A stretch of 64,000 nucleotides of DNA from Escherichia phage LF82-9, in the sequence record PV660452. The stretch is one strand, 5' to 3'. How positions within the stretch are numbered: position 1 is the stretch's first letter; every line of letters begins with the position of its first letter. Positions 1-64,000 of this stretch are shown here, one piece after another. The notes under the pieces were generated by a model, which was not told the origin of the DNA, made no database searches, and was given only the letters and a program-made list of their open reading frames with translations. The position numbers were made by a program, and so were the translations under genes.

Positions 1-498
1 AGAATACTTAGGACGAGTTAGACCAGAATCTTCAACTTTATTATAGCCATTGATAACAATTTTACCATCTTTATTTGTAATAGCAATTGTATCAATCTGA
101 AGACCACGTGAAACTCGAAGCAATTGTTGAAGGTCTTCAGCTTTAATTTCAGTAATCACAGAAGCCACTGGGAATTGAATTGGCTTATTAGGAAAAACAA
201 TGGTGCTCTTGTCGGCAGCAGGCCAATAAACTGTGGAACGTGTGTCCGCAATTTTAATATTGCCATCAGTGTGCATTGAAATTTCAGCATCGTCAGACAC
301 TAGACTCAAAATGCTTAAGAAGCTATTCAAATCATAAAGTGCTACGTCAAAATCAATTTCATCAGAGATATTTGCTTCCGCATAAGTGGTGCCATTAACT
401 GCACGAGTCATAATAAATTTACCTTGACTCAGCAGAATGCCGGAGTTAATAGAGGCAAAGTTTTTCAGAATAGCGATAGTATCTTTAGACAGTTTCAT
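1..498 (-). CDS. 45: Sliding clamp gp45, N-terminal portion; gene continues beyond window start
   Basis: Minus-strand translation from ATG at 498 reads MKLSKDTIAILKNFASINSG..., matching the T4 gp45 N-terminus from memory; SD AAGGAAA upstream. Confidence 0.85.
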   Translation of the reverse strand, partial: MKLSKDTIAILKNFASINSGILLSQGKFIMTRAVNGTTYAEANISDEIDFDVALYDLNSFLSILSLVSDDAEISMHTDGNIKIADTRSTVYWPAADKSTIVFPNKPIQFPVASVITEIKAEDLQQLLRVSRGLQIDTIAITNKDGKIVINGYNKVEDSGLTRPKYS

Positions 499-540
499 TT
501 TATTTCCTTTCAAGACAATTCAAAGTTTATAACAAATTTA

Positions 541-957
541 TTATGCAGCAACCATCTGCTTTTTAATAGCTTCAGGCAGTGATTCAATATATTCTGGAAT
601 TTTAGAAGCAACAATTTCGCCAGCTGCAATTAATTGTTCATCGGCATCAACGCAGTAGAAATCTTCCAGGCGCTCAGAACCATCTTTATCAAGAACGATT
701 TTTCCACCTGCTTCAATAGAATCTTTAAAGTGCTTACGCATCAGATGAATCCACATATCAGATACATCGTTATCAATAAAACCATAAATCATAAAACGAG
801 TTTCTTGTGGCAAAGATTGAAGCTTTTTAGCACTTGCGTCATCACAATGCAGGACCCATGCTTTACGAACACGATTATGGTTATGCGGGTTAGCGTCAGT
901 ACGGATAGAAGTAACTTTCAGATCAGCAGCAGTGAAACCTTTAGCAGTAGTAAACAT
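541..957 (-). CDS. Hypothetical 138 aa protein at the position of T4 rpbA (RNA polymerase-binding protein); identity not verified
   Basis: ORF track; ATG at 957 with upstream GAGAGAAA; sits between genes 46 and 45 as rpbA does in T4. Confidence 0.5.
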   Translation of the reverse strand: MFTTAKGFTAADLKVTSIRTDANPHNHNRVRKAWVLHCDDASAKKLQSLPQETRFMIYGFIDNDVSDMWIHLMRKHFKDSIEAGGKIVLDKDGSERLEDFYCVDADEQLIAAGEIVASKIPEYIESLPEAIKKQMVAA

Positions 958-969
958 ATTATTTCTCTC

Positions 970-1158
970 TTATTCGTAGAAGTCAGTAACTGTCCATGCG
1001 GAATTGCGATTAGACATTATTTTATTATACTCATCTTTAAAAGCAGATTTGAGCATTTGTTCAGTAACAATATGTTCTTCACCTGAAAACGTATTGGTCA
1101 AAACATATTTTTTAATTTCAGGGACAACAAGAAGATGTTGTCCGGTTGAATACTCCAT
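970..1158 (-). CDS. Hypothetical small protein (62 aa from second ATG)
   Basis: ORF track 970..1170; start moved to ATG at 1158, which has SD GGAG 6-7 nt upstream. Confidence 0.45.
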   Translation of the reverse strand: MEYSTGQHLLVVPEIKKYVLTNTFSGEEHIVTEQMLKSAFKDEYNKIMSNRNSAWTVTDFYE

Positions 1159-1212
1159 GTTGTTCTCCATTTAATTTGATGTGGTCATTATAACCACATC
1201 GTGTTAAAGCGT

Positions 1213-2901
1213 TTATGAAACAGTCATTACAGTAAATCGTCCAACTTTACTCATCTGAAGATGTTGTCCATAACGTTGAGGGTCATGGTCTCGATGAGAG
1301 ATAATGAACACGTTAGTATTTTGTAAACTTCCAAGAATGGTATCTATAGCCTTAACAGCTTCAGAATCTACAGCGCCGTCAAAAACCTCATCAAGAATCA
1401 ACGTGTTGATTTTAACACCAGAAACTTTTTCAGCAATATCTCGCCATGTAAACAACAATGCGATATCGATACGTGCCTTTTCACCTTGACTAAATGAAGC
1501 ATAACTAAAATCTTCACGACCACGTGATTTTATAGATTCATTGAATTCTTCGTCAATAGAAAACACATAATCAGCTTCCATGATTTTAAGGTAATGGTTA
1601 ATCTGCTTGTTGAACAGAGGCACATATTTTTTAATGATAGCACCTTTAATACCAGAATCTTTTAACATATCTGTTATAATACCACGATGGTATTTTTCAA
1701 GAACGTTATCCGATTTTGTTTTAATGATTTTATCAAGTTCTTTTTGAAGCAAAGCTATCTCATCGGCATGGTCGATAAATTCCGCCGAGGCTTGTTCTAT
1801 TGCAGCTTTAACTTTCTTAGCTTTATCAATAGTGGCAATCATTGCTTGTTTCTTGGTACGAATATCAGATGCAAGGTCCTGTTTAGTCTTAACATTAGCT
1901 CTATATTCGTCCACTAGGACACTCAGATTATCTCTGTGACAGGTAAGTTGCTCGAATGAGTGATTACATTCATGAAGCTTATCGGTAATCTTAGAGACAA
2001 TAGGATCACCCTGGTGCAACTGTGATGCACAAGTAGGACATGTGCCACCGTCATGATACATCTTAATAACTTTGTTGTATGAGTCGATTTTAGATTTAAT
2101 CAAGAATGCTTCTTGTCCTATCTTGTTGAATGCCTCAGTAGGGTCTTCATCAAGAACGATATTAAGTAGTCGCTCATTAGCTTCTTCGATTTCCGCTTTT
2201 AATGAACGAGCTTCTTTGGCTAGGTCGTCATACATATTCTGTAGACGCGCTACATTATCACCAGATAATTTCTTTTGACGTTCGATATTCTCGTTATAAA
2301 TCTTAATTTGTTGGATAACACCATCTTTCTTAGCATCGAGAACTTGTCCCTGGGAATTAAGTTCTCGAACTTGAGACTTATTGATTTTATCCATTTCAGC
2401 GAGTGTGCCGACTTCTAAAAGGTCTTCGACAAGTTTTCTACGAGCAGGGGTGCTAAGAGCCATGAAAGGGGTATACCCTGCCGTCCCAAGCACAACGATC
2501 TGTTTAAAAGACGCGTATGACATTCCGATGCTACGTTCAAATTCTTCTTGGAAGTCACGACTGCTGGCAGATTCATCGAGACGAACACCGTCAACGGAGA
2601 TTTCGAAAATATTGGGCTTTTGGCCTCGTTTAATGAAGTATTTTTTATCATCGAATTCCATCCAAAGCTCAACTAAGAGCTCTTTCTTGTTCGTGCTATT
2701 AATGATTTGTCCTTTCTTAACATCACGAAATGGTTTACCGAAAAGTCCGAAAGTAATGGCTTCTAACATCGTAGATTTACCACCGCCATTTTTACCAGTG
2801 ATTAATGTCTTTTGGACTTTATCTAATTGGATATCAATAGGATTCCCACCTACCGACATGATGTTTTGATAACGAACACGATTTAATTTAAATGATTTCA
2901 T
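1213..2901 (-). CDS. 46: Recombination endonuclease subunit gp46 (Rad50/SbcC-like ATPase)
   Basis: 562 aa; N-terminus MKSFKLNRVRYQNIMSVG and Walker A GKNGGGKST match T4 gp46; coiled-coil middle; C-terminal FIISH motif. Confidence 0.92.
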   Translation of the reverse strand: MKSFKLNRVRYQNIMSVGGNPIDIQLDKVQKTLITGKNGGGKSTMLEAITFGLFGKPFRDVKKGQIINSTNKKELLVELWMEFDDKKYFIKRGQKPNIFEISVDGVRLDESASSRDFQEEFERSIGMSYASFKQIVVLGTAGYTPFMALSTPARRKLVEDLLEVGTLAEMDKINKSQVRELNSQGQVLDAKKDGVIQQIKIYNENIERQKKLSGDNVARLQNMYDDLAKEARSLKAEIEEANERLLNIVLDEDPTEAFNKIGQEAFLIKSKIDSYNKVIKMYHDGGTCPTCASQLHQGDPIVSKITDKLHECNHSFEQLTCHRDNLSVLVDEYRANVKTKQDLASDIRTKKQAMIATIDKAKKVKAAIEQASAEFIDHADEIALLQKELDKIIKTKSDNVLEKYHRGIITDMLKDSGIKGAIIKKYVPLFNKQINHYLKIMEADYVFSIDEEFNESIKSRGREDFSYASFSQGEKARIDIALLFTWRDIAEKVSGVKINTLILDEVFDGAVDSEAVKAIDTILGSLQNTNVFIISHRDHDPQRYGQHLQMSKVGRFTVMTVS

Positions 2902-3152
2902 ATGTATTCTCTTCGAATGAAGTCCTCTACATATTTTAACATGTCATCCCTATCAGCAAAATATTCATCTAGTTCTGCATACATAACAACACCTGGTGCG
3001 TACTCACAGGTAACATACATTGTTCCAAAGAAACGAGGAGTTGATTCCTCGTAATTCTCAGTCCATTCAACGATACCAATATAACCGTCACCAATACTAA
3101 ATTCATGACGATGGATTTCATAATCAGTCTTCGTCATTATACGCATCCTCAA
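2898..3152 (-). CDS. Hypothetical acidic protein (84 aa), translationally coupled between 47 and 46
   Basis: ORF track; 4-nt overlaps with both neighbours. Confidence 0.5.
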   Translation of the reverse strand: MRMRIMTKTDYEIHRHEFSIGDGYIGIVEWTENYEESTPRFFGTMYVTCEYAPGVVMYAELDEYFADRDDMLKYVEDFIRREYI

Positions 3153-3381
3153 TACACGCTTCAGCCATTTTAAGAATAGAGCCAGGAGTATCGTTGTCCA
3201 TTATATTAAAGCTAAATTCAACAGCCCAGTCGGTGCAGACATGAACTGCTTTAACTTCATTGCCTTCAACACGTAATGGCTCAATCCAATACTTGATAGT
3301 GTTCTCGAATCCATCATCATCTTTAACGTCTATTTCAACTTCAAGCCCGAGCCCAGCATTGTTAAATTCATCTAAAGTCAT
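3124..3381 (-). CDS. Hypothetical acidic protein (85 aa) between 47 and 46
   Basis: ORF track; start overlaps the gp47 stop. Confidence 0.5.
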   Translation of the reverse strand: MTLDEFNNAGLGLEVEIDVKDDDGFENTIKYWIEPLRVEGNEVKAVHVCTDWAVEFSFNIMDNDTPGSILKMAEACIEDAYNDED

Positions 3382-4397
3382 TGTGTTGCCTCAATATAAA
3401 GTTCGTTGGAATATTTAACCAGCGCTTCTCTGTCTTCGTTTGAGATATCTGGAATCGCGTCAATATATTCTTTAATGATATCTTGAAGTGATTTAATCTC
3501 GATTTCCTGGTCGTCATCAGATTCAACACTGTTATCAACTTTAGAAACCATACGAAGAGAGTGAACTACTTTTTCAAGTTCAGATTCAAATTTAGTCAAC
3601 TCTGAATCAATTTCTGATACTATAACACGTACGGCTAGATTAGTATAATCAGAATAATTGATTTTGCCTTTAAATGGATAAGTGATTCGTCGATGCCATG
3701 TTGTTTCATTAGGAATAAATTCCATACGTTCAACATCAGTGTCAAATACCCAGAATCCGCGAGGGTCGTTCTCGTCACCTGCAGTAAGGGTCCATGGTGT
3801 CCCAATATATTTGACGTTAGCAGCTTCAGAGATTGTGTGGAAGTGGCCAGACCAGACTTGTTTATAGGTCTTTAAGAAATCAGGTTCAAGCCCATGAGAC
3901 TTCATTCCTTTATAGAAATAAAAGCCGTTCAGTTCCCAGTGGCCAACACAATACGCGGCAGAAGAAGTCTTGATGTGCTCTAAGATTTCACCTGTATTTT
4001 CTTCACACATCCATGGAACGATATCAATCAGACATCCGTCAAAATCTACAGTAGTTGGATGCTCGTAAATAGTAAAGTTTTCAAATTGAGTCAACAATTC
4101 AGAAACAGTGTTAGGTGTTATTGTATTCTTAAACGCCATGTCATGGTTTCCTATCGTGACATGAACGTGAATGCCTGCTTTAGAAATCATATCAACGATT
4201 TCACGATTGAATTCCATTGTACGATGTGTTATTGCTTTACGGACGTCAAACCAATCACCGTACTGAATCCAAGTTTTAATCCCGTGTTTCTTAGAGTATT
4301 CAATTGCTTGACGAATACCATCACGTTGAATATCTTGGACCCATGGGTCGTCTTGTTTGACTCCGATATGGAAGTCGCCTAAGTGCAAAATTTTCAT
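3378..4397 (-). CDS. 47: Recombination endonuclease subunit gp47 (Mre11/SbcD-like nuclease)
   Basis: 339 aa, same length as T4 gp47; phosphoesterase motifs GDFH, GDWFD, GNHD, GHWE, GHFH. Confidence 0.92.
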   Translation of the reverse strand: MKILHLGDFHIGVKQDDPWVQDIQRDGIRQAIEYSKKHGIKTWIQYGDWFDVRKAITHRTMEFNREIVDMISKAGIHVHVTIGNHDMAFKNTITPNTVSELLTQFENFTIYEHPTTVDFDGCLIDIVPWMCEENTGEILEHIKTSSAAYCVGHWELNGFYFYKGMKSHGLEPDFLKTYKQVWSGHFHTISEAANVKYIGTPWTLTAGDENDPRGFWVFDTDVERMEFIPNETTWHRRITYPFKGKINYSDYTNLAVRVIVSEIDSELTKFESELEKVVHSLRMVSKVDNSVESDDDQEIEIKSLQDIIKEYIDAIPDISNEDREALVKYSNELYIEATQ

Positions 4398-4443
4398 ATT
4401 ATTTCCTCATTAGTTAATTCATTCTATCATCCGTTTATAAAGC

Positions 4444-4467
4444 AAAAAAGGAACTCCGAAGAGTTCC
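4444..4467 (-). terminator. Intrinsic terminator hairpin (GGAACTC-ttcg-GAGTTCC) plus U-run on the minus-strand transcript
   Basis: Perfect 7-bp inverted repeat at 4450-4467 followed on the minus strand by TTTTTT (plus-strand AAAAAA 4444-4449). Confidence 0.6.
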
Positions 4468-4640
4468 TATCCACATAGTACACCGTACAGAGGCTCATTT
4501 GAACTTTTAAATCGAATGGGCTTGTACGTAATAGTTCCTTCGGCTTTAGCTTTATCATAAGACTCTTTAAAACGTCTCATTCTTTCTGCTTTGCCTTTAC
4601 GGATTTTATCGAAATTTTCAGAAGTCGGGATGTTCGTCAT
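4467..4640 (-). CDS. Hypothetical small basic protein (57 aa); below the ORF-track size cutoff
   Basis: Manual translation MTNIPTSENFDKIRKGKAERMRRFKESYDKAKAEG...; SD GAGGTG upstream; terminator directly after the stop. Confidence 0.45.
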   Translation of the reverse strand: MTNIPTSENFDKIRKGKAERMRRFKESYDKAKAEGTITYKPIRFKSSNEPLYGVLCG

Positions 4641-4679
4641 GCATAAGCACCTCTCAGAAAATGCCTAAATCGATTTCTC

Positions 4680-4901
4680 TCATCGTTTCCACCATTTCTT
4701 AACTTGAAATGAATCAACCCACACGAGTTGTTTTGGGTCTGCCTTTACAATAGGCGGACAAATTTCTGTAATAGAACCGTCGTGATATTCCTTTTCGGAA
4801 ATTTTAACACAAAGAGGACCTCCCAATTTAAGGGAGAACCCTGCGTTCAGCTTCAGACGTTTAAACTTTGTTTGAACTAGCGCCATTAATGATGTCCTCA
4901 A
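4680..4901 (-). CDS. Hypothetical protein (73 aa)
   Basis: ORF track only; start uncertain. Confidence 0.35.
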   Translation of the reverse strand: MRTSLMALVQTKFKRLKLNAGFSLKLGGPLCVKISEKEYHDGSITEICPPIVKADPKQLVWVDSFQVKKWWKR

Positions 4902-5184
4902 TAGCCTGACGAGTAGTAATCCACTGGATTTTAATTAACTTGTCATTGTATGGTTGTCGTAGAATATCCCGAGATTTCTTAATAGCATATTCGTAAGCTT
5001 CGAAGTTGTTTTGAATTGCTGCTTCTTGAGCATGTGCATAAAGACGGTTTAGTTCAAAACGATTCTTTTTAAGAATCTTTTCGGATTTTTTACGTGCTTC
5101 AGCTTCATTTTTCTTTTGGATTTCTTGTAGCATTTTAGCTACTGCATCTTCTGCTTCTTTATTTTCAATAATCTCGGTAGTCAT
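4861..5184 (-). CDS. Hypothetical protein (107 aa), K/E-rich helical
   Basis: ORF track; lies where alpha-glucosyltransferase sits in T4. Confidence 0.45.
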   Translation of the reverse strand: MTTEIIENKEAEDAVAKMLQEIQKKNEAEARKKSEKILKKNRFELNRLYAHAQEAAIQNNFEAYEYAIKKSRDILRQPYNDKLIKIQWITTRQAIEDIINGASSNKV

Positions 5185-5185
5185 A

Positions 5186-5401
5186 TTATCTCATTAAATT
5201 AAAATAAAAACGTCCATCCTCTTCAATACAGAACTCGTACTCAACTGGAGTCCCATTTATTGAAAATGACACGTCATGTGGGTTCAAAGGGTCGATGTCA
5301 AAATTAATTTTAAATTCACGACCCAACAGTTTTACCAAATAAGGGATTGCTTCGTCAAAAGGTTCTTCTAAGTAGTTAGAGATGTCAATTGTCATCCTCA
5401 T
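5186..5401 (-). CDS. Hypothetical protein (71 aa)
   Basis: ORF track 5186..5479 trimmed to the internal ATG (MRMTIDIS...) so it no longer overlaps gene 55. Confidence 0.4.
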
Positions 5402-5942
5402 ATAAAAAATCCAAACTAGGCGAATCGCTAACAACTTCCTTCTTTTCAGCCCCAGGAGCTTTATAAGCGGATTCTTCATAATGCGTCATTTTATCGTAGA
5501 TGTCTTGAATAAACGTTTCATCTACCAACGCTACCATATCATCGTCATGACTGTCGTAGACATTATGAACGAAGTAACTATATTTCTTTGCAACTTCCTT
5601 ACGTTCTTTTTTGATACGTTGGACAAAAGCATTAAAACAAGCTCGAGTTATGTATGCATGTGGGTTATTGTACTTAGTTTCGTCGAAATTATGAAGTCCC
5701 TTAATAGAGGCTTCAATCCCATCTGCAATCATCTCCTGCTTCCAAGACTGGGTATATCCTGAAAAGTTGAAACGTTTGGACAGGCCTTCGGCGATAAGCA
5801 TAATTGCTAAACCGATGGTATCATTCTGACGAATAATTTTGTTTGGGTCTTTATTATTTAAGAGCTCCTTTTTCCACTCGATTATAGCGGCGAGAAGCTC
5901 TTTATTATTCACATAGTTATTTTTAGGTTTTTGTTCAGTCAT
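5385..5942 (-). CDS. 55: Late-transcription sigma factor gp55
   Basis: 185 aa from ATG at 5942 (SD AGAGG); sequence ...[23 protein letters not shown]...[39 protein letters not shown] matches T4 gp55 from memory. Confidence 0.9.
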
Positions 5943-5963
5943 AAGTACCTCTTGGCTCAATTC

Positions 5964-5996
5964 ATAGGTCTATTATATCATAATATTTAGAGACCT
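5964..5996 (-). promoter_or_regulatory. Stem-loop-embedded TATAAT element upstream of gene 55 (promoter-stem-loop cassette; -35 weak)
   Basis: 8-bp inverted repeat ATAGGTCT/AGACCTAT enclosing minus-strand TATAAT. Confidence 0.35.
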
Positions 5997-6014
5997 ATCT
6001 TAAAGCACGAGATA

Positions 6015-6284
6015 CTATCGGAGCAAACAATAAGCCTGGAATACTTTTTCCATTAAACGTTTGAACTCATGGATATCGATATAAAGCTCGGTTAATCCAG
6101 CTCCATAAAGAAAATCTAAAAAGTTCTCATGTGTTTCGTTATAGTCGCCTTCGTTTAATTGAGATACATGAGTTTCCCAAAAACCGACACCTTTAACAAA
6201 TGGAAAATACGTAACTTTCATAAAGTTGTCGACGTAAAATTCGCCCAGCTTTTCTTCAGTTATACTGATTCGAGTTAATTTCAT
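6015..6284 (-). CDS. Hypothetical protein (89 aa)
   Basis: ORF track; coupled 4-nt overlap with the upstream gene. Confidence 0.45.
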   Translation of the reverse strand: MKLTRISITEEKLGEFYVDNFMKVTYFPFVKGVGFWETHVSQLNEGDYNETHENFLDFLYGAGLTELYIDIHEFKRLMEKVFQAYCLLR

Positions 6285-6508
6285 TCTAGTTCCTTTGCTG
6301 CAAATAAGGCAGCATCCAATGAATCAAATTGGTCAACGAAATCAATATTCAACGCATCGTCAACCGTAGCATATAACCACCATTGTTTGAATTCGTATTC
6401 TAGAATAAATCCAGGACCTTCAATCTGAGGAAGACCTAGGCTATTTGTACCAACTTCGTAACCAGCTAGACGCAGGTCATTAATCAAAGTTTCTGTTAAT
6501 ACGCTCAT
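6281..6508 (-). CDS. Hypothetical acidic protein (75 aa)
   Basis: ORF track. Confidence 0.45.
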   Translation of the reverse strand: MSVLTETLINDLRLAGYEVGTNSLGLPQIEGPGFILEYEFKQWWLYATVDDALNIDFVDQFDSLDAALFAAKELE

Positions 6509-6837
6509 TTTGCCGCCTTAACAATTTTCAGGTCAACGAATTTTTTCTTACGTTGATTTTTCATACGACGGATAGTCTTTTCAGAGATTTCATGTTTCTG
6601 ATAAGCTTTAGATTCAACACCAAATGCAGCAACGTCAAATTCAGAAAGAATATATTGTACTAGAATTTCACGAATAGAATTACGTCCAATTTTCTGGTCG
6701 TGTTTTTGCATGATTTCATAAAGACGGAATTCCCACGCGTCAAGAACTTGAGGAGTAACAATACCACCTTTTTCTAGAAGACTAACAACTTTATCGAAAG
6801 CGAAAGAGTTCACTACGTTTTTGATTTTAGTAGACAT
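6505..6837 (-). CDS. Hypothetical protein (110 aa from ATG MSTKIKN)
   Basis: ORF track 6505..6876 begins at a TTG; ATG at 6837 is preceded by GAGGAAAATAAT. Confidence 0.5.
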   Translation of the reverse strand: MSTKIKNVVNSFAFDKVVSLLEKGGIVTPQVLDAWEFRLYEIMQKHDQKIGRNSIREILVQYILSEFDVAAFGVESKAYQKHEISEKTIRRMKNQRKKKFVDLKIVKAAK

Positions 6838-6868
6838 ATTATTTTCCTCTGTTATTTTATTATCCAAC

Positions 6869-6905
6869 GAGAGCATTATACTCTGCTCTCAAGAGTTTGT
6901 GCGTT
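6869..6905 (-). promoter_or_regulatory. Promoter-stem-loop cassette (TATAAT inside 7-bp stem GAGAGCA/TGCTCTC); near-identical copy at 36955-36998
   Basis: Minus-strand TATAAT; 44-nt segment repeated with one mismatch 30 kb away. Confidence 0.45.
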
Positions 6906-7143
6906 ATTTCGTGATAAGATAATGTAAATAGTTTGCTTGACGAACACTGATATCAACACCCATATCAAAGATACCTTTATAGAACGGGTATTTGTTTTCA
7001 GTAGAATCTAGACTAAAAGCCTTTCCGCCACAACTAACGGTAATAGCATCAGTTAAAGTGTCATATACAAACTTAATAGTTGAGCCGTTCACTACAACTT
7101 CAAGACGTTTTTTCGATGTAATAATGTCTAATTCTTGTTCCAT
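6904..7143 (-). CDS. Hypothetical protein (79 aa)
   Basis: ORF track. Confidence 0.45.
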   Translation of the reverse strand: MEQELDIITSKKRLEVVVNGSTIKFVYDTLTDAITVSCGGKAFSLDSTENKYPFYKGIFDMGVDISVRQANYLHYLITK

Positions 7144-7198
7144 GATATTCTCCTCAAATTGGTAGGAAGAAGTGTTATCTTCCTACCATCATAAACTA

Positions 7199-7411
7199 TT
7201 AACCGAACTTTTTAGCGCCTTTCCAGCCTTCGTACATAATTGCGCAAGTCAATAGCACAGCATGTTGGCATTCTTTGTATTTGTAAATCCAGAACCAGCG
7301 TAAAAAGTCTTCATCCTCAACACCGTTGAGTTTCATATTGGCAAAGAATTCGGCACGTTCTTCACGAAGCTTTTGCGATAACATAGATTCAGGATTCATT
7401 TTGTATTCCAC
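7199..7411 (-). CDS. Hypothetical protein (70 aa)
   Basis: ORF track. Confidence 0.45.
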   Translation of the reverse strand: MEYKMNPESMLSQKLREERAEFFANMKLNGVEDEDFLRWFWIYKYKECQHAVLLTCAIMYEGWKGAKKFG

Positions 7412-7530
7412 GCCCCATTTTCATCGATGAACTTAATCCAGTCATTTACAGACCATTTAGTTGTATCACCCTTTGGATTAACATTTAAAGTATATAATCC
7501 TTGCTTAAAAAGCATTCGTTTGATATTCAT
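7396..7530 (-). CDS. Hypothetical small protein (44 aa)
   Basis: ORF track 7396..7623 trimmed to the internal ATG after the stop of the upstream gene. Confidence 0.25.
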   Translation of the reverse strand: MNIKRMLFKQGLYTLNVNPKGDTTKWSVNDWIKFIDENGAWNTK

Positions 7531-7537
7531 AATTTCC

Positions 7538-7831
7538 TCAACTGTAACGATAACATTCGTTAGCTTTACGTTTGGCTTCAGTATGAGAAGTATTATAATC
7601 ATACTCTTCTTTACTGTAAACATCTTTTTTCAACTTACGAACTTCTTTGCGGAGTTGTCGATTCATTTCATTCTTGACTTCAGAATCAACACCTTTCATA
7701 CGTTTCCATTTATCTGAGCGGAAGATGTTTTCAACCATGTCTTTGTGGCTAACACCGTCAGGAGCTTTACGCTTACCAAAATAGTCGTAATCGCGAACTT
7801 TCAAATCTTTACGACGATATGTTTTACCCAT
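7538..7831 (-). CDS. Hypothetical basic protein (97 aa)
   Basis: ATG at 7831 with SD GAGG; the ORF-track start at 7858 is non-ATG. Confidence 0.45.
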   Translation of the reverse strand: MGKTYRRKDLKVRDYDYFGKRKAPDGVSHKDMVENIFRSDKWKRMKGVDSEVKNEMNRQLRKEVRKLKKDVYSKEEYDYNTSHTEAKRKANECYRYS

Positions 7832-7838
7832 AAGTACC

Positions 7839-8087
7839 TCAGAGGTTGATTGATACAATGCGTTTGATAAAATTCACTTCACTTACTGAAAGGTCTTTAA
7901 GTCCGATTGATTCTAAACGCTGAGTAAGCGTCAACATCGGGATATAGTCCCAATGAGTTTTATTTGCTTGATAAGTACGGACGCCATTAGCAATTTCAAC
8001 ATGTAAATCGGAAATGGTAATGAATACCGGATGCTCGTCATTAACTTTAAGGGTTAGAACAACCTTCTTTGAATCTAAACTAATCAT
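7839..8087 (-). CDS. Hypothetical protein (82 aa)
   Basis: ORF track. Confidence 0.45.
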   Translation of the reverse strand: MISLDSKKVVLTLKVNDEHPVFITISDLHVEIANGVRTYQANKTHWDYIPMLTLTQRLESIGLKDLSVSEVNFIKRIVSINL

Positions 8088-8266
8088 GGCTTAATTTCCT
8101 TCGCAATTGAACAGAAGATACTACGGTCACAAAGCATTTCACCAATTTCTGGGTATTTGATTGAACGGTACCAAACATCCAGGCTTGAAACTCTGGTTAT
8201 CTGTACTGCATTACCGTTGACAGAATAGTACTGGTCAACCTTAATTTCTTTATCTTCAATTGTCAT
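8084..8266 (-). CDS. Hypothetical small protein (60 aa)
   Basis: ATG at 8266 with SD GAGGAAAA; ORF track gives a longer upstream extension. Confidence 0.4.
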   Translation of the reverse strand: MTIEDKEIKVDQYYSVNGNAVQITRVSSLDVWYRSIKYPEIGEMLCDRSIFCSIAKEIKP

Positions 8267-8294
8267 TTTGTTTTCCTCTATAGCAGATGGTTTA

Positions 8295-8323
8295 ATCTTA
8301 ACATATCTATCGAGGATGTAAAC
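8295..8323 (-). promoter_or_regulatory. Candidate early promoter (GTTTAC-N17-TAAGAT)
   Basis: Minus-strand GTTTAC -35 motif with a weak -10. Confidence 0.3.
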
Positions 8324-8416
8324 TGTTTTATGAAAATATTTTTGATTTGAGAGGGGCACAAGGAGATAGTGAAGTGAAGATTCCAATGGATTATATTAGA
8401 AATGAGATAAAGAAGA

Positions 8417-8431
8417 CCAGGCGGCACCTGG
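8417..8431 (-). terminator. Hairpin CCAGG-cggca-CCTGG directly after the redoxin gene stop, followed by a U-rich tract
   Basis: 5-bp perfect inverted repeat; minus-strand downstream sequence is U-rich. Confidence 0.4.
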
Positions 8432-8755
8432 TCAATCTTCTATGATATCAGAGTCGTATCCTAATGAAATCAAGGACTTTTTAAACTCTGCAATATTCTT
8501 TTGTTTCTTATCATTTAAAAATATGACAGGATAACGAATATTAAGTGAAGTGAATCCTGCACGTTTAGCAAGAGATACGATTAAAGGACGGTCATATTCA
8601 ATCTTACCATTATTAGTGAGGACTTTATAAAATGTATAAGGAGCATTGAGCTCCTTTAAAAGTTTTGTAACAGTATAACATCCTGGACAACGTCCAACTT
8701 CTTCAGGGATGCCATAAATTTCAATCTTGTTCTTTAAGTTCGAGTTTTGTTCCAC
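8432..8755 (-). CDS. Glutaredoxin/NrdH-like redoxin (107 aa, GTG start inferred)
   Basis: CPGC dithiol motif in a thioredoxin-fold-sized protein near nrdG/nrdD; GTG at 8755 with AAGGA upstream; ATG-only reading would overlap the upstream ORF. Confidence 0.5.
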   Translation of the reverse strand: MEQNSNLKNKIEIYGIPEEVGRCPGCYTVTKLLKELNAPYTFYKVLTNNGKIEYDRPLIVSLAKRAGFTSLNIRYPVIFLNDKKQKNIAEFKKSLISLGYDSDIIED

Positions 8756-9038
8756 GAGAAATAATTCCTTGGTAAGCCCAATAAGGAGGATTAACCGAAT
8801 CCTCACCCGAGTTTTCTTCAGGAAAATAAACCTGGATAACGAAGCCGGATTCATCAAATGTAAAATAAACTGTAGGCAGTTCACCTAACAATTCGGCACG
8901 AGCATTAATTTCTTCGAGGTCTTGTTCACGTCCAGCCCAAAAACTAGGATTTAGATTACATTCGTAAAAATAATAGTCATTACCGAACATATCAAACCCC
9001 TTCCAACTCTCTACCACGTACCGCTCAAAACTAATCAT
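8721..9038 (-). CDS. Hypothetical protein (105 aa)
   Basis: ORF track. Confidence 0.45.
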   Translation of the reverse strand: MISFERYVVESWKGFDMFGNDYYFYECNLNPSFWAGREQDLEEINARAELLGELPTVYFTFDESGFVIQVYFPEENSGEDSVNPPYWAYQGIISRGTKLELKEQD

Positions 9039-9040
9039 AA

Positions 9041-9256
9041 TTAAGCCTTTTTATCAAGAACAGAATTCAGTTTGTTAGTAATTTTATCCAGACGCTCATT
9101 GAACTCATTAGAAGATAAGCCCTTTTCTGGAGAAATTAAACTAATCACGAAAAATACACCAGTAAAAGGAATAAGAAAAATAGCTCCAACTGCCATAAAC
9201 AGAAAGAATGTTACAGTTGTAAGAAAATCAGCTAAACCTTTACGAAATTTATACAT
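9041..9256 (-). CDS. Hypothetical small membrane protein (71 aa)
   Basis: ORF track; central hydrophobic stretch FFLFMAVGAIFLIPFTGVFFVISLI. Confidence 0.5.
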   Translation of the reverse strand: MYKFRKGLADFLTTVTFFLFMAVGAIFLIPFTGVFFVISLISPEKGLSSNEFNERLDKITNKLNSVLDKKA

Positions 9257-9367
9257 ATTTACCCTTAATTAATTAACCAAGCGTTGATAAGCAAACCATA
9301 TTGCGAATAAAATTCTGGGCCAAAATGAAAAATCATATCATTTATAGTATCCATAATATAATTCAAT

Positions 9368-9838
9368 TTAATCATGTTTCCACACCCCATCGGTATTTGA
9401 CCAAAGTCGCTGATTATCTGATCCTCGCCACAGCTTTTTGGTCGGAAGATTTTTCTCATACTTCCCATCAATAATAACATCAACATATTTAAGCATTTTT
9501 AGTTGTTTAATATCTTCAAACTTATATCCTGTCCACAACCAAATGCTTTTATTGGGATAAAGATTTTTAATAGTTTGAACCACAGAGTGAATCACATCTC
9601 GGTTATCAGGATAGAGAGGGTCACCTCCGGTTATAGTCAATCCTTCTATATAATCATTATTCAAACATTCAATTAATTGTTCTAGTGTTTCACCAGTGAA
9701 TGGAATACCATTTCTAGCATTCCATGTTGATTTATTATAACACCCTTCGCATTTATGCAAACAACCTGTGACGAAAAGAACGACCCTACAACCAGGGCCA
9801 TTCACAAAATCGCAAGGATAAAATCTATCATAATTCAT
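9368..9838 (-). CDS. nrdG: Anaerobic ribonucleotide reductase activating protein NrdG (radical SAM)
   Basis: 156 aa; cysteine cluster CRVVLFVTGCLHKCEGC typical of glycyl-radical activases; adjacent to nrdD. Confidence 0.88.
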   Translation of the reverse strand: MNYDRFYPCDFVNGPGCRVVLFVTGCLHKCEGCYNKSTWNARNGIPFTGETLEQLIECLNNDYIEGLTITGGDPLYPDNRDVIHSVVQTIKNLYPNKSIWLWTGYKFEDIKQLKMLKYVDVIIDGKYEKNLPTKKLWRGSDNQRLWSNTDGVWKHD

Positions 9839-11652
9839 TGGTGTTTAACCCTATGCATGATTTCTTTATTTTTGCCGAGATTAAATCCACGTTCGTTCGG
9901 GTTCCCCAAATAACCGCACGTTCTTCTTATGGTGTTCATCTTTTTAGGATCAGTTTCTCCACAAACTGAACAAACAAATCCATTTTCAGTAGGAGTCATC
10001 TCATGGGTACTTCCACACGTAAAACATTTATCTACTGGCATGTTAACACCAAAATAATCTAAATGTTGTGCAGCATAATCCCACACGGCCTCAAGACCTT
10101 TTAAGTTATTTTTCATATCAGGAAGTTCAACATAAGAAATGTGACCACCTGTCGCAATGAAATGATATGGCGCTTCACGAGAAATCTTTTCAAACGGAGT
10201 AATATTTTCTTCTACTGAAACATGGAAACTATTAGTGTACCAGCCTTTATCAGTAACATCCTTTACACTTCCATATTTTTCTGTATCAAGTTTACAGAAG
10301 CGATAACAAAGGTTTTCAGCAGGAGTAGAATACAAGCTAAAAGCAAATCCGGTTCTTTCAGTCCACTGTTTAAGACGAGCATTCATTTTAGTTAAAATTT
10401 CTTGCCCAATATCACGACCGACAAGAATATTCAATTCGTGAATACCAATGTATCCTAAAGACACTGAACTTCTACCGTTTTTAAATAACTCAATTATGTC
10501 GTCATCAGGTTTAAGACGAACCCCGAATGCACCTTCTTGGTAAAGAATAGGAGCAACAGTCGCTTTAACACCCTTTAAAGAACTAATTCTACACATCAAG
10601 GCTTCAAAACACAGATCCATTCGTTCATTAAATAATTCGATAAATTTCTGTTCATTGAACTGTGTTCCAATATAAGAATCTAATGCGATACGAGGAAGAT
10701 TCAGTGTTACAACACCAAGATTATTACGTCCATCAAGAATTTCATTACCAGTCGAATCTTTCCATACGCTCAAGAAACTACGGCAGCCCATTGGAGAAAC
10801 TGGAACTGAAGAACCGGTAATAGCTTTATTATTCTTAACAGAAATAATGTCAGGATACATTCTTTTGCTTGCACATTCTAACGCAAGTTGTTTAATATCA
10901 TAGTTCGGATCATCTTTATAAAGATTAACACCTTCTTCAACAAACATAACAAGTTTAGGAAAAATAGGAGTTATTCCATCACGACCAAGACCTTTAATCC
11001 GATTTTTCAGAATTGCCTTCTGAATCATTCGTTCAGTCCAATCGGTTCCCGTACCAAATGTAATTGTTACAAAAGGCGTTTGTCCGTTTGAACTAAAGAG
11101 AGTATTTACTTCATATTCATAAGCTTGGAACGCATCGTATACGTCTTTTTCTGTTTTAGATTGGGCATAATTCAACGCATCAGCGATTTGCCATTTTTCT
11201 GCATCCTCAATATGTTTTGCATAGGTGCGTTTAACATAAGGAGAAAGAACTTTATCGACATTCGCAAATGTAGTTCCGCCATACTGATGTGAAGCAACTT
11301 GTGCAGTAATTTGTGCCATAATTGCAGTAGCAACACCAATCGATTTAGGCGTTTCAATTTGAGCATTGCCTAATTTAAATCCATTCTCAAGCATCCCCTT
11401 TAAATCGACTAAACAGCAATTAGTAAATGGAAGAGCAGGAGAATAATCAATATCATGCATATGAATGATTCCGCTTTCATGCGCATTCATAATAAAAGAC
11501 GGGACCATATTTTTGGCAATGTGCTTAGACACAATACCAGCCATAAGGTCCCGTTGAGTTGGAAAAACACGAGAATCTTTATTAGCATTCTCGTTCAAAA
11601 GATCTTTATTAGTTTTATAAATTAATCCTTCAATTTCTTTTTCAATTTTCAT
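9835..11652 (-). CDS. nrdD: Anaerobic ribonucleotide reductase NrdD (class III, glycyl radical), uninterrupted
   Basis: 605 aa continuous ORF; C-terminal glycyl-radical motif RRTCGYLG and zinc-ribbon cysteines CFTCGS...CSVCG. Confidence 0.92.
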   Translation of the reverse strand: MKIEKEIEGLIYKTNKDLLNENANKDSRVFPTQRDLMAGIVSKHIAKNMVPSFIMNAHESGIIHMHDIDYSPALPFTNCCLVDLKGMLENGFKLGNAQIETPKSIGVATAIMAQITAQVASHQYGGTTFANVDKVLSPYVKRTYAKHIEDAEKWQIADALNYAQSKTEKDVYDAFQAYEYEVNTLFSSNGQTPFVTITFGTGTDWTERMIQKAILKNRIKGLGRDGITPIFPKLVMFVEEGVNLYKDDPNYDIKQLALECASKRMYPDIISVKNNKAITGSSVPVSPMGCRSFLSVWKDSTGNEILDGRNNLGVVTLNLPRIALDSYIGTQFNEQKFIELFNERMDLCFEALMCRISSLKGVKATVAPILYQEGAFGVRLKPDDDIIELFKNGRSSVSLGYIGIHELNILVGRDIGQEILTKMNARLKQWTERTGFAFSLYSTPAENLCYRFCKLDTEKYGSVKDVTDKGWYTNSFHVSVEENITPFEKISREAPYHFIATGGHISYVELPDMKNNLKGLEAVWDYAAQHLDYFGVNMPVDKCFTCGSTHEMTPTENGFVCSVCGETDPKKMNTIRRTCGYLGNPNERGFNLGKNKEIMHRVKHQ

Positions 11653-12122
11653 TTTAAACTCTTTCTAAGCTGCTTTTTGAATGAAGCTATTAATTGTGTT
11701 TTAGTATCAGATTCATTATATTCAAATCCTCTTTGAAGCATCTCGGTCATCATTTCCTCTTTACCTAGTCTTGAGAACTCTTTAGTTTTGTCTGGAACAA
11801 AATTAGGATGGATATTATTATCAGAATAATCTTGTTTCAAATAAGCAAGAAGAGCTTCAAGCCATTCGAGGTAGTCGACATCACGTCCTTTAAGACCGGA
11901 ACGGTTGAACTTATGCTTCATTTGACCTTCTGCTGCGTTGCACAGATTACAGAGTAATCCACGAACTCTACCGGCTTTTGGCCCGTTTAATTCATGGTCG
12001 TGGTCAAGATGGTTACCTTGAACATCAGGGTCTAATTCACGGTGGCAAATAGGACACTTACCATTCTGTGCATCATAAAATTTTTGTTTTTCTTCTTTAT
12101 ATTTTGCGCCTGATAATAACAT
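11649..12122 (-). CDS. 49: Endonuclease VII (Holliday junction resolvase) gp49
   Basis: 157 aa; ...GKCPICHRELDPDVQGNHLDHDHELNGPKAGRVRGLLCNLCNAAEG... matches T4 EndoVII. Confidence 0.92.
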   Translation of the reverse strand: MLLSGAKYKEEKQKFYDAQNGKCPICHRELDPDVQGNHLDHDHELNGPKAGRVRGLLCNLCNAAEGQMKHKFNRSGLKGRDVDYLEWLEALLAYLKQDYSDNNIHPNFVPDKTKEFSRLGKEEMMTEMLQRGFEYNESDTKTQLIASFKKQLRKSLK

Positions 12123-12157
12123 GATAAACCCTTACCTTAAATAGATAAGGGTATTTA

Positions 12158-12583
12158 TTAACTTAAACGTCTTTCTAAATATTCAATGTATTCTGCGGCT
12201 GCTTGCATCAGGTTACCTTCATAGCCGTCGTTATTTTCTTGTCCAGCTAATTTAGCTAATGCATAAGAAATTCGTTCACCTTCGAATTCACCAAGTTTAC
12301 TACCTAGCACATCAGCAATATCAGCCGAATCAATTTCTTCGAGTTCATCTATTGAATGGGATTCCCAGAAGCACCAAAGAGAAGTATCACGGTCATAGAT
12401 GCAAAGTTTCTCACCTGTGTTCAACATCACTTCGATAATGCCATGGTCGCCATAACCATCTTCGGTAGTAGTACCAATTACCTTGAGGATTGTTCCTTTC
12501 TTTAATTCAGGAAACTTGACTTGTAGTTCTTCGTCTTCTTTAACAATCTTGAACCATTTACCGCGAGTTTCAGAAATATTCAT
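12158..12583 (-). CDS. Hypothetical protein (141 aa); positional candidate for pin (Lon protease inhibitor), not verified
   Basis: ORF track 12158..12721 trimmed to ATG MNISETRGKWF...; lies between 49 and nrdC as pin does in T4. Confidence 0.45.
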   Translation of the reverse strand: MNISETRGKWFKIVKEDEELQVKFPELKKGTILKVIGTTTEDGYGDHGIIEVMLNTGEKLCIYDRDTSLWCFWESHSIDELEEIDSADIADVLGSKLGEFEGERISYALAKLAGQENNDGYEGNLMQAAAEYIEYLERRLS

Positions 12584-12584
12584 A

Positions 12585-12755
12585 TCAATATTCTCTATAA
12601 AAGTTACGATGAGAACGTTTAGCTTTGCGAAGCTGACGTTTAGTAGGACGAACTGTAAATAGTTGTCCAGAGAAAAAATTCGAATCGGTTTTAATAAGCA
12701 AATACCAATCATGCTTGCCATTTTTTAATAAACGGTACAATAATTTAACTTGCAT
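12585..12755 (-). CDS. Hypothetical small basic protein (56 aa)
   Basis: ORF track 12585..12782 trimmed to ATG at 12755. Confidence 0.3.
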   Translation of the reverse strand: MQVKLLYRLLKNGKHDWYLLIKTDSNFFSGQLFTVRPTKRQLRKAKRSHRNFYREY

Positions 12756-12903
12756 AATAATCTCTTCCCATTTCCATATCAATTAATTCATTTATTGAAG
12801 GTTCATCATAACATGGTTCTTCGTCGTTGTAAACCGTTTCGACGTCTGGCTCGACAGTCTCCCATCGAGCAGAATACCACGGTTTAACCCCGGAGTTTAT
12901 TGA
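12745..12903 (-). CDS. Hypothetical small acidic protein (52 aa); below ORF-track cutoff
   Basis: Manual translation MKSSINSGVKPWYSARWETVEPDVETVYNDEEP... Confidence 0.3.
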   Translation of the reverse strand, partial: SINSGVKPWYSARWETVEPDVETVYNDEEPCYDEPSINELIDMEMGRDYYAS

Positions 12904-13219
12904 GCTCTTCATAATCAATCCAGGATTCTAGCCCTGACGGCAGGTCACATTCAATGTTCCACAGAAGCTCTTCAATGGCTTGCAGGCGATTATATTCTTC
13001 AACAGTAATAGTAACCATTGTTTCAGGCTTTTTAACCATCATGTCATTCATCAGAATGTACAGATCTTCACAAACAGCCGGGTCGTCCCATGTCCATATT
13101 TCAGCATCTCGAACCAATGAAGTCGGAATAGAATTTAAAACTTCAAGCTTAGTAGGAGCGTCAGGACCGAGAAGAGTTGCTACAAATTTATATGCTTTGG
13201 CGAAATCAATATCGTTCAT
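12884..13219 (-). CDS. Hypothetical acidic protein (111 aa)
   Basis: ORF track; start region duplicates the nrdC-end/next-gene junction sequence. Confidence 0.5.
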   Translation of the reverse strand: MNDIDFAKAYKFVATLLGPDAPTKLEVLNSIPTSLVRDAEIWTWDDPAVCEDLYILMNDMMVKKPETMVTITVEEYNRLQAIEELLWNIECDLPSGLESWIDYEELNKLRG

Positions 13220-13238
13220 TTAAAATATTCTCGCAGTT
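13216..13238. repeat. 23-bp direct repeat, copy 1 (TCATTTAAAATATTCTCGCAGTT)
   Basis: Exact match to 13530-13552; each copy spans a start codon and its leader. Confidence 0.8.
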
Positions 13239-13534
13239 TATTGTTCTACCCAGGCACAGGAAACTTCGAAATCAGGACCACCGTATTCCCAGTGATATTC
13301 ACCAACAGGAATCCAGTCACCGTGCTCGTTTTCTTCGTAGTCTTCAGGTTCAAGACCAACGAATCGCCATTGAACACCTATGATTCGATTACCCATTAAT
13401 ATACGAAATTCACCCCATGGATTATCGATAGCATATTGGATATCGTTCTTAGCACGAGAACACATTTCTTGATATAACAAAGCTTCTAATTCGCCCTGAT
13501 CATAAGGGCCCGGGAAAGTTAAATCAATACTCAT
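13238..13534 (-). CDS. Hypothetical protein (98 aa) bounded by 23-bp direct repeats
   Basis: ORF track; ATG overlaps the nrdC stop (ATGA); W/E/Y-rich. Confidence 0.5.
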   Translation of the reverse strand: MSIDLTFPGPYDQGELEALLYQEMCSRAKNDIQYAIDNPWGEFRILMGNRIIGVQWRFVGLEPEDYEENEHGDWIPVGEYHWEYGGPDFEVSCAWVEQ

Positions 13535-13552
13535 TTAAAATATTCTCGCAGT
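13530..13552. repeat. 23-bp direct repeat, copy 2 (overlaps the nrdC 3-prime end)
   Basis: Exact match to 13216-13238. Confidence 0.8.
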
Positions 13553-13794
13553 TGGTCAAATCCACCAATATGACTTCCATCAGGAGCAAATACTTGAGGC
13601 ATAGTCAATCCAACTTGTGATTCACGTCCTAGTTTATTCAGAAGCTCGTCAATTTTTTCTTCATCAAATACACCTTTCTCTGGCATAACATTAATGAATT
13701 CGAATGGCTGTTTCTTAACAGTCAGCAATCGTTTCGCATTATCACAATAAATGCATTTATGAATAGTAGAGTCATACCCGTACACTTTAAACAT
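13531..13794 (-). CDS. nrdC: Thioredoxin/glutaredoxin NrdC
   Basis: MFKVYGYDSTIHKCIYCDNAKRLL...MPQVFAPDGSHIGGFDQLREYFK matches T4 NrdC from memory; start set at the ATG giving 87 aa. Confidence 0.9.
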   Translation of the reverse strand: MFKVYGYDSTIHKCIYCDNAKRLLTVKKQPFEFINVMPEKGVFDEEKIDELLNKLGRESQVGLTMPQVFAPDGSHIGGFDQLREYFK

Positions 13795-14200
13795 TATTTT
13801 TCCTTTCATCGATTAAATATGCAATGCCAAATACAATACATGTAATAAAACCTGTGATACAGATAGAAACCAACAACACTGTACCAAAGAACCAAATCAA
13901 GTTATCTTTAGTAGTTTGTTTGATATCCATCTCACGAATTTCTATAGCTATCGTATCACCTTTATTCAGAAGCGTATAAAACGACGGTGATACACGCCTG
14001 TCAAAAACTCGTCCTTGCTCATCTTTATAGACTGCAATAAATTCTAATTTAGAATATTTTCCTGTAGATTGGCCTGAGATTAATTCCACTACCTCCACAG
14101 GAATTACTTTAGTTTCCATGTAAGTATTCTGACTGTTCCAAATGAATGGAATAACGGCAAAAACTAAAGCTGCGATAAAACAACGAAGGCTATATCTCAT
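13787..14200 (-). CDS. Hypothetical membrane protein (137 aa; N- and C-terminal hydrophobic segments)
   Basis: ORF track; hydrophobic stretches at both ends. Confidence 0.5.
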   Translation of the reverse strand: MRYSLRCFIAALVFAVIPFIWNSQNTYMETKVIPVEVVELISGQSTGKYSKLEFIAVYKDEQGRVFDRRVSPSFYTLLNKGDTIAIEIREMDIKQTTKDNLIWFFGTVLLVSICITGFITCIVFGIAYLIDERKNNV

Positions 14201-14505
14201 TATAATATTCTCTCAAATTTGTGGAAGCATTTACGGCATTTCAATTTCAAGTTATCAGTGGTCCAGTTAACCAGTTGGACTTGGATAGTTCCACATTCCG
14301 GGCATGGATGTTTTGCTGCTGATTTGGCAGCATTTTCACGTCGTTCAACCATTTTCATTATTTCGTTCCATGCTGGAGGAACGAACTCTTCTTCACCGTG
14401 GATTTTATCTCGCTGAACAAATTCAATCTTTGAACTATCGTCAATAAACTTAACCAAGCCATGATTAGTGCTCATATCAATATCCTCTAAAAGACGTAGT
14501 TTCAT
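14200..14505 (-). CDS. Hypothetical zinc-ribbon protein (101 aa)
   Basis: CPECG...CRKCFHKF four-cysteine motif at the C-terminus. Confidence 0.5.
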   Translation of the reverse strand: MKLRLLEDIDMSTNHGLVKFIDDSSKIEFVQRDKIHGEEEFVPPAWNEIMKMVERRENAAKSAAKHPCPECGTIQVQLVNWTTDNLKLKCRKCFHKFERIL

Positions 14506-15455
14506 TATAACACCTCAATGGCATTTCGTAAACCGTCCGCTTTCGCATTCAGAGCTTTTAACGATTTAGTCTGTTCTTTAATCTGGGCTTCGACTTCTTT
14601 CAGACGAGATTTGAGATATTCACGTTCTTCGCTCAAGTTGTCAACTTTTTCTACTTTAGGTTCTTTAATAGTCTTAAGTTTATACTCGTTAGGGTTCTTC
14701 AGCTTAATTCGGGTGCGAGAACTGTATAACATTGAACCGTTATCTTCGGATTCGTCGAACGTTTCAACAACATCCATAGTCTCTAACAATGTAATAAGTT
14801 TATAAGACAATGAACGAACGGTTTTGTTATGCTTATTAATTTCTTCAGCTTTCATGGTACCGAGATTACGTGAGTAGTAATAAGGAACCTGGATATCAAT
14901 TGATAATGATGCGTTACCATTACCGGTCGGTTTGAATACTGCAGTAACCCAATCTTTAACATGAACTTTATTTGTACGACCATCACCGCCCGTGAATAAT
15001 TTACGAGAATGTTTAAAAAGCATATTCACTTGGTTATTGAATTCACAAGCAAATTTATCAGCGAATTTAGTTTCAGGAATGGTAGATAACCAATCAGCCA
15101 AATGAGTCTTTTTAACATCATTAATAATAGTGAATTCAACCAAATCAGTTTTAGATGTCACAGATTTAATAAAGCTCGGTTTCATAAAGTTTTTAATGTT
15201 ATCGCGAGCTACAGTAGAAGATAATAAACGAGAACGTTTGAACCATTGAAGCAGTGTCCCTAATGAATGAGAATACGCATTCTGAGTATCTTTACAGATA
15301 TGATTTTCTTGACCTGTGTATGTACCAAAATCGCGAAGAATACCACTTACTACATCTCGGTGTGGAACATCAAATCCTAGTGCACCAACAGCGCGCTGGG
15401 CACGAACGTTAGCGATAAGACCGGCAAAGTATTCAATGTAATGTGAACGTGTCAT
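14505..15455 (-). CDS. Hypothetical protein with C-terminal coiled coil (316 aa); first of three similar-sized genes
   Basis: ORF track; C-terminal ~60 aa K/E/L heptad-like; own upstream promoter cassette. Confidence 0.6.
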   Translation of the reverse strand: MTRSHYIEYFAGLIANVRAQRAVGALGFDVPHRDVVSGILRDFGTYTGQENHICKDTQNAYSHSLGTLLQWFKRSRLLSSTVARDNIKNFMKPSFIKSVTSKTDLVEFTIINDVKKTHLADWLSTIPETKFADKFACEFNNQVNMLFKHSRKLFTGGDGRTNKVHVKDWVTAVFKPTGNGNASLSIDIQVPYYYSRNLGTMKAEEINKHNKTVRSLSYKLITLLETMDVVETFDESEDNGSMLYSSRTRIKLKNPNEYKLKTIKEPKVEKVDNLSEEREYLKSRLKEVEAQIKEQTKSLKALNAKADGLRNAIEVL

Positions 15456-15480
15456 AATATTTTCCTCTCGTTAAGATAGA

Positions 15481-15513
15481 TTTATTATACTCCAACCATC
15501 CTTGGTTGTAAAC
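15481..15513 (-). promoter_or_regulatory. Early-promoter cassette (TTTACA-N17-TATAAT with spacer hairpin); 30-bp exact repeat of 16501-16530
   Basis: Minus strand reads GTTTACAACCAAGGATGGTTGGAGTATAAT; CAACCA/TGGTTG inverted repeat. Confidence 0.6.
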
Positions 15514-15517
15514 CGTT

Positions 15518-16477
15518 TTATGATTTTAATGCATTCATTGCATTAAAAAGTTTAGAGTACTGCAACTGGAGATTCGTTACAACACTTTGAGCATCACGAA
15601 GCTTAGCTTGTGCTTTGTCAAGTTCAACGGACAGTTGGTCTGCAGTAGCCTTGATTTGGTTGTAATGATAATCTTCGGCCGGAAGAAGGTCATTAGAAAC
15701 ATTTAGTTTTACTGCCGACAGTTTGCACACATTTGGCAAACCTTTAAACATACCGGGTTGTGTCGGAGAATATGCGCTTAGAACCTCTGCATTACCGACT
15801 GGTGTTGCTGTAATATTGCCTTCAAACAATGCATTTTCCTTTTTAAGATTTTGATAGTATTCAGAGTCTTTGTGCCACCATGGCGCAGGAACCTTTTTAC
15901 CAATAGATACACGAGCCTGGATAGCGATATGGCCCTTATTCTTGATAGGGTCGATAATATTAAGCTCACGAGAATAAATTGCTTTAATTTGGTGAATATT
16001 ATCACCTAACACTTCCAACGCTTGGTGGAATACACGAGCAACGTTATCGTTCTTAGGTTTATATGTAAGAGTGAACTCGTTCTCACTGATAACCATGATT
16101 TCTAACTTATCGTAAGTATATTTCAAATGTTTCATGTTAATTGCTTGAGGACGAATACGAGAAGCAATGGCCATCAGATTGTTAAGGTTATTTCGGAACT
16201 GTTTAGCGAAATATTGTCCTTCACCGCCGATACAAAAATTACGAAGTTTCTGTTTGGCTAATAAACGGCTGAACTCACCATTTTTAATGAACTCTTTAAC
16301 GGGTGTGTTAGTAATGCATTCAAATTGAGTAAACATACGAGAATTAATCCCATAATATGAACAGATTTCCTCAATCTCTTCAGGAGTCTTTACAGGCATA
16401 CGGATAGGATTAGGTCCTGGAGTATATGCGTTCGAGGTAAATTCTTTGATAAGTTCTCTACGTGTAATAAAAGCCAT
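15518..16477 (-). CDS. Hypothetical protein with C-terminal coiled coil (319 aa); second of three
   Basis: ORF track; flanked by 30-bp direct repeats. Confidence 0.6.
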   Translation of the reverse strand: MAFITRRELIKEFTSNAYTPGPNPIRMPVKTPEEIEEICSYYGINSRMFTQFECITNTPVKEFIKNGEFSRLLAKQKLRNFCIGGEGQYFAKQFRNNLNNLMAIASRIRPQAINMKHLKYTYDKLEIMVISENEFTLTYKPKNDNVARVFHQALEVLGDNIHQIKAIYSRELNIIDPIKNKGHIAIQARVSIGKKVPAPWWHKDSEYYQNLKKENALFEGNITATPVGNAEVLSAYSPTQPGMFKGLPNVCKLSAVKLNVSNDLLPAEDYHYNQIKATADQLSVELDKAQAKLRDAQSVVTNLQLQYSKLFNAMNALKS

Positions 16478-16500
16478 TTTATATTCCTCATGTTGAAAAA

Positions 16501-16532
16501 TTTATTATACTCCAACCATCCTTGGTTGTACA
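16501..16532 (-). promoter_or_regulatory. Early-promoter cassette (TGTACA-N17-TATAAT); 30-bp exact repeat of 15481-15510
   Basis: Sequence identity with 15481-15510; sigma70-like spacing. Confidence 0.5.
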
Positions 16533-17528
16533 TCATTCCTTAAGAAGTTTTACTACTTGAATAAGATTAGCTCGTTCTGTTTTATTTTTACCGTTTAAGC
16601 CTGCTAATCGTGAGATTTCATCGTCAGTCTGTTGAATAGTTACATTAAGTTCGTTAATCAAAGCTTCAAAGTATTTGATTTGCTCAGCATGTTTTGATTC
16701 AAATTTCTGAACCGGAATAACGTCTTGGTTCAGTCCATCAATAAGGTCTTTAAGAGCATCTTCTTGGTTGATATCATATTCAACTTCCTTTATTTCTTCA
16801 ACGAGCTCGTCTTTATATCTAACGTCTTTTAGTCCTGGTGCTGGTCCTGAAATCTCTTCTTTAAGAGTACAAACATACCCAATACGGTATCCAATGCCGT
16901 CTCGCTTGATATCAACTTCGTCGATAAATCCACAATGTTTAAGTCCAGAGCCGATTATGTCAAAATATCCTTGACGACGTCCTTCAAACGTTACACGAAC
17001 TACTAAGACAGTTTTGCCACCGACCTTTTGAAGCTCACATTTATAAAAGTCCGTTGAACCTGAATAACGTGGATGAGTTTTAAAGTTCATCTGACGATCT
17101 AGGCCCATTTGTAAACGTGCTGTTACGGCCATAAAACGTGTTTGGTTCTCGTTAAGATGAGCAACAATCCATTTCAAAGGCATTTTACACTGTTCACGAC
17201 CGAACAAATCAGTACGTCCTAGATTACGCAGGATGTTGTTAGAGTTAATCATCGACAGAACGTTAAGTTTATTCAACGCGCTGAAGATTCCGTCAGCCAT
17301 TGATTTTCCATAACCTTTACACGCTTTAATAAGTGCTCGCGGCAGATTAGTATAGATTTCAGACGGCATATGAAAATCAAATTTACTAGTCAGTAATTGA
17401 TGAACTTGGATAGCAATTTGCTCATAATTAAGTGCTCTGCGATCGTTATGGTCTTTAAACCACACTTTAATCTGTGAAGCACATAAACCGTTAATTTCAT
17501 GTTTTACCGCATCAGATGTAATGCTCAT
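16533..17528 (-). CDS. Hypothetical protein with C-terminal coiled coil (331 aa); third of three
   Basis: ORF track; C-terminal heptad-like region. Confidence 0.6.
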   Translation of the reverse strand: MSITSDAVKHEINGLCASQIKVWFKDHNDRRALNYEQIAIQVHQLLTSKFDFHMPSEIYTNLPRALIKACKGYGKSMADGIFSALNKLNVLSMINSNNILRNLGRTDLFGREQCKMPLKWIVAHLNENQTRFMAVTARLQMGLDRQMNFKTHPRYSGSTDFYKCELQKVGGKTVLVVRVTFEGRRQGYFDIIGSGLKHCGFIDEVDIKRDGIGYRIGYVCTLKEEISGPAPGLKDVRYKDELVEEIKEVEYDINQEDALKDLIDGLNQDVIPVQKFESKHAEQIKYFEALINELNVTIQQTDDEISRLAGLNGKNKTERANLIQVVKLLKE

Positions 17529-17563
17529 AACTATTTCCTCAGATTGAATTGGAACTCAAAACC

Positions 17564-17590
17564 ATTATAACCCGTCCTTGGGTAAAGCGT
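17564..17590 (-). promoter_or_regulatory. Candidate middle-type promoter (MotA-box-like GCTTTA ~13 nt upstream of TATAAT)
   Basis: Minus strand AAACGCTTTACCCAAGGACGGGTTATAAT; spacing matches T4 middle promoters, box has one mismatch to TGCTT. Confidence 0.3.
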
Positions 17591-18118
17591 TTATGCGTGA
17601 ACCGTCTTTAAACGTTCTTCAAATTTCCGAAGAGTACTAATACGTTCTGCTTTCTGTTTTGTATAGTTTGCAATACGTTCTGAAGTGAGAGCGTATCGTT
17701 CGTTTACTGTTTCTTTCATGAAGTCAGGGATTTCACGAGAAGCTTTAATTTCATCAAACTTGTCGAGTACTGCCTGGTCTTCAGCGATTAAATTTTCGTA
17801 CATCTCGATATCTTTCTTGATAAACTCGATATCTTCCTGGGTTACTTTGGATAAACGAGACGCTTTATCCTTTTTGTACTGCTCGTTAGTTTCACGAGAC
17901 CAGAATAATGTACGTTTTTTGTTAGTGTTTTTGTAGACTTCCACAATTCCAACTGAATCGATGATAACAATCCAATTCCAGCGAGATTTGAAAATCTGAC
18001 CTCCGTCCACGGTAATCTCGTTATCATAAGCAACGTCATTAAAGAACTTGCTCTGTGCTTCAGATTTAAATTTACCGTCGTTATAATTTACCAGGTTGAA
18101 AATATCTTTAGCGTTCAT
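17591..18118 (-). CDS. Hypothetical protein (175 aa)
   Basis: ORF track; promoter cassette upstream. Confidence 0.5.
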   Translation of the reverse strand: MNAKDIFNLVNYNDGKFKSEAQSKFFNDVAYDNEITVDGGQIFKSRWNWIVIIDSVGIVEVYKNTNKKRTLFWSRETNEQYKKDKASRLSKVTQEDIEFIKKDIEMYENLIAEDQAVLDKFDEIKASREIPDFMKETVNERYALTSERIANYTKQKAERISTLRKFEERLKTVHA

Positions 18119-18145
18119 GTTTTACCTCCAGTAGTTGATAGGTCT

Positions 18146-18174
18146 ATAATAACACAACCATAGACCTTGTAAAC
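18146..18174 (-). promoter_or_regulatory. Early promoter with stem-loop (GTTTAC-N17-TATTAT; AGGTCTAT/ATAGACCT stem)
   Basis: Minus strand GTTTACAAGGTCTATGGTTGTGTTATTATAGACCTATCAAC. Confidence 0.6.
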
Positions 18175-18176
18175 AA

Positions 18177-18464
18177 CTAAAAGAAACTTTTTTCAGTATT
18201 TTTTCCACTGAACCAAACCGACTTCGGGGTTTTCTGTAACTTTTCAGATTTAAGTTTCTCTTCCTGTTCTTTCTTATATACACTCTTGTCGTACTGGAGC
18301 ATCTCTATGGCATTCTTTTGCAAACGATCTAAGGTAATTAAGGCTTTAGTTTTTCCTTTCAAGGAAGAGTCCTGGCGAACCTCCTCGCTATATTGCATTG
18401 TAGAACTAACCATACGATGAGCATAGAGTTCGACTGCGGCTTTAATTTTTTGCATAAAATCCAT
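18177..18464 (-). CDS. Hypothetical protein (95 aa), K/E-rich
   Basis: ATG at 18464 with SD AGAGGA. Confidence 0.5.
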   Translation of the reverse strand: MDFMQKIKAAVELYAHRMVSSTMQYSEEVRQDSSLKGKTKALITLDRLQKNAIEMLQYDKSVYKKEQEEKLKSEKLQKTPKSVWFSGKNTEKSFF

Positions 18465-18565
18465 AACATATCCTCTTTGATTTGTACATCATTATTTTTA
18501 AATATTTCTATGCCCTCAGTAGGTTCCTGGTGTCCTTCTTTGAGGTAAGCCATATGATTATTCAT
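18359..18565 (-). CDS. Questionable small ORF (68 aa) overlapping the previous gene
   Basis: ORF track only; 106-nt out-of-frame overlap and weak RBS. Confidence 0.2.
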   Translation of the reverse strand: MNNHMAYLKEGHQEPTEGIEIFKNNDVQIKEDMLWILCKKLKPQSNSMLIVWLVLQCNIARRFARTLP

Positions 18566-18602
18566 CTTTATGGCTTTTGTTACCTCAGGACTTCCTGTAA
18601 GC

Positions 18603-19583
18603 TTATTTCAGTAAAGTTACTTCAGAGATTTCCTCCCAACCATCTTTATCAGTTGAAATAAAATCTGCCACATAAAGAGCCGTACGTAATGATACATTGC
18701 GAAGACGAGACACGTTAGCCTTCATCCAGGACAATGCTTTGTACGTTTCAGCATTAGTCAAGCCACGTTTCTGCATCATGTCAGTAGATAATATTACATC
18801 TTCAACTCGAACCATAATCTCTTCATTAGAGTGTACTCCAAGGTCGAGATACACTGAACGAGATACTAAAGCTTGAAGGTGCGGAGCAAGTTTCGAACCG
18901 CGTTCTAACTCTTTATCGATATCAACGTTTGTAATGAAAACAATAGTACCTTCAAACTCAAATTCTTTATCGATACCCTTATCATCAAGATAAGATGATG
19001 CAGTGCTCCAGCAAACTTTGCGTTTATCATCAGTATCTAATGCTGCTTTAAGAAGGTTCAAGATATCTATATCCGAGAATACATCAACATCGTCGATTAA
19101 GAGAACGCTGTCTGCATCACGGTTGAGCCAAAGTTGTTCGTAAAGGCCAATACCAGAGATTTTACCATTAATGCTTTTGTATTTGATGAAACCATTATCA
19201 TTAGCATTATTAAGCGCTTTATCCAGAGAATACGTCTTACCAATACCAGCTGCACCTGAAATAATGAGTGAACGAATTTTGCCATCGATAATGCCATTCG
19301 TCATCATGTTCATTACTTTAAAGCGTTTGTTGATACGAGTTTTCATATCTTCAGTGCTTTCAACAACTGCAACTGGTGTCGTCTCAACTCCTTCCATTAC
19401 GATGTCTGATTTGAAGACCCATACTCCACGTTCAGAACCATCAATCATAACGAAAATTTTACCGTCACCTAAGTGGGAACATTCAGGATTAAGCTTTGCT
19501 GGGAACCATGTCTTTGTGGCAACATAAGAACCGGAGATTTCATTATTACGATAGATACCTTTTTTGATTTGAACGTTGAACAT
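18603..19583 (-). CDS. AAA+-type P-loop ATPase (326 aa) with a ~110 aa N-terminal domain
   Basis: Walker A GAAGIGKT, Walker B VLLIDDVD, sensor-1-like VFITN; ATG at 19583 with SD GGAG. Confidence 0.7.
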   Translation of the reverse strand: MFNVQIKKGIYRNNEISGSYVATKTWFPAKLNPECSHLGDGKIFVMIDGSERGVWVFKSDIVMEGVETTPVAVVESTEDMKTRINKRFKVMNMMTNGIIDGKIRSLIISGAAGIGKTYSLDKALNNANDNGFIKYKSINGKISGIGLYEQLWLNRDADSVLLIDDVDVFSDIDILNLLKAALDTDDKRKVCWSTASSYLDDKGIDKEFEFEGTIVFITNVDIDKELERGSKLAPHLQALVSRSVYLDLGVHSNEEIMVRVEDVILSTDMMQKRGLTNAETYKALSWMKANVSRLRNVSLRTALYVADFISTDKDGWEEISEVTLLK

Positions 19584-19622
19584 TTTATTCTCCAAATTTA
19601 CTCATTTCGTTTTGATAGGTCT

Positions 19623-19651
19623 ATAATAACATATCCTAAAAACATGTACAC
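19623..19651 (-). promoter_or_regulatory. Candidate early promoter (GTGTAC-N17-TATTAT)
   Basis: Sigma70-like spacing upstream of the ATPase gene; degenerate -35. Confidence 0.4.
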
Positions 19652-19679
19652 TACTTTTTAAAAATATTTTGACCCCCTA

Positions 19680-19697
19680 AAGGGCCCGAAGGCCCTT
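19680..19697 (-). terminator. Hairpin AAGGGCC-ttcg-GGCCCTT after the nucleotidyltransferase gene; U-run not immediately adjacent
   Basis: 7-bp perfect inverted repeat with TTCG loop just past the stop at 19699. Confidence 0.45.
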
Positions 19698-19698
19698 A

Positions 19699-20688
19699 TC
19701 ATTTATAGTATGAATTGTGGTTTTCTAAGTAGACTTGCTCAAGGAAGTCATCCCAGAAACTCATATCTACTTTTTGCTGCATACCATTCTTGGCAGCTTG
19801 TTCTGACGCATGTTCAACTTGGTCAACGATATCTTCTAGGAATTCTTGTACAGTTTTAAACGTATGTTTACCAAGCTTAACATCGAGAATAAATGGAGCA
19901 TCCTGAAGCGGGTAAACCAGGTCGCCGGTTTTGTAAATTTCTAAGAGCTGAAGTCCACCACGGCATGCGTGACTCAATGCTTTCCAATCAATGCCTTCAT
20001 TGGCTTCTGCCTTACGAGCACGTTCACCGTAGTTCTCTTCAAGTTTAACCAGGATGGCATTGAACTCTTTGTTAGTTAACGTATCTTGGAATTTACGGTC
20101 TAACAGACTATAGAATGTTTGCTTACCTGTTTTCTCGTTTTCAGTTTCAACCCATGAAGCAAATTCACCTATAGGCAAAACATTCTTCATATGTGATAAA
20201 CGAATTACTGCACCGTTATCAAAGTATTGTCCCCATTCATTAGAACGTTTAAGGGCTTGACGAAGAACAGCCAGCCGAGAACCCTTGACACCGTATTTAG
20301 AAGCTTGCTTACGGACATACCCTAAATAAGATTTCATGTTAGTGGTATAGAAACGAGACCTGTTATCTTGAATATACTTCCATACATCAGGCAAATCAGA
20401 TTTAACTACTAGACTTTGTGGAGTGTGAAGCATATCTAATGCGACGGTTTCACCATCCGCAGCTAGTTTAAAGAAATATTTGAGACTATATAACTCATGG
20501 TCTACGTCGTCTTTTGTGTTCTTAGAAGATGTGTTATTCGTGTTCTTGCTCATATGTTCTTTAACGTTACCGGTCAAGATATCACGAGCATGAGGGACAT
20601 AAATTTCTTTAAAATCGACGTCAGACTCAGGAGTAGACGTTCCATAAAGGTGGCTACCAAAGTAGCCTTTCATAATTGTTTTCATCAT
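19699..20688 (-). CDS. Pol-beta-superfamily nucleotidyltransferase-fold protein (329 aa)
   Basis: N-terminal motif YFGSHLYGTSTPESDVDF (GS-x10-DxD); ATG overlaps the upstream stop (ATGA). Confidence 0.65.
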   Translation of the reverse strand: MMKTIMKGYFGSHLYGTSTPESDVDFKEIYVPHARDILTGNVKEHMSKNTNNTSSKNTKDDVDHELYSLKYFFKLAADGETVALDMLHTPQSLVVKSDLPDVWKYIQDNRSRFYTTNMKSYLGYVRKQASKYGVKGSRLAVLRQALKRSNEWGQYFDNGAVIRLSHMKNVLPIGEFASWVETENEKTGKQTFYSLLDRKFQDTLTNKEFNAILVKLEENYGERARKAEANEGIDWKALSHACRGGLQLLEIYKTGDLVYPLQDAPFILDVKLGKHTFKTVQEFLEDIVDQVEHASEQAAKNGMQQKVDMSFWDDFLEQVYLENHNSYYK

Positions 20689-21158
20689 TTAGCCTTATAT
20701 TCAAGAGTAGGACAGACTTTTTCTTTATGAGCTTTAAGGTATTCACCTATTAATGATTTCTTACGTTCAATAGGCTCAAGTCCATTTTTAATTCGTTCTT
20801 GGTTTTGTGCAATGAGCTCAATTTCTTTATAATATTTTCTGTCGTTATATTTGTCTAACAACCAAGACGGACCAATTACCAACCCGGTAGCAATAAAAGC
20901 CATGACTGCTACAATTAAAATGCCTACACCAATTGAGGCTGGAACTAATGTCCATAGACTGCTAAAAACAAAGAATTTAGTTAAAATTTCCTGGCCAATG
21001 ATTGTGACTGCTGCTAAAATCGCAAATCCAATAATTGAAGCAGCCAATACCGGGATTAACGTTTTCCAAAAATAAGCACACAACGTTTTAGGACGATTCC
21101 ATGTACTATTGAATGCAGCATAAATTTTATAGTGCCAAGAGTTTTCATTGATAATCAT
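20685..21158 (-). CDS. Hypothetical integral membrane protein (157 aa)
   Basis: Multiple hydrophobic helices (IPVLAASIIGFAILAAVTIIG; LVPASIGVGILIVAVMAFIATGLVIG). Confidence 0.55.
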   Translation of the reverse strand: MIINENSWHYKIYAAFNSTWNRPKTLCAYFWKTLIPVLAASIIGFAILAAVTIIGQEILTKFFVFSSLWTLVPASIGVGILIVAVMAFIATGLVIGPSWLLDKYNDRKYYKEIELIAQNQERIKNGLEPIERKKSLIGEYLKAHKEKVCPTLEYKAK

Positions 21159-21167
21159 AATAATTCC

Positions 21168-21704
21168 TTATTTCAAAGTCGGGATAATAGAATCAAGATA
21201 AGCTTTAAGAGCAACTGCTTCGTCTTTGGTAAACGTAGTAATATGTGAACGTAAATCATCAATTTGACGAATAGTTACGACATCACCATCTTCATAAGAA
21301 TTCCGTACATCCAACGTCGTGGTATAGTTTAGAGCTACCGGATTAATAATAAAAGCACCACGTCCTTTACCCCATTGAAGTTTAGCCTTTTCGGGTGTTT
21401 CAGGTGTTTCAGAATTCAAGAATTCTTTAACCTTATCAACGAATGTTTTCCAATTATCAATAGAAAGACACATATCTTCAGTTTCGATATTAGCACCACG
21501 TTCCCCACGATAAAAACGAACTTGTAGCTCATTGCCAATACTAGTTACGCTATTAAATCCTGAAGGAGCATAAGATAAAATCTCTTCCAATTCCATAGGA
21601 AGAATAGTAATACTATCATCTTCTTGAGTGAAAAGATAGGTATTACCGAGTTTTTCGATAGTCAAGTCACCGAACATTTCAGTTGTTTCAATTACAGTTT
21701 TCAT
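21168..21704 (-). CDS. Hypothetical protein (178 aa)
   Basis: ORF track 21168..21716 trimmed to the ATG at 21704. Confidence 0.5.
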   Translation of the reverse strand: MKTVIETTEMFGDLTIEKLGNTYLFTQEDDSITILPMELEEILSYAPSGFNSVTSIGNELQVRFYRGERGANIETEDMCLSIDNWKTFVDKVKEFLNSETPETPEKAKLQWGKGRGAFIINPVALNYTTTLDVRNSYEDGDVVTIRQIDDLRSHITTFTKDEAVALKAYLDSIIPTLK

Positions 21705-21705
21705 A

Positions 21706-21885
21706 TTATTCACCAATTAAAGTTTCAACAAAATTCACCAAATCATTCTGACGAGCATCAACTTGCTTTTCATAGAAGTCTCCGCTATCATTTACTGCGT
21801 GATAAGCTACATCATTTAAATCAGTATCGGCTTCACGCAAGTCATGGATAAGGTCCATCAATTTATTAGCTTGTTCACGGGTCAT
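21706..21885 (-). CDS. Hypothetical small protein (59 aa); below ORF-track cutoff
   Basis: Manual translation MTREQANKLMDLIHDLREADTDLNDVAYHAV... Confidence 0.4.
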   Translation of the reverse strand: MTREQANKLMDLIHDLREADTDLNDVAYHAVNDSGDFYEKQVDARQNDLVNFVETLIGE

Positions 21886-22021
21886 TTTACCATACTCGTT
21901 TCAATAAGATTCACTATGCCGTTTACCATGTTATAAGTAAACATCGGATAATTGTATTGTACTACAACATAAGCGATAAGCAAAAGTTTCATTTTGTTCT
22001 CCGTTCGTTTTGGTAGGACTA

Positions 22022-22050
22022 CTATAACATAGTCCTACCAAGATGTAAAC
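22022..22050 (-). promoter_or_regulatory. Early-promoter cassette with stem (GTTTAC; GGTAGGACTA/TAGTCCTACC)
   Basis: Minus-strand GTTTAC and 10-bp inverted repeat flanking the -10 region. Confidence 0.45.
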
Positions 22051-22283
22051 TACCGATTGTGTTTTAAATGTTGATAAAGTTCTTCAACTTGTTTAGGGTC
22101 CAAAACAATTAGGTCATTTTCTTGGCGAAGATAAAGCCATCCCTTATCCCCAGGACCATTTTTACAAAACATCGCCACCATATCATCATCTTCAGCGCTT
22201 TCAGGTAAAAGTTCAAGCACACCGTCTTCAGATTTTCCAGTATAATCGTAAAGCATAATATCCTCACATAATCTCGTTAACAT
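22050..22283 (-). CDS. Hypothetical acidic protein (77 aa)
   Basis: ORF track. Confidence 0.45.
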   Translation of the reverse strand: MLTRLCEDIMLYDYTGKSEDGVLELLPESAEDDDMVAMFCKNGPGDKGWLYLRQENDLIVLDPKQVEELYQHLKHNR

Positions 22284-22443
22284 ACATTTGCAATTCGGTG
22301 TGAGCGTCGGCCATCTTTTTCATAGCTCTGTTAATGTCGATGTCTCCATCTTCGCAACCATGAGCATTTTCCCAATCAGATACCGCATTAGCGTACTCTT
22401 CAATCAAAAACATCAACTTAGAAATCTTTTCTTTACGTGTCAT
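22264..22443 (-). CDS. Hypothetical protein (59 aa from ATG MTRKEKISK)
   Basis: ATG at 22443 with SD GAGGAGAA; ORF-track start lies inside the promoter. Confidence 0.45.
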   Translation of the reverse strand: MTRKEKISKLMFLIEEYANAVSDWENAHGCEDGDIDINRAMKKMADAHTELQMYVNEIM

Positions 22444-22470
22444 AACGTTCTCCTCTAGTAAGTAAGGTCT

Positions 22471-22499
22471 ACTATAACACAACCTGAGGAGAAGTAAAC
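22471..22499 (-). promoter_or_regulatory. Early promoter (GTTTAC-N17-TATAGT) with CTCCTC/GAGGAG stem pairing RBS to spacer
   Basis: Minus strand GTTTACTTCTCCTCAGGTTGTGTTATAGTAGACCT. Confidence 0.55.
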
Positions 22500-22515
22500 T
22501 GCTAAATGCAAAAAA

Positions 22516-22537
22516 GCCCCAACCTTTCGGAAGGGGC
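22516..22537 (-). terminator. Intrinsic terminator (GCCCC...GGGGC stem plus U6); member of a 4-copy family
   Basis: Plus-strand AAAAAGCCCCAACCTTTCGGAAGGGGCTTT. Confidence 0.7.
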
Positions 22538-22542
22538 TTTGA

Positions 22543-23100
22543 TTAGTTTTTGTAATATCGTAAAGGGTTGATATGGAATGAAAGCATTGCGCGTGGAATA
22601 GGACGTCTCAAAAGACTCTTAAGTTTCCAACCACAGTAAACACGCAGATAAAATGTAATACCACCAACCTTAAGATAAGGTATAGCAGCGAATAATCCCC
22701 ATGCAGACTCGTTCCAAACTAAAAGATATCCATGATGTGCTGGGTCAGGAGATCCTGATTTAGTTTCGGCGTTGCCTTTATAGTGCCATTTTGATGAAGC
22801 TTCGCGACCTAAAACATGATACGAAAAATTATATGCTTTGTTGCGCCATAACCAAGCTACGCGTTGAGCATATTTACCTATAACAGGAATTTTACGTATT
22901 TTAGACCAACGTTCAACATGGCCACGGTCACCATCGATAGGATTATCGTAAGTCATCATCCAGTCAAAGCCATAAGGTAGTTTACCGGTTTTTTCACTAT
23001 GGAATGGAACTACAAATGGTGCTAGAATAATTGCTAAAATCGCTGCGATCCAATCTATAGGAACAAGAACAACCCAACTTACATATTTTAAAAATTTCAT
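22543..23100 (-). CDS. Hypothetical membrane protein (185 aa) downstream of rI; late-promoter driven
   Basis: N-terminal transmembrane segment WVVLVPIDWIAAILAIILAPFVV; TATAAATA upstream. Confidence 0.55.
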   Translation of the reverse strand: MKFLKYVSWVVLVPIDWIAAILAIILAPFVVPFHSEKTGKLPYGFDWMMTYDNPIDGDRGHVERWSKIRKIPVIGKYAQRVAWLWRNKAYNFSYHVLGREASSKWHYKGNAETKSGSPDPAHHGYLLVWNESAWGLFAAIPYLKVGGITFYLRVYCGWKLKSLLRRPIPRAMLSFHINPLRYYKN

Positions 23101-23124
23101 ATATCCTCTCTTAGTTTACAAGGA

Positions 23125-23132
23125 TATTTATA
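23125..23132 (-). promoter_or_regulatory. T4-type late promoter TATAAATA
   Basis: Exact consensus on the minus strand ~25 nt upstream of the start at 23100. Confidence 0.5.
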
Positions 23133-23135
23133 CAA

Positions 23136-23160
23136 AAAGCCCCAACCTTTCGGAAGGGGC
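23136..23160 (-). terminator. Intrinsic terminator (same GCCCC/GGGGC family)
   Basis: AAAAAGCCCCAACCTTTCGGAAGGGGC; U-run on the minus-strand RNA. Confidence 0.7.
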
Positions 23161-23167
23161 TAGTAAA

Positions 23168-23470
23168 TTAGATAGATGTAGGCTCTAATTTTATTTTCAT
23201 GAACTCGGCAAATTGTCTGGCGGTTTTTATGCCTTGTTCATGACATTCAAATGCATCATCACAGGGGCTATTTTTGTAATGCTTTGCCATATACTTATAG
23301 AATTTTTCAGAGTTCTCGACATTTTGAATTTCAAACAAAGTATATACGTTTTTAATCCCTGATTCCATAAAGTTATCAAAGTATGGGTCAATATGTGCAG
23401 TACCAACGATAGGAGTTGTTGCTGCAAAAAACCCCAGCATCGCCATGACAGCTATCGCTCTTAAGGCCAT
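23168..23470 (-). CDS. rI: Lysis-inhibition regulator rI (antiholin)
   Basis: 100 aa; MALRAIAVMAMLGFFAA...DPYFDNFMESGIKNVYTLFE...KNSPCDDAFEC matches T4 RI. Confidence 0.85.
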   Translation of the reverse strand: MALRAIAVMAMLGFFAATTPIVGTAHIDPYFDNFMESGIKNVYTLFEIQNVENSEKFYKYMAKHYKNSPCDDAFECHEQGIKTARQFAEFMKIKLEPTSI

Positions 23471-23482
23471 ATAGGCCTCCTG

Positions 23483-23695
23483 TTAATTTTGGCCAGTATT
23501 TATTTTTCGCCTTTGGACGGCCTTAACATCTGTGAGGTATTTTTCCAGCTTGCGCTTGCGTGTATAATCAGCTTTAGAACCAGTTTGACGGATATCCTCG
23601 TTTAAATGAGAAATAGAATGTCCTAATTCTCTTCGGATTTCATCCAATTGGGTTACAGTAAGATTACGAAGTTGTCTTTCGTTTAATTGCTGCAT
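23483..23695 (-). CDS. Hypothetical protein (70 aa)
   Basis: ORF track. Confidence 0.45.
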
Positions 23696-23722
23696 ATATA
23701 CCTCTTGGTTAGATATTAGTAT

Positions 23723-24304
23723 TTATAACAACCCTGTCAAATCATTCCAATGCTTCCGGCATAATGACACATATCTATCGGTATCACCAATTTCAATTTG
23801 ACTGCCATCTGTAATTGGAAGTCCGTCTTCCGTGACTCTAGCTACCATTGTGGCCTTTTTACCACAATGACAGACACCTTTAAGTTCAACAAGCTTATCG
23901 GCAATAGCCATTAATGCTTGAGAACCTTCAAATAGATTACCTTTAAAATCTGTTCGTAGTCCATATGCCATTACCGGCACATTGTATACGTCAACAATAC
24001 GACTAAGTTGATACACCTTTTCAGTAGTTAAGAACTGAGCTTCGTCAACAAATACGCAGTGAATATCCTTTTGTGCTGCAGCCCATTTATAGAATTCAAA
24101 GATATCCATGTCTTTTGTAATTATATTGGCATCCTGACGAATACCAATACGAGAGACTATTTCACCTTTTGAATTACGAGTATCAATAGCCGGTTTAAGA
24201 ACTAATACACCCATGCCACGTTCTTTATAGTTATGTGCGGCAGTAAGTAATGAAGCAGACTTACCAGCGTTCATAGCGGCATAGGTAAAAATTAAACTAG
24301 CCAT
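23723..24304 (-). CDS. tk: Thymidine kinase
   Basis: 193 aa; P-loop AAMNAGKS, VFVDEAQF, zinc-ribbon cysteines CHCG...CRKH; same length as T4 Tk. Confidence 0.92.
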   Translation of the reverse strand: MASLIFTYAAMNAGKSASLLTAAHNYKERGMGVLVLKPAIDTRNSKGEIVSRIGIRQDANIITKDMDIFEFYKWAAAQKDIHCVFVDEAQFLTTEKVYQLSRIVDVYNVPVMAYGLRTDFKGNLFEGSQALMAIADKLVELKGVCHCGKKATMVARVTEDGLPITDGSQIEIGDTDRYVSLCRKHWNDLTGLL

Positions 24305-24494
24305 AAGAGTCCTTAGTTAAATTTTCTAAATATGTTTCTAAATCATTTTCAGCTTTATTGATAGATTTTACTAATTCGTAGTATGTTTCGGCATCTCCAT
24401 ATTCAGAAGATATTTCAAAAGACAAATCCTTTTCTAAACTAATAATTTCACCAACTAAAAATAATATTTCGTTCTTTTGTTCGCGAGTAATCAT
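24297..24494 (-). CDS. Hypothetical small acidic protein (65 aa)
   Basis: ORF track; coupled overlap. Confidence 0.45.
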   Translation of the reverse strand: MITREQKNEILFLVGEIISLEKDLSFEISSEYGDAETYYELVKSINKAENDLETYLENLTKDSYG

Positions 24495-24682
24495 AATGAA
24501 TTTATATAATCAATAAGTTCTTGCTCTTTATCGTCAAAATCTTTACACAGTTCTTCGTATTCGTCAGTATTAAAAGGACCGCATTCATTACAAACTTTTT
24601 CCAATTCGCTATTTTTATCCATAACTTCGTGGATAAGAGAAAAGAGTTTGTCTTTTTGTTCTTTACTTAAACTCATAACCAT
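24491..24682 (-). CDS. Hypothetical small acidic protein (63 aa)
   Basis: ORF track. Confidence 0.45.
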   Translation of the reverse strand: MVMSLSKEQKDKLFSLIHEVMDKNSELEKVCNECGPFNTDEYEELCKDFDDKEQELIDYINSL

Positions 24683-24900
24683 GTCACCTTTAAACAGTAT
24701 TCTTCTACATGCTGTTTACGACCTTTCTTATCAATAAAGGTATATTCAACGAATGTTCCAATGTAGTCTTTATCGACATCATGTGGACTATTAATTGGAC
24801 ATTTAGTACGACAAATGCGTTCCCATTGACGAATAATTACTGCTTTATTTTTAGGATCAAACGGATGTGGGTAATGCACATTCATAATAATGGTTCCCAA
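24673..24900 (-). CDS. Hypothetical protein (75 aa)
   Basis: ORF track. Confidence 0.45.
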   Translation of the reverse strand: MGTIIMNVHYPHPFDPKNKAVIIRQWERICRTKCPINSPHDVDKDYIGTFVEYTFIDKKGRKQHVEEYCLKVTWL

Positions 24901-25379
24901 TCAACAATCACAATTTCTAGTTTAGTGGAATATGTATCAAGAATTTCTTCAATGATATCCCAGTTTCCACCACCTATACCTGCACCAATTCTTGGCATGT
25001 AAATCACAGGCTTTGCTATCTTATTCTTTCCGAATTTATTTAATTCTATTATACAATTCATTAAAGCAGAGTACTCAAAATTAGGTCCGGGCTCAAACTG
25101 TGTATAAAGATTAAAGCAATAAGCTTTATGGGTCTTAAAATATTTTTCATAAACCGAATAGGAACCGAGTTTAGACTCGTCTCCGAATTCGGTTTGAAGT
25201 TTATCGGCTTCTAAAATTTTTGGATAAGCCTTTGCTAATTGTCCTGCTACACCAGCGCCCATTGTATGAAAACAATTGCACCCATGAGCAATATTATTAC
25301 CTTTAGAAAACAGGGCGACAATATCGCCCTTGATATAGTTTTTAATCACTTGCTGCAAGTCCTCTAGTATAAGAGTCAA
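24882..25379 (-). CDS. Macro-domain protein (ADP-ribose binding/processing), 165 aa
   Basis: Macro signature motifs HGCNCFHTMGAGVAGQ and PRIGAGIGGG. Confidence 0.65.
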   Translation of the reverse strand: MTLILEDLQQVIKNYIKGDIVALFSKGNNIAHGCNCFHTMGAGVAGQLAKAYPKILEADKLQTEFGDESKLGSYSVYEKYFKTHKAYCFNLYTQFEPGPNFEYSALMNCIIELNKFGKNKIAKPVIYMPRIGAGIGGGNWDIIEEILDTYSTKLEIVIVDWEPLL

Positions 25380-25689
25380 CTAGACGGTCCACCATAGAAT
25401 TGCATGCTGCCTTATCTTTAGGTTCCGCCACCGAGCATTCTAATATTTGCCATTTTTTATAGTATCTTTTAATTAAGGTAGACGCCTTGAACCTACTAGA
25501 CGCCCCATCTTTTTCTCCGTCTTTATATGCATATAACAATTTTTGTGAAAAATCTACTTTACACTCTTGACTTTTACCACAATAATCAGACGCCGTTCTG
25601 TTTGTATACTCCGTTACATCAGTATATGTAGTATTAGCAAGAGCGTTAAATGAAACCAAGCCAACTATTAAAGCCAACATTTTGGTCAT
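25342..25689 (-). CDS. Hypothetical secreted protein (115 aa) at the T4 vs position
   Basis: N-terminal signal-peptide-like MTKMLALIVGLVSFNALA; four cysteines. Confidence 0.5.
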   Translation of the reverse strand: MTKMLALIVGLVSFNALANTTYTDVTEYTNRTASDYCGKSQECKVDFSQKLLYAYKDGEKDGASSRFKASTLIKRYYKKWQILECSVAEPKDKAACNSMVDRLVDSYTRGLAASD

Positions 25690-26228
25690 TCTTTTATTTC
25701 CAGTAGTTTATTTGATTTAAGGTAATTAGCCTTTTCTAGGACTTCAGAAGCATATTTACTTCCAGCACTTGTCTTCCATCCAGCATTATATGAGGATATG
25801 GCTTTCCTTATATCCCCGTTATGTATATTTAACCAATAAGAAAATTCGATATAAGCCCATCTTGCTGAATTAGACCGCTTAGATAGCATTTTCTTAATTT
25901 GGGCATCAGTCATATTATAACCAAGCTGGTTAATTCTTGCCCTCATTGTTGGTAGATAATTTTGGAACATTCCATACGCATGGTGACCTTTCTTATCTTT
26001 AAGATTAATACCGGCAGATGATTCCTGCCATAGTATTGCGGCCATTATGTATCCAAGTCCTTTCTTATGCATATTTTCATGCGTTTTAAATTTTCCATCC
26101 TTAGAAAACTGTTCCCCAAACTGATAAGCATAATTCAAGTTATCGAGTTGGACATTACTAAAAGTATGCTCGGAGCTATGTGCTGATAACGAAAGAGCAA
26201 ATAGACCAGCGAGTAGTGCTTTTCTCAT
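25686..26228 (-). CDS. Secreted lytic-transglycosylase-like protein (SLT-domain motifs), 180 aa
   Basis: Signal peptide MRKALLAGLFALSLSAHS; motifs WQESSAG, GMFQ, SYNAG resemble family-1 lytic transglycosylases. Confidence 0.5.
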   Translation of the reverse strand: MRKALLAGLFALSLSAHSSEHTFSNVQLDNLNYAYQFGEQFSKDGKFKTHENMHKKGLGYIMAAILWQESSAGINLKDKKGHHAYGMFQNYLPTMRARINQLGYNMTDAQIKKMLSKRSNSARWAYIEFSYWLNIHNGDIRKAISSYNAGWKTSAGSKYASEVLEKANYLKSNKLLEIKE

Positions 26229-26236
26229 GTTTACCT

Positions 26237-26695
26237 CTAGATTTTAATCACTGCTTTAGAAGCTTTTCCTGGTAGTCGTTTACTGTTAATAATAGCCATT
26301 CTGCATTGAAGAGTCTTCATTTTGAATGCTGGATTTTCGCGACAAACTGTAAGTCCTAACCAAAGATTTCCATCAGTTATTTCTAAACGGCCTGGGCGAT
26401 ATTCGACACCTTCGACAAAATCTTCATCAACATCTGGACGTGCCGGCATTGATAAAAATTCTGCAACTTCTTTAGCATGATTTTTTACTTTATGAAATAA
26501 TTCAAAAACGTAATTCTCATCTATTTCTCTCTGGATGGCACGATCTAAGAGATGTTGAGAATACTTGATATGAAAGCCTGGTAGTCCAAGAGACTTTGCA
26601 GCATCTTTTATACCGGCATTTATTTTGCGGAACTCCGTTTCAAAGATTCGACGGAGTTTATTACGGCGGATAAAAACTTCCGAATTGATAGTCAT
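26237..26695 (-). CDS. regB: RegB sequence-specific endoribonuclease
   Basis: MTINSEVFIRRNKLRR...HLLDRAIQREIDENYVFELFHK...GRLEITDGNLWLG...QCRMAIINSKRLPGKASKAVIK matches T4 RegB; 152 aa. Confidence 0.9.
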   Translation of the reverse strand: MTINSEVFIRRNKLRRIFETEFRKINAGIKDAAKSLGLPGFHIKYSQHLLDRAIQREIDENYVFELFHKVKNHAKEVAEFLSMPARPDVDEDFVEGVEYRPGRLEITDGNLWLGLTVCRENPAFKMKTLQCRMAIINSKRLPGKASKAVIKI

Positions 26696-26723
26696 TTTGA
26701 TTTCTCCTCTAGTTGACAAGTCT

Positions 26724-26752
26724 ATAGTAACACAACTAGAGGAGAAGTAAAC
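26724..26752 (-). promoter_or_regulatory. Early promoter (GTTTAC-N17-TACTAT) inside a 13-bp stem that pairs the regB RBS with the spacer
   Basis: Inverted repeat TCTCCTCTAGTTG / CAACTAGAGGAGA flanking the -10. Confidence 0.6.
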
Positions 26753-27051
26753 TACTCTTTGAAAGGAATTAACTTTTTAACTGCTTTAGATACTTCGTCA
26801 CGAACCTGATGGAAGTTCTTGAGCTGTTCAAGGCGTTGTTCGTAATACGCAATCTCATCTTCTTCAAGACAATCGTCAGCGTCTTCTTTCAGATATGCCT
26901 TGTACTCATTAAAGAGGGCCCATAGGCGGTTCTCAAAGTCATCAAGGCTTTGAATTTTCTTGTGCTTCGGAACAAGGCCAAAAGGATTGCTTTCAGTTAT
27001 GCGTCTAGATGCTTCATAATGAGTTCCAAAGCCTGATAGGATTTGAGCCAT
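26752..27051 (-). CDS. Hypothetical protein (99 aa)
   Basis: ORF track. Confidence 0.5.
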
Positions 27052-27317
27052 TAGTATTTTTCCTCAGGTCGAAATACTGCACGACAGGCCCACATGCTGG
27101 CTTCTTTTAGATGTTGCTTAGCATACTTAAGAGCCTGTACTGCATCCATATCTTCTTTGGTTTGTTGCTCTGTTTCATTTTCTTTCAAGATATATGCTTC
27201 TTCAATCAGAGCATCAAACAACAATCCAAGACGGACTTCTGCATCTTTAATAGCGTTCACTTTACCGATTTTATCGTCGGTATGCGGCTTGTAGCCTTTG
27301 ATGTCTTCAATCGACAT
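27051..27317 (-). CDS. Hypothetical protein (88 aa) at the T4 vs.4 position; possible Acb2-type cyclic-nucleotide sponge, not verified
   Basis: ATG at 27317 with SD GAGGAA; synteny only (regB, vs.3, vs.4 ... glycyl-radical ORF). Confidence 0.4.
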
Positions 27318-27531
27318 AAGGAATTTCCTCATCGGTGACAAGGTCATATTCGACCAATTGGATAGGCTCGTTAATACCATATCCACGTACAGTGATATCG
27401 GTTGTCGGATATTTTCCAGTAATATCACCCATTCTAAATGCTTCAGTGAATGATTGCTCACCTGAGCAACTAAACCAGGCGGCAAAACATTTTAAAACAT
27501 CTTCAGACCCTTCTATAATCAATTTAGCCAT
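27307..27531 (-). CDS. Hypothetical protein (74 aa)
   Basis: ORF track. Confidence 0.45.
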   Translation of the reverse strand: MAKLIIEGSEDVLKCFAAWFSCSGEQSFTEAFRMGDITGKYPTTDITVRGYGINEPIQLVEYDLVTDEEIPYVD

Positions 27532-27893
27532 TATAGACTCTCAGTAAAGGTACGAGCGATAACGTCGCGCTGCTGTTCCGGAGTCAGAGAGTTAAAGCGA
27601 ACTGCATAACCGGATACACGAATGGTCAGCTGAGGATATTTTTCCGGATGCTTAACTGCATCTTCCAGAGTTTCACGACGCAGAACGTTAACGTTCAGGT
27701 GTTGACCACCTTCAATTTTAACTTTAGGTTGATGTTCAATTTCAATTTCACGGGCATGTAAACCGTAGAAAATTTCCGGGTCTACAATAGCGTCTTCTTT
27801 AAAAGTCTTAGAGACGATAATCCGGGCTTGAGTACCATCTTCAAAATAAATAGTGCCTTTATGTACACCTTCAAGAATTTGATATGCTTTCAT
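27531..27893 (-). CDS. Autonomous glycyl-radical cofactor (GrcA/YfiD-like; T4 Y06I-type)
   Basis: C-terminal ~65 aa ...[60 protein letters not shown] carry the RVSGY glycyl-radical motif and match E. coli YfiD/PflB C-termini from memory; N-terminal half unrelated. Confidence 0.8.
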
Positions 27894-27899
27894 ATAACC

Positions 27900-28208
27900 T
27901 CAATTAGAAAATAAATTTATCCAAGTTTTTTCTTTAATCAAAAATGGGTCGGAATTAAACGCCATTAAACTTTGAGTGATTAATCCCTTAAACGGCCCAT
28001 CAATAAATTCCATTTTGAAATGCGGAATACTAGTCATCAACCGTGCATTAGGAGCAGTACAAAGAACCTGCTGCCCCGCGAAAGGACCTTTAGTCAAACT
28101 GTATCGTTTAGGTTTAAAATGGTAAATCTCATAATTTTCTACAAGAGCCCTTTTATTGCATACTGGGCTGTTATAACAATATTCAAAAACTTCAATAGTG
28201 GTCATCAT
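27900..28208 (-). CDS. Hypothetical protein (102 aa)
   Basis: ORF track. Confidence 0.45.
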   Translation of the reverse strand: MMTTIEVFEYCYNSPVCNKRALVENYEIYHFKPKRYSLTKGPFAGQQVLCTAPNARLMTSIPHFKMEFIDGPFKGLITQSLMAFNSDPFLIKEKTWINLFSN

Positions 28209-28745
28209 TGCATTCCAATCACAAAAAATTGAGGACGAGCATTACCGCCGATGCAATATTTGCTTTTGCAACAGTGTTGGACTGTTTTAATATGGACATT
28301 GTAAATCTTATCCATATCAGGAGCTTTAATAGGCTCGTCAATTATGTACAGAATACGAGAAAGCGTTAATCCACGGAATTTAGAACCTTCATTGCCAATA
28401 AAACTACGGACAGAATCGGTAAATAAACGGAATCGAATATCATCGCTAGAATAACGAGAAAATTCTTTTTTTAATGTTGCCAGCAGAAATTTTAGCATAG
28501 GCTGAAGTATTAGAAAGAACAATAACTGTTCCACCATCATACAGCCAATTAGCAGCAAAGTTAGTCACAGCAATTGATTTACCTGATTGTCGGCCGCCGT
28601 CTAAACGAAGTGTACAGTACTGCTTGAGTACGTCTTCAAACGGTGGGATATAACCGTTCTTACAAATTTCTTCTACTCTAGCATCAGAATGGTGTGTAAA
28701 AGCATTCATCAGGGATAGATAAGGTCCAGTTAAAAATGTTCTCAT
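28205..28745 (-). pseudogene. P-loop NTPase gene split by a frameshift at an A7 run (Walker A and Walker B in different frames)
   Basis: Frame 1 (28446..28745) ends ...GGRQSGKSIAV...GNIKKRIFSLF*; frame 2 continues ...EFSRYSSDD...ILYIIDEP...; switch at the T7/A7 homopolymer 28476-28482. Confidence 0.5.
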
Positions 28746-28826
28746 TTAGTTTCTCTTTTAGGTTGGGCCATTCCGTGGCGCATGAATTGTCCATTTCTGT
28801 ATTTACCCCTCTAAGTAATTATGAAT

Positions 28827-28856
28827 ATACTATCACAATTCTAGGAGAAAGTAAAC
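28827..28856 (-). promoter_or_regulatory. Early promoter (GTTTAC-N18-TAGTAT)
   Basis: Minus strand GTTTACTTTCTCCTAGAATTGTGATAGTAT. Confidence 0.5.
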
Positions 28857-28858
28857 TG

Positions 28859-29161
28859 TTATTTACCTTTAATTACTTTAGCTGCTTCGATAGCCGCTTG
28901 CTGAAGGTCATCCATAGACATACCGAATTTAGAAGCAAAGTTATCAATTTTCTTTTCGACAGCATTCAAAGGCTTGGCCTGTTTACCTTCATTAGCGCCA
29001 GGAAGAGCGAGAATACGCTCTTTGTCAATATAAAGGCTTACAAGTTTCTTACGGTCTTTATCGGACAAATCATGAAATGAATGGGCCTTTTTATTTATAG
29101 CGGCTTCTAATTTACCTGCACTCACTCGCGCTTCAGTAATAAATTCTTGATATGTTTTCAT
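28859..29161 (-). CDS. Internal-protein-like (IPII/IPIII-type) with N-terminal capsid-targeting leader, 100 aa
   Basis: N-terminus MKTYQEFITEARVSAGKLEAA resembles the T4 internal-protein leader cleaved by the prohead protease. Confidence 0.65.
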   Translation of the reverse strand: MKTYQEFITEARVSAGKLEAAINKKAHSFHDLSDKDRKKLVSLYIDKERILALPGANEGKQAKPLNAVEKKIDNFASKFGMSMDDLQQAAIEAAKVIKGK

Positions 29162-29192
29162 TTTTTGTTTCCTTGTTTGTTTTGATAGAGTA

Positions 29193-29222
29193 ATTATACC
29201 ATATTAATACTTAAGCGTAAAC
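29193..29222 (-). promoter_or_regulatory. Early promoter (GTTTAC-N18-TATAAT)
   Basis: Minus strand GTTTACGCTTAAGTATTAATATGGTATAATTACTCTATCAAAAC. Confidence 0.6.
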
Positions 29223-29225
29223 AAT

Positions 29226-29486
29226 TTAAGCTTTACCGCCAGAAATAATTCCGAAGTTGTTAAAATCGTATCCAATATCGTCAACATCTACTTTAGGATT
29301 TACTACAACATAAGCAATTTCACTACGTTTTGCATAGGTGTTGATTTCTTTACCATCGCCACCTAAGAAAGAATACCCATTACGTTTTAATGAGCCAAAG
29401 TCTTCGGCATCACCAATGAAAGCTTTAACTTTAAATTTAGGACCTTTGGCATCTGCTTCAATGATAAATTCTTGATACATTTTCAT
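29226..29486 (-). CDS. Internal-protein-like with capsid-targeting leader (MKMYQEFIIEA), 86 aa
   Basis: Leader similarity to T4 internal proteins; body unrelated. Confidence 0.55.
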   Translation of the reverse strand: MKMYQEFIIEADAKGPKFKVKAFIGDAEDFGSLKRNGYSFLGGDGKEINTYAKRSEIAYVVVNPKVDVDDIGYDFNNFGIISGGKA

Positions 29487-29492
29487 TTTTCC

Positions 29493-29906
29493 TTAGTAAA
29501 TTGATTTACCATAGTATTTGTACCAAGTAGGACGTTGAGCAATTTTTTCATCTAAGCGTGCTTGACTTATCGCAACGGACGCTTCGGACGGGACATAATT
29601 ATTACGAAATTCGGCAGGGATGTCGGAAATATCCTGGACTGTCGTGTCCTTGATTTTGAAACCACGTTTCAAGCATTCAGCGATTAGCTCGATTTGTCGT
29701 AAACGTAAAAATTCAAGTTTGTCGTAAAAGAATGTTACGTGACCTGTGCCTAAGATAAATGTTGGAGAGATTTTAAAATCCTTTACACGTTTACCGTTTT
29801 GGACATGTTTACGGACTGCACTAAATACGCGTGGTAATTCACGATACTCAGCCATAAGATGTTGATCGGTCAGTTCAGAAACAAGTGTTAAATTGATACG
29901 AGTCAT
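29493..29906 (-). CDS. denV: Endonuclease V (pyrimidine-dimer DNA glycosylase) DenV
   Basis: [28 protein letters not shown]...[22 protein letters not shown] matches T4 DenV; 137 aa from ATG at 29906. Confidence 0.92.
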
Positions 29907-29933
29907 AATTTCCTCCAAGTAGTTGATGAATGT

Positions 29934-29963
29934 ATAGTATCAAAACCCTTGGAGGAAGTAAAC
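29934..29963 (-). promoter_or_regulatory. Early promoter (GTTTAC-N18-TACTAT) with CCTCCAAG/CTTGGAGG stem
   Basis: Inverted repeat pairs the denV RBS region with the promoter spacer. Confidence 0.6.
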
Positions 29964-29964
29964 A

Positions 29965-30246
29965 CTATTTTTCTGAAGCGCCTGAAATATATTTTTCAAG
30001 ACGTTGTTTCATCAGCGAGCCGTTCTTAGCGATTTCTTCCGGTTTATCGCACATACGTAACAAGGCTTCAAGCTTAGCGATATCGCTGGTACGTTCAAAT
30101 TTGCGAGTATCTATCTTACTAGCAAGTTCAGAAATACGTGCTAATAGACTTTCGGCTTCAACCAAAGCTGCACCTAGCTTAGTTGCAAATGTGTCAGTAG
30201 CTTCGTTAAGAATAGATTCTGATAAAAATTCACTATATGTTTTCAT
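29965..30246 (-). CDS. Internal-protein-like with capsid-targeting leader ([11 protein letters not shown]), 93 aa
   Basis: ATG at 30246 overlaps the lysozyme stop (ATGA); leader similarity. Confidence 0.55.
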
Positions 30247-30731
30247 ATATACGCTTTCCAAGTTCCTGTTTTAAATGTTGAGATTACGCGTTTCGCGCGA
30301 TTAGGTGTCTGACGATACCATTTAGATTGGGCGAGATTTACTGCCGCTTCATCCCAACGTTTCTGTTGAAGCATACGAAGAGAATTAGTAAAACCAGCAA
30401 CGCCTGCTACACCCATTTGGAAGACCATATTGACCAATGCACACCGACGAACTGCATCTAAAGAATCATATACCGGTTTAAGTTTAGCATTACCCAAGAT
30501 TCCGCGAACGGCTTTATCGACGTCTTCATTAAATAGCTTTTCAGCCTCATCAAGGGTAATTGTACCGTTGCATTTACGACCGATCATTCTGTCAAGTTCA
30601 GCTTTAGCTACGGCTAAAGACGGGTTCTTTGTTACCAAGTGGCCTATGCCAATCGTCCAAAAGCCTTCAGTGTCTTTGTATAAAGTCAGTCTAAGACCTT
30701 CGTCATTACGAAGCATTTCAAATATATTCAT
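30243..30731 (-). CDS. e: Lysozyme (endolysin) e
   Basis: [32 protein letters not shown]...[22 protein letters not shown] matches T4 lysozyme; SD GGGAGG. Confidence 0.93.
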
Positions 30732-30763
30732 AATACCTCCCACGTTTATAGGAGGTATTTATT
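30732..30763 (-). promoter_or_regulatory. RBS-sequestering hairpin of the lysozyme gene with an embedded late-promoter-like TATAAACG
   Basis: 9-bp inverted repeat AATACCTCC/GGAGGTATT covers the e Shine-Dalgarno; TATAAACG lies in the loop. Confidence 0.55.
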
Positions 30764-30765
30764 AC

Positions 30766-31224
30766 TTATAGGATGGTAGTGAGCACCTTATATAATGATT
30801 TGCCCATTACATATTCCCATTGAGAAGGTTTAATTAAAGCGAATGCATCAAATTCAGGAATCTGTCGTCCGTCCTGGAATGTATGATATGAATTACAAAC
30901 ACTGTTTCTGAATTGCTCGTGCTCTACAGGGATGGTATATAGGAACAGATGAATATTCTTATTGTCTGAGTAATGATGTTCACCTAGGTCTTTCAGGAAG
31001 GCAGGGTCATATTGTGTAAACCCAGTTTCTTCTTCGCATTCACGAATAGCGGCTTCGATAGGAGATTCGCCAGGTTCGACACGGCCTTTAGGAATATCCC
31101 ACCGATGAGCTAATGCACCTTTAGGACGAGAACCAGTTACACGACCCATGAATAATTCTTTATCTTTTGTCATGAAGATAATACCGGCTGATAGTTCTTT
31201 CACTTTATTTTTCTTACTCATCAT
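30766..31224 (-). CDS. Nudix hydrolase (T4 e.1/NudE-like)
   Basis: Nudix box GRVEPGESPIEAAIRECEEETG. Confidence 0.8.
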   Translation of the reverse strand: MMSKKNKVKELSAGIIFMTKDKELFMGRVTGSRPKGALAHRWDIPKGRVEPGESPIEAAIRECEEETGFTQYDPAFLKDLGEHHYSDNKNIHLFLYTIPVEHEQFRNSVCNSYHTFQDGRQIPEFDAFALIKPSQWEYVMGKSLYKVLTTIL

Positions 31225-31465
31225 CTCGGTCCCATGATTTGGCCATTAATTCGGACATAAATTCTTCAATACGCGTTTCTTTAGATGGACTTTCACTATT
31301 AGAGACCGCAAGTTTGTAATCTGCAATAGGACTGAACAAATCAAGGTCCGTATTAAGGTCGTCTTTGATTTTTTCTTCTGACACATCTTTATCATATGTG
31401 TACAGATAACTATCACATGATTCTGATTTAATGTAAATTGCTATACTCATCTCAAATTCCTGCAT
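31214..31465 (-). CDS. Hypothetical acidic protein (83 aa or shorter)
   Basis: ORF track; internal ATG MSIAIY has the better RBS. Confidence 0.45.
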   Translation of the reverse strand: MQEFEMSIAIYIKSESCDSYLYTYDKDVSEEKIKDDLNTDLDLFSPIADYKLAVSNSESPSKETRIEEFMSELMAKSWDRDDE

Positions 31466-31830
31466 TCGGTAATAAAACGTTCAACTTCGTTATTCTTGGC
31501 CTTTATCTTGTCTTTACGTTCCTGTAAACTACTTTTAACAAGATTAATAATGATGCCTATAGTACCTCCACCAATTATACCACCAATTATACTTACGATA
31601 GTAGATGCCAATAAGATAGCGATAATATCTGGTATGGCAAAGGCACTTACTTTAGTACTAAAAAACCATACCGACGGTACAAATATAATCCATCCTGTTA
31701 TCCATTGGCACTTATTGAAAAACTTTTCAAGATCAGCTTGAGTTGTTCGTATTACTTCATCGATAGGTTGATATCCATTAATGTATCTGTTCACGATAAT
31801 ACCTTCGTTGCCATCGTCTATATTAACCAA
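31447..31830 (-). CDS. Hypothetical membrane protein (127 aa) ending in the FITECR junction motif
   Basis: Two hydrophobic helices; C-terminus ...ERFITECRNLR. Confidence 0.5.
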   Translation of the reverse strand: MVNIDDGNEGIIVNRYINGYQPIDEVIRTTQADLEKFFNKCQWITGWIIFVPSVWFFSTKVSAFAIPDIIAILLASTIVSIIGGIIGGGTIGIIINLVKSSLQERKDKIKAKNNEVERFITECRNLR

Positions 31831-31846
31831 TATGTTTTGTTAATCA

Positions 31847-32533
31847 TTACCAGCCTTCCATAGGGAATTCCAGATAAACTTGGGCATTGACGCGAATTTC
31901 ATTGGTAATCTTTTTAACTCGGTCTGTATTACGAGATACACGTCCGAACCAACGCCATCCATTACTAATTGCACGAGAACCAGTGTGCCATGTTTGCCAA
32001 TCAAACTGAAGAAGAGTACGGTCTGGAGCTTCCCATTTCTCTAGTTCACCTTTTTCAATTTTTTCGAGGACTTCTTTGTGCCATTGGCGATAGATAAGTT
32101 CGCCATCAGGAATCTGACTGAACTCTGCAGTTCCTGTTGCAAAATGAGTAGGACACACGTCAGCGTTAACAAGACCAAGAATATGTTCAGACAAATAGCG
32201 AGGATTGTCATAGTCAGGTTGTCCTGCAGTAATAAAATGTTGACCAACCGGAATATCCGGGCGTGGTACATCATCATGGTGATAACCTGGGATAGCAGGG
32301 TACCAACCAGGCATCAGCATGTGGACTCGTGAATCAAATACAACCTGGTCGGTGTTCCAATCATCCGGCAAGTTCATGATGAAGCTGCGAGTAATAGGAC
32401 CGCCGTTATTATAAGCAAATTCTAAACTACAGTTGAAGAACATAGGCTCGTTCTTGATTTTATCATTAGAAATACCGCCGGCAAAACCACCTACTGCACG
32501 AGCTTGACTATTAAACACTTTAGAACTATTCAT
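31847..32533 (-). CDS. Hypothetical protein (228 aa), H/W-rich
   Basis: ORF track; SD GAGGAAAATAAT upstream. Confidence 0.55.
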   Translation of the reverse strand: MNSSKVFNSQARAVGGFAGGISNDKIKNEPMFFNCSLEFAYNNGGPITRSFIMNLPDDWNTDQVVFDSRVHMLMPGWYPAIPGYHHDDVPRPDIPVGQHFITAGQPDYDNPRYLSEHILGLVNADVCPTHFATGTAEFSQIPDGELIYRQWHKEVLEKIEKGELEKWEAPDRTLLQFDWQTWHTGSRAISNGWRWFGRVSRNTDRVKKITNEIRVNAQVYLEFPMEGW

Positions 32534-32534
32534 A

Positions 32535-32840
32535 TTATTTTCCTCGACATTCTTTAATGAAATTTTCTAGATTGGTAGATTCAATAGCTTTTTTACGAGC
32601 TTCTGCATGTTCTTCTTCAGACAATTTACATTTATAATTAACCCAGACGTTATGGTCAAAACTAGTCGTGGCATATAATAACAAAGCCCCGACGAATAAT
32701 AAAAATGGCGATAAGAATACAAAACCAGGAACACCATCCATATCGTAAGCCTTTTGTAATACTGCAACAGAAAGAGCTGCGTAAAAAAGTGATACAAATA
32801 TTGTTAAAAGACCAATTCGGTTGGTTTCTGTTAATTTCAT
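32535..32840 (-). CDS. Hypothetical membrane protein (101 aa) ending in ENFIKECRGK
   Basis: Two hydrophobic helices; shared C-terminal motif. Confidence 0.5.
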   Translation of the reverse strand: MKLTETNRIGLLTIFVSLFYAALSVAVLQKAYDMDGVPGFVFLSPFLLFVGALLLYATTSFDHNVWVNYKCKLSEEEHAEARKKAIESTNLENFIKECRGK

Positions 32841-32868
32841 AATATTCTCCTCATGTTTTAATAGGACT

Positions 32869-32898
32869 ACTATAACATAGTCCTATAATTGTGTAAAC
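32869..32898 (-). promoter_or_regulatory. Early-promoter cassette (GTTTAC; ATAGGACTA/TAGTCCTAT stem)
   Basis: Minus strand GTTTACACAATTATAGGACTATGTTATAGTAGTCCTATT. Confidence 0.5.
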
Positions 32899-32910
32899 AG
32901 TTTTGTGAAA

Positions 32911-33867
32911 TTATTTGAAAGGTTTTACCATATGAAAGTTTTGTTTGAAACGCTTGACGTAATCGTCGTGTCCTAAGCTTTGGTACATACTTACTACTTT
33001 GCTATAATTTTCCCAAGCGAACTCACGGAACCATCCTGATGTGATTGATGTACAGACCTTTTCAAGGGCCATCATAAAACTATCACGTGGATGGATTTCA
33101 AAGTTATTAGGAATCTGAGAACGTTCTAACGCTAGTACACATGATTCTTCGTATACGCCGGCCAATTTGACCATTTCTGGTAATGATTCGAACTTCTCGC
33201 GTGAGGTCATGACTTCAGAACCATCTTTCATATAAAATGTATACGCTGGACGGTCCGTTAGTGCAATGGCTTCGTGAATAGTATCATGGTCATACGTATA
33301 GATGTCATCTTTAAAGAATGCGCTTTTAGAAGTGTCAAGAACTGGGTGAGCATAGTTCAAGGTTTCTTTCTGGCGTTTCAGCATAATTTCATTAAGTTCA
33401 TCGTTCAGTGTAACACCTTTACCACGAAGATACTGAATATGGTTCATAGTCTTTAAAAAGAATGGATTATTTTTCTTGAAACGATGGGACATCTTAATTG
33501 CAAGGCACATCTCAGGAGTTGCCCAGTAAAACCCGTTCAAACGGTCTTTAGTCAAATTTTTCTTGGCGTATTTTAAAAGGTCATAAGAAGACGTGAAATC
33601 TTCAGGAGTGAGTTCACCGACTAATTCACGGACATTAGTGATTGCCGGAACAATATATGCTTCAAAATGAGTTTCGCGCCCATTATGGAAGCATTTGAAA
33701 ACTTGGACATCAGGGTTATCTTGGTGAACATATACACCCATCATTTGATTTTTGAATGCATTCCAAGAACCTTGGTCCGCAATAAAGTCCCAATCACTAT
33801 TTTTAATAGCGCTAGAATCAATAAGACCGTGATAGTGAAGTGCACGAGAACCAATAACTAACATCAT
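32911..33867 (-). CDS. Hypothetical protein (318 aa) with nucleotidyltransferase-like N-terminal motif
   Basis: N-terminus MMLVIGSRALHYHGLIDSSAIKNSDWDFIAD (GS ... SDWDF); spacing longer than canonical, assignment tentative. Confidence 0.5.
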   Translation of the reverse strand: MMLVIGSRALHYHGLIDSSAIKNSDWDFIADQGSWNAFKNQMMGVYVHQDNPDVQVFKCFHNGRETHFEAYIVPAITNVRELVGELTPEDFTSSYDLLKYAKKNLTKDRLNGFYWATPEMCLAIKMSHRFKKNNPFFLKTMNHIQYLRGKGVTLNDELNEIMLKRQKETLNYAHPVLDTSKSAFFKDDIYTYDHDTIHEAIALTDRPAYTFYMKDGSEVMTSREKFESLPEMVKLAGVYEESCVLALERSQIPNNFEIHPRDSFMMALEKVCTSITSGWFREFAWENYSKVVSMYQSLGHDDYVKRFKQNFHMVKPFK

Positions 33868-33895
33868 AATATTTTCCTCGGATTAATTCATTAAC

Positions 33896-34147
33896 TTAAA
33901 TTTCACGACATGCGATATTATATTCATCCCAGAGGTCATCATGTGAAGCCTCTACCAATGGAACGATTGTACCGTTTATGTCTTCATTATAAGGGCAAAT
34001 TGTACAGTGCGCATCTTCGAATCGGATGCCTTTGTGTTCAGATTTTTTATAACGCATATCGAATATCTTTGCAAACTTTTCACGAGTAATGGTTTTACCA
34101 ACCACTTTGGTTCCGATACTTTCGTAATAAATCATTGTGGACTCCAT
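33896..34147 (-). CDS. Hypothetical protein (83 aa)
   Basis: ORF track. Confidence 0.45.
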   Translation of the reverse strand: MESTMIYYESIGTKVVGKTITREKFAKIFDMRYKKSEHKGIRFEDAHCTICPYNEDINGTIVPLVEASHDDLWDEYNIACREI

Positions 34148-34163
34148 TTGTTTTGATAGGACT

Positions 34164-34193
34164 ACTATAACATAGCCCTATCTTGTTGTAAAC
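34164..34193 (-). promoter_or_regulatory. Early-promoter cassette (GTTTAC; ATAGGACTA / TAGCCCTAT stem)
   Basis: Near-duplicate of the cassette at 32869-32898. Confidence 0.5.
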
Positions 34194-34197
34194 TGTT

Positions 34198-34395
34198 TTA
34201 GCAAGAATAACTAGATGATACCCAGCCTTGAACAGTGATACTATTGTGGGATAATGAGATCGCGTCCTGGAGATTCAGACCTGCGTTATCTTCAATCCAT
34301 AATGTAACTTCTTCGCGTTCTTCTGTTGCAATTTGGAACAGGTTTTCCAGAGCAGCTACTGCCGTACGTACAGCACAATCTAATTCACGAGACAT
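34198..34395 (-). CDS. Hypothetical protein (65 aa)
   Basis: ORF track. Confidence 0.4.
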   Translation of the reverse strand: MSRELDCAVRTAVAALENLFQIATEEREEVTLWIEDNAGLNLQDAISLSHNSITVQGWVSSSYSC

Positions 34396-34404
34396 ATGAT
34401 TTCC

Positions 34405-34677
34405 TTAGCATTCCATAGAAGATGCAACCCAACCACCTGATTCGAGGCTGGTGTAATATGAGTGTTGGTTGACAGTGGCCCAATTCGGATTGCCTTGTTC
34501 GGTATAATGCTCAAGTTCTTTTTTCAAGAATCCAGGAGAATAATACGTTCCACCCATACCATAAGCTGGATACAAGTCGAATGTTGTGTTTTGTTTATCA
34601 GCAATTTCTTTGGCAGCCTCAATAGCTGCATAGATTTTTGCTACAGCTTCAGCCAGTTCGGTTTGTTCTTTAGACAT
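34405..34677 (-). CDS. Hypothetical protein (90 aa); paralog of the next gene (shared C-terminus GGWVASSMEC)
   Basis: Both start MSK..., share YYSPG/YYPKG and end WVASS-x-x-C. Confidence 0.5.
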   Translation of the reverse strand: MSKEQTELAEAVAKIYAAIEAAKEIADKQNTTFDLYPAYGMGGTYYSPGFLKKELEHYTEQGNPNWATVNQHSYYTSLESGGWVASSMEC

Positions 34678-34686
34678 AATGATTCC

Positions 34687-34992
34687 TTAGCACAACGCAG
34701 AAGACGAAACCCAAGCACCTTCAGTAATAACGTAACCATTACCTTCACGCTTAACATCGCCACCATTATTTTCAATTTCATCTTTCATCCACTGGGATAC
34801 GATTTCACCCTTAGGATAATAAGTACGACCGCTACCATAATCACCTACAGAAAACGATACAGCGTATTGGTCTGCAATCTTTGTAGCTTCTTCTTCGATA
34901 CGTTCAGCTTGATTCAGAAGTTTATAAATTGCATCTGAAGCGGATTTGGCATCATTAAACTCTGGTACTTTAATTTCAATAATCTTACTCAT
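34687..34992 (-). CDS. Hypothetical protein (101 aa); paralog of the previous gene (C-terminus GAWVASSALC)
   Basis: Shared N- and C-terminal motifs with 34405..34677. Confidence 0.5.
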   Translation of the reverse strand: MSKIIEIKVPEFNDAKSASDAIYKLLNQAERIEEEATKIADQYAVSFSVGDYGSGRTYYPKGEIVSQWMKDEIENNGGDVKREGNGYVITEGAWVSSSALC

Positions 34993-35348
34993 TTTCTACA
35001 TTCCTTAATAAAGTTTTCTATTGTTTCATTTTCACGTCTAGCTAGGAGTTCATTATAACTAATCATTTGAGAAGCGTAAACCTTTTTATTTTTCTTGTTA
35101 TGGTTTATAAAATCGTAGTAAAAATAGACTACAGTACAAAATGATGCGATGGATGCAAAGGCTTGAGTATATCGTAAGTCCTGCCATTGGTCTGTGAATC
35201 CACCGGTGTTCCCTATAAATCCTAACACAACTCCGTCAATAAGAAATCCAACTAATCCAAAGGCAAATCCCATGCCAATACTCATAATAAAAATTAGAAT
35301 GTTCTCACCGAGAGAAGGCCGTACGGTTAAGAGTTGAGGCTTTTGCAT
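34989..35348 (-). CDS. Hypothetical membrane protein (119 aa) ending in ENFIKECRK
   Basis: Two hydrophobic helices; shared C-terminal motif. Confidence 0.5.
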   Translation of the reverse strand: MQKPQLLTVRPSLGENILIFIMSIGMGFAFGLVGFLIDGVVLGFIGNTGGFTDQWQDLRYTQAFASIASFCTVVYFYYDFINHNKKNKKVYASQMISYNELLARRENETIENFIKECRK

Positions 35349-35722
35349 CTTATTTCCTTAACGAATTCCATAGCTTCTTCATATTCATACTTTTTAACAG
35401 CTTCAACATACTGAGCTTGGGCTTTTGCGCACTGAACTTTCCACTCGCGAACTCGAGCTCTGTGATGACGGCCTTGGTGCCAATATCCTGCCCAATTAAT
35501 AGGCATTAATAAAAACGGTACAATAAGTGGTGCGACGAACATTAATGAAAACGCTGCATCAGACGTTATAACTTTATTGGAATCTAAAATAGCTCCTATA
35601 ATCATAAAGATTAAAAATGCTAAAGCTAAAATAGGGCCAAATAGTACTTCGTTTGGGATTAATTTACGTTTGTATTCGTATGCCCAGGGCTTAATTGGCA
35701 TGTACAGGGTTGGCTTTGACAT
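35327..35722 (-). CDS. Hypothetical membrane protein (131 aa) ending in MEFVKEIRC...
   Basis: ORF track 35327..35752 trimmed to ATG at 35722; hydrophobic helices. Confidence 0.45.
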   Translation of the reverse strand: MSKPTLYMPIKPWAYEYKRKLIPNEVLFGPILALAFLIFMIIGAILDSNKVITSDAAFSLMFVAPLIVPFLLMPINWAGYWHQGRHHRARVREWKVQCAKAQAQYVEAVKKYEYEEAMEFVKEIRCKSLNS

Positions 35723-36308
35723 ATTCTCTACATTCCATAATAAATTGCTCAAGGATTAAATTGTTAGTGAAATTAGGACTAACAACCATAGTTTCATAAA
35801 GCGCATCAATAGCACTTAAAGCATCAACTCTTTTAAGCAAAGGCTTGCCTTCATACATAGTTTCAGAATCGATGATTAACGTAAAGTAATATTTTTTATT
35901 ATCGACTAGAACTTCTGTATCGATATAAAACATATTAGACCTCAGAAGCTTATCTCTAAAACCATAATAATCTTCTGAACGTTCGCTGATATATTCCCAT
36001 TCAGTGTTTAAACAACAAACAGACCATGTAGGAGCAACGAAATCAGTGAATCTAATATCATGGTCTGCAACTAGTTTAGCAATAGCTCCGATATCATGAA
36101 TCATAATACCTGGGGCTAATAAAGATTTTCGGCGATTTGCGTATTCAGTTGTCTCATAAGAAGCTGACCAGTACCATTTACGTCCAGTTGCAACATATCG
36201 TAATGAATCAACTAAAGACGTAGGTGGATTTACCTTATCTCGGAACTCTTCGAACATTGAGTCAATATCATTATTTTGGTTTCGCATGTTAACTCCTTTA
36301 TTATCCAA
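35691..36308 (-). CDS. Hypothetical protein (205 aa) ending in EQFIMECREY...
   Basis: ORF track. Confidence 0.55.
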   Translation of the reverse strand: MDNKGVNMRNQNNDIDSMFEEFRDKVNPPTSLVDSLRYVATGRKWYWSASYETTEYANRRKSLLAPGIMIHDIGAIAKLVADHDIRFTDFVAPTWSVCCLNTEWEYISERSEDYYGFRDKLLRSNMFYIDTEVLVDNKKYYFTLIIDSETMYEGKPLLKRVDALSAIDALYETMVVSPNFTNNLILEQFIMECREYVKANPVHAN

Positions 36309-36336
36309 AAGGAGGACCGGAGTCCTCCGTATTATT

Positions 36337-36930
36337 TTATTTCAAAGAGTTAATATATTCTTGTACATCAGCAGAAGTGGTTTCGACACCGGCTGGAGTA
36401 CCATTGAACGTTTCAACACGAGTCAGAGTGTCTTCGATATCAACCTTAGTCAGTGCAGCGATTTCAATTACATCATCGGCCGTAGAGATACCAAGGGCAT
36501 TGGCTGCTCGAGTTTCACGAATGTATTCGAGTTTGATTGCCAGGTTCTGACGAGCATCGTCAAGTTCAACCACCTTACGAGCAATTTCAATTCGCATAGC
36601 GGCATACCCGTCAGCTTTTGTATTAAGTTGTTCGGCAGTTCGACGATACAGAAGACCAAGCTTAGCATGCATGGTAACATCTTGTCCTTCAGCCAGGAGC
36701 TTACGAATTTCACGTTCCTTAGAAGCGGCTTGCTTGTTCTTTTCATTAACAAGTTCGCGAATACGTTTTTCTTCATTAATAGATTTAACAGAAGCCGTTT
36801 TTAGTTCTTTGATCTGGGTAATCAACTTATCTGCAGCTGCGTTATACTGTTCTTCGACAGTCAGATTTTTAGCCATAGCAGTACCCAGTTTAGTGCGGAT
36901 AAATTCAACAAGTTTCTTCAGTGTGTTCAT
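36337..36930 (-). CDS. PspA/IM30-like all-helical coiled-coil protein (197 aa); assignment tentative
   Basis: Length and continuous heptad-rich composition resemble the PspA/Vipp1 family; ATG at 36930 with SD AAAGGTAA. Confidence 0.4.
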
Positions 36931-36971
36931 ATTATTACCTTTCAATTGGTGGTTTATTATCCAATGAGAGC

Positions 36972-37000
36972 ATTATACTCTGCTCTCAAGAGTTTGTAAA
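36972..37000 (-). promoter_or_regulatory. Early promoter (TTTACA-N17-TATAAT inside GAGAGCA/TGCTCTC stem); near-identical to 6869-6905
   Basis: Minus strand TTTACAAACTCTTGAGAGCAGAGTATAATGCTCTC. Confidence 0.55.
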
Positions 37001-37228
37001 TTATTTTTTAATCAAATTGACATAAAACTTGGCGTCTTCGGGGTGCATGCCTTCGCAGTATTCTTCAACCATGAAATTCTTAACAGCTTCATAAGGACCA
37101 CTCAGATTAAGCTCAGTTGTCCAAAACTTGGAATCTTGGACTGAATCGATACGAACTTCAGGATGACGATTGCGAATAACTTCTTCGGTGTATTCATAAT
37201 CAACGACATCAATACTAACTTTAGCCAT
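37001..37228 (-). CDS. Hypothetical protein (75 aa)
   Basis: ORF track. Confidence 0.45.
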   Translation of the reverse strand: MAKVSIDVVDYEYTEEVIRNRHPEVRIDSVQDSKFWTTELNLSGPYEAVKNFMVEEYCEGMHPEDAKFYVNLIKK

Positions 37229-37258
37229 TTTGTTTCTCCTCTTGATTTGATGTGATTA

Positions 37259-37287
37259 CTATAACATAAACGTACTTAGATGTAAAT
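37259..37287 (-). promoter_or_regulatory. Early promoter (TTTACA-N17-TATAGT)
   Basis: Minus strand TTTACATCTAAGTACGTTTATGTTATAGT. Confidence 0.5.
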
Positions 37288-37441
37288 TATTTCAACGTCA
37301 CCTTTAGCGGCTTTATAACCTTCAGCCCAAGATACAACAGAGTTTTTATCTGAGGATTCAAATTCAGGCATTGGACTTTCACCAATATTCACACAGTATG
37401 TTTCTTCATTTTCATCGAACCAAATAATTAAAGTAGTCATT
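37277..37441 (-). CDS. Hypothetical small protein (54 aa); below ORF-track cutoff
   Basis: Manual translation MTTLIIWFDENEETYCVNIGESPMPEFESSDKNSVVSW... Confidence 0.35.
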
Positions 37442-37470
37442 TTGTTTACTCCTTTGTAGTTGATAAGTCT

Positions 37471-37499
37471 ATAGTATCACCATCCTTGGTGCTTGTACA
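37471..37499 (-). promoter_or_regulatory. Early promoter (TGTACA-N17-TACTAT)
   Basis: Minus strand TGTACAAGCACCAAGGATGGTGATACTATAGACTTATC. Confidence 0.45.
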
Positions 37500-37502
37500 C
37501 AA

Positions 37503-37766
37503 TTATTTCATATTATTGAAATATTCTTCTGCGATTTCGTCGTTATCATGGTAAACTTTAGAAGACAGTTTAACATAACCTTCTGCCGTGAACATGTTAA
37601 TCACAACCTTTACAGTATACCACTGACCGTCTTCATTACCCATTACTGCGTAAGTTTCAAACATCGGATGATCAGGACCAATAACTTTAATATCATTCAC
37701 TGTACGACCGAAATCTTCTGAAACACATTTCATAAAGAAGTTGAACAGTTCGCCGTAATTATCCAT
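37503..37766 (-). CDS. Hypothetical protein (87 aa)
   Basis: ATG at 37766 with SD GGAG. Confidence 0.45.
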   Translation of the reverse strand: MDNYGELFNFFMKCVSEDFGRTVNDIKVIGPDHPMFETYAVMGNEDGQWYTVKVVINMFTAEGYVKLSSKVYHDNDEIAEEYFNNMK

Positions 37767-37809
37767 TTCATTCTCCAAATTGTTTTCTGTATCAGTAGTT
37801 GATAGTTGT

Positions 37810-37839
37810 ATAGTACCATGGAAGAACAGGGATGTAAAC
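37810..37839 (-). promoter_or_regulatory. Early promoter (GTTTAC-N18-TACTAT)
   Basis: Minus strand GTTTACATCCCTGTTCTTCCATGGTACTATACAACTATC. Confidence 0.5.
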
Positions 37840-37975
37840 AGTTTTGTGAAAAAATTTTTTAAAAAGTTTTAGGGAATTCTAGGGTCAGGAGGGACAATTA
37901 AAAGGTAGGATAATATATTATAAAGGGTATAAACTAAATGATGCCCAGAGAGGCCCGGAAAGGCCTAGATACCAA

Positions 37976-38000
37976 AAAGCCCCAACCTTTCGGCTGGGGC
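37976..38000 (-). terminator. Intrinsic terminator (GCCCC/GGGGC family) after the internal-protein gene
   Basis: AAAAGCCCCAACCTTTCGGCTGGGGC; U-run on the minus-strand RNA. Confidence 0.7.
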
Positions 38001-38008
38001 TAAGAATG

Positions 38009-38482
38009 TTATATGATTTGTTTAGCAGACCAAATGCGGTCTTTAATAATTTTTTGGATGTCTTCAACATATTCAAGAGAGTGAACATGTGGGTTATCTT
38101 TGAAACTATAAGCACGAGCTAGCTTTTGGCCTTCAGTTTTGATTATCAAAAGTTCTTTAAGAATTGCTTCATACCTAGAGATAATTCCTTTAGCAATATT
38201 TTTTTCTTGTGCTGCTTTAGGGTCAGCCTTAGGAGCAGGTTTACCTGAAGCCTTTGCAAAAGCAGCTCCAGTAGCAACTAAACTTTTCCAAGCCATACTA
38301 ACTGCATTCCCTGTAAATCCTTCGGCTTTCATATCACGAGCAAATTGGAATCGTGATTCATCGGAAGCATCTTTATAGGAATATTTACCCGCGGCAATGG
38401 CAGCTTTTGCAACAGCTTGAATTTCAGTGCTAGATGCTTCATTTAACACCGCTTCATTTAAAAATTGAGCATATGATTTCAT
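38009..38482 (-). CDS. Internal-protein-like with capsid-targeting leader (MKSYAQFLNEA), 157 aa; late-promoter driven
   Basis: Leader similarity; A/K-rich body; TATAAATA upstream. Confidence 0.6.
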   Translation of the reverse strand: MKSYAQFLNEAVLNEASSTEIQAVAKAAIAAGKYSYKDASDESRFQFARDMKAEGFTGNAVSMAWKSLVATGAAFAKASGKPAPKADPKAAQEKNIAKGIISRYEAILKELLIIKTEGQKLARAYSFKDNPHVHSLEYVEDIQKIIKDRIWSAKQII

Positions 38483-38518
38483 CTTATTTCCTGTTTTAAT
38501 TCGTGGTTTTAATATACT

Positions 38519-38526
38519 TATTTATA
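38519..38526 (-). promoter_or_regulatory. T4-type late promoter TATAAATA
   Basis: Exact consensus on the minus strand ~37 nt upstream of the ATG at 38482. Confidence 0.5.
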
Positions 38527-38529
38527 CTA

Positions 38530-38556
38530 AAAAGCCCCAACCTTTCGGTCGGGGCT
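38530..38556 (-). terminator. Intrinsic terminator (GCCCC/GGGGC family)
   Basis: AAAAAGCCCCAACCTTTCGGTCGGGGC; U-run on the minus-strand RNA. Confidence 0.7.
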
Positions 38557-38560
38557 AAGC

Positions 38561-38760
38561 CTTGCGGCAACCTTGTCGGGGTTCCACCTGCTAAGGCAAG
38601 TGTTTGTACGAAACGCCGGGATTCGAACCCGGTTATTAAGCAGTTGACGCTACTCAATATTTTTAAAAGGCCATATCTCGACCATATCCGAACGTTCCGT
38701 CAAAAACGCTACTCGGCTTACGGCAAAGATATTTCCTCGAATCGATAATTCGGTGCGCCG
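38561..38760 (-). ncRNA. Candidate small stable RNA / tRNA-like remnant (T4 species-1/2 RNA region analogue)
   Basis: No plausible ORF; canonical tRNA T-arm CCGGGTTCGAATCCCGG at 38616-38632 (minus) without a full cloverleaf; ends at a terminator. Confidence 0.3.
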
Positions 38761-38843
38761 TTTCTGCTGTGATGTAAGAGGGCATCAATAAACGCAAAGA
38801 TTATTAACGCAATTCCTTACTCAGGGAACATCAGTCCGACGAC

Positions 38844-39398
38844 TTACCGGTAGCGACCCGGTTTCTCATTTGGTATTTCAAATTGTGTAGATTTAGTATC
38901 TAATTTTTTAACTATGGAACTTATGTCATGAAAGAAAAACCATTCACCATTTATATGGTCCTGATTATAAATGCTGTGCATATATTTTTCAAGTTCTACT
39001 GCATCCTGGGAATATCTAAATGATACTATTTTAAAACTTTTAAACGGTGAAAATGTATTTGCTGTTATAACTCTAACATCAGGTTCTATACTTCTTCCTA
39101 TTTTATAATAATTAGGATTTGTAGTATCTACCATTATGTATACGAAAGCCTGTCGATAGCTTTTTTCTATATCAAATTCATCTTTAAATTTCAAAAGATT
39201 TAGGGCGGCAGTCCTACAAAATACTTTCCATTTTGACAAGCGTTTGGCTTCAGTCATAGAAAAGAATTTTTTCTTATCTGTTATTTTAAGAAAAGCAACA
39301 TTTTCAATTAGTTCTTGTGTTATTTCAAAATTACCATGGTATATTAATCCAGCTTTTATAGCCAAATTAATTTGGTCCCAGTCTACATCACTTCTCAT
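38844..39398 (-). CDS. T5orf172/GIY-YIG-like domain protein (184 aa) adjacent to the tRNA cluster; possible seg-type endonuclease relative
   Basis: Motif FVYIMVDTTNPNYYKIGRS resembles the GIY...YIG/T5orf172 core, but in the middle of the protein. Confidence 0.4.
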   Translation of the reverse strand: MRSDVDWDQINLAIKAGLIYHGNFEITQELIENVAFLKITDKKKFFSMTEAKRLSKWKVFCRTAALNLLKFKDEFDIEKSYRQAFVYIMVDTTNPNYYKIGRSIEPDVRVITANTFSPFKSFKIVSFRYSQDAVELEKYMHSIYNQDHINGEWFFFHDISSIVKKLDTKSTQFEIPNEKPGRYR

Positions 39399-39419
39399 AA
39401 TATTATTCTCTCAATAATT

Positions 39420-39496
39420 TGGTCAGGGTGAAAGGATTCTAACCTTTAACCTGCGGTTTAGAGGACCGCTACTCTATACAATTGAGTTACACCCCG
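39420..39496 (-). tRNA. tRNA-Arg (anticodon UCU)
   Basis: Manual cloverleaf: anticodon stem GCGGT/ACCGC, loop CCUCUAA, T-arm AAAGG-TTAGAAT-CCTTT, encoded CCA. Confidence 0.7.
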
Positions 39497-39622
39497 TAAT
39501 TAGTTCACAGCAATACCTACTCCAACAATCAAGATGTCTTCACACGAAATTAAGAGAAGTGTGATCAGTTCAACCCCTATAATCGCGTCAAGTAGATATT
39601 AATGTGACAGTTGTCACAAGTT

Positions 39623-39697
39623 TGGCGGACATGCATGGATTCGAACCATGGACCAATTGATTAACAGTCAACTGCTCTACCACTGAGCTACACATCC
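39623..39697 (-). tRNA. tRNA-Asn (anticodon GUU)
   Basis: Manual fold: D-arm GCTCAGTGGTAGAGC, anticodon loop CUGUUAA, T-arm CATGG-TTCGAAT-CCATG, encoded CCA. Confidence 0.65.
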
Positions 39698-39701
39698 AAA
39701 T

Positions 39702-39788
39702 TGGTGGGGAGTGGTGGAGTCGAACCACCCGAGTCGCAATGACAATGAATTTACAGTCCACACCGCTACCTCTACGGGATAACTCCCC
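39702..39788 (-). tRNA. tRNA-Tyr (anticodon GUA), long variable arm
   Basis: 87 nt; acceptor GGGGAGT/ACTCCCC, anticodon loop CUGUAAA, T-arm GGTGG-TTCGACT-CCACC. Confidence 0.55.
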
Positions 39789-39794
39789 TTAATT

Positions 39795-39869
39795 TGGTGG
39801 CCCTGGGTGGAATTGAACCACCATCTGGCGATTATGAGTCGCTTGCTTGAACCTTCCAGCTACAGGGCC
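39795..39869 (-). tRNA. tRNA with CAU anticodon (Met or lysidine-modified Ile)
   Basis: Acceptor GGCCCTG/CAGGGCC, anticodon loop CUCAUAA, T-arm GGTGG-TTCAATT-CCACC, CCA encoded. Confidence 0.65.
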
Positions 39870-39870
39870 T

Positions 39871-39946
39871 TGGTGCTGATTAACGGAATCGAACCGCCGA
39901 CCTTCTCATTACAAGTGAGTTGCTCTACCTACTGAGCTAAATCAGC
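39871..39946 (-). tRNA. tRNA-Thr (anticodon UGU)
   Basis: GCTGATTTAGCTCAGTAGGTAGAGC...CUUGUAA...GGCGG-TTCGATT-CCGTT; matches T4 tRNA-Thr architecture. Confidence 0.8.
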
Positions 39947-39951
39947 AAAAC

Positions 39952-40041
39952 TGGCGGAGGCGATAGGATTTGAACCTATGAGTCGCCGGAGCGACTGCCG
40001 GTTTTCAAGACCGGTGCATTAAACCACTCTGCCACGCCTCC
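39952..40041 (-). tRNA. tRNA-Ser (anticodon UGA), long variable arm
   Basis: GGAGGCGTGGCAGAGTGGTTTAATGCACCGGTCTTGAAAACCGG... matches T4 tRNA-Ser. Confidence 0.85.
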
Positions 40042-40043
40042 AG

Positions 40044-40117
40044 TCTCCATACAAGGATTTGAACCTTGGACCTCCTGATCCCAAATCAGGCGCTCTACCA
40101 AACTGAGCTACACGGAG
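40044..40117 (-). tRNA. tRNA-Pro (anticodon UGG); 3-prime CCA not encoded
   Basis: Anticodon stem-loop CCTGA-TTTGGGA-TCAGG; T-arm CAAGG-TTCAAAT-CCTTG. Confidence 0.75.
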
Positions 40118-40127
40118 TAAATTAAAT

Positions 40128-40201
<74 letters not shown>

Positions 40202-40206
40202 AAATT

Positions 40207-40293
40207 TGGTGCGAGAAGTGGGACTCGAACCCACAAGGAAATCATTCCGCAGCATTTTAAGTGCTGTGCCTTTACCAATTTGACCATTCTCGC
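40207..40293 (-). tRNA. tRNA-Leu (anticodon UAA)
   Basis: GCGAGAATGGTCAAATTGGTAAAGGCACAGCACTTAAAATGCTGCGG...GGGTTCGAGTCCCACTTCTCGCACCA matches T4 tRNA-Leu. Confidence 0.88.
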
Positions 40294-40294
40294 G

Positions 40295-40367
40295 CTGGGA
40301 ATAAAGGACTCGAACCTTTGCATCCTGGAATCAAAATCCAGTGCCTTACCAACTTGGCTAATTCCCA
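40295..40367 (-). tRNA. tRNA-Gln (anticodon UUG); CCA not fully encoded
   Basis: TGGGAATTAGCCAAGTTGGTAAGGC...CTGGA-TTTTGAT-TCCAG...GGTTCGAGTCC resembles T4 tRNA-Gln. Confidence 0.8.
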
Positions 40368-40453
40368 ATTATTAACAAAGGCTCTCAAACAAGAACCCTT
40401 GATGATAGAGGGTATTAATCAGTGCGGTATAAGTTAATAATAACAAATAATTC

Positions 40454-40969
40454 TTAAAGCAAATTAAACATCTTAACGGTCGGCAAAACAATTTCTTCTT
40501 CTATATAAGAGTATTTAACACTCTCAACTACACGCAAAAAATCATAATCATAATACTCAGAAGCATTACCTAAAATATTAATAAGTCCTTCAAGCACTTT
40601 ATTACCATTCACAAAGAATAAGTCAAATACACGTTCTTCATCTTCTTCAGATTTATTACCAAGGTCAACTTCTATATCAAAGACCTTTTTAATGAATTCT
40701 GGATAAAGTTGGTCTGAGAACAGTCCTTCAACCAAGTATTCATAGATAAAAAGCGATTGCTCACTGAACGAAGCATTACCACAATAGTGATCAACTTTTG
40801 TGCTAGAATGACGGCTTTTAAACTTCTTTAAAAGATATTGGAATTGTAAGATTTCATGCTCTTCTACACCAAACAATGTTTTGGTTTTATAGTTGTCACC
40901 GTCATTTTCCCATGTAGTTACATCAATCACATAACCCTGCGGAATTGTAGTACCTAAACAAATATTCAT
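40454..40969 (-). CDS. Hypothetical acidic protein (171 aa)
   Basis: ORF track. Confidence 0.5.
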   Translation of the reverse strand: MNICLGTTIPQGYVIDVTTWENDGDNYKTKTLFGVEEHEILQFQYLLKKFKSRHSSTKVDHYCGNASFSEQSLFIYEYLVEGLFSDQLYPEFIKKVFDIEVDLGNKSEEDEERVFDLFFVNGNKVLEGLINILGNASEYYDYDFLRVVESVKYSYIEEEIVLPTVKMFNLL

Positions 40970-41259
40970 TTGCTCACCATATTAATGTAAGTATATTCAA
41001 TACATTCAAGACCCAAAGGATTCTTGAAAATATCATATTCAAGAGGACCTTTTTCCGTTTCAATAAAGAAATCAAAATTTACTGTATTAAATTTACGGTC
41101 TTCCTTCACTAATTTAACTTGAGAAGATGAACGGTCAACATAAACCTTTTCAACTTCAAAACACGTTAAAACGCCATAATCATCAATCAAGGCTTTAGCT
41201 GCTTCTTGATCATATTTATATCCATTTTCAATGGATGATACTTTTGCATAAAGAATCAT
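40966..41259 (-). CDS. Hypothetical protein (97 aa)
   Basis: ORF track; coupled overlap. Confidence 0.45.
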   Translation of the reverse strand: MILYAKVSSIENGYKYDQEAAKALIDDYGVLTCFEVEKVYVDRSSSQVKLVKEDRKFNTVNFDFFIETEKGPLEYDIFKNPLGLECIEYTYINMVSK

Positions 41260-41261
41260 TG

Positions 41262-41672
41262 TCAGCCTCTATCAACGATAGCATGAGTATGGGCATTTAC
41301 GATTTGCCACCAGTCGAAACGATTGGAACCATAATCTGGTTTATTTTCATTTTCTTTAATGATATCACGCAGCTTATCTTCTGTTTCAGCATACGCAATT
41401 AAATCATCATATCCACCGCAAGGATAATAATTATCACCTGCGAATAAAAGAAAATTTACCTTAGATGGATTTACGTAATAATGGTCTTTAGGATATTTAG
41501 TTCCTCTCCAATCAGTTACTTCAACATAACGGTAAGAAAATCCATTTTTACTTTCAATCCAACTCCACGCTTCAAAAGGAGTATTAAAAACTTTATCAGG
41601 TATTAAATTACCTTCAAAATGAGAAGGATTTGCATAATCCCCAGCATAAACATAATATTCGTTAATACTCAT
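41262..41672 (-). CDS. Hypothetical protein (136 aa), Y/W-rich
   Basis: ORF track. Confidence 0.5.
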   Translation of the reverse strand: MSINEYYVYAGDYANPSHFEGNLIPDKVFNTPFEAWSWIESKNGFSYRYVEVTDWRGTKYPKDHYYVNPSKVNFLLFAGDNYYPCGGYDDLIAYAETEDKLRDIIKENENKPDYGSNRFDWWQIVNAHTHAIVDRG

Positions 41673-41858
41673 TTATTCACCTTTAGAAATTTTATCCATA
41701 ACGATAGTGATTAAACCAATTAAAAATGCTACTACAAGTGAAAAAACATTTTCTGCTGTAGTTAATAATCCGCATATAAATCCAACAAACATTGAAAAAC
41801 TAAAAGCAGAAGCAGAAATTGCAATAGCAACATTTCGAATTAATTCACAGCGTTTCAT
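41673..41858 (-). CDS. Hypothetical small membrane protein (61 aa)
   Basis: Two hydrophobic helices. Confidence 0.45.
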   Translation of the reverse strand: MKRCELIRNVAIAISASAFSFSMFVGFICGLLTTAENVFSLVVAFLIGLITIVMDKISKGE

Positions 41859-41886
41859 TTTATTCTCCTCAGTAGTTGATAGGGTA

Positions 41887-41916
41887 ATAGTATCACAACT
41901 AAAACCCTATGTAAAC
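41887..41916 (-). promoter_or_regulatory. Early promoter (GTTTAC-N18-TACTAT) with TAGGGT/ACCCTA stem
   Basis: Minus strand GTTTACATAGGGTTTTAGTTGTGATACTATTACCCTATCAAC. Confidence 0.55.
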
Positions 41917-41934
41917 AACTTTGTGAAAAATTTA

Positions 41935-42222
41935 TTACAAAAGATTTTTAGCAATAATTTTAAGCTGAGCTACTGAAATATGCTTGGCTTTAAACAAAGC
42001 AGTTTCTTCAGCAGGGGAGATAACGATTGTAGCACCATCTTTCTTAGCGGACCATCCATCACCAAGGTAAACAGTACCTTTGACTTCTTCTCCATCAACC
42101 AGGCTAATCATCGGTTTACCTTCACGTCCTTTGTTTGCTTTAATAACTTCGGAAGTAAGGGTCGCTTCGGTCAGAGTAGAAACGTTAGCATCAGGTGATA
42201 TAAATTCTTTATAGGTTTTCAT
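41935..42222 (-). CDS. Internal-protein-like (IPI-position) with capsid-targeting leader (MKTYKEFISP), 95 aa
   Basis: Leader similarity; sits just upstream of 57B as ipI does in T4. Confidence 0.6.
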   Translation of the reverse strand: MKTYKEFISPDANVSTLTEATLTSEVIKANKGREGKPMISLVDGEEVKGTVYLGDGWSAKKDGATIVISPAEETALFKAKHISVAQLKIIAKNLL

Positions 42223-42256
42223 TTTATTTCCTTGAGGTTGTTTATTTTATAGGATG

Positions 42257-42286
42257 ATAGTAACACACCATCATCCTTATGTAAAC
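42257..42286 (-). promoter_or_regulatory. Early promoter (GTTTAC-N18-TACTAT) with AGGATGATG/CATCATCCT stem
   Basis: Minus strand GTTTACATAAGGATGATGGTGTGTTACTATCATCCTAT. Confidence 0.6.
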
Positions 42287-42299
42287 TGTTTTGTGAAAA

Positions 42300-42985
<686 letters not shown>

Positions 42986-42989
42986 TTTA

Positions 42990-43724
42990 TTACCTTAAGA
43001 TTTTTTCAATTTTAGAATAAAGCTCTTCTAACGAGCCGTCGTTTGTAATAACTAAGTCGCCTTCTTCAATAGGCAACCCAGCTTCTGTAATATGTTTATC
43101 AGTGGATTCCGTACCAGAGCGAACCACATGAATAACTGTAGCACCCATCGCTCTAGCGGTTTCCATTTCATGGACTTGTCGTGTATCGGTCACAACGTAG
43201 TAATCGAAATCACTTCCAATATAATCCATATAGTTTAATGCAAAAAGCTTAACCCAATACATACGGTCAAATAAATTAACGACAACATCCGTACCGAGGG
43301 CTTGCATAAGACGGCGGATCGACCATGTGTCGTTGATATTATTTATAGCTTCACGCAGGGCTTCATATGGTTTAATATCTAGATATGAATATCCACCTTC
43401 TAACGATGATAATACTTTAACATTATTAATTGGTAAATATTGACTTTGCAAATAAATTAGCGCTTCTTCCAATAATTCAATAACATCCAACTTATTGAGA
43501 TTTAATGGTGTTTCACGGTCGTATCCAATGCCTTCAAAGTATTCGTATTTCAACTCTGTGAATACATCAGGATTTTCAGCATGTCTACGTCCCCAGGCTA
43601 TTGCTAGAGCGTCTTTAATTGGATATGCTAATTGGTATTTTACGGATTTAAAGTTTGAATTGATGTAATCAGCAGTAGTGTCTTTACCACTACGTTTGAT
43701 GCCACTTAAAAAGATTAGCTCCAT
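42990..43724 (-). CDS. 1: Deoxynucleoside monophosphate kinase gp1
   Basis: 244 aa; MELIFLSGIKRSGKDTTADYI...RMYWVKLFALNYMDYIGSDFDYYVVTDTRQVHEMETARAMGATVIHVVR matches T4 gp1. Confidence 0.92.
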   Translation of the reverse strand: MELIFLSGIKRSGKDTTADYINSNFKSVKYQLAYPIKDALAIAWGRRHAENPDVFTELKYEYFEGIGYDRETPLNLNKLDVIELLEEALIYLQSQYLPINNVKVLSSLEGGYSYLDIKPYEALREAINNINDTWSIRRLMQALGTDVVVNLFDRMYWVKLFALNYMDYIGSDFDYYVVTDTRQVHEMETARAMGATVIHVVRSGTESTDKHITEAGLPIEEGDLVITNDGSLEELYSKIEKILR

Positions 43725-43777
43725 AGGTTTTCCTCATATAATTTATAAGTGATTATAACATACGGAGCTAGAAGCGA

Positions 43778-44362
43778 TTAACGCAAGGAAGGGTGTCTAG
43801 AAATGGATTTAGATTCGGCTGCTTGACGAGGCTGTTGAGATACAATGACTTCGCCGTCTTTTTCTATCGTCATATACGCGTAGTGAATAGTTGCTACGCA
43901 CGTAACGGCAGGATCAGAATCTTCAGTGTAACTAAATTCAATTTCGCTCAAATCAGAAATCCATGGTTTATAGAAATTTGCCGTCAAAACGACTTCAGTC
44001 TTATTGTTGTTTAAAATGTGCAAAGTAACAAACTCAGGACCATCGGCATGGGCTGTATTATGACCGGTTATATAGTTATTAGTGCTGAGCATCCATTTAT
44101 ACATGTTCATCCAGGACGTCATGTCTTCATCAACTATAAATCGTACAATAAAAGGGTCATATTCAAATGTAGTGCCTGCGCGCATTGCACGTCCTAACCC
44201 CATTGTGCCTGTCACAGTTTCAACAACAGGAATTCTCACACCTGGCAATGGTGCCGTTTGGGCATTGAGCACAAAACCTGAAGTTCGTGTACTATCTGGG
44301 ATATCCACAACAAAGTTTGTTATATTTGTTTGGTTAAAAATCTGTCTCGTTGGACGAGTCAT
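43778..44362 (-). CDS. 3: Tail completion / tail-tube terminator protein gp3
   Basis: Position between genes 1 and 2; start placed at ATG 44362 (ORF-track start is GTG); N-terminal extent uncertain. Confidence 0.7.
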   Translation of the reverse strand: MTRPTRQIFNQTNITNFVVDIPDSTRTSGFVLNAQTAPLPGVRIPVVETVTGTMGLGRAMRAGTTFEYDPFIVRFIVDEDMTSWMNMYKWMLSTNNYITGHNTAHADGPEFVTLHILNNNKTEVVLTANFYKPWISDLSEIEFSYTEDSDPAVTCVATIHYAYMTIEKDGEVIVSQQPRQAAESKSISRHPSLR

Positions 44363-44464
44363 AAGCACCTCAAAAACGCTTTAATAAAAATACAGTATAA
44401 TGGTTTTAGGTCTCTTCCATTAATCCGGTTCAACAGAATATCAGAAGAACGGAAGAGAATAGAA

Positions 44465-45286
44465 TTAAGATTTCCAAACAGTATTCGCAGAGAAACGTTT
44501 TCCTTTTGACATAAATTGCTGAGTAGGTAACATGATTATGTTAGCCCAGTCTTTAGGAGCGATTTCTGTTATTGTTCCTCTAATGTGGCCTGGCAGGTAT
44601 GCTTTAATCATTTTGTCAGCACCTTGAAATCCTTTCACCTTGCTCCAGTCTATCTTCAACTTTGTGTTATTAGTAATAGTAGTTGTGCTAGCATATTGCT
44701 TCAGCAATTCTTCAAGAAACTGTTGACGTGCTTTAGGTGGGATATAGTGCAAGTTTAACCCGTACATCAAATTATGTTTACCTAATCCTAAATAAATAAT
44801 CAAAGGATATCGGTCCCAGTATGGCAGAGTATCTTTATGTTTAGCATCATACACGTAAGTATAAATTTTGCCTGGTGTAGGCTTGACTACTTTGTGACCT
44901 TTTACACTTTTCTTAATTGTTTCAACAAACCACTTAGATGATTTGTTGTTTACTGCTGCGCCTTCATTTCTAATCTTTTCTCGTATTGAACTGCGAAACG
45001 AGTTTATCATCAGAAGTTGTCGTTCTTGCTTATTGAGTTTATTTTTAGGTTTGGATTCAAGCGTTTCAATTTTCTGTGCAGTCTTAATAGATGATGCATA
45101 TCTAGACATTGCAGATGTAAACGACGAGTATTTTATTCCTTTTGATTCTGCAAATGCTTTTGCAGTGATTCCTTTCTCTTTAGCTTTCTTGTATTCTAAT
45201 CCTATCTCAATCCATTTTCTTTCATTCATAGACTGAGCAATCTTAGGGGCTTGTACGCCTTCAGATATAATTTGGAATATGCTCAT
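44465..45286 (-). CDS. 2: DNA-end protector protein gp2
   Basis: 273 aa (T4 gp2 is 274 aa); basic; synteny 3-2-4. Confidence 0.8.
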
Positions 45287-45288
45287 AA

Positions 45289-45738
45289 TTACCCCTTGTA
45301 TCCGAGTTTCCTAAGTCCGTCTTCGGTTAGAACTCGAAATTTTATATTTCTCTTTTCTGCGACAGCAGAAGCAGCTTTCCATTTGTCGCAGTTCACAGAC
45401 CAGGTGTATATTTCATTCATATAACGTTTCTTTGCTGCGGTCGTAAGATTTGCAGGCTTAATAGGTGGTTGAGTTTCTTTCTTTGGTTTTATTTCTACAA
45501 AGAACTCTTGACCTGATGCATCTTTCATCCATATGTCCATATAGTATCGACGTTTCTTACCTTCAGCATTACAAAAATATGGAATTACGGCTGTTTCACT
45601 ACCCCATGCAATAATTTCCGGATTTTTATCCAACCATTCGAAAAAGAATTTTTCCCAGTTTGAACGATACGTTATTTTGGTATGGTCTCCACGGTATTTT
45701 TTTAAATTTTTTGGGACCCATTTACCAGAGTAGGCCAT
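45289..45738 (-). CDS. 4: Head completion protein gp4
   Basis: 149 aa; synteny; late promoter TATAAATA 27 nt upstream. Confidence 0.8.
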
Positions 45739-45749
45739 GTTGTCCTCCT

Positions 45750-45757
45750 TATAAATA
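45750..45757 (+). promoter_or_regulatory. T4-type late promoter TATAAATA for gene 53 and downstream baseplate genes
   Basis: Exact consensus in the divergent intergenic region. Confidence 0.5.
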
Positions 45758-45764
45758 GTATTAT

Positions 45765-45772
45765 TATTTATA
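45765..45772 (-). promoter_or_regulatory. T4-type late promoter TATAAATA (minus strand) for gene 4
   Basis: Exact consensus on the minus strand. Confidence 0.5.
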
Positions 45773-45799
45773 CCAATTTAATATTGGAAGGAGACTATT

Positions 45800-46375
45800 T
45801 TGTTATTTACATTCTTCGACCCAATAGGATATAGTGCTAAAACAGTTGATAAGAATGCACCTACTATTCCTATGACAGACATATTTCGTAACTATAAAGA
45901 GTACTTTAAACGTGTTGCTGCCAATTATAGATTACGTTCTTATTACATTAAAGGCTCTCCACGTCCTGAAGAACTAGCAAACATAATTTATGGCAACCCT
46001 CAATTATACTGGGTCCTTTTGATGTGTAATGATAACTATGATCCGTATTATGGTTGGATTACATCTCAGGAAGCAGCGTATCAAGCGTCTATTCAGAAAT
46101 ATGCAAATGCTGGCGGAGACCAAATTCTTTACCATATTAACGAGAATCGTGAGAAATTTTACAATTTAGTTTCATACCCAGACGAGCCTTTAGTGTGGTA
46201 TGATAAAGGTGATGAAGCTCGTAAGTATCCGCAATATAAAGGACCTTTAGCTGCAGTAGATACTTATGAAGCGGCAATATTAGATAATGAAAAACTTCGT
46301 AAAATAAAAATTGTTGCAAAAGAAGATATAAACTCGTTTATTACTGATTTGATTCGTGAGATGGAGATTGCATAA
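45800..46375 (+). CDS. 53: Baseplate wedge protein gp53 (apparent TTG start)
   Basis: MLFTFFDPIGYSAKTVDKNAPTIPMTDIFRNYKEYFKR... matches T4 gp53; first codon TTG with SD AAGGAG 7 nt upstream; no in-frame ATG. Confidence 0.88.
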   Translation: MLFTFFDPIGYSAKTVDKNAPTIPMTDIFRNYKEYFKRVAANYRLRSYYIKGSPRPEELANIIYGNPQLYWVLLMCNDNYDPYYGWITSQEAAYQASIQKYANAGGDQILYHINENREKFYNLVSYPDEPLVWYDKGDEARKYPQYKGPLAAVDTYEAAILDNEKLRKIKIVAKEDINSFITDLIREMEIA

Positions 46376-48108
46376 TGGAAATGATTAGCAGTAGCCTTAA
46401 TTGGTTCGTGGGTGTTGTTGAGGACAGAATGGACCCATTAAAACAAGGGCGAGTTCGAGTTCGAGTCGTTGGTCTTCATCCAGCACAGAGAGCACAAGGT
46501 GATGTACAAGGTATTCCTACAGAAAAACTTCCGTGGATGACTGTTATTCAACCTATTACGTCTGCATCAATTTCAGGTATTGGTGGTTCTGTTACAGGTC
46601 CTGTTGAAGGAACTCGAGTATATGGTCATTTCTTAGACAAATGGAAAACAAACGGGATTGTACTTGGTACATACGGCGGAATCGTACGTGAAAAGCCTAA
46701 TAGACTTGAAGGTTTTTCAGACCCGACTGGCCAATATCCGCGACGTTTAGGTAATGATACGAACGTATTAAACCAAGGTGGTGAAGCTGGTTATTATTCA
46801 AACTCTAACGTAATTCAAGATAACAACTTGGATTATGGTATAAACCCAGATGATACAGATTTGGCAAATATTCCAGAAGATGATGACCCTAATTTTACAA
46901 TAACAGAAATGTTACGTCGTGACGAAGGACTTCGTGATAAAGTGTATTGGGACCATCTAGGGTATCCTACAGTAGGTATTGGACACCTTATCGTAATGGA
47001 AAAGACCCGAGATATGTCTCGAATTAATAAATTGTTATCTGACCAAGTAGGGCGTGAAGTAACAGGAAATCCAGGGACTATTACATTAGAAGAAGCAACA
47101 GCGTTATTTGAGAAAGACCTTGCTAAGATGCAGAAAGATATTCGTTCTAATTCTAAAGTAGGTCCTGTTTATGCCAAAATGAATAGGTCTCGCCAAATGG
47201 CATTAGAAAACATGTGCTTCCAAATGGGTGTTGGCGGTGTAGCAAAATTCAATACTATGCTTAAAGCAATGGCCGCAGGCGATTGGAAAACTGCATACAA
47301 ATCTGGGCGTGATTCGTTATGGTTCCAACAGACTAAAGGACGTGCTTCACGCGTAACAACAATTATTTTAACTGGTAACATGGAATCATACGGTGTTCCT
47401 GTTAAAACACCACCTTCGCCTGGTGTTGGTGCCGATTTAGTTACTAGAAATACAGATCCAGAAGATCCGGCTAGTCCTCCTGTTCCATTAGATTCACGTA
47501 TCCTTTTTAAAGAACCGGAATCAAGTTATCGTGGTGAATACCCGTATGTTCATGCTATGGAAACAGAAAGCGGACATATCCAAGAGTTTGACGACACTCC
47601 AGGTAATGAACGTTATCGCTTAGTTCATCCGACAGGGTCATATGAGGAAGTTTCTCCATCCGGTCGTCGTACTCGTAAAACTGTAGAAGACCTTTTTGAC
47701 ATCACTAATGGCGATGGGAACTTCTTGATTTCTGGTGATAAACTTGTTAACGTTGGTGCTAATGAAATATATTATAACATGGCAGACCGCCTCCATCAAA
47801 TAGATGGCAGCGACACAATCTTTATTCGTGGTAACCAAACTAAAACTGTTGAAGGCGATGGAACTCTTTACGTTAAGGGCAATATCAAAATAGTTGTTGA
47901 CGGAAATGCAGATATTCTTGTTAAAGGTGATGCTAAGACTCAAGTTGAAGGGAATCATGACTATACTGTCAATGGTAATGTTAAATGGACTGTCAATGGT
48001 AATGTTGATATGACTGTTGCTGGCAATTGGTCTGAGACAATGACTACAATGAGCTCAATAGCTTCAGGACAATATACTGTTGACGGATCTCGTATTGATA
48101 TTGGGTAA
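46375..48108 (+). CDS. 5: Baseplate hub / tail-associated lysozyme gp5 (cell-puncturing device)
   Basis: 577 aa; MEMISSSLNWFVGVVEDRMDPLKQGRVRVRVVGLHP... plus lysozyme domain (RRDEGLRDKVYWD..GYPTVGIGHL) and C-terminal beta-helix VxGxxxxx repeats. Confidence 0.95.
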   Translation: MEMISSSLNWFVGVVEDRMDPLKQGRVRVRVVGLHPAQRAQGDVQGIPTEKLPWMTVIQPITSASISGIGGSVTGPVEGTRVYGHFLDKWKTNGIVLGTYGGIVREKPNRLEGFSDPTGQYPRRLGNDTNVLNQGGEAGYYSNSNVIQDNNLDYGINPDDTDLANIPEDDDPNFTITEMLRRDEGLRDKVYWDHLGYPTVGIGHLIVMEKTRDMSRINKLLSDQVGREVTGNPGTITLEEATALFEKDLAKMQKDIRSNSKVGPVYAKMNRSRQMALENMCFQMGVGGVAKFNTMLKAMAAGDWKTAYKSGRDSLWFQQTKGRASRVTTIILTGNMESYGVPVKTPPSPGVGADLVTRNTDPEDPASPPVPLDSRILFKEPESSYRGEYPYVHAMETESGHIQEFDDTPGNERYRLVHPTGSYEEVSPSGRRTRKTVEDLFDITNGDGNFLISGDKLVNVGANEIYYNMADRLHQIDGSDTIFIRGNQTKTVEGDGTLYVKGNIKIVVDGNADILVKGDAKTQVEGNHDYTVNGNVKWTVNGNVDMTVAGNWSETMTTMSSIASGQYTVDGSRIDIG

Positions 48109-48111
48109 TAT

Positions 48112-48627
48112 ATGGCACAAATACTTCCTTTAAATACCGACTTAGGAGAAGACATGGAAGTGGCGTCTATTGACGTCCTTTTTACTCCTCAGCTAGAAAC
48201 GTCCGAAACTTTAGTGTCAATAAATATAACAGATTATGAACCGACACAAGGCATTACGGTAGATGGTAATCGTTTATATGGAACATATGAAAGTGTGTTT
48301 AGCTTTTCTTCGGATGCATTGAAATATCGATTAAATGATGATTTTAAAACTGCATCTTCATGGGATGATTTACCGAAAGATGAATCCGCACAGTTATATT
48401 TGTGGAGAGCTCCTCAGAATCTTCGTAAAGTGTTTAGTTATACGGTTGAAATGATTTATAACTACCAAGAAGAAAGTTCATCAGGCGGCACAAGAAGTGA
48501 CTCTGGTGCAGAACCTCCACCGGCTCCAGTACAAAAAACTCTTACTAAGGTTTATACAAAAACTATAGTAGGAAATTGGAGCAAATGGGCACAACAATTA
48601 CGAAACTATGTTTATATGAGGCCATAA
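48112..48627 (+). CDS. 5.1: gp5.1-like hypothetical protein
   Basis: 171 aa ORF immediately after gene 5; synteny. Confidence 0.7.
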
Positions 48628-48629
48628 AA

Positions 48630-48923
48630 ATGTCTGGCTTAAGTTACGACCAGTGCGTTACAACAGGTCATGAAGCATGGCCTCCTACGGTAATTAACGC
48701 TTCTCAATCTAAAGTATTCACCGGTGGTATTCCTGTTCTTGTAGCAGGAGACCAAATAACACCTCATACAGAAATTAAAAAACCATACGAGACTCATGGT
48801 GGTGTTACTGAACCTCGTACATCTAAAGTATATGTCACCGGTAAAAAGGCCGTTCAAATGGCTGACCCAATTTCATGCGGGGATACTGTTTCTCAGGCCT
48901 CGTCAAAAGTCTTTATCAAATAG
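48630..48923 (+). CDS. 5.4: gp5.4 PAAR-repeat spike-tip protein
   Basis: 97 aa from ATG at 48630 (same length as T4 gp5.4); ORF-track start extends upstream in frame. Confidence 0.8.
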
Positions 48924-48931
48924 GAATTAAA

Positions 48932-50902
48932 ATGGCAAACACTCCTGTAAATTATCAATTAACCCGAACAGCGAATGCTATTCCCGAGATTTTTATCGGG
49001 GGCACATTTGCCGAAATCAAACAAAACATTATCGAATGGCTCAATGGACAGAACGAATTTCTTGATTATGATTTTGAAGGTTCGCGTTTAAACGTATTGT
49101 GCGACCTTTTAGCATATAATACTCTTTATATCCAACAGTTCAGTAATAGTGCGGTGTATGAAAGCTTTATGCGCACTGCAAACTTGCGTAGCTCTGTTGT
49201 ACAAGCGGCTCAAGATAACGGATACCTGCCTGCATCTAAATCGGCAGCACAAACAGAAATTATGCTCACATGTACGGATGCGTTAAATAGAAACTATATC
49301 ACTATTCCGCGTGGTACTCGTTTCCTGGCGTATGCTAAAGGTACTTCTGTTAACCCGTATAACTTTGTTTCCACCGAAGACGTCATTGTAGTTAAAGACA
49401 AAAATAATCAATATTTCCCACGTCTTAGGTTAGCTCAGGGACGTATTGTTCGTACTGAATTAACATTTGATAAATTAAAACCTATCATTATTCGTGATAA
49501 GAACATTGACCGTAATTTGGTTAAATTGTATGTTGACGGAGCAGAATGGATTAACTGGACTCGCAAATCGATGGTTCATGCTGGTTCTACTTCAACCATT
49601 TATTATATGCGAGAAACTGTTGACGGGAACACTGAATTTTATTTTGGTGAAGGTGAAATCTCTATTAACACATCAGAAGGTGCTTTAACATCTAACTACG
49701 TTGGCGGCCTTAAACCTGTCCAGGGTTCTAAAATCGTAATTGAATATATTTCTACTAATGGTGCTGAAGCAAATGGTGCAGTAGGATTCTCTTATGCTGA
49801 TACATTAGCTAATATCACAGTTATTGGAATTAATGAAAACCCAAGTAATAACCCTGACTTCGTTGGTGCGGATGGCGGTGGCGACCCTGAAGATATTGAA
49901 CGTATCCGTGAATTAGGTACAATTAAACGCGAAACTCAACAACGATGTGTGACTGCGACAGATTACGACACATTCGTCTCTGAACGATTTGGTTCTATTA
50001 TTCAAGCGGTTCAGACATTTACGGATTCATCTAAGCCTGGGTACGCATTTATTGCTGCTAAACCTAAGTCTGGGTTATATTTGACTTCCGTCCAACGAGA
50101 CGATATTAAAAATTATCTTAATGAGTATAACTTAGGGACGATAACTCCTGTTGTTATTTCTCCTGATTATTTGTTTATTAAAATGAATATTCGCGTTACG
50201 TATGCATTGAACAAATTACAGGAATCTGAACAATGGTTAGAAGGCCAAATTATTAATAAAATCGACCGGTATTATATTGAAGACGTGGAAATTTTTAACT
50301 CGTCATTCGCAAAATCTAAAATGCTAACGTATGTCGATGACGCAGATATTTCTATCATTGGTTCGTCTGCGACTATTCAAATGGTTCGCGAGGTACAGAA
50401 CTTCTACAAAACACCTGAAACAGGTATTAAATACAATAACCAGATTAAAGATAGAACATTAGAATCTAACGTGTTTTCATTTGATAGTTTACGCGTTGAC
50501 CCTGAAACGGAAGCTACTATTAAATACGACGTTCGCATTGTAGGTTCAGATAGAAATGACCGTGGCATTGGACAAGTTATCATTGGCCCGTTTGCAGATG
50601 GCGACGTTATAGAAAATGCTTATATTCAACCATATACTGGTGACGATTTTAATAAACTTCATGTTACGGACGGAAGAAACAAATATTACTCTATAGGTGA
50701 AGTAAATTATCCTGCTGATTCAATTTATTGGAATATAGCTAAAATTGATTTAACTTCTGATAGGTTTGAAGTTCAAACTATTGAACTCTATTCAGACCCA
50801 GCTGATGATGTTATCTTTACTAAAGACGGGTCATTAATTGTATTTGAAAATGACTTACGTCCGCAATATTTAACCATAGATTTGGAGCCTATTTCACAAT
50901 GA
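48932..50902 (+). CDS. 6: Baseplate wedge protein gp6
   Basis: MANTPVNYQLTRTANAIPEIFIGGTFAEIKQNIIEWLNGQ... matches T4 gp6; 656 aa. Confidence 0.93.
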   Translation: MANTPVNYQLTRTANAIPEIFIGGTFAEIKQNIIEWLNGQNEFLDYDFEGSRLNVLCDLLAYNTLYIQQFSNSAVYESFMRTANLRSSVVQAAQDNGYLPASKSAAQTEIMLTCTDALNRNYITIPRGTRFLAYAKGTSVNPYNFVSTEDVIVVKDKNNQYFPRLRLAQGRIVRTELTFDKLKPIIIRDKNIDRNLVKLYVDGAEWINWTRKSMVHAGSTSTIYYMRETVDGNTEFYFGEGEISINTSEGALTSNYVGGLKPVQGSKIVIEYISTNGAEANGAVGFSYADTLANITVIGINENPSNNPDFVGADGGGDPEDIERIRELGTIKRETQQRCVTATDYDTFVSERFGSIIQAVQTFTDSSKPGYAFIAAKPKSGLYLTSVQRDDIKNYLNEYNLGTITPVVISPDYLFIKMNIRVTYALNKLQESEQWLEGQIINKIDRYYIEDVEIFNSSFAKSKMLTYVDDADISIIGSSATIQMVREVQNFYKTPETGIKYNNQIKDRTLESNVFSFDSLRVDPETEATIKYDVRIVGSDRNDRGIGQVIIGPFADGDVIENAYIQPYTGDDFNKLHVTDGRNKYYSIGEVNYPADSIYWNIAKIDLTSDRFEVQTIELYSDPADDVIFTKDGSLIVFENDLRPQYLTIDLEPISQ

Positions 50903-53900
50903 CAGTAAAAGCGCCAGCAGTCACGAGTCTCAGATTATCTAAATTGTCCGCAAACCAAGTTCAAATTCGCTGGGATGAGGTTGGCGCTAATTTCTACTAT
51001 TTTGTGGAAATAGCTGAGACCAAAACAGCTAACGGGGAAGCAATTCCCCGTAATAGCTATAGATGGACTAATTTAGGATATACCGCTGATAACAATTTCT
51101 TTGAGTCTGGTTTAAATTCATTAACAACATATATGATGCGTGTGGCTACAGCAGCGGAGGGATTTGAGCAGTCTGATTGGAGATACACCGAAGAGTTTGA
51201 AACATTTGAAATAAACGCTTACACATTCCAACATATGATTGAAATGCAATTAGCTAACGAGTTTATTTCTGAAAAATTTACAAAAAATAATACAAACTAC
51301 GTTGATTTTAATAATGACACGATCATGGCAGCACTGATGAGCGAGTCGTTCCAATTTAGTCCTGCATACACCGATGTGTCATCGATTAGAAATTTTATAA
51401 TTGGTGAAAATCAGTATCATGAAATCCAGGGGCATATCCAGGATGTATGTAAAGATATAAATCGAGTATATCTAATGGAATCTGAAGGAATTCTTTACCT
51501 TTTTGAAAGATTCCAACCTATTGTAAAAGTGTCTAATGATAAAGGCCAAACATGGAAAGCGGTTAAATTGCTTAATGACCGTGTAGGATATCCACTTTCA
51601 CGAACCGTATATTACCAATCAGAATATACGACGTATTTGCTCGGCTATGATAAGATTTTTTACGGGCGTAAATCATCCGATATTCGTTGGTCTGCTGATG
51701 ATGTTCGTTTCAGTTCACAAGACGTAACATTTGCTAAAATCGGGGACCAATTAAATTTAGGTTTTGATGTAGAGATTTTCGGTACATACGCGTCATTGCC
51801 AGGAAACGTATCACGTATTGCAGAAGCTATTACTTGTAATGATGACTATGTTTATATTGCGGCCAGAGATAAAGTTCGCTTCGTTAAAACCAGTAACGCT
51901 CCTATTGATTCAGATCCATTATCTCCGACCTATTCCGAACGGTTGTTTGAACCTGAGATGTTTACAATAACAGGCAACCCTAAAGCAGTTTGTTATAAAA
52001 TGGATTCTGTTGGTGGAAGAATATTCGCTCTTATTATTGGTGAAGTCGAAAACGTTAATGACGACCCAAGAACAAAGCCTATTTTGGATTCTGTTGATAA
52101 AGGTGTATACGTTTTAGACCATGACGCTGGAACATTTAAAAGGATATTTGGTAATACTGAAGAAGAACGCCGTCGTATAGAACCGGCTTTCACCAATATG
52201 TCTACTGACGGTGTTGAGCTTTATATCTCTTCTAGTAATTTTAAATTTTTAGAATCTGATATTGTTGACGACCCGGAAACGCAATCTAAGTATGGACTTT
52301 TAGGAGCGGTTAAGTATGAATATCCTAGAGAATGGCTCGCAGATAAACATTACCATATGATGATTTTCGCATCAAACGAAGAAAGTAATTGGGAAACTTT
52401 TTCACCAACTCCTATGCAGTATTATGCAGAACCTTTCTTTAGTTATTCTAGAAAATCAGGCACACGTTCTTGGATTAATAACTCTGATAGAGCGGTAGTG
52501 ATTTATTCTGATTTGCTTTACACAAAGGTAGTGGAAAGCTACCCTAGCACTTCACCTGATCGTAAAGTTCACGAATACTGGAATGATGGCGATTGTAAGA
52601 TTGTTATGCCGAATATAGAATTCACTGGATTTAAAAAATACGCGTCTGGTATGTTGTTTTATAAATCATCAGGTGAAATAATTTCATATTATGATTTTAG
52701 TTATCGTGTTAGAGATAACGTTTCTATAATTTGGAAGCCCACTAACGTATTTTTGACCGCCTCATTACAAAACCAAGAAAAAGAAACTTCTTGGGTTCCT
52801 GTTGAAGAGACAGGTCTAGCTGACCCGGATTTACGCCCATTACTCACTACAATGATGCCAGAGTCTTATCTGTTGGATAATACAAACTTTGAAGCATTTT
52901 GTGAAGCGTATATTCAATATCTTTCTGATGGATATGGGACTCATTATAATAACTTATTGAATTTGATTAAAAATAAATACCCGCGAGAAGAACACGCATG
53001 GGAATATCTTTGGTCTGAAATTTATAAACGGAACATTTATTTGAATGCTGAGAAACGTGATTTAGTTTCTAGGTTCTTTGAGTCCAGAAGTTATGATTTT
53101 TATTCTACTAAAGGAACTGAAGCATCGTATAAGTTTTTGTTTAAAGTTCTTTATAACGAAGACGTTGAAGTAGAAATCGAGTCATCTGCTGGAACAGAGT
53201 ATGATATCATAATTCAATCTGATTCTATAAGTGAAGATTTGGTTGGACAAACTATATACACCGCTACAGGTAGATGTAATGTTACATATTTAGAAAGAAG
53301 CTATTCTAAAGGTAAATTACAATGGACTGTGACTATTCATAACCTTTTAGGTAGGCTTTTAGTCGGTCAAGAAGTAAAAGCCGAAAGACTAGCAGATTTT
53401 GAAGGTGAAATAGTTCGCGGTATTAAAGGTAAAGAACTTGCCCAAAACACTATCGATTATTTTAATCGTGGTAGAGCTTATTACGTCATGAAAATAAAGT
53501 CAAATCTTCCATCCTCTCGTTGGAAATCTGACGTACTACGTTTTGTACATCCGGTAGGATTTGGATTTATTGCAATAACCTTATTAACAATGTTTATTAA
53601 TACAGGATTAACGCTTAAACATGTTGAAACTATTATTAATAAATATAAAAATTATAAGTGGGATTCCGGACTGCCTACGGAATATGCAGACCGCGTCGCT
53701 CGTTTAGACCCTCAAGGTAATGTAGAATTCAATCCTGTTACAGGTGAAGTAATTTATGATGCTGGTCCTTATGCCGGTATCGAATACCCTTTACCTGCAA
53801 ATTATAATGAAGAAAATGATAACTCTATTTTCCAAGGACAATTACCGTCCGAACGACGCAAGCCGATGAGCCCATTATTTGATGCATCAGGTACAACGTT

Positions 53901-53997
53901 CTCTAGATTTAGAGAGCTTGTTAATGAAAGATTGTTAGATAACGTGGGAAATCCTAGAGACCCGATTAATCCACCACAGGTTAAATTAGATGAATGA
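50899..53997 (+). CDS. 7: Baseplate wedge initiator gp7
   Basis: 1032 aa, identical in length to T4 gp7; synteny 6-7-8. Confidence 0.93.
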   Translation: MTVKAPAVTSLRLSKLSANQVQIRWDEVGANFYYFVEIAETKTANGEAIPRNSYRWTNLGYTADNNFFESGLNSLTTYMMRVATAAEGFEQSDWRYTEEFETFEINAYTFQHMIEMQLANEFISEKFTKNNTNYVDFNNDTIMAALMSESFQFSPAYTDVSSIRNFIIGENQYHEIQGHIQDVCKDINRVYLMESEGILYLFERFQPIVKVSNDKGQTWKAVKLLNDRVGYPLSRTVYYQSEYTTYLLGYDKIFYGRKSSDIRWSADDVRFSSQDVTFAKIGDQLNLGFDVEIFGTYASLPGNVSRIAEAITCNDDYVYIAARDKVRFVKTSNAPIDSDPLSPTYSERLFEPEMFTITGNPKAVCYKMDSVGGRIFALIIGEVENVNDDPRTKPILDSVDKGVYVLDHDAGTFKRIFGNTEEERRRIEPAFTNMSTDGVELYISSSNFKFLESDIVDDPETQSKYGLLGAVKYEYPREWLADKHYHMMIFASNEESNWETFSPTPMQYYAEPFFSYSRKSGTRSWINNSDRAVVIYSDLLYTKVVESYPSTSPDRKVHEYWNDGDCKIVMPNIEFTGFKKYASGMLFYKSSGEIISYYDFSYRVRDNVSIIWKPTNVFLTASLQNQEKETSWVPVEETGLADPDLRPLLTTMMPESYLLDNTNFEAFCEAYIQYLSDGYGTHYNNLLNLIKNKYPREEHAWEYLWSEIYKRNIYLNAEKRDLVSRFFESRSYDFYSTKGTEASYKFLFKVLYNEDVEVEIESSAGTEYDIIIQSDSISEDLVGQTIYTATGRCNVTYLERSYSKGKLQWTVTIHNLLGRLLVGQEVKAERLADFEGEIVRGIKGKELAQNTIDYFNRGRAYYVMKIKSNLPSSRWKSDVLRFVHPVGFGFIAITLLTMFINTGLTLKHVETIINKYKNYKWDSGLPTEYADRVARLDPQGNVEFNPVTGEVIYDAGPYAGIEYPLPANYNEENDNSIFQGQLPSERRKPMSPLFDASGTTFSRFRELVNERLLDNVGNPRDPINPPQVKLDE

Positions 53998-54994
53998 TTC
54001 AAGTGTTGTCTATCGTGCGATAGTTACTTCAAAATTTAGAACTGAAAAAATGTTGAATTTCTACAATTCAATAGGTGATGGTGATAATAAAAACACCATC
54101 TTTATAACGTTTGGTCGGTCTGAACCATGGGCTGCTAATGAAAATGAGGTGGGCTTCGCCCCACCGTATCCAACAGACTCGGTTTTAGGTGTAACAGATA
54201 TGTGGACTAACATGATGGGTTTAGTTAAAGTTATCCCATCTATGTTAGACTCGGTTATTCCTAGACGTGACTGGGGAGATATTCGTTATCCGGACCCTTA
54301 TACATTCAAAATAAATGATATAGTCGTATGTAATACAGCCCCATATAATGCCACTGAAGTCGGAGCTGGATGGTTAGTATACCGTTGCGTAGATGTTCCT
54401 GATGTTGGGATATGTTCTATTGAGTCTCTCGACAACAAAGAAGAATGTCTTAAATTAGGCGGTAAATGGACTCCATCTGTTAGGTCTTTAACCCCTCCTG
54501 AAGGCCGTGGAGATGCTGAAGGGATTATCGAAGTTGGTGATGGATATATATGGGAGTATCTTTATGAGATTCCACCTGATGTGTCTATAAACCGATGTAC
54601 TAATGAATATATAGTCGTTCCATGGCCGGAAGAAGTTAAAGAAGACCCTGCTCGTTGGGGATATGAAAACAATCTAACCTGGCAACAAGATGATTTTGGC
54701 CTTGTGTATAGAGTTAAAGCAAACATAATTCGTTTTAAAGCCTATTTAGACTCAGTTTATTTCCCTAATGCAGCACTGCCTGGTAATAAAGGATTTAGAC
54801 AAATTTCTATTATCACAAACCCGTTGGAAGCTAAACTCCGTCCTAATGACCCTAATATAAAAGCTGAAAAGGATTATTATGACCCCAGAGATTTACAGCG
54901 TCATTCCGGTGAAATGATTTATATGGAAAACCGTCCACCTATTATTATGGCAATGGACCAAACCGAAGAGATCAATATTTTGTTTATGTTCTAA
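53990..54994 (+). CDS. 8: Baseplate wedge protein gp8
   Basis: 334 aa, same length as T4 gp8; synteny. Confidence 0.92.
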   Translation: MNDSSVVYRAIVTSKFRTEKMLNFYNSIGDGDNKNTIFITFGRSEPWAANENEVGFAPPYPTDSVLGVTDMWTNMMGLVKVIPSMLDSVIPRRDWGDIRYPDPYTFKINDIVVCNTAPYNATEVGAGWLVYRCVDVPDVGICSIESLDNKEECLKLGGKWTPSVRSLTPPEGRGDAEGIIEVGDGYIWEYLYEIPPDVSINRCTNEYIVVPWPEEVKEDPARWGYENNLTWQQDDFGLVYRVKANIIRFKAYLDSVYFPNAALPGNKGFRQISIITNPLEAKLRPNDPNIKAEKDYYDPRDLQRHSGEMIYMENRPPIIMAMDQTEEINILFMF

Positions 54995-54997
54995 TTT

Positions 54998-55016
54998 AGG
55001 GAGACTTCGGTCTCCC
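54998..55016 (+). terminator. Hairpin GGGAGAC-ttcg-GTCTCCC followed by UUUCGU, after gene 8
   Basis: Perfect 7-bp stem with UUCG tetraloop just past the gp8 stop. Confidence 0.6.
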
Positions 55017-55023
55017 TTTCGTG

Positions 55024-55031
55024 TATAAATA
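55024..55031 (+). promoter_or_regulatory. T4-type late promoter TATAAATA for gene 9
   Basis: Exact consensus 26 nt upstream of the gene 9 ATG. Confidence 0.55.
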
Positions 55032-55056
55032 GTATAAACTATTAAGGATTAGCCAC

Positions 55057-55920
55057 ATGTATATTCAAACTCCAAAACAATTGATTGACGTTGGCGAAAT
55101 TGGTAACGCTTCTACAGGCGATATCCTTTTTGACGGCGGTGTTAAAATAAACAATGATATAAATGCTATTTACAATGCGTTTGGCGACCAACGAAAAATG
55201 GCAACTGCTAATGGGACAGGACCAAATGGACAAATAATCCATGCTACTGGATACTACCAAAAAGGAGGTCCTACTGATTATTTCACCCCTGTTCCAGTAG
55301 GAAGTAGACACGACATAGATGCTTCCACCGGTGGTGTTATTGTTACTGTTGCTAGAGGTGAACTCGGTGATTCCGTGGAATTTATAAATTCAAACGGGTC
55401 AATTTCGGTAAACAACCCATTAAGTATCCAAGCATTAGATTCTATTAAAGGTGTTGCAGGTAATTTAGTTATAACCACACCTTATACTAAAGTTACTCTT
55501 CGTTGTATTTCTTCTGGTACAGGCGGCTCAATATGGGATTATTCTACAGAAAGTATGTTTAGTCATACCGAAATTCCTGTAGACGGGACATGGAATATTA
55601 TTTCAGACTATGTCAATATTCCTCTATTTTATAAAACTGAATATAATGCTGCTAAACTTTTGGTTACATGCCAATCTGCCAACGGCAGAAAAATTAAATC
55701 ATGCGAAATAAATATTCTAATAGATACAATTAATTCAAGAGTTATTTCAACCGAATACGCAGTGATGCGCGTTGGTAATGATAACGAAGAAGATGAAATT
55801 GCGAATATTAGTTTTTCGATAATTAACAATTTTGCCACTATGACAGTTTCTTCACATATAAATGGTCTTCGAGTGGCAGCTAAAGTTATTTCAACTCAGA
55901 AAATTAGGGTCGCTCAATAA
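55057..55920 (+). CDS. 9: Baseplate protein gp9 (long-tail-fibre socket)
   Basis: 287 aa; MYIQTPKQLIDVGEIGNASTGDILFDGGVKINNDINAIYNAFGDQRKMA... matches T4 gp9. Confidence 0.93.
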   Translation: MYIQTPKQLIDVGEIGNASTGDILFDGGVKINNDINAIYNAFGDQRKMATANGTGPNGQIIHATGYYQKGGPTDYFTPVPVGSRHDIDASTGGVIVTVARGELGDSVEFINSNGSISVNNPLSIQALDSIKGVAGNLVITTPYTKVTLRCISSGTGGSIWDYSTESMFSHTEIPVDGTWNIISDYVNIPLFYKTEYNAAKLLVTCQSANGRKIKSCEINILIDTINSRVISTEYAVMRVGNDNEEDEIANISFSIINNFATMTVSSHINGLRVAAKVISTQKIRVAQ

Positions 55921-57734
55921 TGAAACAAAATATTAAAATTGGGAACGTCGTTGATGACGGACAAGGCGATTACCTTCGTCGTGGTGGTGCAAAAATTAAT
56001 GAAAACTTTGATGAGTTGTATTATGAATTAGGCGATGGCGAAGTTCCATATTCCGCTGGTGCCTGGAAAACATACCATTCTTCAGATGGACTTAATTTAG
56101 CTGTTGAATGGGGTAAATCATACGCAATTGATACTTCAACAGGGCGTGTTTCTATAAATTTACCTAAAGGAACAGTGGAAGATTATAATAAAGTAATTAG
56201 AGCCCGTGATGTATTCGCCACGTGGAATATTAACCCTGTAACATTAATTGCTGCCAGCGGTGATACTATTAAAGGTTCTTCCAGCCCAGTAGAAATCAAT
56301 GTGCAGTTTTCAGACTTAGAATTAGTTTACTGTTCTCCTGGGCGCTGGGAATACGTTAAAAATAAACAAATAGACAAAATTACTAGTTCTGATATTAGTA
56401 GTGTAGCTCGTAAAGAATTTTTAGTCGAAGTTCAAGGTCAAACTGATTTTCTTGATGTATTTGGGTCTGTTTCTTATAATGTGAATAATATCCGTGTAAA
56501 ACATCGTGGTAACGAATTATACTACGGTGATGCGTTCAGTGACAATAGCGACTTTGGTTCTCCAGGAGCTAATCCCGGAGAAATCGTTGCATTAGATGGT
56601 AAAAACATCCGTTTAAGACAACCATGTAATATTGGCGACACCGTACAAATTGAAACCTTTTTGGATGGGATTACACAATTACGCAGTTCTTATTCTCGCC
56701 GCCAAATACGTATTTTAGATTCAAAATTAACAACCCGTCCTTCCTTAGAAGGAAGTGTATATGTCGCTGATTTGTCAACTTTGAAATCTATTCCTTTTTC
56801 CGCATTTGGAGTTAATCCTTCAGAACCGGTCAATACCAATTCTTTAGAAGTTCGTTTTAACGGTATTCTTCAAGAATTAGCTGGTACTGTTGGTTTACCT
56901 ATGTTCAGATGTGAAGGAGCTGACGCAGAAACTTCTACTGAGTGTTCAGCTTTAGGTGGGACTTGGGTTACATCTAACACAGATTATTCTATTGAATATG
57001 ATGATAACGATGCAACTATCGCACGTGCTTTAGTCTTTGACCGTAAGTTTGAAGACCAAGACATTATTGATATTACATGGTTTAATAACGATTTAGGCAC
57101 TTTATTAAGTATCGATGACATTTTAGATACAACTGATGAAAGGTATGTCGCACAAGGTGCAACCGTAAATGTGACAGGCGATGTGGCTTTGACCGATTTC
57201 AATAATATCGGATGGCCTAATGTAGAACCTGTTCCGACATATAGCAGGGAATTCTCGTCTATTGCAAATATTTTTAACACTATTTACCCTGTCGGTACTA
57301 TTTACGAAAATGCGGTGAACCCTAATAACCCAGCCACATATTTAGGATTTGGCTCTTGGAAATTATGGGGACAAGGAAAAGTATTAGTTGGATGGAATGA
57401 CGATATTAGCGATCCTAATTTTGCATTAAATAATAACGACCTTGATTCTAGCGGGAATCCTACACATACCGCCGGTGGAACAGTCGGAACAACGTCTAAC
57501 ACACTAACTAATTCTGATTTACCTCCTACTCAAACTGACGAGAAAGTTCTTATTTCCGATGAGAACGGTACAATTATTATTGGTGGTTGTCAATACGACC
57601 CTGATGCAGAAGGTCCTATATACACCAAATACCGTGAAGGCCACGCCACAACGAATAGTACACACATACCGCCTCAAGCTGTAAATAATATTCAACCGTC
57701 AATTACCGTATACCGTTGGGTAAGGATTGCATAA
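55920..57734 (+). CDS. 10: Baseplate wedge / short-tail-fibre attachment protein gp10
   Basis: 604 aa (T4 gp10 602 aa); synteny 9-10-11. Confidence 0.92.
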
Positions 57735-58393
57735 TGACCATACTTAGTACTAAAGCGGGAGTAATATCCCGCGAAGCAGATTTTTTAGGATTTAGAAAAA
57801 ATCCTACTCAAATTGATATTTTAAACAACCAAGGCGTAGGTTCTGTAACTATTTCTCAATTGGCAAAAGGATTCTATGATGATAACGTAGAATCTGCAAT
57901 AAACGATGTTCATAATATTGCTAGAGCAGATGTAGGAACAGTTACAATTAACACCTCAGGTGTATCTCCTGAAGGAACTTCACAGGTAGATTATTGGTCC
58001 TTTAGTGGAAGTGTAACTGACCCTAGTTTGCCCGATGGAAGCCCTGTTATTGTAAAAGTTTATGGACTTCCTGTTAATGCTACTGTAGGTATGACCGCCG
58101 ACGAATTTGTTGTACAATTACGTACTACTCTCCGGAATGCGATTTCCGACCAATTGGCTATTGCAGAGTATAAAGATGACCCCACTGTTGGGACTAAATT
58201 ACAAATAACATATTTAGATAACCAAAGACACGTACTCCCAACGTATTCCTCTTATGGTATCACGGTTTCTCAAGAAATAGTGTCTCAGGCTAAGTCCGGG
58301 TACGGCACTTGGAATTTACTAGGTGCGCAAACCATTACTCTTGACAACCATATTTCACCTACAACCTTTTATTATTTTGTGAGAACCGCATGA
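57734..58393 (+). CDS. 11: Baseplate wedge protein gp11
   Basis: 219 aa from ATG at 57734 (same length as T4 gp11); ...[42 protein letters not shown]... matches; ORF-track start is TTG. Confidence 0.92.
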
Positions 58394-59940
58394 GTAATAA
58401 TACATATCAACACGTTTCGAACGAATCTGTATATGTTGAATTTGACCCGGTAGGGTCAAATTTTGATAGTTCAATAACCAATGTCCAGGCAGCCTTAGCC
58501 TCAATTAGCGCGTATGGTGTTAAAGGTGTTCCGGACGCAAGTGAAGCAGAAAAAGGTGTAATTCAATTAGCGACAGAACAAGAAGTTCTTGATGGATTTA
58601 ATAGTACTAAAGCCGTTACACCCGCCACATTAAATGCAAGACTTCAGTATCCGAACGCGTCAGAAACACAATACGGTGTAACTAAATATGCAACACAAGA
58701 GGAAGCCATTGCCGGCACTTTAGACACTGTTTCTATTACTCCGCTTAAATTAGACAAAACTATTGATAACACGTTCTCTACTCGTTATTCCACCGAAACA
58801 ACTAATGGTGTTATTAAAATTGCAACTCAAACCGCTGCACTTGCCGGGTCTGATGATACCACGGCAATGACACCGCTTAAAACTCAGCAATTAGCAATAA
58901 AATTAATTTCTCAAATAGCTCCTAATAACGACCCGGCTTCAGAATCTATTACCGGTGTTGTGCGTTTAGCTACGGTGGCTCAAACACGTCAAGGAACTCT
59001 TCGCGAAGGATATGCAATTTCCCCATACACCTTTATGAATTCTGTTGCAACACAAGAATATAAAGGTGTTATACGTCTAGGAACACAAGCGGAAATTAAT
59101 AGTAATTTAGGAGATGTTGCTGTAACAGGTGAAACGCTAAATGGTAGAGGAGCTACCGGTTCTATGCGTGGAGTCGTAAAATTAACGACGCAGGCCGGTG
59201 TTGCACCCGAAGGCGATAGCTCTGGAGCATTAGCATGGAACGCAGATGTAATTAATACACGCGGTGGGCAAACTATTAATGGTTCTTTAAATTTAGACCA
59301 TCTAACAGCAAATGGAATTTGGTCACGTGGCGGAATGTGGAAAAACGGTGACCAGCCGGTTGCAACAGAGCGATATGCATCTGAACGTGTTCCTGTTGGA
59401 ACAATTCAAATGTTCGCAGGTGATAGCGCTCCTCCAGGTTGGGTTTTATGTCATGGCGGGACCGTTTCTGGGAACCAATTTCCAGACTATCGAAATGTGG
59501 TTGGAACGAGATTTGGCGGTGATTGGAATAATCCTGGAATTCCAGACATGCGCGGTCTTTTTGTTAGAGGAGCTGGTACAGGCAGCCATATTTTAAATAA
59601 TCGCGGTCAAGATGGCTATGGAAAGGATAGATTAGGTGTAGGATGTGACGGTATGCATGTTGGTGGTGTCCAAGCACAGCAAATGTCATATCATAAACAC
59701 GCTGGTGGATGGGGCGAATATCAACGTCATGAGGCACCATTCGGAGCATCCGTATATCAAGGTTATTTGGGTACTAGAAAATACGCTGATTGGGATAACG
59801 CGTCATATTTCACAAATGACGGCTTCGAATTAGGTGGTCACCGCGACGCAACAGGCACTCTTAACCGTGAAGGACTTATCGGATATGAGACTCGTCCATG
59901 GAATATATCTTTAAATTATATTATTAAAGTCCATTACTAA
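58390..59940 (+). CDS. 12: Short tail fibre protein gp12
   Basis: 516 aa; repetitive GV(I/V)(K/R)L(A/G)T(Q/V) units and C-terminal receptor-binding domain; synteny 11-12-wac. Confidence 0.9.
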
Positions 59941-59949
59941 GGGTAAAAA

Positions 59950-61392
59950 ATGATCGAATTAAAAAGTCTACCATACGTTGATGGCCCTCCTGATGTGGGT
60001 CAAAAACGCTTAAACTGGATTAAAAATTCAGAAGAAATAACTGGCGCTGATACGTTATACGGTTCTGAAGGAGTAATGAACCGTCCAATAACAGAAGTTC
60101 AACGAAATGTAGAAACAATTAACGATAACGTTAAGACTATCGCAGAATCTTTAGATACCGCTAATGCTGATATTGTCACAATTAAAAGTATCTTGGATGT
60201 TTCTGGTGATGTAGATGCTTTAGCACAAATTGGACATAACACTGATGATATTGAAGTATTAAAACACACTGTAAATTCACACGGTGTTGATATTTTAAAC
60301 ACTGAAGAAAAACTAGATGATACTATTGCTAATATCGGAGTAGTTAATCCAGAAACAGATTCGGTGTATCGTACGGTGCGTAACGACCTTCTTTGGATTA
60401 AAACCGAATTAGGGCAATATACTGGACAAGATATTAATGGTGTCCCAACCGAAGGTAATGAAAGCACCGGTATGAAACGACGTATTATTACTAACAGTTC
60501 AGTGTTGGTTGACCAAGGCGTTCGTTTAACCGAGTTAGAAAATAAATTTGCCGATTCTGATGTTGGGGCTCTGACAACCGAAGTTGAAAACCTCCGTCAA
60601 GAAATAGGTCCTAGACCATCGTTAACAGTACCGGTTTACACTCGTTTATCCGGTATTGATTCATCCATTTCTATCCAAACTAGAGATATTGCGGCATTAA
60701 AAGATTTTGTTGGATATCCTAATTCAACCGCTATTAAAACTCAAGTCGAGGCCAATCGTCTTTCTATATCAACAATAAATTCAGACATTAACTCGCCTGG
60801 CGGTATTAAACCACGTTTGACAACGTTAGAAACTACTATAGGCTCTCCAGATTTACCAACTACTCTTCAGGGTAAGATCAAATTAAATACCGATTCCATT
60901 TCAGGTATTAACACAGTTTTAGGTGTTGATTCTTCTAGTGGTTTACGTTTTAACGTAGAATGGCTTAATCAGGTGGTTGGCGTTGATTCAAACGGTGGAC
61001 AACCTGAACCGGCCGATTCACTTTTATATAGGACTCGTATTCTTGAAACTGGTGTTACCGACCTAGGCAATAACATTCAAAACGTTCAAACTGAATTGGG
61101 AACTAATTCGTCTGGTATTAAAGGACAAGTAACTAGTTTAAATAAACTTATAAGCGGCACCAACCCAAACGGTCAAACCATAGAAGAACGTGGTATATTG
61201 CCAACAGTTAAAAACCACGACACGACAATTACGGATTTAACTACGCGTGTTACCACTTTAGAAACAGACCTTGCTGCAGCAGAAGCAGAAATTCAAGCCC
61301 TTAAAGAGGCTGGATATATCGAAGATGCTCCTTCAGACGGTAAATTCTATGTTCGTAAAGATGGTGCTTGGGTTGAACTTCCTACAGCTTAA
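59950..61392 (+). CDS. wac: Fibritin (whisker antigen control) with C-terminal foldon
   Basis: 480 aa coiled-coil protein ending GYIEDAPSDGKFYVRKDGAWVELPTA, a foldon-like beta-hairpin motif. Confidence 0.9.
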   Translation: MIELKSLPYVDGPPDVGQKRLNWIKNSEEITGADTLYGSEGVMNRPITEVQRNVETINDNVKTIAESLDTANADIVTIKSILDVSGDVDALAQIGHNTDDIEVLKHTVNSHGVDILNTEEKLDDTIANIGVVNPETDSVYRTVRNDLLWIKTELGQYTGQDINGVPTEGNESTGMKRRIITNSSVLVDQGVRLTELENKFADSDVGALTTEVENLRQEIGPRPSLTVPVYTRLSGIDSSISIQTRDIAALKDFVGYPNSTAIKTQVEANRLSISTINSDINSPGGIKPRLTTLETTIGSPDLPTTLQGKIKLNTDSISGINTVLGVDSSSGLRFNVEWLNQVVGVDSNGGQPEPADSLLYRTRILETGVTDLGNNIQNVQTELGTNSSGIKGQVTSLNKLISGTNPNGQTIEERGILPTVKNHDTTITDLTTRVTTLETDLAAAEAEIQALKEAGYIEDAPSDGKFYVRKDGAWVELPTA

Positions 61393-61398
61393 TGAAAA

Positions 61399-61412
61399 GG
61401 GCCTTCGGGCCC
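61399..61412 (+). terminator. Hairpin GGGCC-ttcg-GGCCC after wac (no strong U-run; may be an RNA stability element)
   Basis: Perfect 5-bp GC stem with UUCG loop between wac and gene 13. Confidence 0.4.
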
Positions 61413-61424
61413 TAAAGGATTTAT

Positions 61425-62351
61425 ATGTCAGGTTATAATGCACAAAACCCTAAAGAATTAAAGGATGTAATATTACGTCGTTTAGGCGCTCCTATTGTAA
61501 ATGTTGAATTAACTACAGACCAAATTTATGATTGTATTTCACGAGCGTTAGAACTTTACGGCGAATACCATTTTGACGGGTTGAATAAAGGTTTCCATGT
61601 ATTTTTTGTTGATGACGAAGAAAAATACCGTCATGGCGTATTTGATATGCGTGGTTCTAATGTATTTGCTGTAACAAGAATTATAAGAACAAACGTTGGC
61701 TCTATTACTTCAATGGATGGTAACGCAACTTATCCATGGTTCACCGATTTCCTTTTAGGAATGGCTGGTGTTTCAGGTGGTATGGGCAGTAATTGTGGTA
61801 AATTCTACGGCCCGAACGCTTTTGGCGCTGACCTCGGATATTATTCTCAATTAGTATCTTATATGGGTATGCTTCAAGATATGATTGCTCCTCTTCCGGA
61901 TTTTTGGTTTAACTCTGCAAACGAGCAATTAAAAGTAATGGGTAACTTTAGACAGAAAGATGTCATTATCGTTGAATCGTATGTTCGCTCTTATATCGAG
62001 ACCCATAAGATGGTAGGAAATACAGTAGGGTACGGTCAGGACGGTCCTCGTGATTCATGGTCTATTTCTGAACGTTATGATAATCCAGACCATAATTTGG
62101 TAGGACGTCGAGTTGGTGAAGATCCTGCAACTAAACAAGGCGCATATAACAACCGCTGGGTTAAAGATTATGCAACTGCATTAGCTAAAGAGCTTAACGG
62201 ACAAATTCTTGCTAAACATCAAGGTATGATGTTACCAGGCGGTGTCACTGTTGATGGTGTTCGATTAATTGAAGAAGCCCGTTTAGAGAAAGAAGCTTTA
62301 CGAGAAGAGTTATATTTACTAGACCCTCCTGCAGGTATTTTGGTAGGTTAA
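61425..62351 (+). CDS. 13: Neck protein gp13
   Basis: 308 aa (T4 309 aa); synteny wac-13-14. Confidence 0.9.
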
Positions 62352-62352
62352 T

Positions 62353-63117
62353 ATGGCAACTTATGATAAAAATCTTTTCGCCAAACTAGAAAATCGTGGT
62401 GGGTATTCTAAGACAAATGAGACTGAAATCCTCAATCCATTTGTCAATTTTAATAACTACGAGAATAGTCAGACATTAGCTGATGTTCTAGTGGCAGAAA
62501 GCATACAAATGCGCGGTATTGAATGTTTTTATGTTCCACGTGAATATGTTGCTGTGGATCTTATCTTTGGTGAGGACCTTAAAAATAAATTTACTAAAGC
62601 ATGGAAATTTGCTGCGTATCTGAACTCTTTTGAAGGTTATGAAGGAGCGAAATCGTTCTTCAGCAACTTCGGAATGCAAGTTCAAGATGAAGTTACATTA
62701 TCTATTAACCCGGGTCTTTTCAAACACCAGGTCAACAATCAGGAGCCTAAGGAAGGTGATTTAATATACTTCCCAATGGACAACAGTTTGTTTGAGATTA
62801 ACTGGGTTGAACCATATGACCCGTTCTATCAAGTAGGTAAAAATGCGATTCGTAAAATTACTGCAGGCAAGTTTATTTACTCTGGCGAAGAAATCAATCC
62901 GGTGCTTCAGAAAAATGAAGGTATCAATATACCTGAATTTAGTGACTTGGAACTTAACCCTGTTAGAAATCTTGACGGTATCCATGACATTAATATCGAT
63001 GAATATTCTGAAGTTGAGCAAATCAATTCAGAGGCAAGTGAATACGTTGAACCATATGTAGTAGTTAACAACCGTGGTAGACAAAATTCACCATTTGACG
63101 ATGGGTTTATGAATTAA
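62353..63117 (+). CDS. 14: Neck protein gp14
   Basis: 254 aa (T4 256 aa); synteny. Confidence 0.9.
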
Positions 63118-63138
63118 TAAATAGATAAGATAAAGCAA

Positions 63139-63156
63139 ACACCGGTCGAAAGGCCG
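63139..63156 (+). promoter_or_regulatory. Stable hairpin CCGGTC-gaaa-GGCCGG upstream of gene 15
   Basis: 6-bp stem with GAAA tetraloop between genes 14 and 15. Confidence 0.35.
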
Positions 63157-63169
63157 GTTAGGAGAAATG

Positions 63170-63991
63170 ATGTTTGGTTATTTTTACAACTCGTCGTTCA
63201 GGCGATATATCACAATGATGGGCGATTTGTTTTCAAATATCCAAGTTAACCGTCAATTGACTACAGGCAATAAATTAATTAGAGTTCCTATTACGTATGC
63301 ATCTAAAGAGCACTTTATGATGAAACTTAATAAATGGACCTCTATAAACTCACAAGAAGATGTGGCTAAAGTCGAAACTATTCTACCACGTATAAATCTC
63401 CAAATGGTAGATTTCGTTTATAACCCGACTTTTAAAACGAATATATTGAATAACTCTCTTTTGAGTAAATCGACTAAGGATATTGTAGACCAATACAACC
63501 CATCACCAATTAAAATGATTTTTGAACTGAGCATCTTTACTCGTTACGAAGATGATATGTTCCAAATCGTTGAGCAAATTATTCCATATTTTCAGCCGCA
63601 TTTTAATACGACTATGATTGAGCAATATGGGCAGGATATTCCATTTGAAAGGGATATTAAAGTCGTATGGATGGCAGCAGCAATGGATGAACAAATAGAC
63701 GGTGATAATTTATCCCGTCGACGTTTAGAGTGGTCATTAACATTTGAAGTAAATGGATGGATGTATCCTCCGGTAGGCGCAGCTGAAGGCCTTATTAAAA
63801 CGACTTATCTTGATTTTCATGCTAATGAACGAGACCTTCAAACAGCCGCCAGCGTTTTTGAATCAGTTGATACAGAAATTAAACCGAGAGACGTTGAAGC
63901 ACAAGATTGGAATGGTGAAGTTGAACAAACTTATACTCATGATATTCCAATCCCGACTCCACCAACCCCTCCTGGTCCTAGAAAACAATAA
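63170..63991 (+). CDS. 15: Tail sheath stabiliser / tail terminator gp15
   Basis: MFGYFYNSSFRRYITMMGDLFSNIQVNRQL...VPITYASKEHFMMKLNKWTSINSQEDVAKVETILPRINL matches T4 gp15; start at the second ATG. Confidence 0.92.
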   Translation: MFGYFYNSSFRRYITMMGDLFSNIQVNRQLTTGNKLIRVPITYASKEHFMMKLNKWTSINSQEDVAKVETILPRINLQMVDFVYNPTFKTNILNNSLLSKSTKDIVDQYNPSPIKMIFELSIFTRYEDDMFQIVEQIIPYFQPHFNTTMIEQYGQDIPFERDIKVVWMAAAMDEQIDGDNLSRRRLEWSLTFEVNGWMYPPVGAAEGLIKTTYLDFHANERDLQTAASVFESVDTEIKPRDVEAQDWNGEVEQTYTHDIPIPTPPTPPGPRKQ

Positions 63992-64000
63992 GAGGTAAAT

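Follow-up and report, generated by a model that had tools for sequence, protein, structure and literature searches.

The sequence analysed here, hereafter the window, is a stretch of 64,000 nucleotides from Escherichia phage LF82-9 (PV660452), which by comparison with other phages is a Mosigvirus, one of the T4-like coliphages, with a Tequatrovirus-like tract of 4.4 kb in it. At two places in it, a single minus-strand gene lies between two copies of a 27-nt motif, AAAAAGCCCCAACCTTTCGGNNGGGGC (Table 1). An earlier note on this DNA had reported four near-identical copies, and the count proved exact: a search of the whole window allowing up to three mismatches found four sites, all with no mismatch, at 22511-22537 and at the intervals listed for copies 2 to 4, and no match occurred in any of 100 dinucleotide-preserving shuffles. 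The repeat block common to a pair is slightly longer: copies 1 and 2 share 29 nt, and copies 3 and 4 share a block of 31 nt in which two positions mismatch. Searches with the 3' arm (two mismatches allowed) and with the loop core found no diverged fifth copy in the window; the same searches returned the four known sites and one unrelated chance match on the + strand.

Table 1. Features at the two sites, in window coordinates; terminators and promoters are predictions
Feature	Position	Strand	Basis and remarks
Early-type promoter after copy 1	22471..22499	-	GTTTAC 22499->22494, 16-nt spacer, TATAGT 22476->22471
Terminator copy 1	22510..22537	-	Motif; fold -17.9 kcal/mol, z -4.2; ends DUF7338 cassette
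Cassette ORF 1, 185-aa DUF7338 protein	22543..23100	-	Pfam PF24027, E 8.6e-62
TATAAATA late-promoter motif driving DUF7338 ORF	23125..23132	-	1 nt after copy 2 U-run
Terminator copy 2	23134..23160	-	Hairpin 23160->23139, U5 23138->23134; -16.0 kcal/mol; ends rI
rI antiholin gene, resident, upstream of copy 2	23168..23470	-	Pfam Antiholin, E 3e-24; record annotations
Tequatrovirus-like tract in Mosigvirus backbone	37508..41935	.	95-98% identical to teqskov
Second hairpin AGGCCUUUCCGGGCCU directly 3' of copy 3	37951..37966	-	79-nt fold
Terminator copy 3	37974..38000	-	Motif; fold -20.6 kcal/mol; ends internal-protein gene
Cassette ORF 2, 157-aa internal head protein IP157	38009..38482	-	Leader match; phrog_2280
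TATAAATA late-promoter motif driving IP157	38519..38526	-	2 nt after copy 4 U-run; SA20RB equivalent annotated
Terminator copy 4	38529..38555	-	Motif; fold; ends tRNA/rnaD/rnaC operon
rnaC and rnaD homologs (T4 stable RNAs)	38560..38880 (approximate)	-	Alignment with T4

As the earlier note had it, one pair surrounds a membrane-protein gene and the other an internal-protein gene. Copies 1 and 2 are 623 bp apart, around the gene for a DUF7338 membrane protein with a hydrophobic N-terminal segment. Copies 3 and 4, at a spacing of 555 bp, bracket the gene for IP157. This protein starts with MKSYAQFLNEA, a sequence that matches the leader that targets T4 IPII/IPIII to the capsid (MKTYQEFIAEA) and has the form by which T-even internal proteins are known, a leader of about 11 aa ending in Glu-Ala; the protein is 100% identical to one of phage teqskov. 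The note had also placed every copy after a minus-strand gene. This is so for copies 1, 2 and 3, which begin 5, 7 and 8 nt past the stop codons of the DUF7338 ORF, the 100-aa rI antiholin gene and the IP157 gene, respectively. The upstream neighbors of copy 4 are the stable-RNA genes rnaD and rnaC rather than a protein gene.

A promoter downstream of each copy, also claimed earlier, is present at the level of motifs. Copies 2 and 4 are followed almost immediately by TATAAATA, the T4 late-promoter consensus, an octamer of which the whole window has only seven on its minus strand. After copy 1 comes GTTTACT-N16-TATAGT, an early-type promoter motif that belongs to another repeat family of the window (D9); the same promoter block lies 3' of the single terminator in phages whose site is empty. 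After copy 3 there is first a second hairpin, with an early-type promoter beyond it at 37838-37810. The conserved repeat (family D2) ends at the U-run, and the promoters beyond it differ among copies.

Read on the minus strand, every copy folds as GCCCC-NN-CC, a GAAA tetraloop and GG-UU-GGGGC, with a stem of 5+2 or 9 pairs that is directly abutted by a run of five or six U. Predicted hairpin energies range from -16 to -20.6 kcal/mol and fold z-scores from -3.3 to -4.5. In copy 1 the hairpin (22537 to 22516) is GCCCCUUCC-GAAA-GGUUGGGGC; its stem contains a U·U/U·U internal loop, the U6 run lies at 22515 to 22510, and the hairpin of copy 2 is identical. Copy 3 forms GCCCCAGCC-GAAA-GGUUGGGGC followed by U5, its stem fully paired, the variable positions forming A-U and G·U, and copy 4 forms GCCCCGACC-GAAA-GGUUGGGGC, also followed by U5. 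The U·U form is predicted to be weaker than the paired forms by 4-5 kcal/mol. In phage collections the stem is U·U-mismatched and the fully complementary form is in none of the matches listed; among the matches listed from bacterial genomes, the fully complementary stem is the commonest.

A GC-rich hairpin capped by a GNRA loop, an immediate U-run and a sense orientation at the 3' end of a transcription unit are the marks of intrinsic termination, and all four copies are predicted to be canonical intrinsic (rho-independent) terminators, in agreement with the earlier proposal. A simple terminator scan did not pick up copies 1 and 2; this is due to the internal loop in their stems and is not evidence against them. 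The equivalent of copy 3 is already annotated in the SA20RB record, as is the late promoter after copy 4, and an annotated terminator underlies the motif match in vB_EcoM_112. A literature search for 3'-end mapping or term-seq of T4 or these phages yielded nothing usable, and termination is what we infer from the folds. It is highly improbable, in our view, that the hairpins mostly serve to stabilize RNA 3' ends or to signal processing, for instance in maturation of the rnaC precursor or protection of late mRNAs, instead of stopping the polymerase. GNRA-capped GC stems are good exonuclease barriers, and copy 4 lies about 50 nt past the mature 3' end annotated for rnaC, which means that processing must occur. 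Stabilization, however, does not need the U-run found directly after each stem, the hallmark of intrinsic termination, and three of the four copies have a promoter immediately downstream that restarts transcription. The two roles are in any case compatible with each other.

The rI site exists with and without its cassette. Phage Mizar aligns to window positions 22000-22538 and 23133-24000, and the 29 nt by which the two segments overlap correspond to one terminator. Of 154 Mosigvirus records that include this locus, 22 are filled and 132 are empty (Mizar and 131 others); these statistics come from the GenBank phage collection, as IMG/VR holds too few T-even coliphages. At ≥95% identity, no more than 22 phage records contain the DUF7338 ORF itself. 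In phage PTK, both terminator copies have the same 5' flank, a homogenization that indicates conversion between its two copies. Orthologous terminators at this site vary in the loop (UUAU, UUAC or GAAA) and have fixed arms; the loop alleles and flank variants, when examined for insertion versus deletion, gave no clear pattern. T4 has no counterpart of the rI-site copy: the unrelated gene rI.-1, which has no similarity, occupies the place, and the T4 terminator there is a different one with a UUCG loop. That the terminator travels with DUF7338 across genera was rejected, as the KP15 and Lw1 loci examined for it lack a DUF7338 homolog.

The rnaC site is polymorphic in the same way. The T4 genome aligns in two segments, to 37503-38003 and to 38524-38876, whose overlap of 35 nt is again one terminator, and the site of LF82-4 is likewise empty with a single terminator. 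Copy 4 is orthologous to the single T4 copy (NC_000866 70830-70856), with identical hairpin and flanks; the difference is that T4 has no second copy and no cassette. This element is the intrinsic terminator distal to the T4 tRNA/species 1 RNA operon; the T4 tRNA-region literature of the 1980s characterized a terminator at that position. The second hairpin beyond copy 3 is part of the resident site, because a diverged version, AAGCCTTTCCAGACCT, is present at the empty site of T4. A search of the rnaC region against Rfam matched only tRNAs at the thresholds used. The Tequatrovirus-like tract carries copies 3 and 4, IP157, rnaC and rnaD, a GIY-YIG-like ORF (38844-39398) and 10 tRNA genes.

In other phages, the rnaC site shows at least four other cassette states, making at least five altogether. 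The cassettes found there are IP157, IP157 and IP187 in tandem, a 126-208-aa 'MYT(F/V)NEFLAE' protein and, in VR20, DUF7338. Each alternative cassette opens with TATAAATA directly after the U-run. The DUF7338 cassette is joined to the rI terminator in the window and to the rnaC terminator in VR20; the two versions are 72% identical in DNA, and their homology starts exactly at the terminator, where 29 of 29 positions agree. Between VR20 and its empty relative, the junction repeats are GGGCTTTTTTATA. The cassettes of VR20, LF82-1 and L035 end in a different hairpin, which means that a downstream repeat is not obligatory. Sampled phage records contain one to three copies of the motif.

We consider it likely that the four copies represent two resident terminators, each duplicated around an accessory cassette, and that recombination between repeats inserts, deletes or swaps the cassettes. 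T-even-type genomes would have two resident sites, one ending the rI transcription unit and the other ending the tRNA/rnaD/rnaC operon. Each cassette comprises the late promoter TATAAATA, a ribosome-binding site and one ORF, placed directly after the U-run and followed by a second terminator; with a terminator on both sides it would be transcriptionally insulated at either end, and it is flanked by a 29-31 nt direct repeat. A crossover within that repeat (hairpin, U-run and the first bases of GTAT) could then insert, delete or swap a cassette. The recombination may be homologous or copy-choice, an enzymology that, like the direction of each event, we infer. Filled sites would end up with two terminators and empty ones with one, and the same cassette could occupy either site. 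The portable unit is the late promoter and ORF, with or without the terminator, the terminator being the junction.

Copies 1 and 2 are the Mosigvirus allele, with the U·U/U·U internal loop, and copies 3 and 4 are Tequatrovirus alleles, with AG and GA arms. The latter two arrived jointly in the 4.4-kb tract around the tRNA region and not by a terminator crossover; the tract may have been exchanged by ordinary homologous recombination or by homing-driven conversion. The earlier suggestion of portable gene-boundary modules and recombination sites is largely supported by the empty and filled sites, the differing cassettes at rnaC, DUF7338 at both sites and PTK, and the motif is indeed seen at cassette boundaries in related genomes, at the rI and rnaC junctions. 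It needs to be narrowed in that only two genomic sites are involved and that copies 3 and 4 came here inside a larger exchanged tract.

Convergence on one optimal design of strong terminator, with no role in recombination, strikes us as improbable. At least 80 viral loci, representing about 31 distinct contexts, carry the arms GCCCC..CC/GG..GGGGC followed by T5, as do at least 120 bacterial loci drawn from many phyla, and the fixed arms and varying loops of the rI-site orthologs suggest selection on the arms. Since identical arms are found in unrelated phages and bacteria, similarity alone is no proof of common descent, and the likeness between the rI-site and rnaC-site terminators could be partly convergent. 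Against convergence, however, empty and filled sites differ at both rI and rnaC exactly by the cassette and one terminator, between flanks that are 95-99% identical, the same cassette occupies both sites of the family, the flanks in PTK are homogenized, and copies 1 and 2 are identical across 29 nt, non-stem bases included.

Equally doubtful is a role for the hairpin as an attachment-like target, at which a structure- or sequence-specific protein would insert and excise cassettes in an integron- or homing-like manner, short homology not being the driver. Mosig's proposed GGGC-binding factor, a cruciform-cutting enzyme and a nearby homing endonuclease are candidates. The rnaC site is a hot spot where every junction falls at the hairpin or U-run, and its junctions have GGGC-T5-6 in common even where the hairpins are otherwise different. 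Published T4 deletions that stop at GGGC/GCCC inverted repeats (Mosig, 1998, as cited in a later paper) count for this view and are also a precedent for repeat recombination; the distance from copy 4 to a GIY-YIG-like ORF is 290 bp, and SegB-type homing is active in this region. Neither the DUF7338 nor the IP157 cassette encodes a nuclease or recombinase, though, and no endonuclease gene lies near the rI site. T4-type recombination reportedly needs less than 50 bp of homology, and the shared junction length, which varies from as little as 13 nt to 36 nt, behaves as homology-driven events predict. A related idea, rather unlikely on balance, is that phages specifically maintain an 'RNA-only' hairpin, in which two positions of the stem are U·U or G·U and which never takes the fully complementary form commonest in bacteria, as a docking site for late-promoter cassettes. 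T-even phages may then have an integron-like slot system, in which a structure-specific factor may recognize the hairpin, or the hairpin may be tuned for RNA and not for a DNA cruciform.

Under the preferred reading of repeat recombination, these comparisons provide multi-genome sequence evidence for a terminator of about 30 nt serving as both insulator and crossover point in T-even phages. The spot just 3' of rnaC is a third slot for internal proteins and other cassettes, beyond the two classical IP loci. The homology blocks at T-even IP genes (Repoila et al., 1994, as summarized in PMC2839356) likewise place repeated regulatory sequence on both sides of an IP gene that has the conserved 11-aa leader and is polymorphic in T-even phages. 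In that summary, they consist of early promoters and weak AT-rich stem-loops at two IP loci only, whereas IP157 occupies a third one, found between rnaC and e.8, with GC-rich terminators and a late promoter. Internal proteins are injected anti-restriction factors (PMC12373910), so that the cassette slots bear on host-range evolution; in the engineering of T4-like therapeutic phages they also provide a landing pad that is natural and insulated. The morons of lambdoid phages (promoter, gene and terminator) are similar as self-contained accessory transcription units between resident genes, but their regulatory sequences are not regarded as the recombination substrate, whereas here the terminator is the junction.

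The closest published system is that of the promoter-early and promoter-middle stem-loops, PeSL and PmSL, whose indels and mini-circles have been described in T4-like phages (Arbiol et al., 2010, PMC2839356; Comeau et al., 2014, PMC4122927). As there, a predicted intergenic stem-loop terminator stands beside a promoter, copies flank small non-essential ORFs that are present or absent among close relatives, the empty site retains a single element, and insertion and excision are proposed to proceed through recombination between flanking copies. The differences are that only the 27-31-nt terminator is conserved here, in place of a composite repeat of about 100 bp that joins a sigma-70-like early promoter to a stem-loop; that the adjacent promoter is a late TATAAATA at two copies, early at one and distant at the fourth; that there are two genomic sites rather than dozens of copies across hyperplastic regions; and that a GNRA loop caps a GC-rich stem, as against the AGNA-loop-TCNT stems that have been reported from the pair PST/T4. 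Our finding extends the PeSL concept with a late-promoter-coupled variant in which homology is confined to the terminator, and leaves the general picture from that work unchanged. Classic early-promoter/stem-loop blocks occur separately in the window, as another repeat family (D1).

The four near-identical hairpins proposed in the earlier note, here called copies 1 to 4, are a real family within the window. The pattern AAAAAGCCCCAACCTTTCGGNNGGGGC, searched with three mismatches allowed, is present at all four positions without a mismatch (Table) and has 0 matches in 100 dinucleotide-preserving shuffles. Searches of the window with the 3' arm and with the loop core CCGAAAGG returned the same four positions and no diverged family members; the one extra 3'-arm match has two mismatches, lies on the plus strand and is unrelated. 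In the repeat search (family D2), the common block is short: copies 1 and 2 share 29 nt, and the stretch common to copies 3 and 4 measures 31 nt, two of which are mismatched. The remaining strong terminator-like hairpins of the window are each unique in sequence according to a terminator scan, which does not detect copies 1 and 2 solely owing to their internal loop.

Read on the minus strand, which carries all of the adjoining genes, each copy has the form GCCCC-NN-CC GAAA GG-UU-GGGGC, with a GNRA tetraloop, followed by five or six U residues. At the variable NN positions, copies 1 and 2 both have UU, copy 3 has AG and copy 4 has GA. The two UU copies contain an internal loop of U·U mismatches (2x2) and fold at -17.9 kcal/mol (copy 1) and -16.0 kcal/mol (copy 2); copies 3 and 4, at -20.6 and -20.3 kcal/mol, have an unbroken 10-pair stem (nine motif pairs and a flanking A-U, with one A-U and one G·U included); fold z-scores against shuffles are -3.3 to -4.5. 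Other annotators have marked the equivalent of copy 3 in the phage SA20RB record as a rho-independent terminator. We found no direct 3'-end data for these hairpins in the literature, and intrinsic termination at copies 1 to 4 is a strong prediction.

Coordinates of the features in the window
Feature	Position	Remarks
Copy 1	22511-22537	Hairpin starts 5 nt past the stop codon of a 185-aa ORF
Copy 2	23134-23160	Hairpin starts 7 nt past the stop of the rI antiholin gene
Copy 3	37974-38000	Hairpin starts 8 nt past the stop of the 157-aa ORF
Copy 4	38529-38555	Downstream of rnaD and rnaC homologs (stable RNAs in T4)
ORF between copies 1 and 2	22543-23100	DUF7338 protein
IP-type gene between GC-rich terminators	38009-38482	
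Second hairpin AGGCCUUUCCGGGCCU	37951-37966	7 nt past the U-run of copy 3
Early-type promoter beyond second hairpin	37838-37810	
63-nt block, five copies	21989-22051, 29161-29223, 32837-32899, 34132-34194, 37226-37288	
Leader-coding DNA, four genes	29130-29165, 29455-29490, 30215-30250, 38451-38486	
Tequatrovirus-like tract	~37508-41935	4.4 kb
GIY-YIG-like ORF	38844-39398	Pfam T5orf172/MUG113

The earlier note placed every copy after a minus-strand gene and before a promoter. As to the first part, copies 1 to 3 follow protein ORFs and copy 4 follows stable-RNA genes; the second part holds at the motif level, with a promoter motif directly past copies 1, 2 and 4, and a second hairpin and then an early-type promoter past copy 3. 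Downstream of copy 1 lies the early-type promoter GTTTACT-N16-TATAGT, and TATAAATA begins 1-2 nt past the U-run of copies 2 and 4. This octamer occurs only nine times in the window (seven on the minus strand), a total near chance level; that two of so few adjoin two of the four terminators is not due to chance. In SA20RB, the TATAAATA past the copy 4 equivalent is annotated by others as a T4 late promoter.

The genes enclosed by the two pairs are, as in the earlier note, a membrane-protein gene and an internal-protein gene. The former encodes a protein of the DUF7338 family (E 8.6e-62) whose N-terminal segment is hydrophobic. This gene adjoins the antiholin gene rI and has homologs in 553 phage records, those of Slopekvirus and FelixO1-like phages among them; some are annotated as holin. 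The latter, enclosed by copies 3 and 4, encodes a protein (phrog_2280) that starts with MKSYAQFLNEA, matching the capsid-targeting leader MKTYQEFIAEA of T4 IPII and IPIII, and is thus an internal head protein, which we name IP157. Its homologs number 511 records, with ~72% protein identity for those of Mosigvirus and Dhakavirus. Leader-coding DNA is common to four genes, so the window holds at least four IP-type genes.

Comparison with relatives reveals both filled sites, in which a cassette (late promoter and one ORF) follows the resident terminator and ends at a second one, and empty sites with a single terminator. Downstream of rI (the rI site, copies 1 and 2), phage Mizar aligns to 22000-22538 and 23133-24000. 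In Mizar itself these two segments have 29 nt in common, which make up one terminator, and Mizar therefore lacks exactly the cassette and one repeat. A query with the Mizar junction found 154 Mosigvirus records, the filled ones appearing as two pieces spanning 914 bp. Combining this query with the 22 records covering the filled locus and the 22 with a DUF7338 of at least 95% identity, we count ~22 filled versus 132 empty records. Downstream of the tRNA/rnaD/rnaC operon (the rnaC site, copies 3 and 4), the T4 alignment covers 37503-38003 and 38524-38876, and the 35 nt by which its two parts overlap equal the single T4 terminator (NC_000866 70830-70856); LF82-4 is empty too. In L070 and L071, the diverged loci that were inspected, the IP157 homologs occupy this same site, so the insertion is probably old, and T4-type empty sites probably arose by deletion between the repeats on either side.

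Among the empty-site phages, the rI-site loop is UUAU, UUAC or GAAA (L002, L086-L091, L021, L041, L066) on constant arms, U·U mismatches included. The rI-site terminator of mar005P1 has GGUCGGGGC in its 3' arm. In phage PTK (L089, minus-strand view), the rI-site copies at 431-460 and 1054-1085 are both preceded by the 5' flank ctaatcaaa. This shared flank makes the direct repeat longer and suggests that gene conversion has acted on the pair.

The rnaC site is a hot spot. It is empty in T4, LF82-4, L046 and L011; it holds IP157 between two family terminators in the window, teqskov, SA20RB, L082 and L034, IP157 and a second IP gene in tandem in L035, L047 and L071, a 126-208-aa protein starting MYT(F/V)NEFLAE in L074 and LF82-1, and a DUF7338 homolog in phage VR20. 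A TATAAATA-like motif lies directly past the U-run in every filled state. The VR20 cassette has 72% DNA identity with the rI-site cassette of the window, in an alignment that begins exactly at the terminator (29/29 identical), and against the empty relative L046 its insert is bounded by the repeat GGGCTTTTTTATA. The same gene cassette is thus found at either family site in different phages. With exact empty sites, swapped cassettes and DUF7338 at either site, the idea of portable boundary modules and recombination sites was essentially right, and the suggested check of cassette boundaries in relatives gave one terminator at the Mizar and T4 empty sites. The closest sequenced relatives have an rnaC cassette other than IP157; in LF82-1 (L112, 2037-2735) it comprises the 208-aa MYTFNEFLAE protein, a late promoter and a UUCG-loop hairpin at its end.

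On the simplest reading, exchange would be driven by homology in the block made up of hairpin, U-run and GTAT (13-36 nt long among the examples) and would result in insertion, deletion, replacement or tandem build-up of insulated cassettes with their own promoter. T4-type recombination needs <50 bp of homology (Arbiol 2010), and of 13 sequenced T4 deletions about half end at GGGC, sometimes with GCCC as inverted repeats (cited in Arbiol 2010). A structure- or sequence-specific factor acting at the hairpin is a less likely alternative and is not required.

The same cassette logic has been proposed for promoter-early stem-loops (PeSLs) (Arbiol 2010; Comeau 2014), and the window family functions in the same way. 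Unlike PeSLs, however, it has the promoter outside the conserved repeat, a late promoter for two copies, and two sites rather than many: it is a late-promoter, terminator-only variant of the published concept. Early-promoter/stem-loop blocks of the classic type are separately present (repeat family D1). The five 63-nt blocks (Table), with an early promoter GTTTAC ... TATAGT and an internal stem-loop TAGGACTA...TAGTCCTA, look like the PeSL-type promoter cassettes of T-even phages. Only one IP-type gene is bracketed by GC-rich terminators; the flanks of the others have early promoters without GC-rich hairpins, matching the description of Repoila-type blocks. The literature statement that IP genes are absent outside two IP loci fails for IP157, which lies between rnaC and e.8.

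The window comes from a T4-like Mosigvirus coliphage and is mosaic. Positions 22000-24000 are 100% identical to LF82-4, and teqskov, a Tequatrovirus phage, matches 37500-39000 at 99.6% identity. Pairwise alignments delimit a Tequatrovirus-like tract (95-98% identity to teqskov) within a Mosigvirus backbone that has 97.7% identity to LF82-1 on either side. The tract contains e.8, copies 3 and 4 with the IP157 gene between them, rnaC/rnaD, the GIY-YIG-like ORF and ten tRNA genes. This pattern suggests intergeneric exchange, possibly through conversion driven by a homing endonuclease, which is documented for this very region in T4 x T2L crosses (PMC2330249). The rnaC-site allele is GA in T4, and LF82-4 has UU at both sites. 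Copies 1 and 2 have the Mosigvirus allele, and copies 3 and 4 have Tequatrovirus arm alleles because they lie inside the tract, with which they reached this genome, not through a terminator crossover.

The arms GCCCC..CC/GG..GGGGC followed by T5 are not T-even-specific, occurring at at least 80 loci in IMG/VR and at least 120 in bacterial genomes; two close arm variants have 10 and 14 viral loci. For this single stem sequence, the 3' arm was kept constant, contexts were dereplicated by their flanks, and the two variable bases of the 5' arm were scored. TT, the form with U·U at both positions, accounts for 23/31 viral contexts (IMG/VR, L006-L085) and 6/103 bacterial contexts (GTDB, L113 onward) among the matches listed, and AA for 0/31 versus 37/103 (Fisher test, p ~1e-12). 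A dedicated scan of the whole viral collection for the fully paired AA form gave 0 matches. Predicted RNA energies of AG and GA are at the AA level (-20.3 to -20.6 kcal/mol), and as DNA they are weaker (-10 versus -12.5 kcal/mol); the UU form is predicted at -16.0 as RNA and -7.3 kcal/mol as DNA. We treat this phage/bacteria difference as a lead only.

The second hairpin past copy 3 may serve as a tandem terminator or as a signal for processing; the T4 empty site has a diverged version of it, AAGCCTTTCCAGACCT.

Follow-up and report, generated by a model that had tools for sequence, protein, structure and literature searches.

Gene content and start of tk.4

The window, a 64,000-nucleotide stretch of DNA from Escherichia phage LF82-9 (PV660452), carries the gene tk.4, also named adfM, with tk.3 and vs as its immediate neighbours; darT is not adjacent. 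The sequence-only reading had assigned the gene to the interval between tk and regB, and this location is correct, since the two genes flank tk.4. The interval contains the following features.

23723..24304: tk (Pfam TK, E 2e-56)
24297..24494 and 24491..24682, minus strand: tk.1 and tk.2, tandem paralogs (Pfam DUF7438, E 2e-14 and 4e-19)
24882..25349, minus strand: tk.4 (adfM), starting with GTG and encoding one stand-alone macrodomain of 155 aa
25350..25379, minus strand: 5' extension of the first-called open reading frame (TTG to GTG), inside the 3' end of vs and holding the Shine-Dalgarno sequence
25342..25689, minus strand: vs, with a signal-peptide-like hydrophobic N-terminus
25686..26228, minus strand: vs.1, with a signal-peptide-like N-terminus and a weak match to SLT lytic transglycosylase (E 1e-3, under the Pfam cut-off)
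26237..26719: regB (Pfam REGB_T4, E 2e-68)

The 3-kb tk.4 region is 100% identical to Escherichia phage LF82-4 (Mosigvirus, RB69 group), and the tk.4 product is 96% identical to RB69 Tk.4. The order tk.3, tk.4, vs is matched in T4, LF82-4, fPS-65 and ECO07P1. The TGA stop of tk.4 (24884..24882) shares an ATGA with the ATG of tk.3, while tk.4 and vs overlap by 8 nt, tight packing that is typical for the T-even cluster holding tk.4. The product of tk.3 matches DUF7202, and tk.1, tk.2 and tk.3 are joined to tk.4 through overlapping start and stop codons. A scan of 23400..27200 for sigma-70 promoters returned 11 sites, below the 14.7 in shuffles.

Two observations concern other genes of the window. 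The vs and vs.1 products begin with MTKMLALIVGLVSFNALA... and MRKALLAGLFALSLSAHS..., respectively, and the label 'valyl-tRNA synthetase modifier' would fit oddly with an exported Vs; in the HIDEN-SEQ preprint, vs is the most depleted gene in minimal medium (bioRxiv 10.1101/2025.11.20.689424). Elsewhere in the window lies a tRNA cluster:

39420..40367, minus strand: 10 tRNA genes (Arg, Asn, Tyr, Met, Thr, Ser, Pro, Gly, Leu, Gln; ARAGORN)

Nine of the ten also pass the Rfam gathering score; the Tyr tRNA (39702..39788) does not appear in the Rfam result.

In the open reading frame listing of the window, tk.4 appears as a minus-strand frame of 165 aa counted from TTG (24882..25379). The gene itself is real, and the Pfam Macro and PHROG 335 matches described below, together with many tblastn and cluster-representative matches, show that it is no chance frame. 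Its first-called start is 30 nt too long. The T4 ATG aligns exactly with a GTG at 25349, and an identical GAGGA Shine-Dalgarno sequence lies 10 nt upstream in both phages (25364..25360 here). A 155-aa product is annotated for LF82-4 in GenBank, T4 tk.4 likewise encodes 155 aa, and tblastn matches of Tequatrovirus orthologs start at residue 11 of the 165-aa frame. On the T4 start alignment, the GAGGA spacing and the LF82-4 annotation, with the ten upstream codons lying in the end of vs, we rejected the TTG and place tk.4 at 24882..25349. The 30 nt at 25350..25379 (10 extra codons) are probably no translated part of the gene. Residue numbers below follow the 155-aa product.

A terminator-like hairpin within the first codons

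A terminator scan detected a hairpin just inside the coding sequence.

25312..25330, minus strand: 8-bp GC-rich hairpin AGGGCGAT-ATT-GTCGCCCT, followed by GUUUUCU, in tk.4 codons 7-13

The RNA of this region folds at -19.3 kcal/mol (z -2.1), and the U-tract also pairs with the tk.4 Shine-Dalgarno region (25360..25364). The hairpin is identical in T4, in fPS-65 (where it is annotated 'terminator') and in ECO07P1, and it is absent from the Kanagawavirus, Marfavirus and Roskildevirus orthologs. It is terminator-like in form and could act as an attenuator of read-through from vs or in the control of tk.4 translation. The ECO07P1 protein is 58% identical overall, whereas its first ~14 codons and the end of vs are nearly base-for-base those of T4 (371..445 of the ECO07P1 sequence compared), a pattern that suggests either that two parts were joined here by recombination or that the vs/tk.4 overlap and the hairpin are constrained at the nucleotide level. 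In a T2 study, the tk.4 mRNA is listed as a partner of the sRNA ArcZ.

A stand-alone macrodomain of the ALC1/TARG1 class

The tk.4 product passes Pfam Macro (PF01661) with 28.1 bits against a gathering score of 22 (E 2.2e-6, profile positions 2-117 of 118) and matches PHROG 335 (E 4e-66), a family named 'phosphatase'. In NCBIfam and PADLOC the top match is DarG, at a score far under the DarG cut-off, and sequence searches of the PDB matched BT1257, Poa1p, SCO6735, TARG1 and DarG. An AlphaFold2 model from 88 homologs (pLDDT 95.9, pTM 0.91) has the predicted three-layer alpha/beta/alpha macro fold. By sequence and by structure, the nearest relatives are members of the ALC1-like/TARG1 class, apart from MacroD, PARG and viral Mac1. 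From the Pfam and PHROG matches, the DarG-type best matches, the PDB relatives and the confident model, we conclude that the tk.4 product is a 155-residue, single-domain stand-alone macrodomain of the ALC1/TARG1 class. The macro-domain call made from the letters alone is thus upheld by the Pfam Macro pass, the TARG1 profile match and the predicted fold.

The family is widespread. By tblastn, 2793 of 50,697 phage records (~5%) match the tk.4 product, with hosts that include Escherichia, Klebsiella, Salmonella, Pseudomonas, Vibrio, Acinetobacter and Aeromonas. An exhaustive search of representatives gave 5278 clusters at E<=1e-3 and 1535 at E<=1e-10. One hit, P0127, was set aside as spurious: it is a tandem-repeat protein of 1314 aa, matched in 23 stretches.

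By its database labels, 'phosphatase' and 'O-acetyl-ADP-ribose deacetylase', the protein would be a metabolic hydrolase with no role in defence, that is, a Poa1p-like ADP-ribose-1''-phosphate phosphatase or an O-acetyl-ADP-ribose deacetylase. The T4 RefSeq record for tk.4 reads 'phosphatase; contains A1pp phosphatase motif'. Both labels are transferred by homology, not from experiments, and we found no experimental backing for the 'phosphatase' label of PHROG 335. In yeast Poa1p the active-site positions are His23, Ser30 and Phe152, the residues mutated in PDB 6LFS, 6LFT and 6LFU; in the HMMER alignment His22 of the phage protein aligns with His23 and Thr29 with Ser30, and the C-terminal part, including the Phe152 region, aligns poorly. 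Turnover of Appr-1''-p and OAADPr is a common side activity among macrodomains, and such side activities would not account for retention in ~5% of phage genomes. Nor, to our knowledge, is T4 tRNA repair (Pnkp and Rnl1) a source of Appr>p. Since the sole recorded phenotype of T4 tk.4 is also sensitivity to DarTG2 (see below), we consider a purely metabolic role very improbable.

A glutamine in place of the catalytic lysine

For active-site comparisons, the reference sequences of M. tuberculosis DarG and human TARG1 were verified as 100% identical to PDB 5M3I and 2LGR; those of Thermus DarG, BT1257 and SCO6735 were taken from search alignments, and the multiple alignment was made by MAFFT. Conservation was counted in 250 relatives of 35-60% identity, with 50%-identity cluster representatives included, down to about 35%. 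Both motifs quoted in the sequence-only reading were found in the frame, HGCNCFHTMGAGVAGQ at nt 25239..25286 and PRIGAGIGGG at nt 24966..24995, and they correspond to the two loops listed here.

25239..25286, minus strand: loop 1 motif H22-G-C-N25-C-F-H-T-M-G-A-G-V-A-G-Q37, with a conserved Asn and the first glycine-rich, putatively ADP-ribose-binding loop
25098..25100, minus strand: Gln84 codon CAG, at the end of the invariant N80-x-Y82-T-Q84 strand
24966..24995, minus strand: loop 2 motif P119-R-I-G-A-G-I-G126-G-G128, the putative diphosphate-binding loop

Loop 1 aligns with H24-V25-C-N27 of SCO6735 and with N22 of DarG, and it is highly conserved (N25 in 248/250 relatives, H22 in 242/250, G33 in 249/250 and A35 in 248/250). 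The glycine-rich loops G31-x-G33 and G122-x-G124, together with the N-terminal G8-D9, point to ADP-ribose binding. In both the TARG1 profile alignment and the MAFFT alignment, Gln84 occupies the position of the catalytic Lys84 of TARG1 and Lys80 of DarG, and of Gln85 of SCO6735. All 250 relatives have Gln84, Tyr82 and Asp49, and 249 have Asn80. Gly126 sits at the position of TARG1 Asp125, where the relatives have Ala (144) or Gly (105) and never an acidic residue. That Gln84 and Asn25 lie in the pocket is a prediction from sequence alignment.

Human TARG1/OARD1 (PDB 4J5S) is the best profile match (E 5e-17). The two proteins are of similar length and share the P-R-I-G-x-G loop followed by W, but the Lys84/Asp125 dyad of TARG1 corresponds to Gln84/Gly126 in the phage protein. 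DarG (PDB 5M3I, 5M31, 7OMU) has its catalytic Lys80 within F-P-T-K, where the phage protein has Gln, and it also has a C-terminal DarT-binding domain and an adjacent darT, of which the phage protein has neither. Scoring 30.4 bits against a cut-off of 250 in the NCBIfam DarG model (NF048014), and lacking the catalytic Lys, the C-terminal domain and a neighbouring darT, the product was rejected as DarG proper. Six longer relatives considered as DarG-like fusions (P0240, P0227, P0118, P0160, P0177 and P0250) are likewise all far under the DarG cut-off; the only contigs for P0240 are <2 kb.

A different layout is found in SCO6735 (PDB 5E3B), whose Q85, N27 and G128 align with Q84, N25 and G124 of Tk.4, and BT1257 of Bacteroides (2AFC/2FG1) also has Gln at the position of the catalytic lysine. 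SCO6735 strips DarT-made ADP-ribose off thymidine; its Q85A mutant is inactive and N27S nearly so (PMC9411070). The mechanism proposed for it is water-mediated, and thymidine de-ADP-ribosylation is suggested to be the activity that unifies the class (PMC9411070). By analogy, the tk.4 product probably works by SCO6735-like chemistry and not as DarG and TARG1 do. On the catalytic residues, to which the sequence-only reading had tied its proposal, the outcome is therefore divided: TARG1 Lys84/Asp125 and DarG Lys80 are absent, whereas the SCO6735-type arrangement of Gln and Asn is present.

The likeness to SCO6735 is not complete. An extended 'mobile loop' is the hallmark of its subclass and has been linked to high activity on DNA (PMC9411070); in SCO6735 and BT1257 this loop, after the Gln, is 6-7 residues longer than in Tk.4, where its length equals that of TARG1 and DarG. 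Full membership of the SCO6735 subclass was rejected for this reason. The strand motif is N-x-Y-T-Q in the phage protein as against N-M-I-G-Q in SCO6735 and BT1257. Asp49 is invariant in the phage clade, while SCO6735, BT1257 and DarG have Tyr there, accompanied by a varying non-Tyr residue (Ile or Pro) at the Tyr82 position.

A second phage protein carries the same name. PhiKZ gp104, also a phage-encoded stand-alone macrodomain directed at the same system as T4 AdfM, clears DarT2-made ADP-ribose from DNA in vitro and was independently named AdfM (Cell Rep 2026, PMC13309987). It matches the LF82-9 protein by BLASTP over 23 residues only (E 6e-4), its lysine lies in F-P-T-K, as in DarG, and its loop reads P-P-L-G-C (12518..13006 of the sequence compared). 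Identity with the PhiKZ protein was rejected; the marginal match, and a lysine in gp104 against Gln in the T4 type, indicate that the two 'AdfM' proteins belong to different lineages. The biochemistry of gp104 is thus not directly transferable to the Gln-type T4 clade.

The T4 ortholog and protection from DarTG2

The LF82-9 gene is, by sequence, the Mosigvirus (RB69-group) ortholog of T4 tk.4, renamed adfM. T4 Tk.4/AdfM (NP_049723) and the LF82-9 protein are identical at 131/155 residues (85%), gap-free over the full length, and have in common the start position, the Shine-Dalgarno sequence, the location between tk.3 and vs, and all family-invariant residues. The start codon is GTG in LF82-9 and ATG in T4, and among the 24 substitutions residue 127 is Gly in LF82-9, the family consensus, and Lys in T4.

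T4 without adfA and adfN stays resistant to DarTG2, and a further factor was predicted (PMC11825919). In the HIDEN-SEQ preprint, tk.4 is the sole significant hit of a T4 transposon library on a DarTG2 host, and a clean T4 tk.4 knockout was sensitised to DarTG2, as measured on T4; the gene is dispensable on plain E. coli K-12 and important specifically with DarTG2 (bioRxiv 10.1101/2025.11.20.689424). These results on the 85%-identical T4 gene agree with the earlier suggestion, made from the LF82-9 sequence, that the protein reverses DarT-type DNA ADP-ribosylation. In the preprint, T4 Tk.4 is described as structurally similar to M. tuberculosis DarG and its gene is renamed adfM; enzymatic removal of ADP-ribose by the protein is inferred there (bioRxiv 10.1101/2025.11.20.689424). 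In the papers that we found, no T4-type Tk.4 protein was assayed biochemically.

Other T-even factors against DarT are AdfN (gp30.3, NADAR) and AdfA (gp61.2), whose folds are unrelated to Tk.4. They counter DarTG1 (guanosine marks) without protecting from DarTG2 (PMC11825919), and their T4 genes are not near tk.4. AdfN is an orphan antitoxin-like DNA ADP-ribosylglycohydrolase (PMC11825919), the role that we propose for Tk.4.

We consider it likely that the tk.4 product is an orphan-antitoxin-like DNA ADP-ribosylglycohydrolase with a Gln-type active site, which reverses DarT2 thymidine marks on phage single-stranded DNA. In the proposed mechanism, host DarT2 would ADP-ribosylate thymidines in single-stranded phage DNA and so block replication. 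The two glycine-rich loops of the tk.4 product would hold the ADP-ribose; Gln84, held by Asn25, would position the distal ribose, and water rather than a catalytic lysine would do the chemistry. Hydrolysis of the ribose-thymine bond would then restore replicable DNA. We infer for the LF82-9 ortholog the phenotype seen in T4, protection by enzymatic action and a mechanism of the SCO6735 type.

Several points stand against this explanation. Both residues named catalytic in DarG and TARG1 are missing, and so is the SCO6735 mobile loop tied to high DNA activity. The genetic result is that of the T4 allele, not of the Mosigvirus allele of LF82-9, and in RB69-group phages two further anti-DarT genes, adfA and adfN, are known to occur in inactive form (PMC11825919).

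The missing Lys and Asp would also suit protection without catalysis, in which a pseudo-enzyme or reader binds and blocks DarT2 or shields ADP-ribosylated DNA. Dead SCO6735 Q85A inhibits DarT in vitro, above dead DarG or TARG1 (PMC9411070), and the phage factors AdfA and AdfB work through DarT binding. Against this, Gln84, Asn25, Asp49, Tyr82 and the loop glycines are strictly conserved in the 250 relatives, and such conservation of the pocket favours catalysis over a toxin-specific interface. Moreover, a protein of just 155 aa has no equivalent of the C-terminal DarT-binding domain of DarG. Such a non-catalytic role has, in our judgement, only a slim chance of being correct.

The enzymatic reading leaves room for other main substrates, namely ADP-ribosylated proteins or RNA bearing Alt/ModA/ModB marks or those of other host toxins, with the DarTG2 effect as one facet. 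The sequence-only reading had likewise suggested editing of the phage's own ADP-ribosyltransferase products, for which the analysis gave no support. T-even phages have three ADP-ribosyltransferases, which counts for this possibility, and the family is much wider than the phages tested on DarTG2. Alt, ModA and ModB target arginine, and we know of no macrodomain that cleaves the arginine-ADP-ribose linkage; both points count against it. TARG1 and SCO6735, of the same class, do also de-modify Asp/Glu-linked proteins (PMC9411070), but the dispensability of T4 tk.4 on E. coli K-12 and its specific importance with DarTG2 make proteins or RNA improbable as the main substrates.

Implications for the T4-type clade

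The tk.4/adfM gene is already known, and its anti-DarTG2 role in T4 was reported in November 2025. What the present analysis adds is the active-site classification of T4-type AdfM, with Gln and not Lys, and its separation from PhiKZ AdfM; the shared name covers two lineages, whose chemistry probably differs.

It is conceivable, though we think it rather unlikely, that the T4-type Tk.4 clade forms a third, mechanistically distinct ALC1-like subclass with substrates possibly beyond DarT2 marks. Its features would be the Gln-type active site, the short loop and the invariant Asp49/Tyr82 pair. The protein might be a general eraser of nucleic-acid ADP-ribosylation that also removes the marks of further DarT-like toxins or of toxins that target RNA; its occurrence in ~5% of sequenced phage genomes, drawn from many phage families, would agree with this. 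For phage therapy and host-range prediction, tk.4 predicts resistance to DarTG2-type defence.

Follow-up and report, generated by a model that had tools for sequence, protein, structure and literature searches.

The model by which replication slippage adds or removes a base in a mononucleotide run comes originally from work on T4 (cited in PMC12606429). In the classic Streisinger-type frameshifts, those of the T4 lysozyme gene and of rII, the lesion is the gain of one base within such a run. A second kind of known system is the programmed +1 frameshift site. At the sites of E. coli prfB and of yeast Ty1 (CUU-AGG-C), the P-site codon re-pairs in the +1 frame and a rare arginine codon follows. 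The gene described here belongs to a family represented in T4 and RB69 by vs.8 (phrog_1488), on which a literature search found no relevant paper.

Thirteen Mosigvirus phages have been isolated on E. coli LF82 (PMC12509680). Their genomes were obtained from triple-plaque-purified stocks by Illumina MiSeq sequencing and SPAdes assembly, with a coverage of 154x for LF82-09 (PMC12509680). The genome of LF82-09 (PV660452) comprises 170,850 bp with 10 tRNA genes, and that of LF82-01 (LF82-1 in the alignments below) 169,999 bp with 2 tRNA genes (PMC12509680). We analyzed 64,000 nucleotides of the LF82-09 record, referred to as the window, with attention to a gene that is split between two frames. 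The window derives from a T4-like phage, a member of Mosigvirus.

Reading frames of the split gene

Two overlapping ORFs in different frames of the minus strand carry the Walker A and Walker B motifs of a P-loop NTPase. A preliminary description of the locus had reported this arrangement, and it is borne out both by the ORFs and by their matches to phrog_1488. The first ORF (28446-28745, minus strand) begins with an ATG at 28745 and consists of 93 native codons and then six in the wrong frame (RIFSLF), after which a premature TAG (28446-28448) ends it, giving a product of 99 aa. As had been noted, this frame ends within eight codons of the switch. It contains the Walker A motif, or P-loop, GGRQSGKS (28575-28598, minus strand), which lies within a DGGRQSGK segment that is invariant in the family alignment. 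The second ORF has a mechanical extent of 28558-28205 (minus strand; 117 aa) and overlaps the first. The part of it that constitutes the 3' portion of the gene, in the +1 frame (EFSRYSS...FFVIGMQ), spans 28205-28465 on the minus strand and ends with a TGA at 28205-28207. This portion includes the Walker B motif ILYIIDEP (28331-28354, minus strand), identified from the family alignment, with the hhhhDE pattern and the conserved catalytic Glu that ASCE ATPases typically have. The switch between frames does occur at seven A residues in the mRNA (plus strand T7). However, the run is located at 28466-28472 (minus strand), ten bases away from the position first reported (28476-28482). Intact relatives have A6, GA5 or A5G at this site.

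The 99-aa product matches positions 2-94 of the phrog_1488 profile (E = 9e-39), and the product of the second ORF matches positions 87-177 (E = 8e-35). When the two frames are joined, residues 3-180 align with positions 2-177 of the 177 in the profile, with E = 3.4e-77. That the two ORFs are halves of one gene is confirmed far beyond chance. We also translated edited versions of the run. The A6 version encodes one protein of 179 aa and the A9 version a protein of 180 aa, and the A8 version reads into a third, closed frame. Removal of one A, as in the intact relatives, restores the frame, and so does the addition of two; the single added A that had been proposed does not. Similarly, the intact product is 179 aa in length rather than the approximately 190 aa first estimated. 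Members of the vs.8 family are encoded by one unbroken ORF of about 172-185 aa, which the window allele lacks.

We considered the second ORF as a separate gene and rejected this assignment, as no relative has an independent conserved version of it and it has no Walker A motif. Relatives encoding two separate functional proteins here, a case named in the preliminary description, were not found, and the well-annotated relatives have one ORF at the locus. The two-CDS annotation in phage CAU_ECP01 was likewise rejected as support for a separate second gene, since a gene caller simply produced it from the same A7 lesion.

Identity and genomic context

The locus is recognizable from its sequence as the T4-type early accessory gene vs.8 (phrog_1488). 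The orthologue is annotated as vs.8 in RB14, RB69 and mar005P1, and the joined frames are 90% identical to the T4-type vs.8 of RB14. The gene lies upstream of a vs.7-like gene, which directly follows it (27900-28208, minus strand), and of a gene for a GrcA-like glycyl-radical protein. It lies downstream of the lysozyme gene e, denV and internal-protein genes. The position of vs.8 between the ipII/denV genes and the vs.7 and GrcA-like genes is the same in LF82-1, SHSML-52-1, RB14 and a metagenome contig. The glycyl-radical gene, of the GrcA/YfiD-like autonomous cofactor type, is found at 27531-27893 (minus strand), two genes downstream of vs.8. Its counterpart is annotated GrcA in SHSML-52-1, and a match to PF01228 is present in a related contig.

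The normal stop codon of vs.8 overlaps the start codon of the next gene (ATGATGA, 28205-28211, minus strand). The premature stop occurs 240 nt earlier and may reduce translational coupling to the vs.7-like gene. Upstream of vs.8, the window has a short ORF beginning MDNSCATEWPNLKEK (28684-28794, minus strand) whose frame differs from that of vs.8. The ATG of this ORF is in frame in Tequatrovirus-type relatives, with the result that gene callers give a Vs.8 of 194-196 aa, of which the start in those phages is putative. A possible T4 early-type promoter is found further upstream (28827-28856, minus strand), with GTTTAC and TAGTAT separated by an 18-nt spacer containing TG, although it scores below the consensus-scan threshold.

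Family and fold of the Vs.8 protein

The restored protein matches 1009 phage records by tblastn, and the gene is a single ORF in about 1000 T4-like records. A word-indexed search of 5.8 billion proteins returned 29 clusters, nearly all of 172-196 aa. Only 56, almost all of 160-185 aa, came from a full profile search against 1.84 billion representatives. Given the few clusters found in these two large searches, the Vs.8 proteins form a small family that is restricted to phages and whose members stand alone. No named family scored above threshold in Pfam, NCBIfam or PADLOC, and the best match in a PDB sequence-profile search was not significant (E = 0.13). Several GenBank records describe vs.8 as 'endoribonuclease', 'RegB domain-containing' or 'terminase large subunit', including those of CAU_ECP01 (L003:1955-2495), HY01, slur11 and the Klebsiella phages Roth04 and M198. 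Neither Pfam nor NCBIfam supports the endoribonuclease, RegB or terminase labels.

In the family alignment the DGGRQSGK segment, Arg113 and Arg124-Gly125 are invariant, and IIDEP and the C-terminal FFVIGMQ are conserved; invariant residues are found on both sides of the frameshift. A structure model was made for an intact homologue that is 96% identical (P0001) and stands in for the restored protein. The model consists of a single alpha/beta domain that spans the break, and Foldseek agrees. Because invariant residues flank the break and a single domain extends across it, the 99-aa fragment is not expected to be a complete ATPase. The full-length protein is a single-domain ASCE (RecA-like) P-loop ATPase, with a Walker A of the form GxxxxGK[ST], a Walker B hhhhDE with the catalytic Glu, and a RecA-like alpha/beta core.

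The protein had initially been likened to terminase-like or kinase-like ATPases. The first comparison holds for the fold, but Vs.8 is terminase- or helicase-like in fold only and is neither a terminase nor kinase-like. Its identity to the ATPase domain of the large terminases (T4 gp17, Sf6 gp2, P74-26 TerL) and to the RecA1 domains of SF2 helicases is 8-20%. Unlike these proteins, Vs.8 is a single domain of 179 aa, without a nuclease domain and without a second RecA domain. We took a terminase large subunit to be a protein of about 450-650 aa with an ATPase model match above threshold and a C-terminal nuclease domain. Vs.8 scores 13.6 bits against Pfam Terminase_6N, for which the cut-off is 22, and has no C-terminal nuclease domain, and it was rejected as a terminase large subunit. 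A genuine terminase is annotated elsewhere in the sister genome LF82-41. Assignment to the SF2 helicases was rejected as well, since these require two tandem RecA-like domains where Vs.8 has one domain of 179 aa.

Comparison with the LF82 phages

The closest relatives of the window are eleven LF82 phages, all of which carry an identical gene with A6. The comparison among orthologues is between A7 and A6 rather than between A7 and A8 as first proposed. In LF82-1 vs.8 is annotated as one CDS of 540 nt, and the window allele differs from it by run length alone, with the stop six codons past the run. Window positions 1-35081 align to LF82-1 with 99.949% identity and 17 mismatches, and the one gap is the extra A in vs.8. 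Positions 41935-64000 align with 99.878% identity and two compensating gaps only, at the edge of a divergent block. Over the about 57 kb in which the window and LF82-1 are nearly identical, no other isolated homopolymer indel was found. As the extra A is the sole isolated indel relative to this phage, the assembly shows no general tendency toward homopolymer errors.

The divergent block between these two segments (35081-41935) is 80-97% identical to LF82-1 or unaligned, and is 847 bp longer than its LF82-1 counterpart. The window has ten tRNA genes at 39420-40367 on the minus strand (Arg-tct, Asn, Tyr, Met, Thr, Ser, Pro, Gly, Leu and Gln), compared with only two in LF82-1. The block resembles a tRNA region replaced in mosaic fashion between phages that are otherwise 99.9% identical.

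Run-length alleles in other phages

An exact match to the A7 95-mer across the site is present in one of 163 close records, that of CAU_ECP01. Among the best 60 of these 163, the corresponding span is 94 nt in 58 cases, 93 nt in ECCR664 and 95 nt in CAU_ECP01. The junction peptide with its out-of-frame tail is likewise restricted to CAU_ECP01 among 589 records. Phages sb4 and WFbE185, which gave junction-peptide matches, were considered as further frameshift alleles and rejected; both have intact 540-nt genes. The A7 gene of CAU_ECP01 is 97.6% identical to that in the window, with 13 differing positions. Because of these 13 differences, and because the A6 gene of LF82-1 is otherwise identical to the window gene, the two A7 alleles are independent. 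A second single-base indel occurs in CAU_ECP01 (L003:1523) in an intergenic position upstream of an ipII-like gene, where it has AAAC-AAC and SHSML-52-1 and LF82-1 have AAACAAAC.

Shorter runs were also found. Phage ECCR664 (OL631257.1 83204-84096) has A5 at the run and, towards the 3' end of vs.8, T5 in place of T6; the gene is left unannotated. The ECCR664 record (L006) has a length of 134 kb and only 100 features. This double homopolymer deletion looks like sequencing error in a low-quality assembly. A natural -1 allele is provided by a Tequatrovirus-type metagenome contig that has A5 at the run and an otherwise intact downstream vs.8 frame. It was recovered from ENA ERZ28647358 scaffold_6 (L030:1501-1866) and from Logan ERR10206110 and ERR10206111 (L031, L032), all from the same study.

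An exact-pattern scan of IMG/VR identified the A6 pattern in four true vs.8 loci. In the same scan the A7 and A5 patterns matched unrelated DNA only, and no vs.8 locus with A7 was found. In many relatives the run is interrupted, as GAAAAA in SHSML-52-1 and JS09 and as AAAAAG in RB14. Considering that A6 alone occurs in the true IMG/VR vs.8 loci and that so many relatives have an interrupted run, the run is not selected as a slippery site. These alleles show it to be a site of recurrent indels.

Origin of the frameshift

The most probable explanation is that vs.8, a gene for a 179-aa ASCE ATPase, has undergone a genuine and very recent A6-to-A7 insertion, likely by replication slippage, which has left a dispensable gene with a null allele. 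Slippage at the mononucleotide run by the Streisinger mechanism would convert A6 to A7. The mutant would produce a 99-aa fragment that retains Walker A and lacks Walker B, the invariant Arg and Gly residues and the C-terminal core strand. Loss of ATPase function would be expected because these parts are missing, and the fragment is probably inactive. Given plaque formation by the phage and the existence of further frameshifted alleles, vs.8 is apparently dispensable under plaque-forming conditions. This view also leans on what is generally known of the T4 regB-denV region. It is possible that some full-length protein is still made by leaky expression, through a +1 shift of the P-site tRNA-Lys on AAA-AAA-AGA. 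Of the three readings offered in the preliminary description, recent pseudogenisation at a homopolymer is the one retained; sequencing error is disfavored and programmed slippage is rejected.

Homopolymer-length errors at vs.8 do reach the databases, as the poorly annotated ECCR664 record illustrates with its A5 and its T5 in place of T6. The LF82-09 phage itself might therefore have A6 and an intact vs.8, with the extra A a homopolymer miscall in the consensus. Exact look-up found neither the 99-aa product nor the restored protein on record, and the lack of any other occurrence of the exact 99-aa product would fit such a miscall. However, the extra A is the only isolated indel in the near-identical alignment to LF82-1, the sequence was obtained with Illumina reads at 154x, and the same pipeline gave A6 in 11 sister genomes. 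A run of seven is short for an Illumina consensus error, which at such coverage is unlikely. We consider a miscall unlikely, and infer that the extra A is in the phage DNA rather than in the base calls.

The occurrence of independent +1 and -1 alleles at one run in at least three lineages, in a neighborhood of accessory early genes, raises the question of whether the run serves as an on/off site, with vs.8-null phages favored on some hosts, for example where a host defence senses the ATPase. The frequency of such alleles is very low, with a handful among about 1000 records, which fits neutral slippage in a dispensable gene. In addition, a defence-related signal for Vs.8 was sought with PADLOC and none was found (best E = 0.04). 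Selected loss therefore seems very improbable. We give as little credence to a fuller version, in which the run is a contingency site whose slippage alleles are kept as loss of the ATPase pays on sensing hosts, and low-level +1 frameshifting may supply a trickle of full-length protein.

The least probable reading is that full-length Vs.8 is made from the A7 gene by +1 ribosomal frameshifting, or through the loss of one A in transcriptional slippage, so that the proportion of short and long products is regulated. On AAA-AAA-AGA the P-site tRNA-Lys can re-pair perfectly in the +1 frame to give a product identical to wild type, and AGA is rare in E. coli. However, AGA is not starved here, as the phage encodes its own tRNA-Arg(UCU). 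The 101 nt from the run onwards have no stimulatory structure (-16 kcal/mol, z = -0.46 versus shuffles). Efficient slippage by RNA polymerase usually needs runs of about nine or more, for which A7 is too short. Given also that the two-frame layout is not conserved (the junction peptide in 1 of 589 records and the A7 95-mer in 1 of 163, with no A7 locus in IMG/VR and GAAAAA and AAAAAG variants of the run itself), programmed recoding is hardly credible.

Comparison with known systems

The probable slippage mutation in vs.8 is a clean natural example of the Streisinger type in a T4-like phage and matters little alone. It would indicate that a conserved, phage-restricted ATPase can be lost in a plaque-forming isolate. 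LF82-01 and LF82-09 constitute an A6/A7 isogenic pair that could be used to examine the phenotype of vs.8. The two ORFs are best annotated as a single, disrupted vs.8 gene, and the 'endoribonuclease' and 'terminase' labels are unsupported.

Compared with vs.8 of T4 and RB69, the window allele is of the same family and has the same synteny, and it differs in that one extra A breaks its frame. As at the prfB and Ty1 sites, its P-site codon is able to re-pair in the +1 frame, and a rare arginine codon comes next. However, the window allele has neither a conserved shifted architecture nor a stimulator, and the phage carries the cognate tRNA-Arg(UCU). A further parallel is with the classic frameshifts of T4 lysozyme and rII. 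As in those cases a T4-like genome has gained one base in a run, both +1 and -1 alleles are found at the vs.8 run, and no difference in mechanism is evident. What the locus carries is an ordinary frameshift allele of a known conserved hypothetical gene.

Follow-up and report, generated by a model that had tools for sequence, protein, structure and literature searches.

How many of the small minus-strand ORFs in Escherichia phage LF82-9 that begin with a variant of the T4 capsid-targeting leader (CTS) encode internal proteins (Ips) injected against host defence, and is any of them new? The window analysed is a 64,000-nucleotide stretch of sequence record PV660452. Five such ORFs had been listed in an earlier note, and all five were recovered at exactly those positions and with the same N-termini, every one on the minus strand. 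A plus-strand reading of the same coordinates was rejected, its translations being full of stops and containing no ORFs.

28859..29161, minus strand: ORF1, Ip2 (IPII) orthologue; 100 aa; CTS MKTYQEFITE then A, at 29132-29161
29226..29486, minus strand: ORF2, RB69ORF125c-type internal head protein; 86 aa; CTS MKMYQEFIIE then A
29965..30246, minus strand: ORF3, Ip5-related internal head protein; 93 aa; first predicted cleavage LSE10 then S
38009..38482, minus strand: ORF4, candidate new internal protein, PHROG 2280; 157 aa; CTS MKSYAQFLNE then AVLNE then A
41935..42222, minus strand: ORF5, Ip1 (IPI) orthologue, adjoining 57B; 95 aa; leader MKTYKEFISPDANVSTLTE then A

Our analysis indicates that the five genes very probably encode T4-type Ips: small, non-essential proteins with unrelated cargos behind a common CTS, injected to counter defence. 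Four of them are textbook or database-annotated Ips in the usual RB69-group layout, with nothing new about them; given the records and papers reached, in which these four are already recognised, the candidate new element is ORF4 only.

Leaders and protease sites

The CTS alone is enough for packaging and processing, and its targeting determinants are an aromatic residue at position 4 and Phe at position 7 (PMC9026906). By these criteria, Tyr4 and Phe7 are present in all five leaders. The strict T4 CTS pattern MK.Y..F[IL].E is matched by ORF1–ORF4, against 0.00066 matches expected by chance, an estimate based on the 455 Met starts followed by 60 aa or more in the six frames of the 64-kb window; among these starts, the motif is confined to these genes. 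ORF5 misses the strict pattern, having Pro at position 10 and a long T4 IPI-type leader instead. A six-frame scan of the whole window with the loose pattern M[KR].[YF]..[FL] returned only the five leaders and vs.6 (27531-27893, MKAYQIL), a GrcA-like protein rejected as a leader for its lack of F7, [IL]8, and E10.

Between pairs of the five ORFs, 4–7 of the first 8 leader residues are identical. When the N-termini were compared and a prohead-protease site was sought, as the earlier note had proposed, [L/I]-x-E was found at the leader end in every case: ITE10 in ORF1, IIE10 in ORF2, LSE10 and LNE15 in ORF3, LNE10 and LNE15 in ORF4, and LTE19 in ORF5. The occurrence of both CTS and cleavage motif in all five ORFs is far above chance. 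Behind the leaders the mature regions do differ, as had been claimed, with every E value in an all-against-all BLASTP comparison of the five exceeding 0.09. Varied cargo behind a conserved CTS was reportedly described in 1994.

Internal proteins beside denV and 57B

The recognised Ip loci (beside 57B, and the e/denV block) house ORF1, ORF2, ORF3, and ORF5, and the counterparts of these four are annotated as internal head or virion proteins in RefSeq relatives, including the near-identical genome Shf125875, which matches 90% of one 25-kb part of the window at 96.3% identity. Shf125875 also has annotated gp21, gp22, gp67, and gp68, all four of whose genes lie outside the window.

ORF1 and T4 IPII share 93% identity over 100 aa (94.7% in the mature region) and have near-identical CTSs; ORF1 belongs to PHROG 7857 “internal virion protein” (4.5e-55) and is annotated IpII in Shf125875. 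Comparison of printed sequences shows that its mature form (90 aa, net charge +6) matches WKM80648, which was detected by mass spectrometry (MS) in CsCl-purified virions of Klebsiella phage ValerieMcCarty04. ORF5 shares with T4 IPI its length of 95 aa, its type of 19-residue leader (encoded at 42166-42222), and its place next to 57B. Pfam PF11634 (IPI_T4) matches ORF5 residues 20-95 over profile positions 1-76 of 76 (1.3e-51, 172.9 bits, cut-off 25), and the mature IPI*-like protein of 76 aa is 96% identical to T4 IPI*, from which it differs by three substitutions. The printed sequence of mature fD1 g146, a protein detected in particles, matches it as well. The leaders differ more, with Tyr4 in ORF5 vs. 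Phe4 in T4 IPI and several further positions changed, and the junctions read LTE19 then ATLTSEV in ORF5 and ITE19 then ATLTSEV in T4 IPI. Matches of Pfam DUF7412 to ORF1 and ORF5 were weak and below threshold.

ORF2 starts 6 nt past the denV stop and encodes a mature protein of 76 aa. It belongs to PHROG 2667 “internal head protein” (8.9e-21), is likewise so annotated in Shf125875 and LF82-1, and is present in 217 phage records; Y4, E6, F7, I8, and E10 are invariant in its homologues. Its AF2 model (pLDDT 42.7) was too poor for a fold search. The ATG of ORF3 overlaps the stop codon of the lysozyme gene e (ATGA), and a second predicted cleavage site (LNE then A) follows residue 15. ORF3 falls in PHROG 3499 “internal head protein” (2.1e-46), is annotated RB69ORF127c-like, and shares 47.6% identity with the Ip5 proteins of T2 and RB32 over 84 aa; it resembles Ip5 of T2, RB32, and RB68 in PHROG assignment, helical cargo, and size. 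The Ip5 name is said to follow Repoila et al. 1994. In T2, the Ip5 gene adjoins 57B at the ipI locus and has a long IPI-type leader (MKTFKEFATKTTITE then S), whereas ORF3 lies at the e-denV locus behind a short IPII/III-type leader, indicating that one cargo family is found at either locus, each time behind another type of leader. No virion MS of ORF2 or ORF3 orthologues was found in the literature, and Pfam and NCBIfam searches gave no match for ORF2, ORF3, or ORF4.

The earlier note was right that this arrangement departs from that of T4 and that two of the genes flank denV. ORF3 (29965-30246) and ORF2 (29226-29486) lie on either side of denV (29493-29918), giving the order e-ORF3-denV-ORF2-ipII, in contrast to e-ipIII-ipII-denV in T4. 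The T4 ipII gene thus sits between ipIII and denV, whereas ORF1 is the last gene of its block, downstream of denV and ORF2. The order e-ip-denV-ip-ipII is normal for the RB69 group (Mosigvirus), and 147 phage records cover at least 80% of the 2.6-kb block. The window contains no homologues of IPIII, which T4 has, or of Ip4 or Ip7, unlike Shf125875, where an extra Ip7 lies beside Ip1.

ORF4 at a third locus

ORF4 occupies a third locus, outside the two recognised ones and flanked by rnaC and e.8, and is accompanied by three further elements:

37969..38004, minus strand: downstream 36-nt hairpin repeat, bounding the ORF4 module
38519..38526, minus strand: T4 late-promoter consensus TATAAATA, 44 nt upstream of the ORF4 ATG, right after the terminator hairpin
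38524..38559, minus strand: upstream 36-nt direct repeat (rnaC 3′ terminator hairpin), bounding the ORF4 module

The two 36-nt hairpin copies are 92% identical and spaced by 555 nt. T2 and T4 have a single hairpin copy and no ORF, the 555-bp ORF4 module being missing. Upstream of the RB68 and Klebsiella phage KP01 homologues, the same hairpin is present together with TATAAATA at -44/-48, and the Shf125875 counterpart of the promoter is AATAAATA; the ORF4 late promoter is conserved across three genera. Exact TATAAATA is absent within 120 nt upstream of ORF1, ORF2, ORF3, and ORF5.

This layout recalls the modular promoter/stem-loop cassettes of T4-type phages (Arbiol et al. 2010, PMC2839356; Comeau et al. 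2014, PMC4122927). As in those cassettes, one gene with a promoter of its own lies between repeated stem-loops, and close relatives differ in whether they have the ORF4 module. The published cassettes reportedly pair an early promoter with the stem-loop, whereas the ORF4 module has the late consensus and its repeat is the rnaC terminator.

The ORF4 family, PHROG 2280, is small: at 50% identity it makes up only 13 clusters in a set of 1.84 billion proteins, and all members with a recorded source come from T4-like phages. Homologues are named “hypothetical protein” in 40 of the 40 matches listed among 511. The mature protein would have 142-147 aa and a net charge of +6/+7, and its AF2 model consists entirely of helices and gave no informative fold match. 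A suspected identity with Ip4, also of 157 aa, was rejected, the T2 IpIV sequence being unrelated: its sole tblastn match in the window was the ORF1 leader region, not ORF4.

Predicted function and competing explanations

The mechanism proposed for the five genes is established for T4 and is carried over by homology. The CTS of ~10 residues (aromatic at 4, Phe at 7) would tie the precursor to the gp22 scaffolding core during prohead assembly, and the gp21 prohead protease would cut after the Glu of [L/I]-x-E, at residue 10 in ORF1–ORF4 and residue 19 in ORF5, with a second site after residue 15 in ORF3 and ORF4. Cleavage would free the mature protein inside the head, where it would remain with the packaged DNA, be injected together with it, and neutralise a first-response defence in the cell.

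The earlier note credited T4 with three Ips, one of which blocks a type IV restriction enzyme; the number three stands, but “one” does not, since Ip1, Ip2, and Ip3 all inhibit GmrSD type IV enzymes, a different one in each case (Silas et al. 2025, PMC12373910). T4 IPI* is an injected inhibitor of CT596 GmrSD, and T4 Ip2 inhibits the ECOR21 GmrSD/BrxU enzyme (Silas et al. 2025). Judged by orthology, ORF5 (Ip1) and ORF1 (Ip2) are predicted inhibitors that should act on CT596-type and ECOR21/BrxU-type GmrSD, respectively, and the likeliest targets of ORF2, ORF3 (Ip5-like), and ORF4 are other type IV modification-dependent nuclease variants. Injection and defence neutralisation are backed by experiment for T4 Ip1, Ip2, and Ip3 only; ip4-10 yielded no new targets among eight active GmrSD systems (Silas et al. 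2025, PMC12373910), and an anti-GmrSD role of cargos other than Ip1, Ip2, and Ip3 is therefore unproven. The proposed search of mature regions against anti-restriction and anti-defence families (Pfam, NCBIfam, and PDB) gave no significant profile or fold match for ORF2, ORF3, or ORF4. At least ten Ips have been reported in T-even phages, and such sets are viewed as diversifying injected anti-restriction proteins (PMC3012670, PMC12373910). The reading of the five genes as a diversifying injected anti-defence set, already offered in the earlier note, is supported by the CTS and gp21 site, the unrelated cargos, and this published view, and is not new.

ORF4 could instead be a late-expressed, non-packaged accessory protein, with only the other four being true Ips; its N-terminus would then merely look like a CTS, for instance after an ancestral recombination event involving the 5′ end of an ip gene. 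Consistent with this, ORF4 lies outside the recognised loci, carries no Ip annotation in any record inspected, and has the most divergent leader, with 4-5 of 8 residues common to the others. However, all four experimentally defined CTS positions (Y4, F7, L8, and E10) are present, and relatives with 40% identity or less still have the leader and [LI]xE; retention of the motif while the remainder diverged points to selection acting on the leader. Its own late promoter also suits a virion component. The 96% orthologue of ORF4, Yersinia phage fD1 g140, is flagged as particle-associated and passes the strict threshold, but the fD1 list has low specificity, taking in 113-137 of the 277 gene products, DenV, lysozyme, NudE, and dNMP kinase among them, so this detection backs ORF4 packaging weakly. 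In ValerieMcCarty04, the equivalent locus has a different cargo behind a similar leader, which favours ORF4 as an Ip, and virion MS detected neither this CTS-like third-locus protein (WKM80661), a point in favour of the non-packaged account, nor the CTS ORF of the ipI locus (WKM80674). No ORF4-family peptides were found in the ValerieMcCarty03/04 virion MS data; as ValerieMcCarty04 carries another gene at the locus, this absence is uninformative on ORF4. Taken together, the evidence leaves the non-packaged account unlikely but worth serious consideration.

Packaged proteins might also serve mainly structural or physicochemical ends, acting as counter-ions to the DNA or assisting in head assembly or packaging, with anti-restriction activity special to Ip1-3. 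T4 internal-protein lysines touch DNA phosphates and IPIII was formerly suggested to act in morphogenesis (PMC3012670, PMC9026906), the mature forms of ORF1 and ORF4 are both basic, with net charges of +6 to +7, and ip4-10 showed no reproducible anti-GmrSD activity. Mature ORF2 and ORF3, however, are near neutral (net 0 to +1), cargo turnover and patchy spread between close relatives suit an arms race better, and all three Ips of known function are anti-restriction proteins, making a mainly structural role improbable. We give almost no credence to the idea that the common N-termini reflect chance or favoured translation initiation (strong Shine-Dalgarno, AT-rich early codons) and no targeting. 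The five genes do have similar ribosome-binding contexts (AAGGAAA...ATGAAA) and AT-rich leader codons, but 0.0007 matches were expected vs. 4 observed, with the motif exclusive to these genes in the window; the conserved residues are those that mutagenesis showed to matter, plus the protease site (PMC9026906); and for two of the five, the direct orthologue is a proven internal protein. The Pfam match, the chance count, and the T4 IPII identity effectively refute it already.

We thus regard ORF4 as a previously unlabelled candidate Ip on a self-contained, hairpin-bracketed late-promoter module at a third locus. A fuller proposal, plausible but tentative, is that ORF4 and PHROG 2280 are genuine CTS-targeted injected proteins, encoded at a third hotspot for Ips that follows rnaC, within a late-promoter cassette bounded by hairpins and gained, lost, and swapped between Tequatrovirus, Mosigvirus, and Jiaodavirus, and that they may inhibit a defence beyond those countered by Ip1-3, e.g., a member of the five T-even-restricting GmrSD clusters for which no inhibitor is known.

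Present work considers two Ip loci, and its anti-restriction screens have covered ip1-10. With its CTS, late promoter, particle-associated orthologue, third cassette-like locus, and a family found in more than 500 sequenced T4-like phages, ORF4 is an obvious extra candidate for such screens, and it suggests that genome-wide rather than locus-wise CTS scans would widen the catalogue of injected anti-defence proteins.

Leader-bearing ORFs and their predicted processing

An earlier note, made from the sequence alone, had proposed five genes with a leader of the type found on T4 internal (injected) head proteins (Ips). All five were confirmed at exact coordinates on the minus strand, plus-strand translations being stop-rich.

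ORFs with an Ip-type leader
28859-29161, minus: ORF1, 100 aa, N-terminus MKTYQEFITEA
29226-29486, minus: ORF2, 86 aa, N-terminus MKMYQEFIIEA
29965-30246, minus: ORF3, 93 aa counted from ATG
38009-38482, minus: ORF4, 157 aa, N-terminus MKSYAQFLNEA
41935-42222, minus: ORF5, 95 aa, N-terminus MKTYKEFISPD

A loose leader pattern, searched for in six frames across all 64 kb of the window, returned these five ORFs and vs.6 only; vs.6 (MKAYQIL) lacks the rest of the motif and was rejected as a sixth member. Four of the five ORFs match the strict pattern MK.Y..F[IL].E, against an expectation of 0.00066 among 455 Met starts, and the shared leader is far beyond chance. Compared with each other, the leaders have 4-7 of their first 8 residues in common, and the mature regions differ, as had been claimed, with no significant pairwise similarity (E above 0.09).

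In T4, the N-terminal capsid-targeting sequence (CTS) holds the precursor on the scaffolding core, the leader is then cut off by the prohead protease gp21, and the mature protein remains with the DNA and enters the host along with it; the proteins of the window would follow the same route. The first 10 residues of IPIII are enough for packaging, CTS targeting rests chiefly on residues 4 and 7, processing on residues 8 and 10, and gp21 cuts after the Glu of L/I-X-E (PMC9026906, a review of Black's work). N-terminal comparison and inspection for the protease site, one of the checks that the earlier note had suggested, found Tyr4, Phe7, Ile/Leu8 and Glu10 in all of ORF1-4, and an additional LNE site, ending at residue 15, in ORF3 and ORF4. 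ORF5 has Pro at position 10 and a predicted cut after LTE19, as in T4 IPI. The near-identical reference genome, Shf125875, contains gp21, the scaffolding core protein gp22, gp67 and gp68.

Known Ip families and their arrangement

ORF5 matches the Pfam family IPI_T4 (1.3e-51, residues 20-95), shares 96% identity with mature T4 IPI*, has the junction xTE19|ATLTSEV in common with T4 IPI, and adjoins 57B as T4 IPI does. ORF1 is 93% identical to T4 IPII. Both ORF2 (PHROG 2667, homologous to RB69ORF125c) and ORF3 (PHROG 3499) fall in families labelled "internal head protein"; ORF3 shares 47.6% identity with Ip5, which in T2 sits beside 57B at the ipI locus. No homologues of IPIII, Ip4 or Ip7 were found in the window. 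RefSeq annotates the Shf125875 counterparts of ORF1, ORF2, ORF3 and ORF5 as internal virion/head proteins, likewise in the order e, ip, denV, ip, IpII, and at least 80% of the 2.6-kb block of the denV region is covered by each of 147 phage records. The order thus does differ from that of T4 (e-ipIII-ipII-denV), but it is not unusual, because the Shf125875 order and these records match it as the ordinary RB69-group layout. ORF1, ORF2, ORF3 and ORF5 all belong to known Ip families, are annotated as such and keep the normal RB69-group order.

The Ip5 cargo family is found at the ipI locus of T2 (9189-9443) behind a long leader of IPI type, and at the e-denV locus of the window (29965-30246) behind a short one of IPII/III type; leader type and locus are therefore exchangeable for the same cargo. 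The sequence itself shows that the ATG of ORF3 and the stop codon of the lysozyme gene e overlap (ATGA), that 6 nt lie between the end of denV and the start of ORF2, and that early-type promoters (GTTTAC...TATAAT / TACTAT) stand upstream of ORF1 and ORF5.

Ip1, Ip2 and Ip3 each block a different GmrSD type IV restriction enzyme, with no cross-protection; at least 10 Ips, recognised via the signal sequence, have been reported, genes of "the two Ip loci" are proposed all to be aimed at GmrSD variants, and assays of ip4-10 yielded no reproducible targets (Silas et al. 2025, PMC12373910). By orthology, ORF5 should inhibit a CT596-type GmrSD and ORF1 an ECOR21-type GmrSD. The interpretation of the leader-bearing genes as a diversifying set of injected anti-defence proteins is supported, yet it is not new, since Silas et al. 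(2025) already give it and Rao and Black (2010, PMC3012670), citing Repoila et al. 1994, state it nearly verbatim.

Other ORFs on the minus strand share C-terminal motifs. Three small tandem paralogues at 34198-34992 (65, 90 and 101 aa), homologues of RB69ORF136c-139c, have the common ending W-V-[SA]-S-S-x-x-C (GWVSSSYSC, GGWVASSMEC, GAWVSSSALC). Five neighbouring ORFs of the e.2-e.5 region (31447-36308) have F-[IV]-x-E-[CI]-R in common (ERFITECRNLR, ENFIKECRGK, ENFIKECRK, EFVKEIRCKSLNS, EQFIMECREY...); some of the five are annotated as membrane proteins in relatives.

Mosaicism and the ORF4 module

In the denV block, identity is 100% to the Escherichia phage LF82-1 series and 99.3% to Shigella phage Shf125875, a phage assigned to Mosigvirus (the RB69 group). 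In a comparison over 25 kb, the best-matching genomes all belong to the RB69 group, none identical (90-92% coverage, 95-96% identity), with Shf125875, ST2 and PhAPEC2 as backbone relatives at 95-96%. The 2-kb segment from ORF4 to tRNA-Arg (37450-39450) instead shares 99.4% identity with Tequatrovirus teqskov; its allele of ORF4 has only ~73-79% identity to that of Shf125875. The window therefore derives from a mosaic RB69-type phage.

Repeats flanking ORF4 and its late promoter
37969-38004 and 38524-38559, minus: 36-nt direct repeats, 92% identical, 555 nt apart

Each of the two is a copy of the terminator hairpin of rnaC. In T2 and T4 there is just one such hairpin and no ORF4, and the flanks align perfectly on either side; RB68 has the same repeat-bracketed structure, Shf125875 a diverged version and Klebsiella phage KP01 two different hairpins. 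This suggests that the module was gained or lost through recombination between hairpins, which would be why T4, the annotation reference, lacks the gene. Among the five ORFs, ORF4 alone has an exact late-promoter consensus (TATAAATA), 44 nt upstream with a terminator hairpin immediately before it; hairpin and promoter are kept in RB68 and KP01, with one mismatch in Shf125875.

Upstream of ORF4, ~38560-38840 (minus) aligns with the 3' part of T4/T2 rnaC (species 1 RNA) and resembles tRNA in some features. At its gathering threshold, Rfam returned only tRNAs and no other RNA family for this region, so rnaC-type phage small RNAs appear to lie outside Rfam families. A 184-aa ORF (38844-39398, minus) separates the rnaC/D-like RNAs from tRNA-Arg, approximately at the position of the T4 homing endonuclease gene segB, where RB68 has a different 116-aa ORF; ten tRNA genes occupy 39420-40367.

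ORF4 as a candidate Ip at a third locus

ORF4 is flanked by the rnaC small RNA and e.8 and is located at neither of the recognised Ip loci (the ipI locus beside 57B and the e/denV block). It belongs to PHROG 2280, "unknown function", and is encoded in 511 phage records, labelled "hypothetical protein" in 40 of 40 among the matches listed. Its leader is a perfect match to the strict CTS pattern. The family is very small (13 of the 50%-identity clusters in a set of 1.84 billion proteins), all members with a source name come from T4-like phages, and relatives at 40% identity or less retain the start xx[YF]xxF[LV]xE or have [LI]xE nearby.

In Yersinia phage fD1, g140, 96% identical to ORF4, is past the strict threshold for a "phage particle-associated protein", as are g129 (Ip4) and g146 (Ip1, with a mature region matching that of ORF5), the remaining two CTS-bearing ORFs of the fD1 region covered; the list discriminates poorly, comprising 113-137 of 277 gene products, including DenV, lysozyme, NudE and dNMP kinase. 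The g140 sequence reads AVLNEASSTEIQAVAK from Ala11 and ASSTEIQAVAK from Ala16.

At this third, post-tRNA locus, Klebsiella phage ValerieMcCarty04 (VMC04) has an unannotated CTS-like ORF, VMC04_131 (9202-9786), for an unrelated 194-aa protein that starts MKFKDFLTE|E. A second unannotated CTS-like ORF of this phage, VMC04_161 (15897-16280, start MKSYQEFLMETE), lies at its ipI locus. Published VMC04 virion mass spectrometry detected neither of these proteins and found its two annotated Ips, WKM80648 (the Ip2 orthologue) and WKM80649 (resembling T2 IpIV), to be abundant.

The VMC04 third locus has had its cargo replaced behind a leader of similar type, the pattern also known from the classical Ip loci. 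This replacement, the CTS kept in distant relatives, the conserved late promoter and the fD1 detection speak for ORF4 as an Ip, with the poorly discriminating fD1 list and the undetected VMC04 proteins as caveats. On balance, ORF4 is somewhat more probably than not a packaged, processed internal protein, and it is a credible new member of the Ips at a third locus, apparently unlabelled so far.
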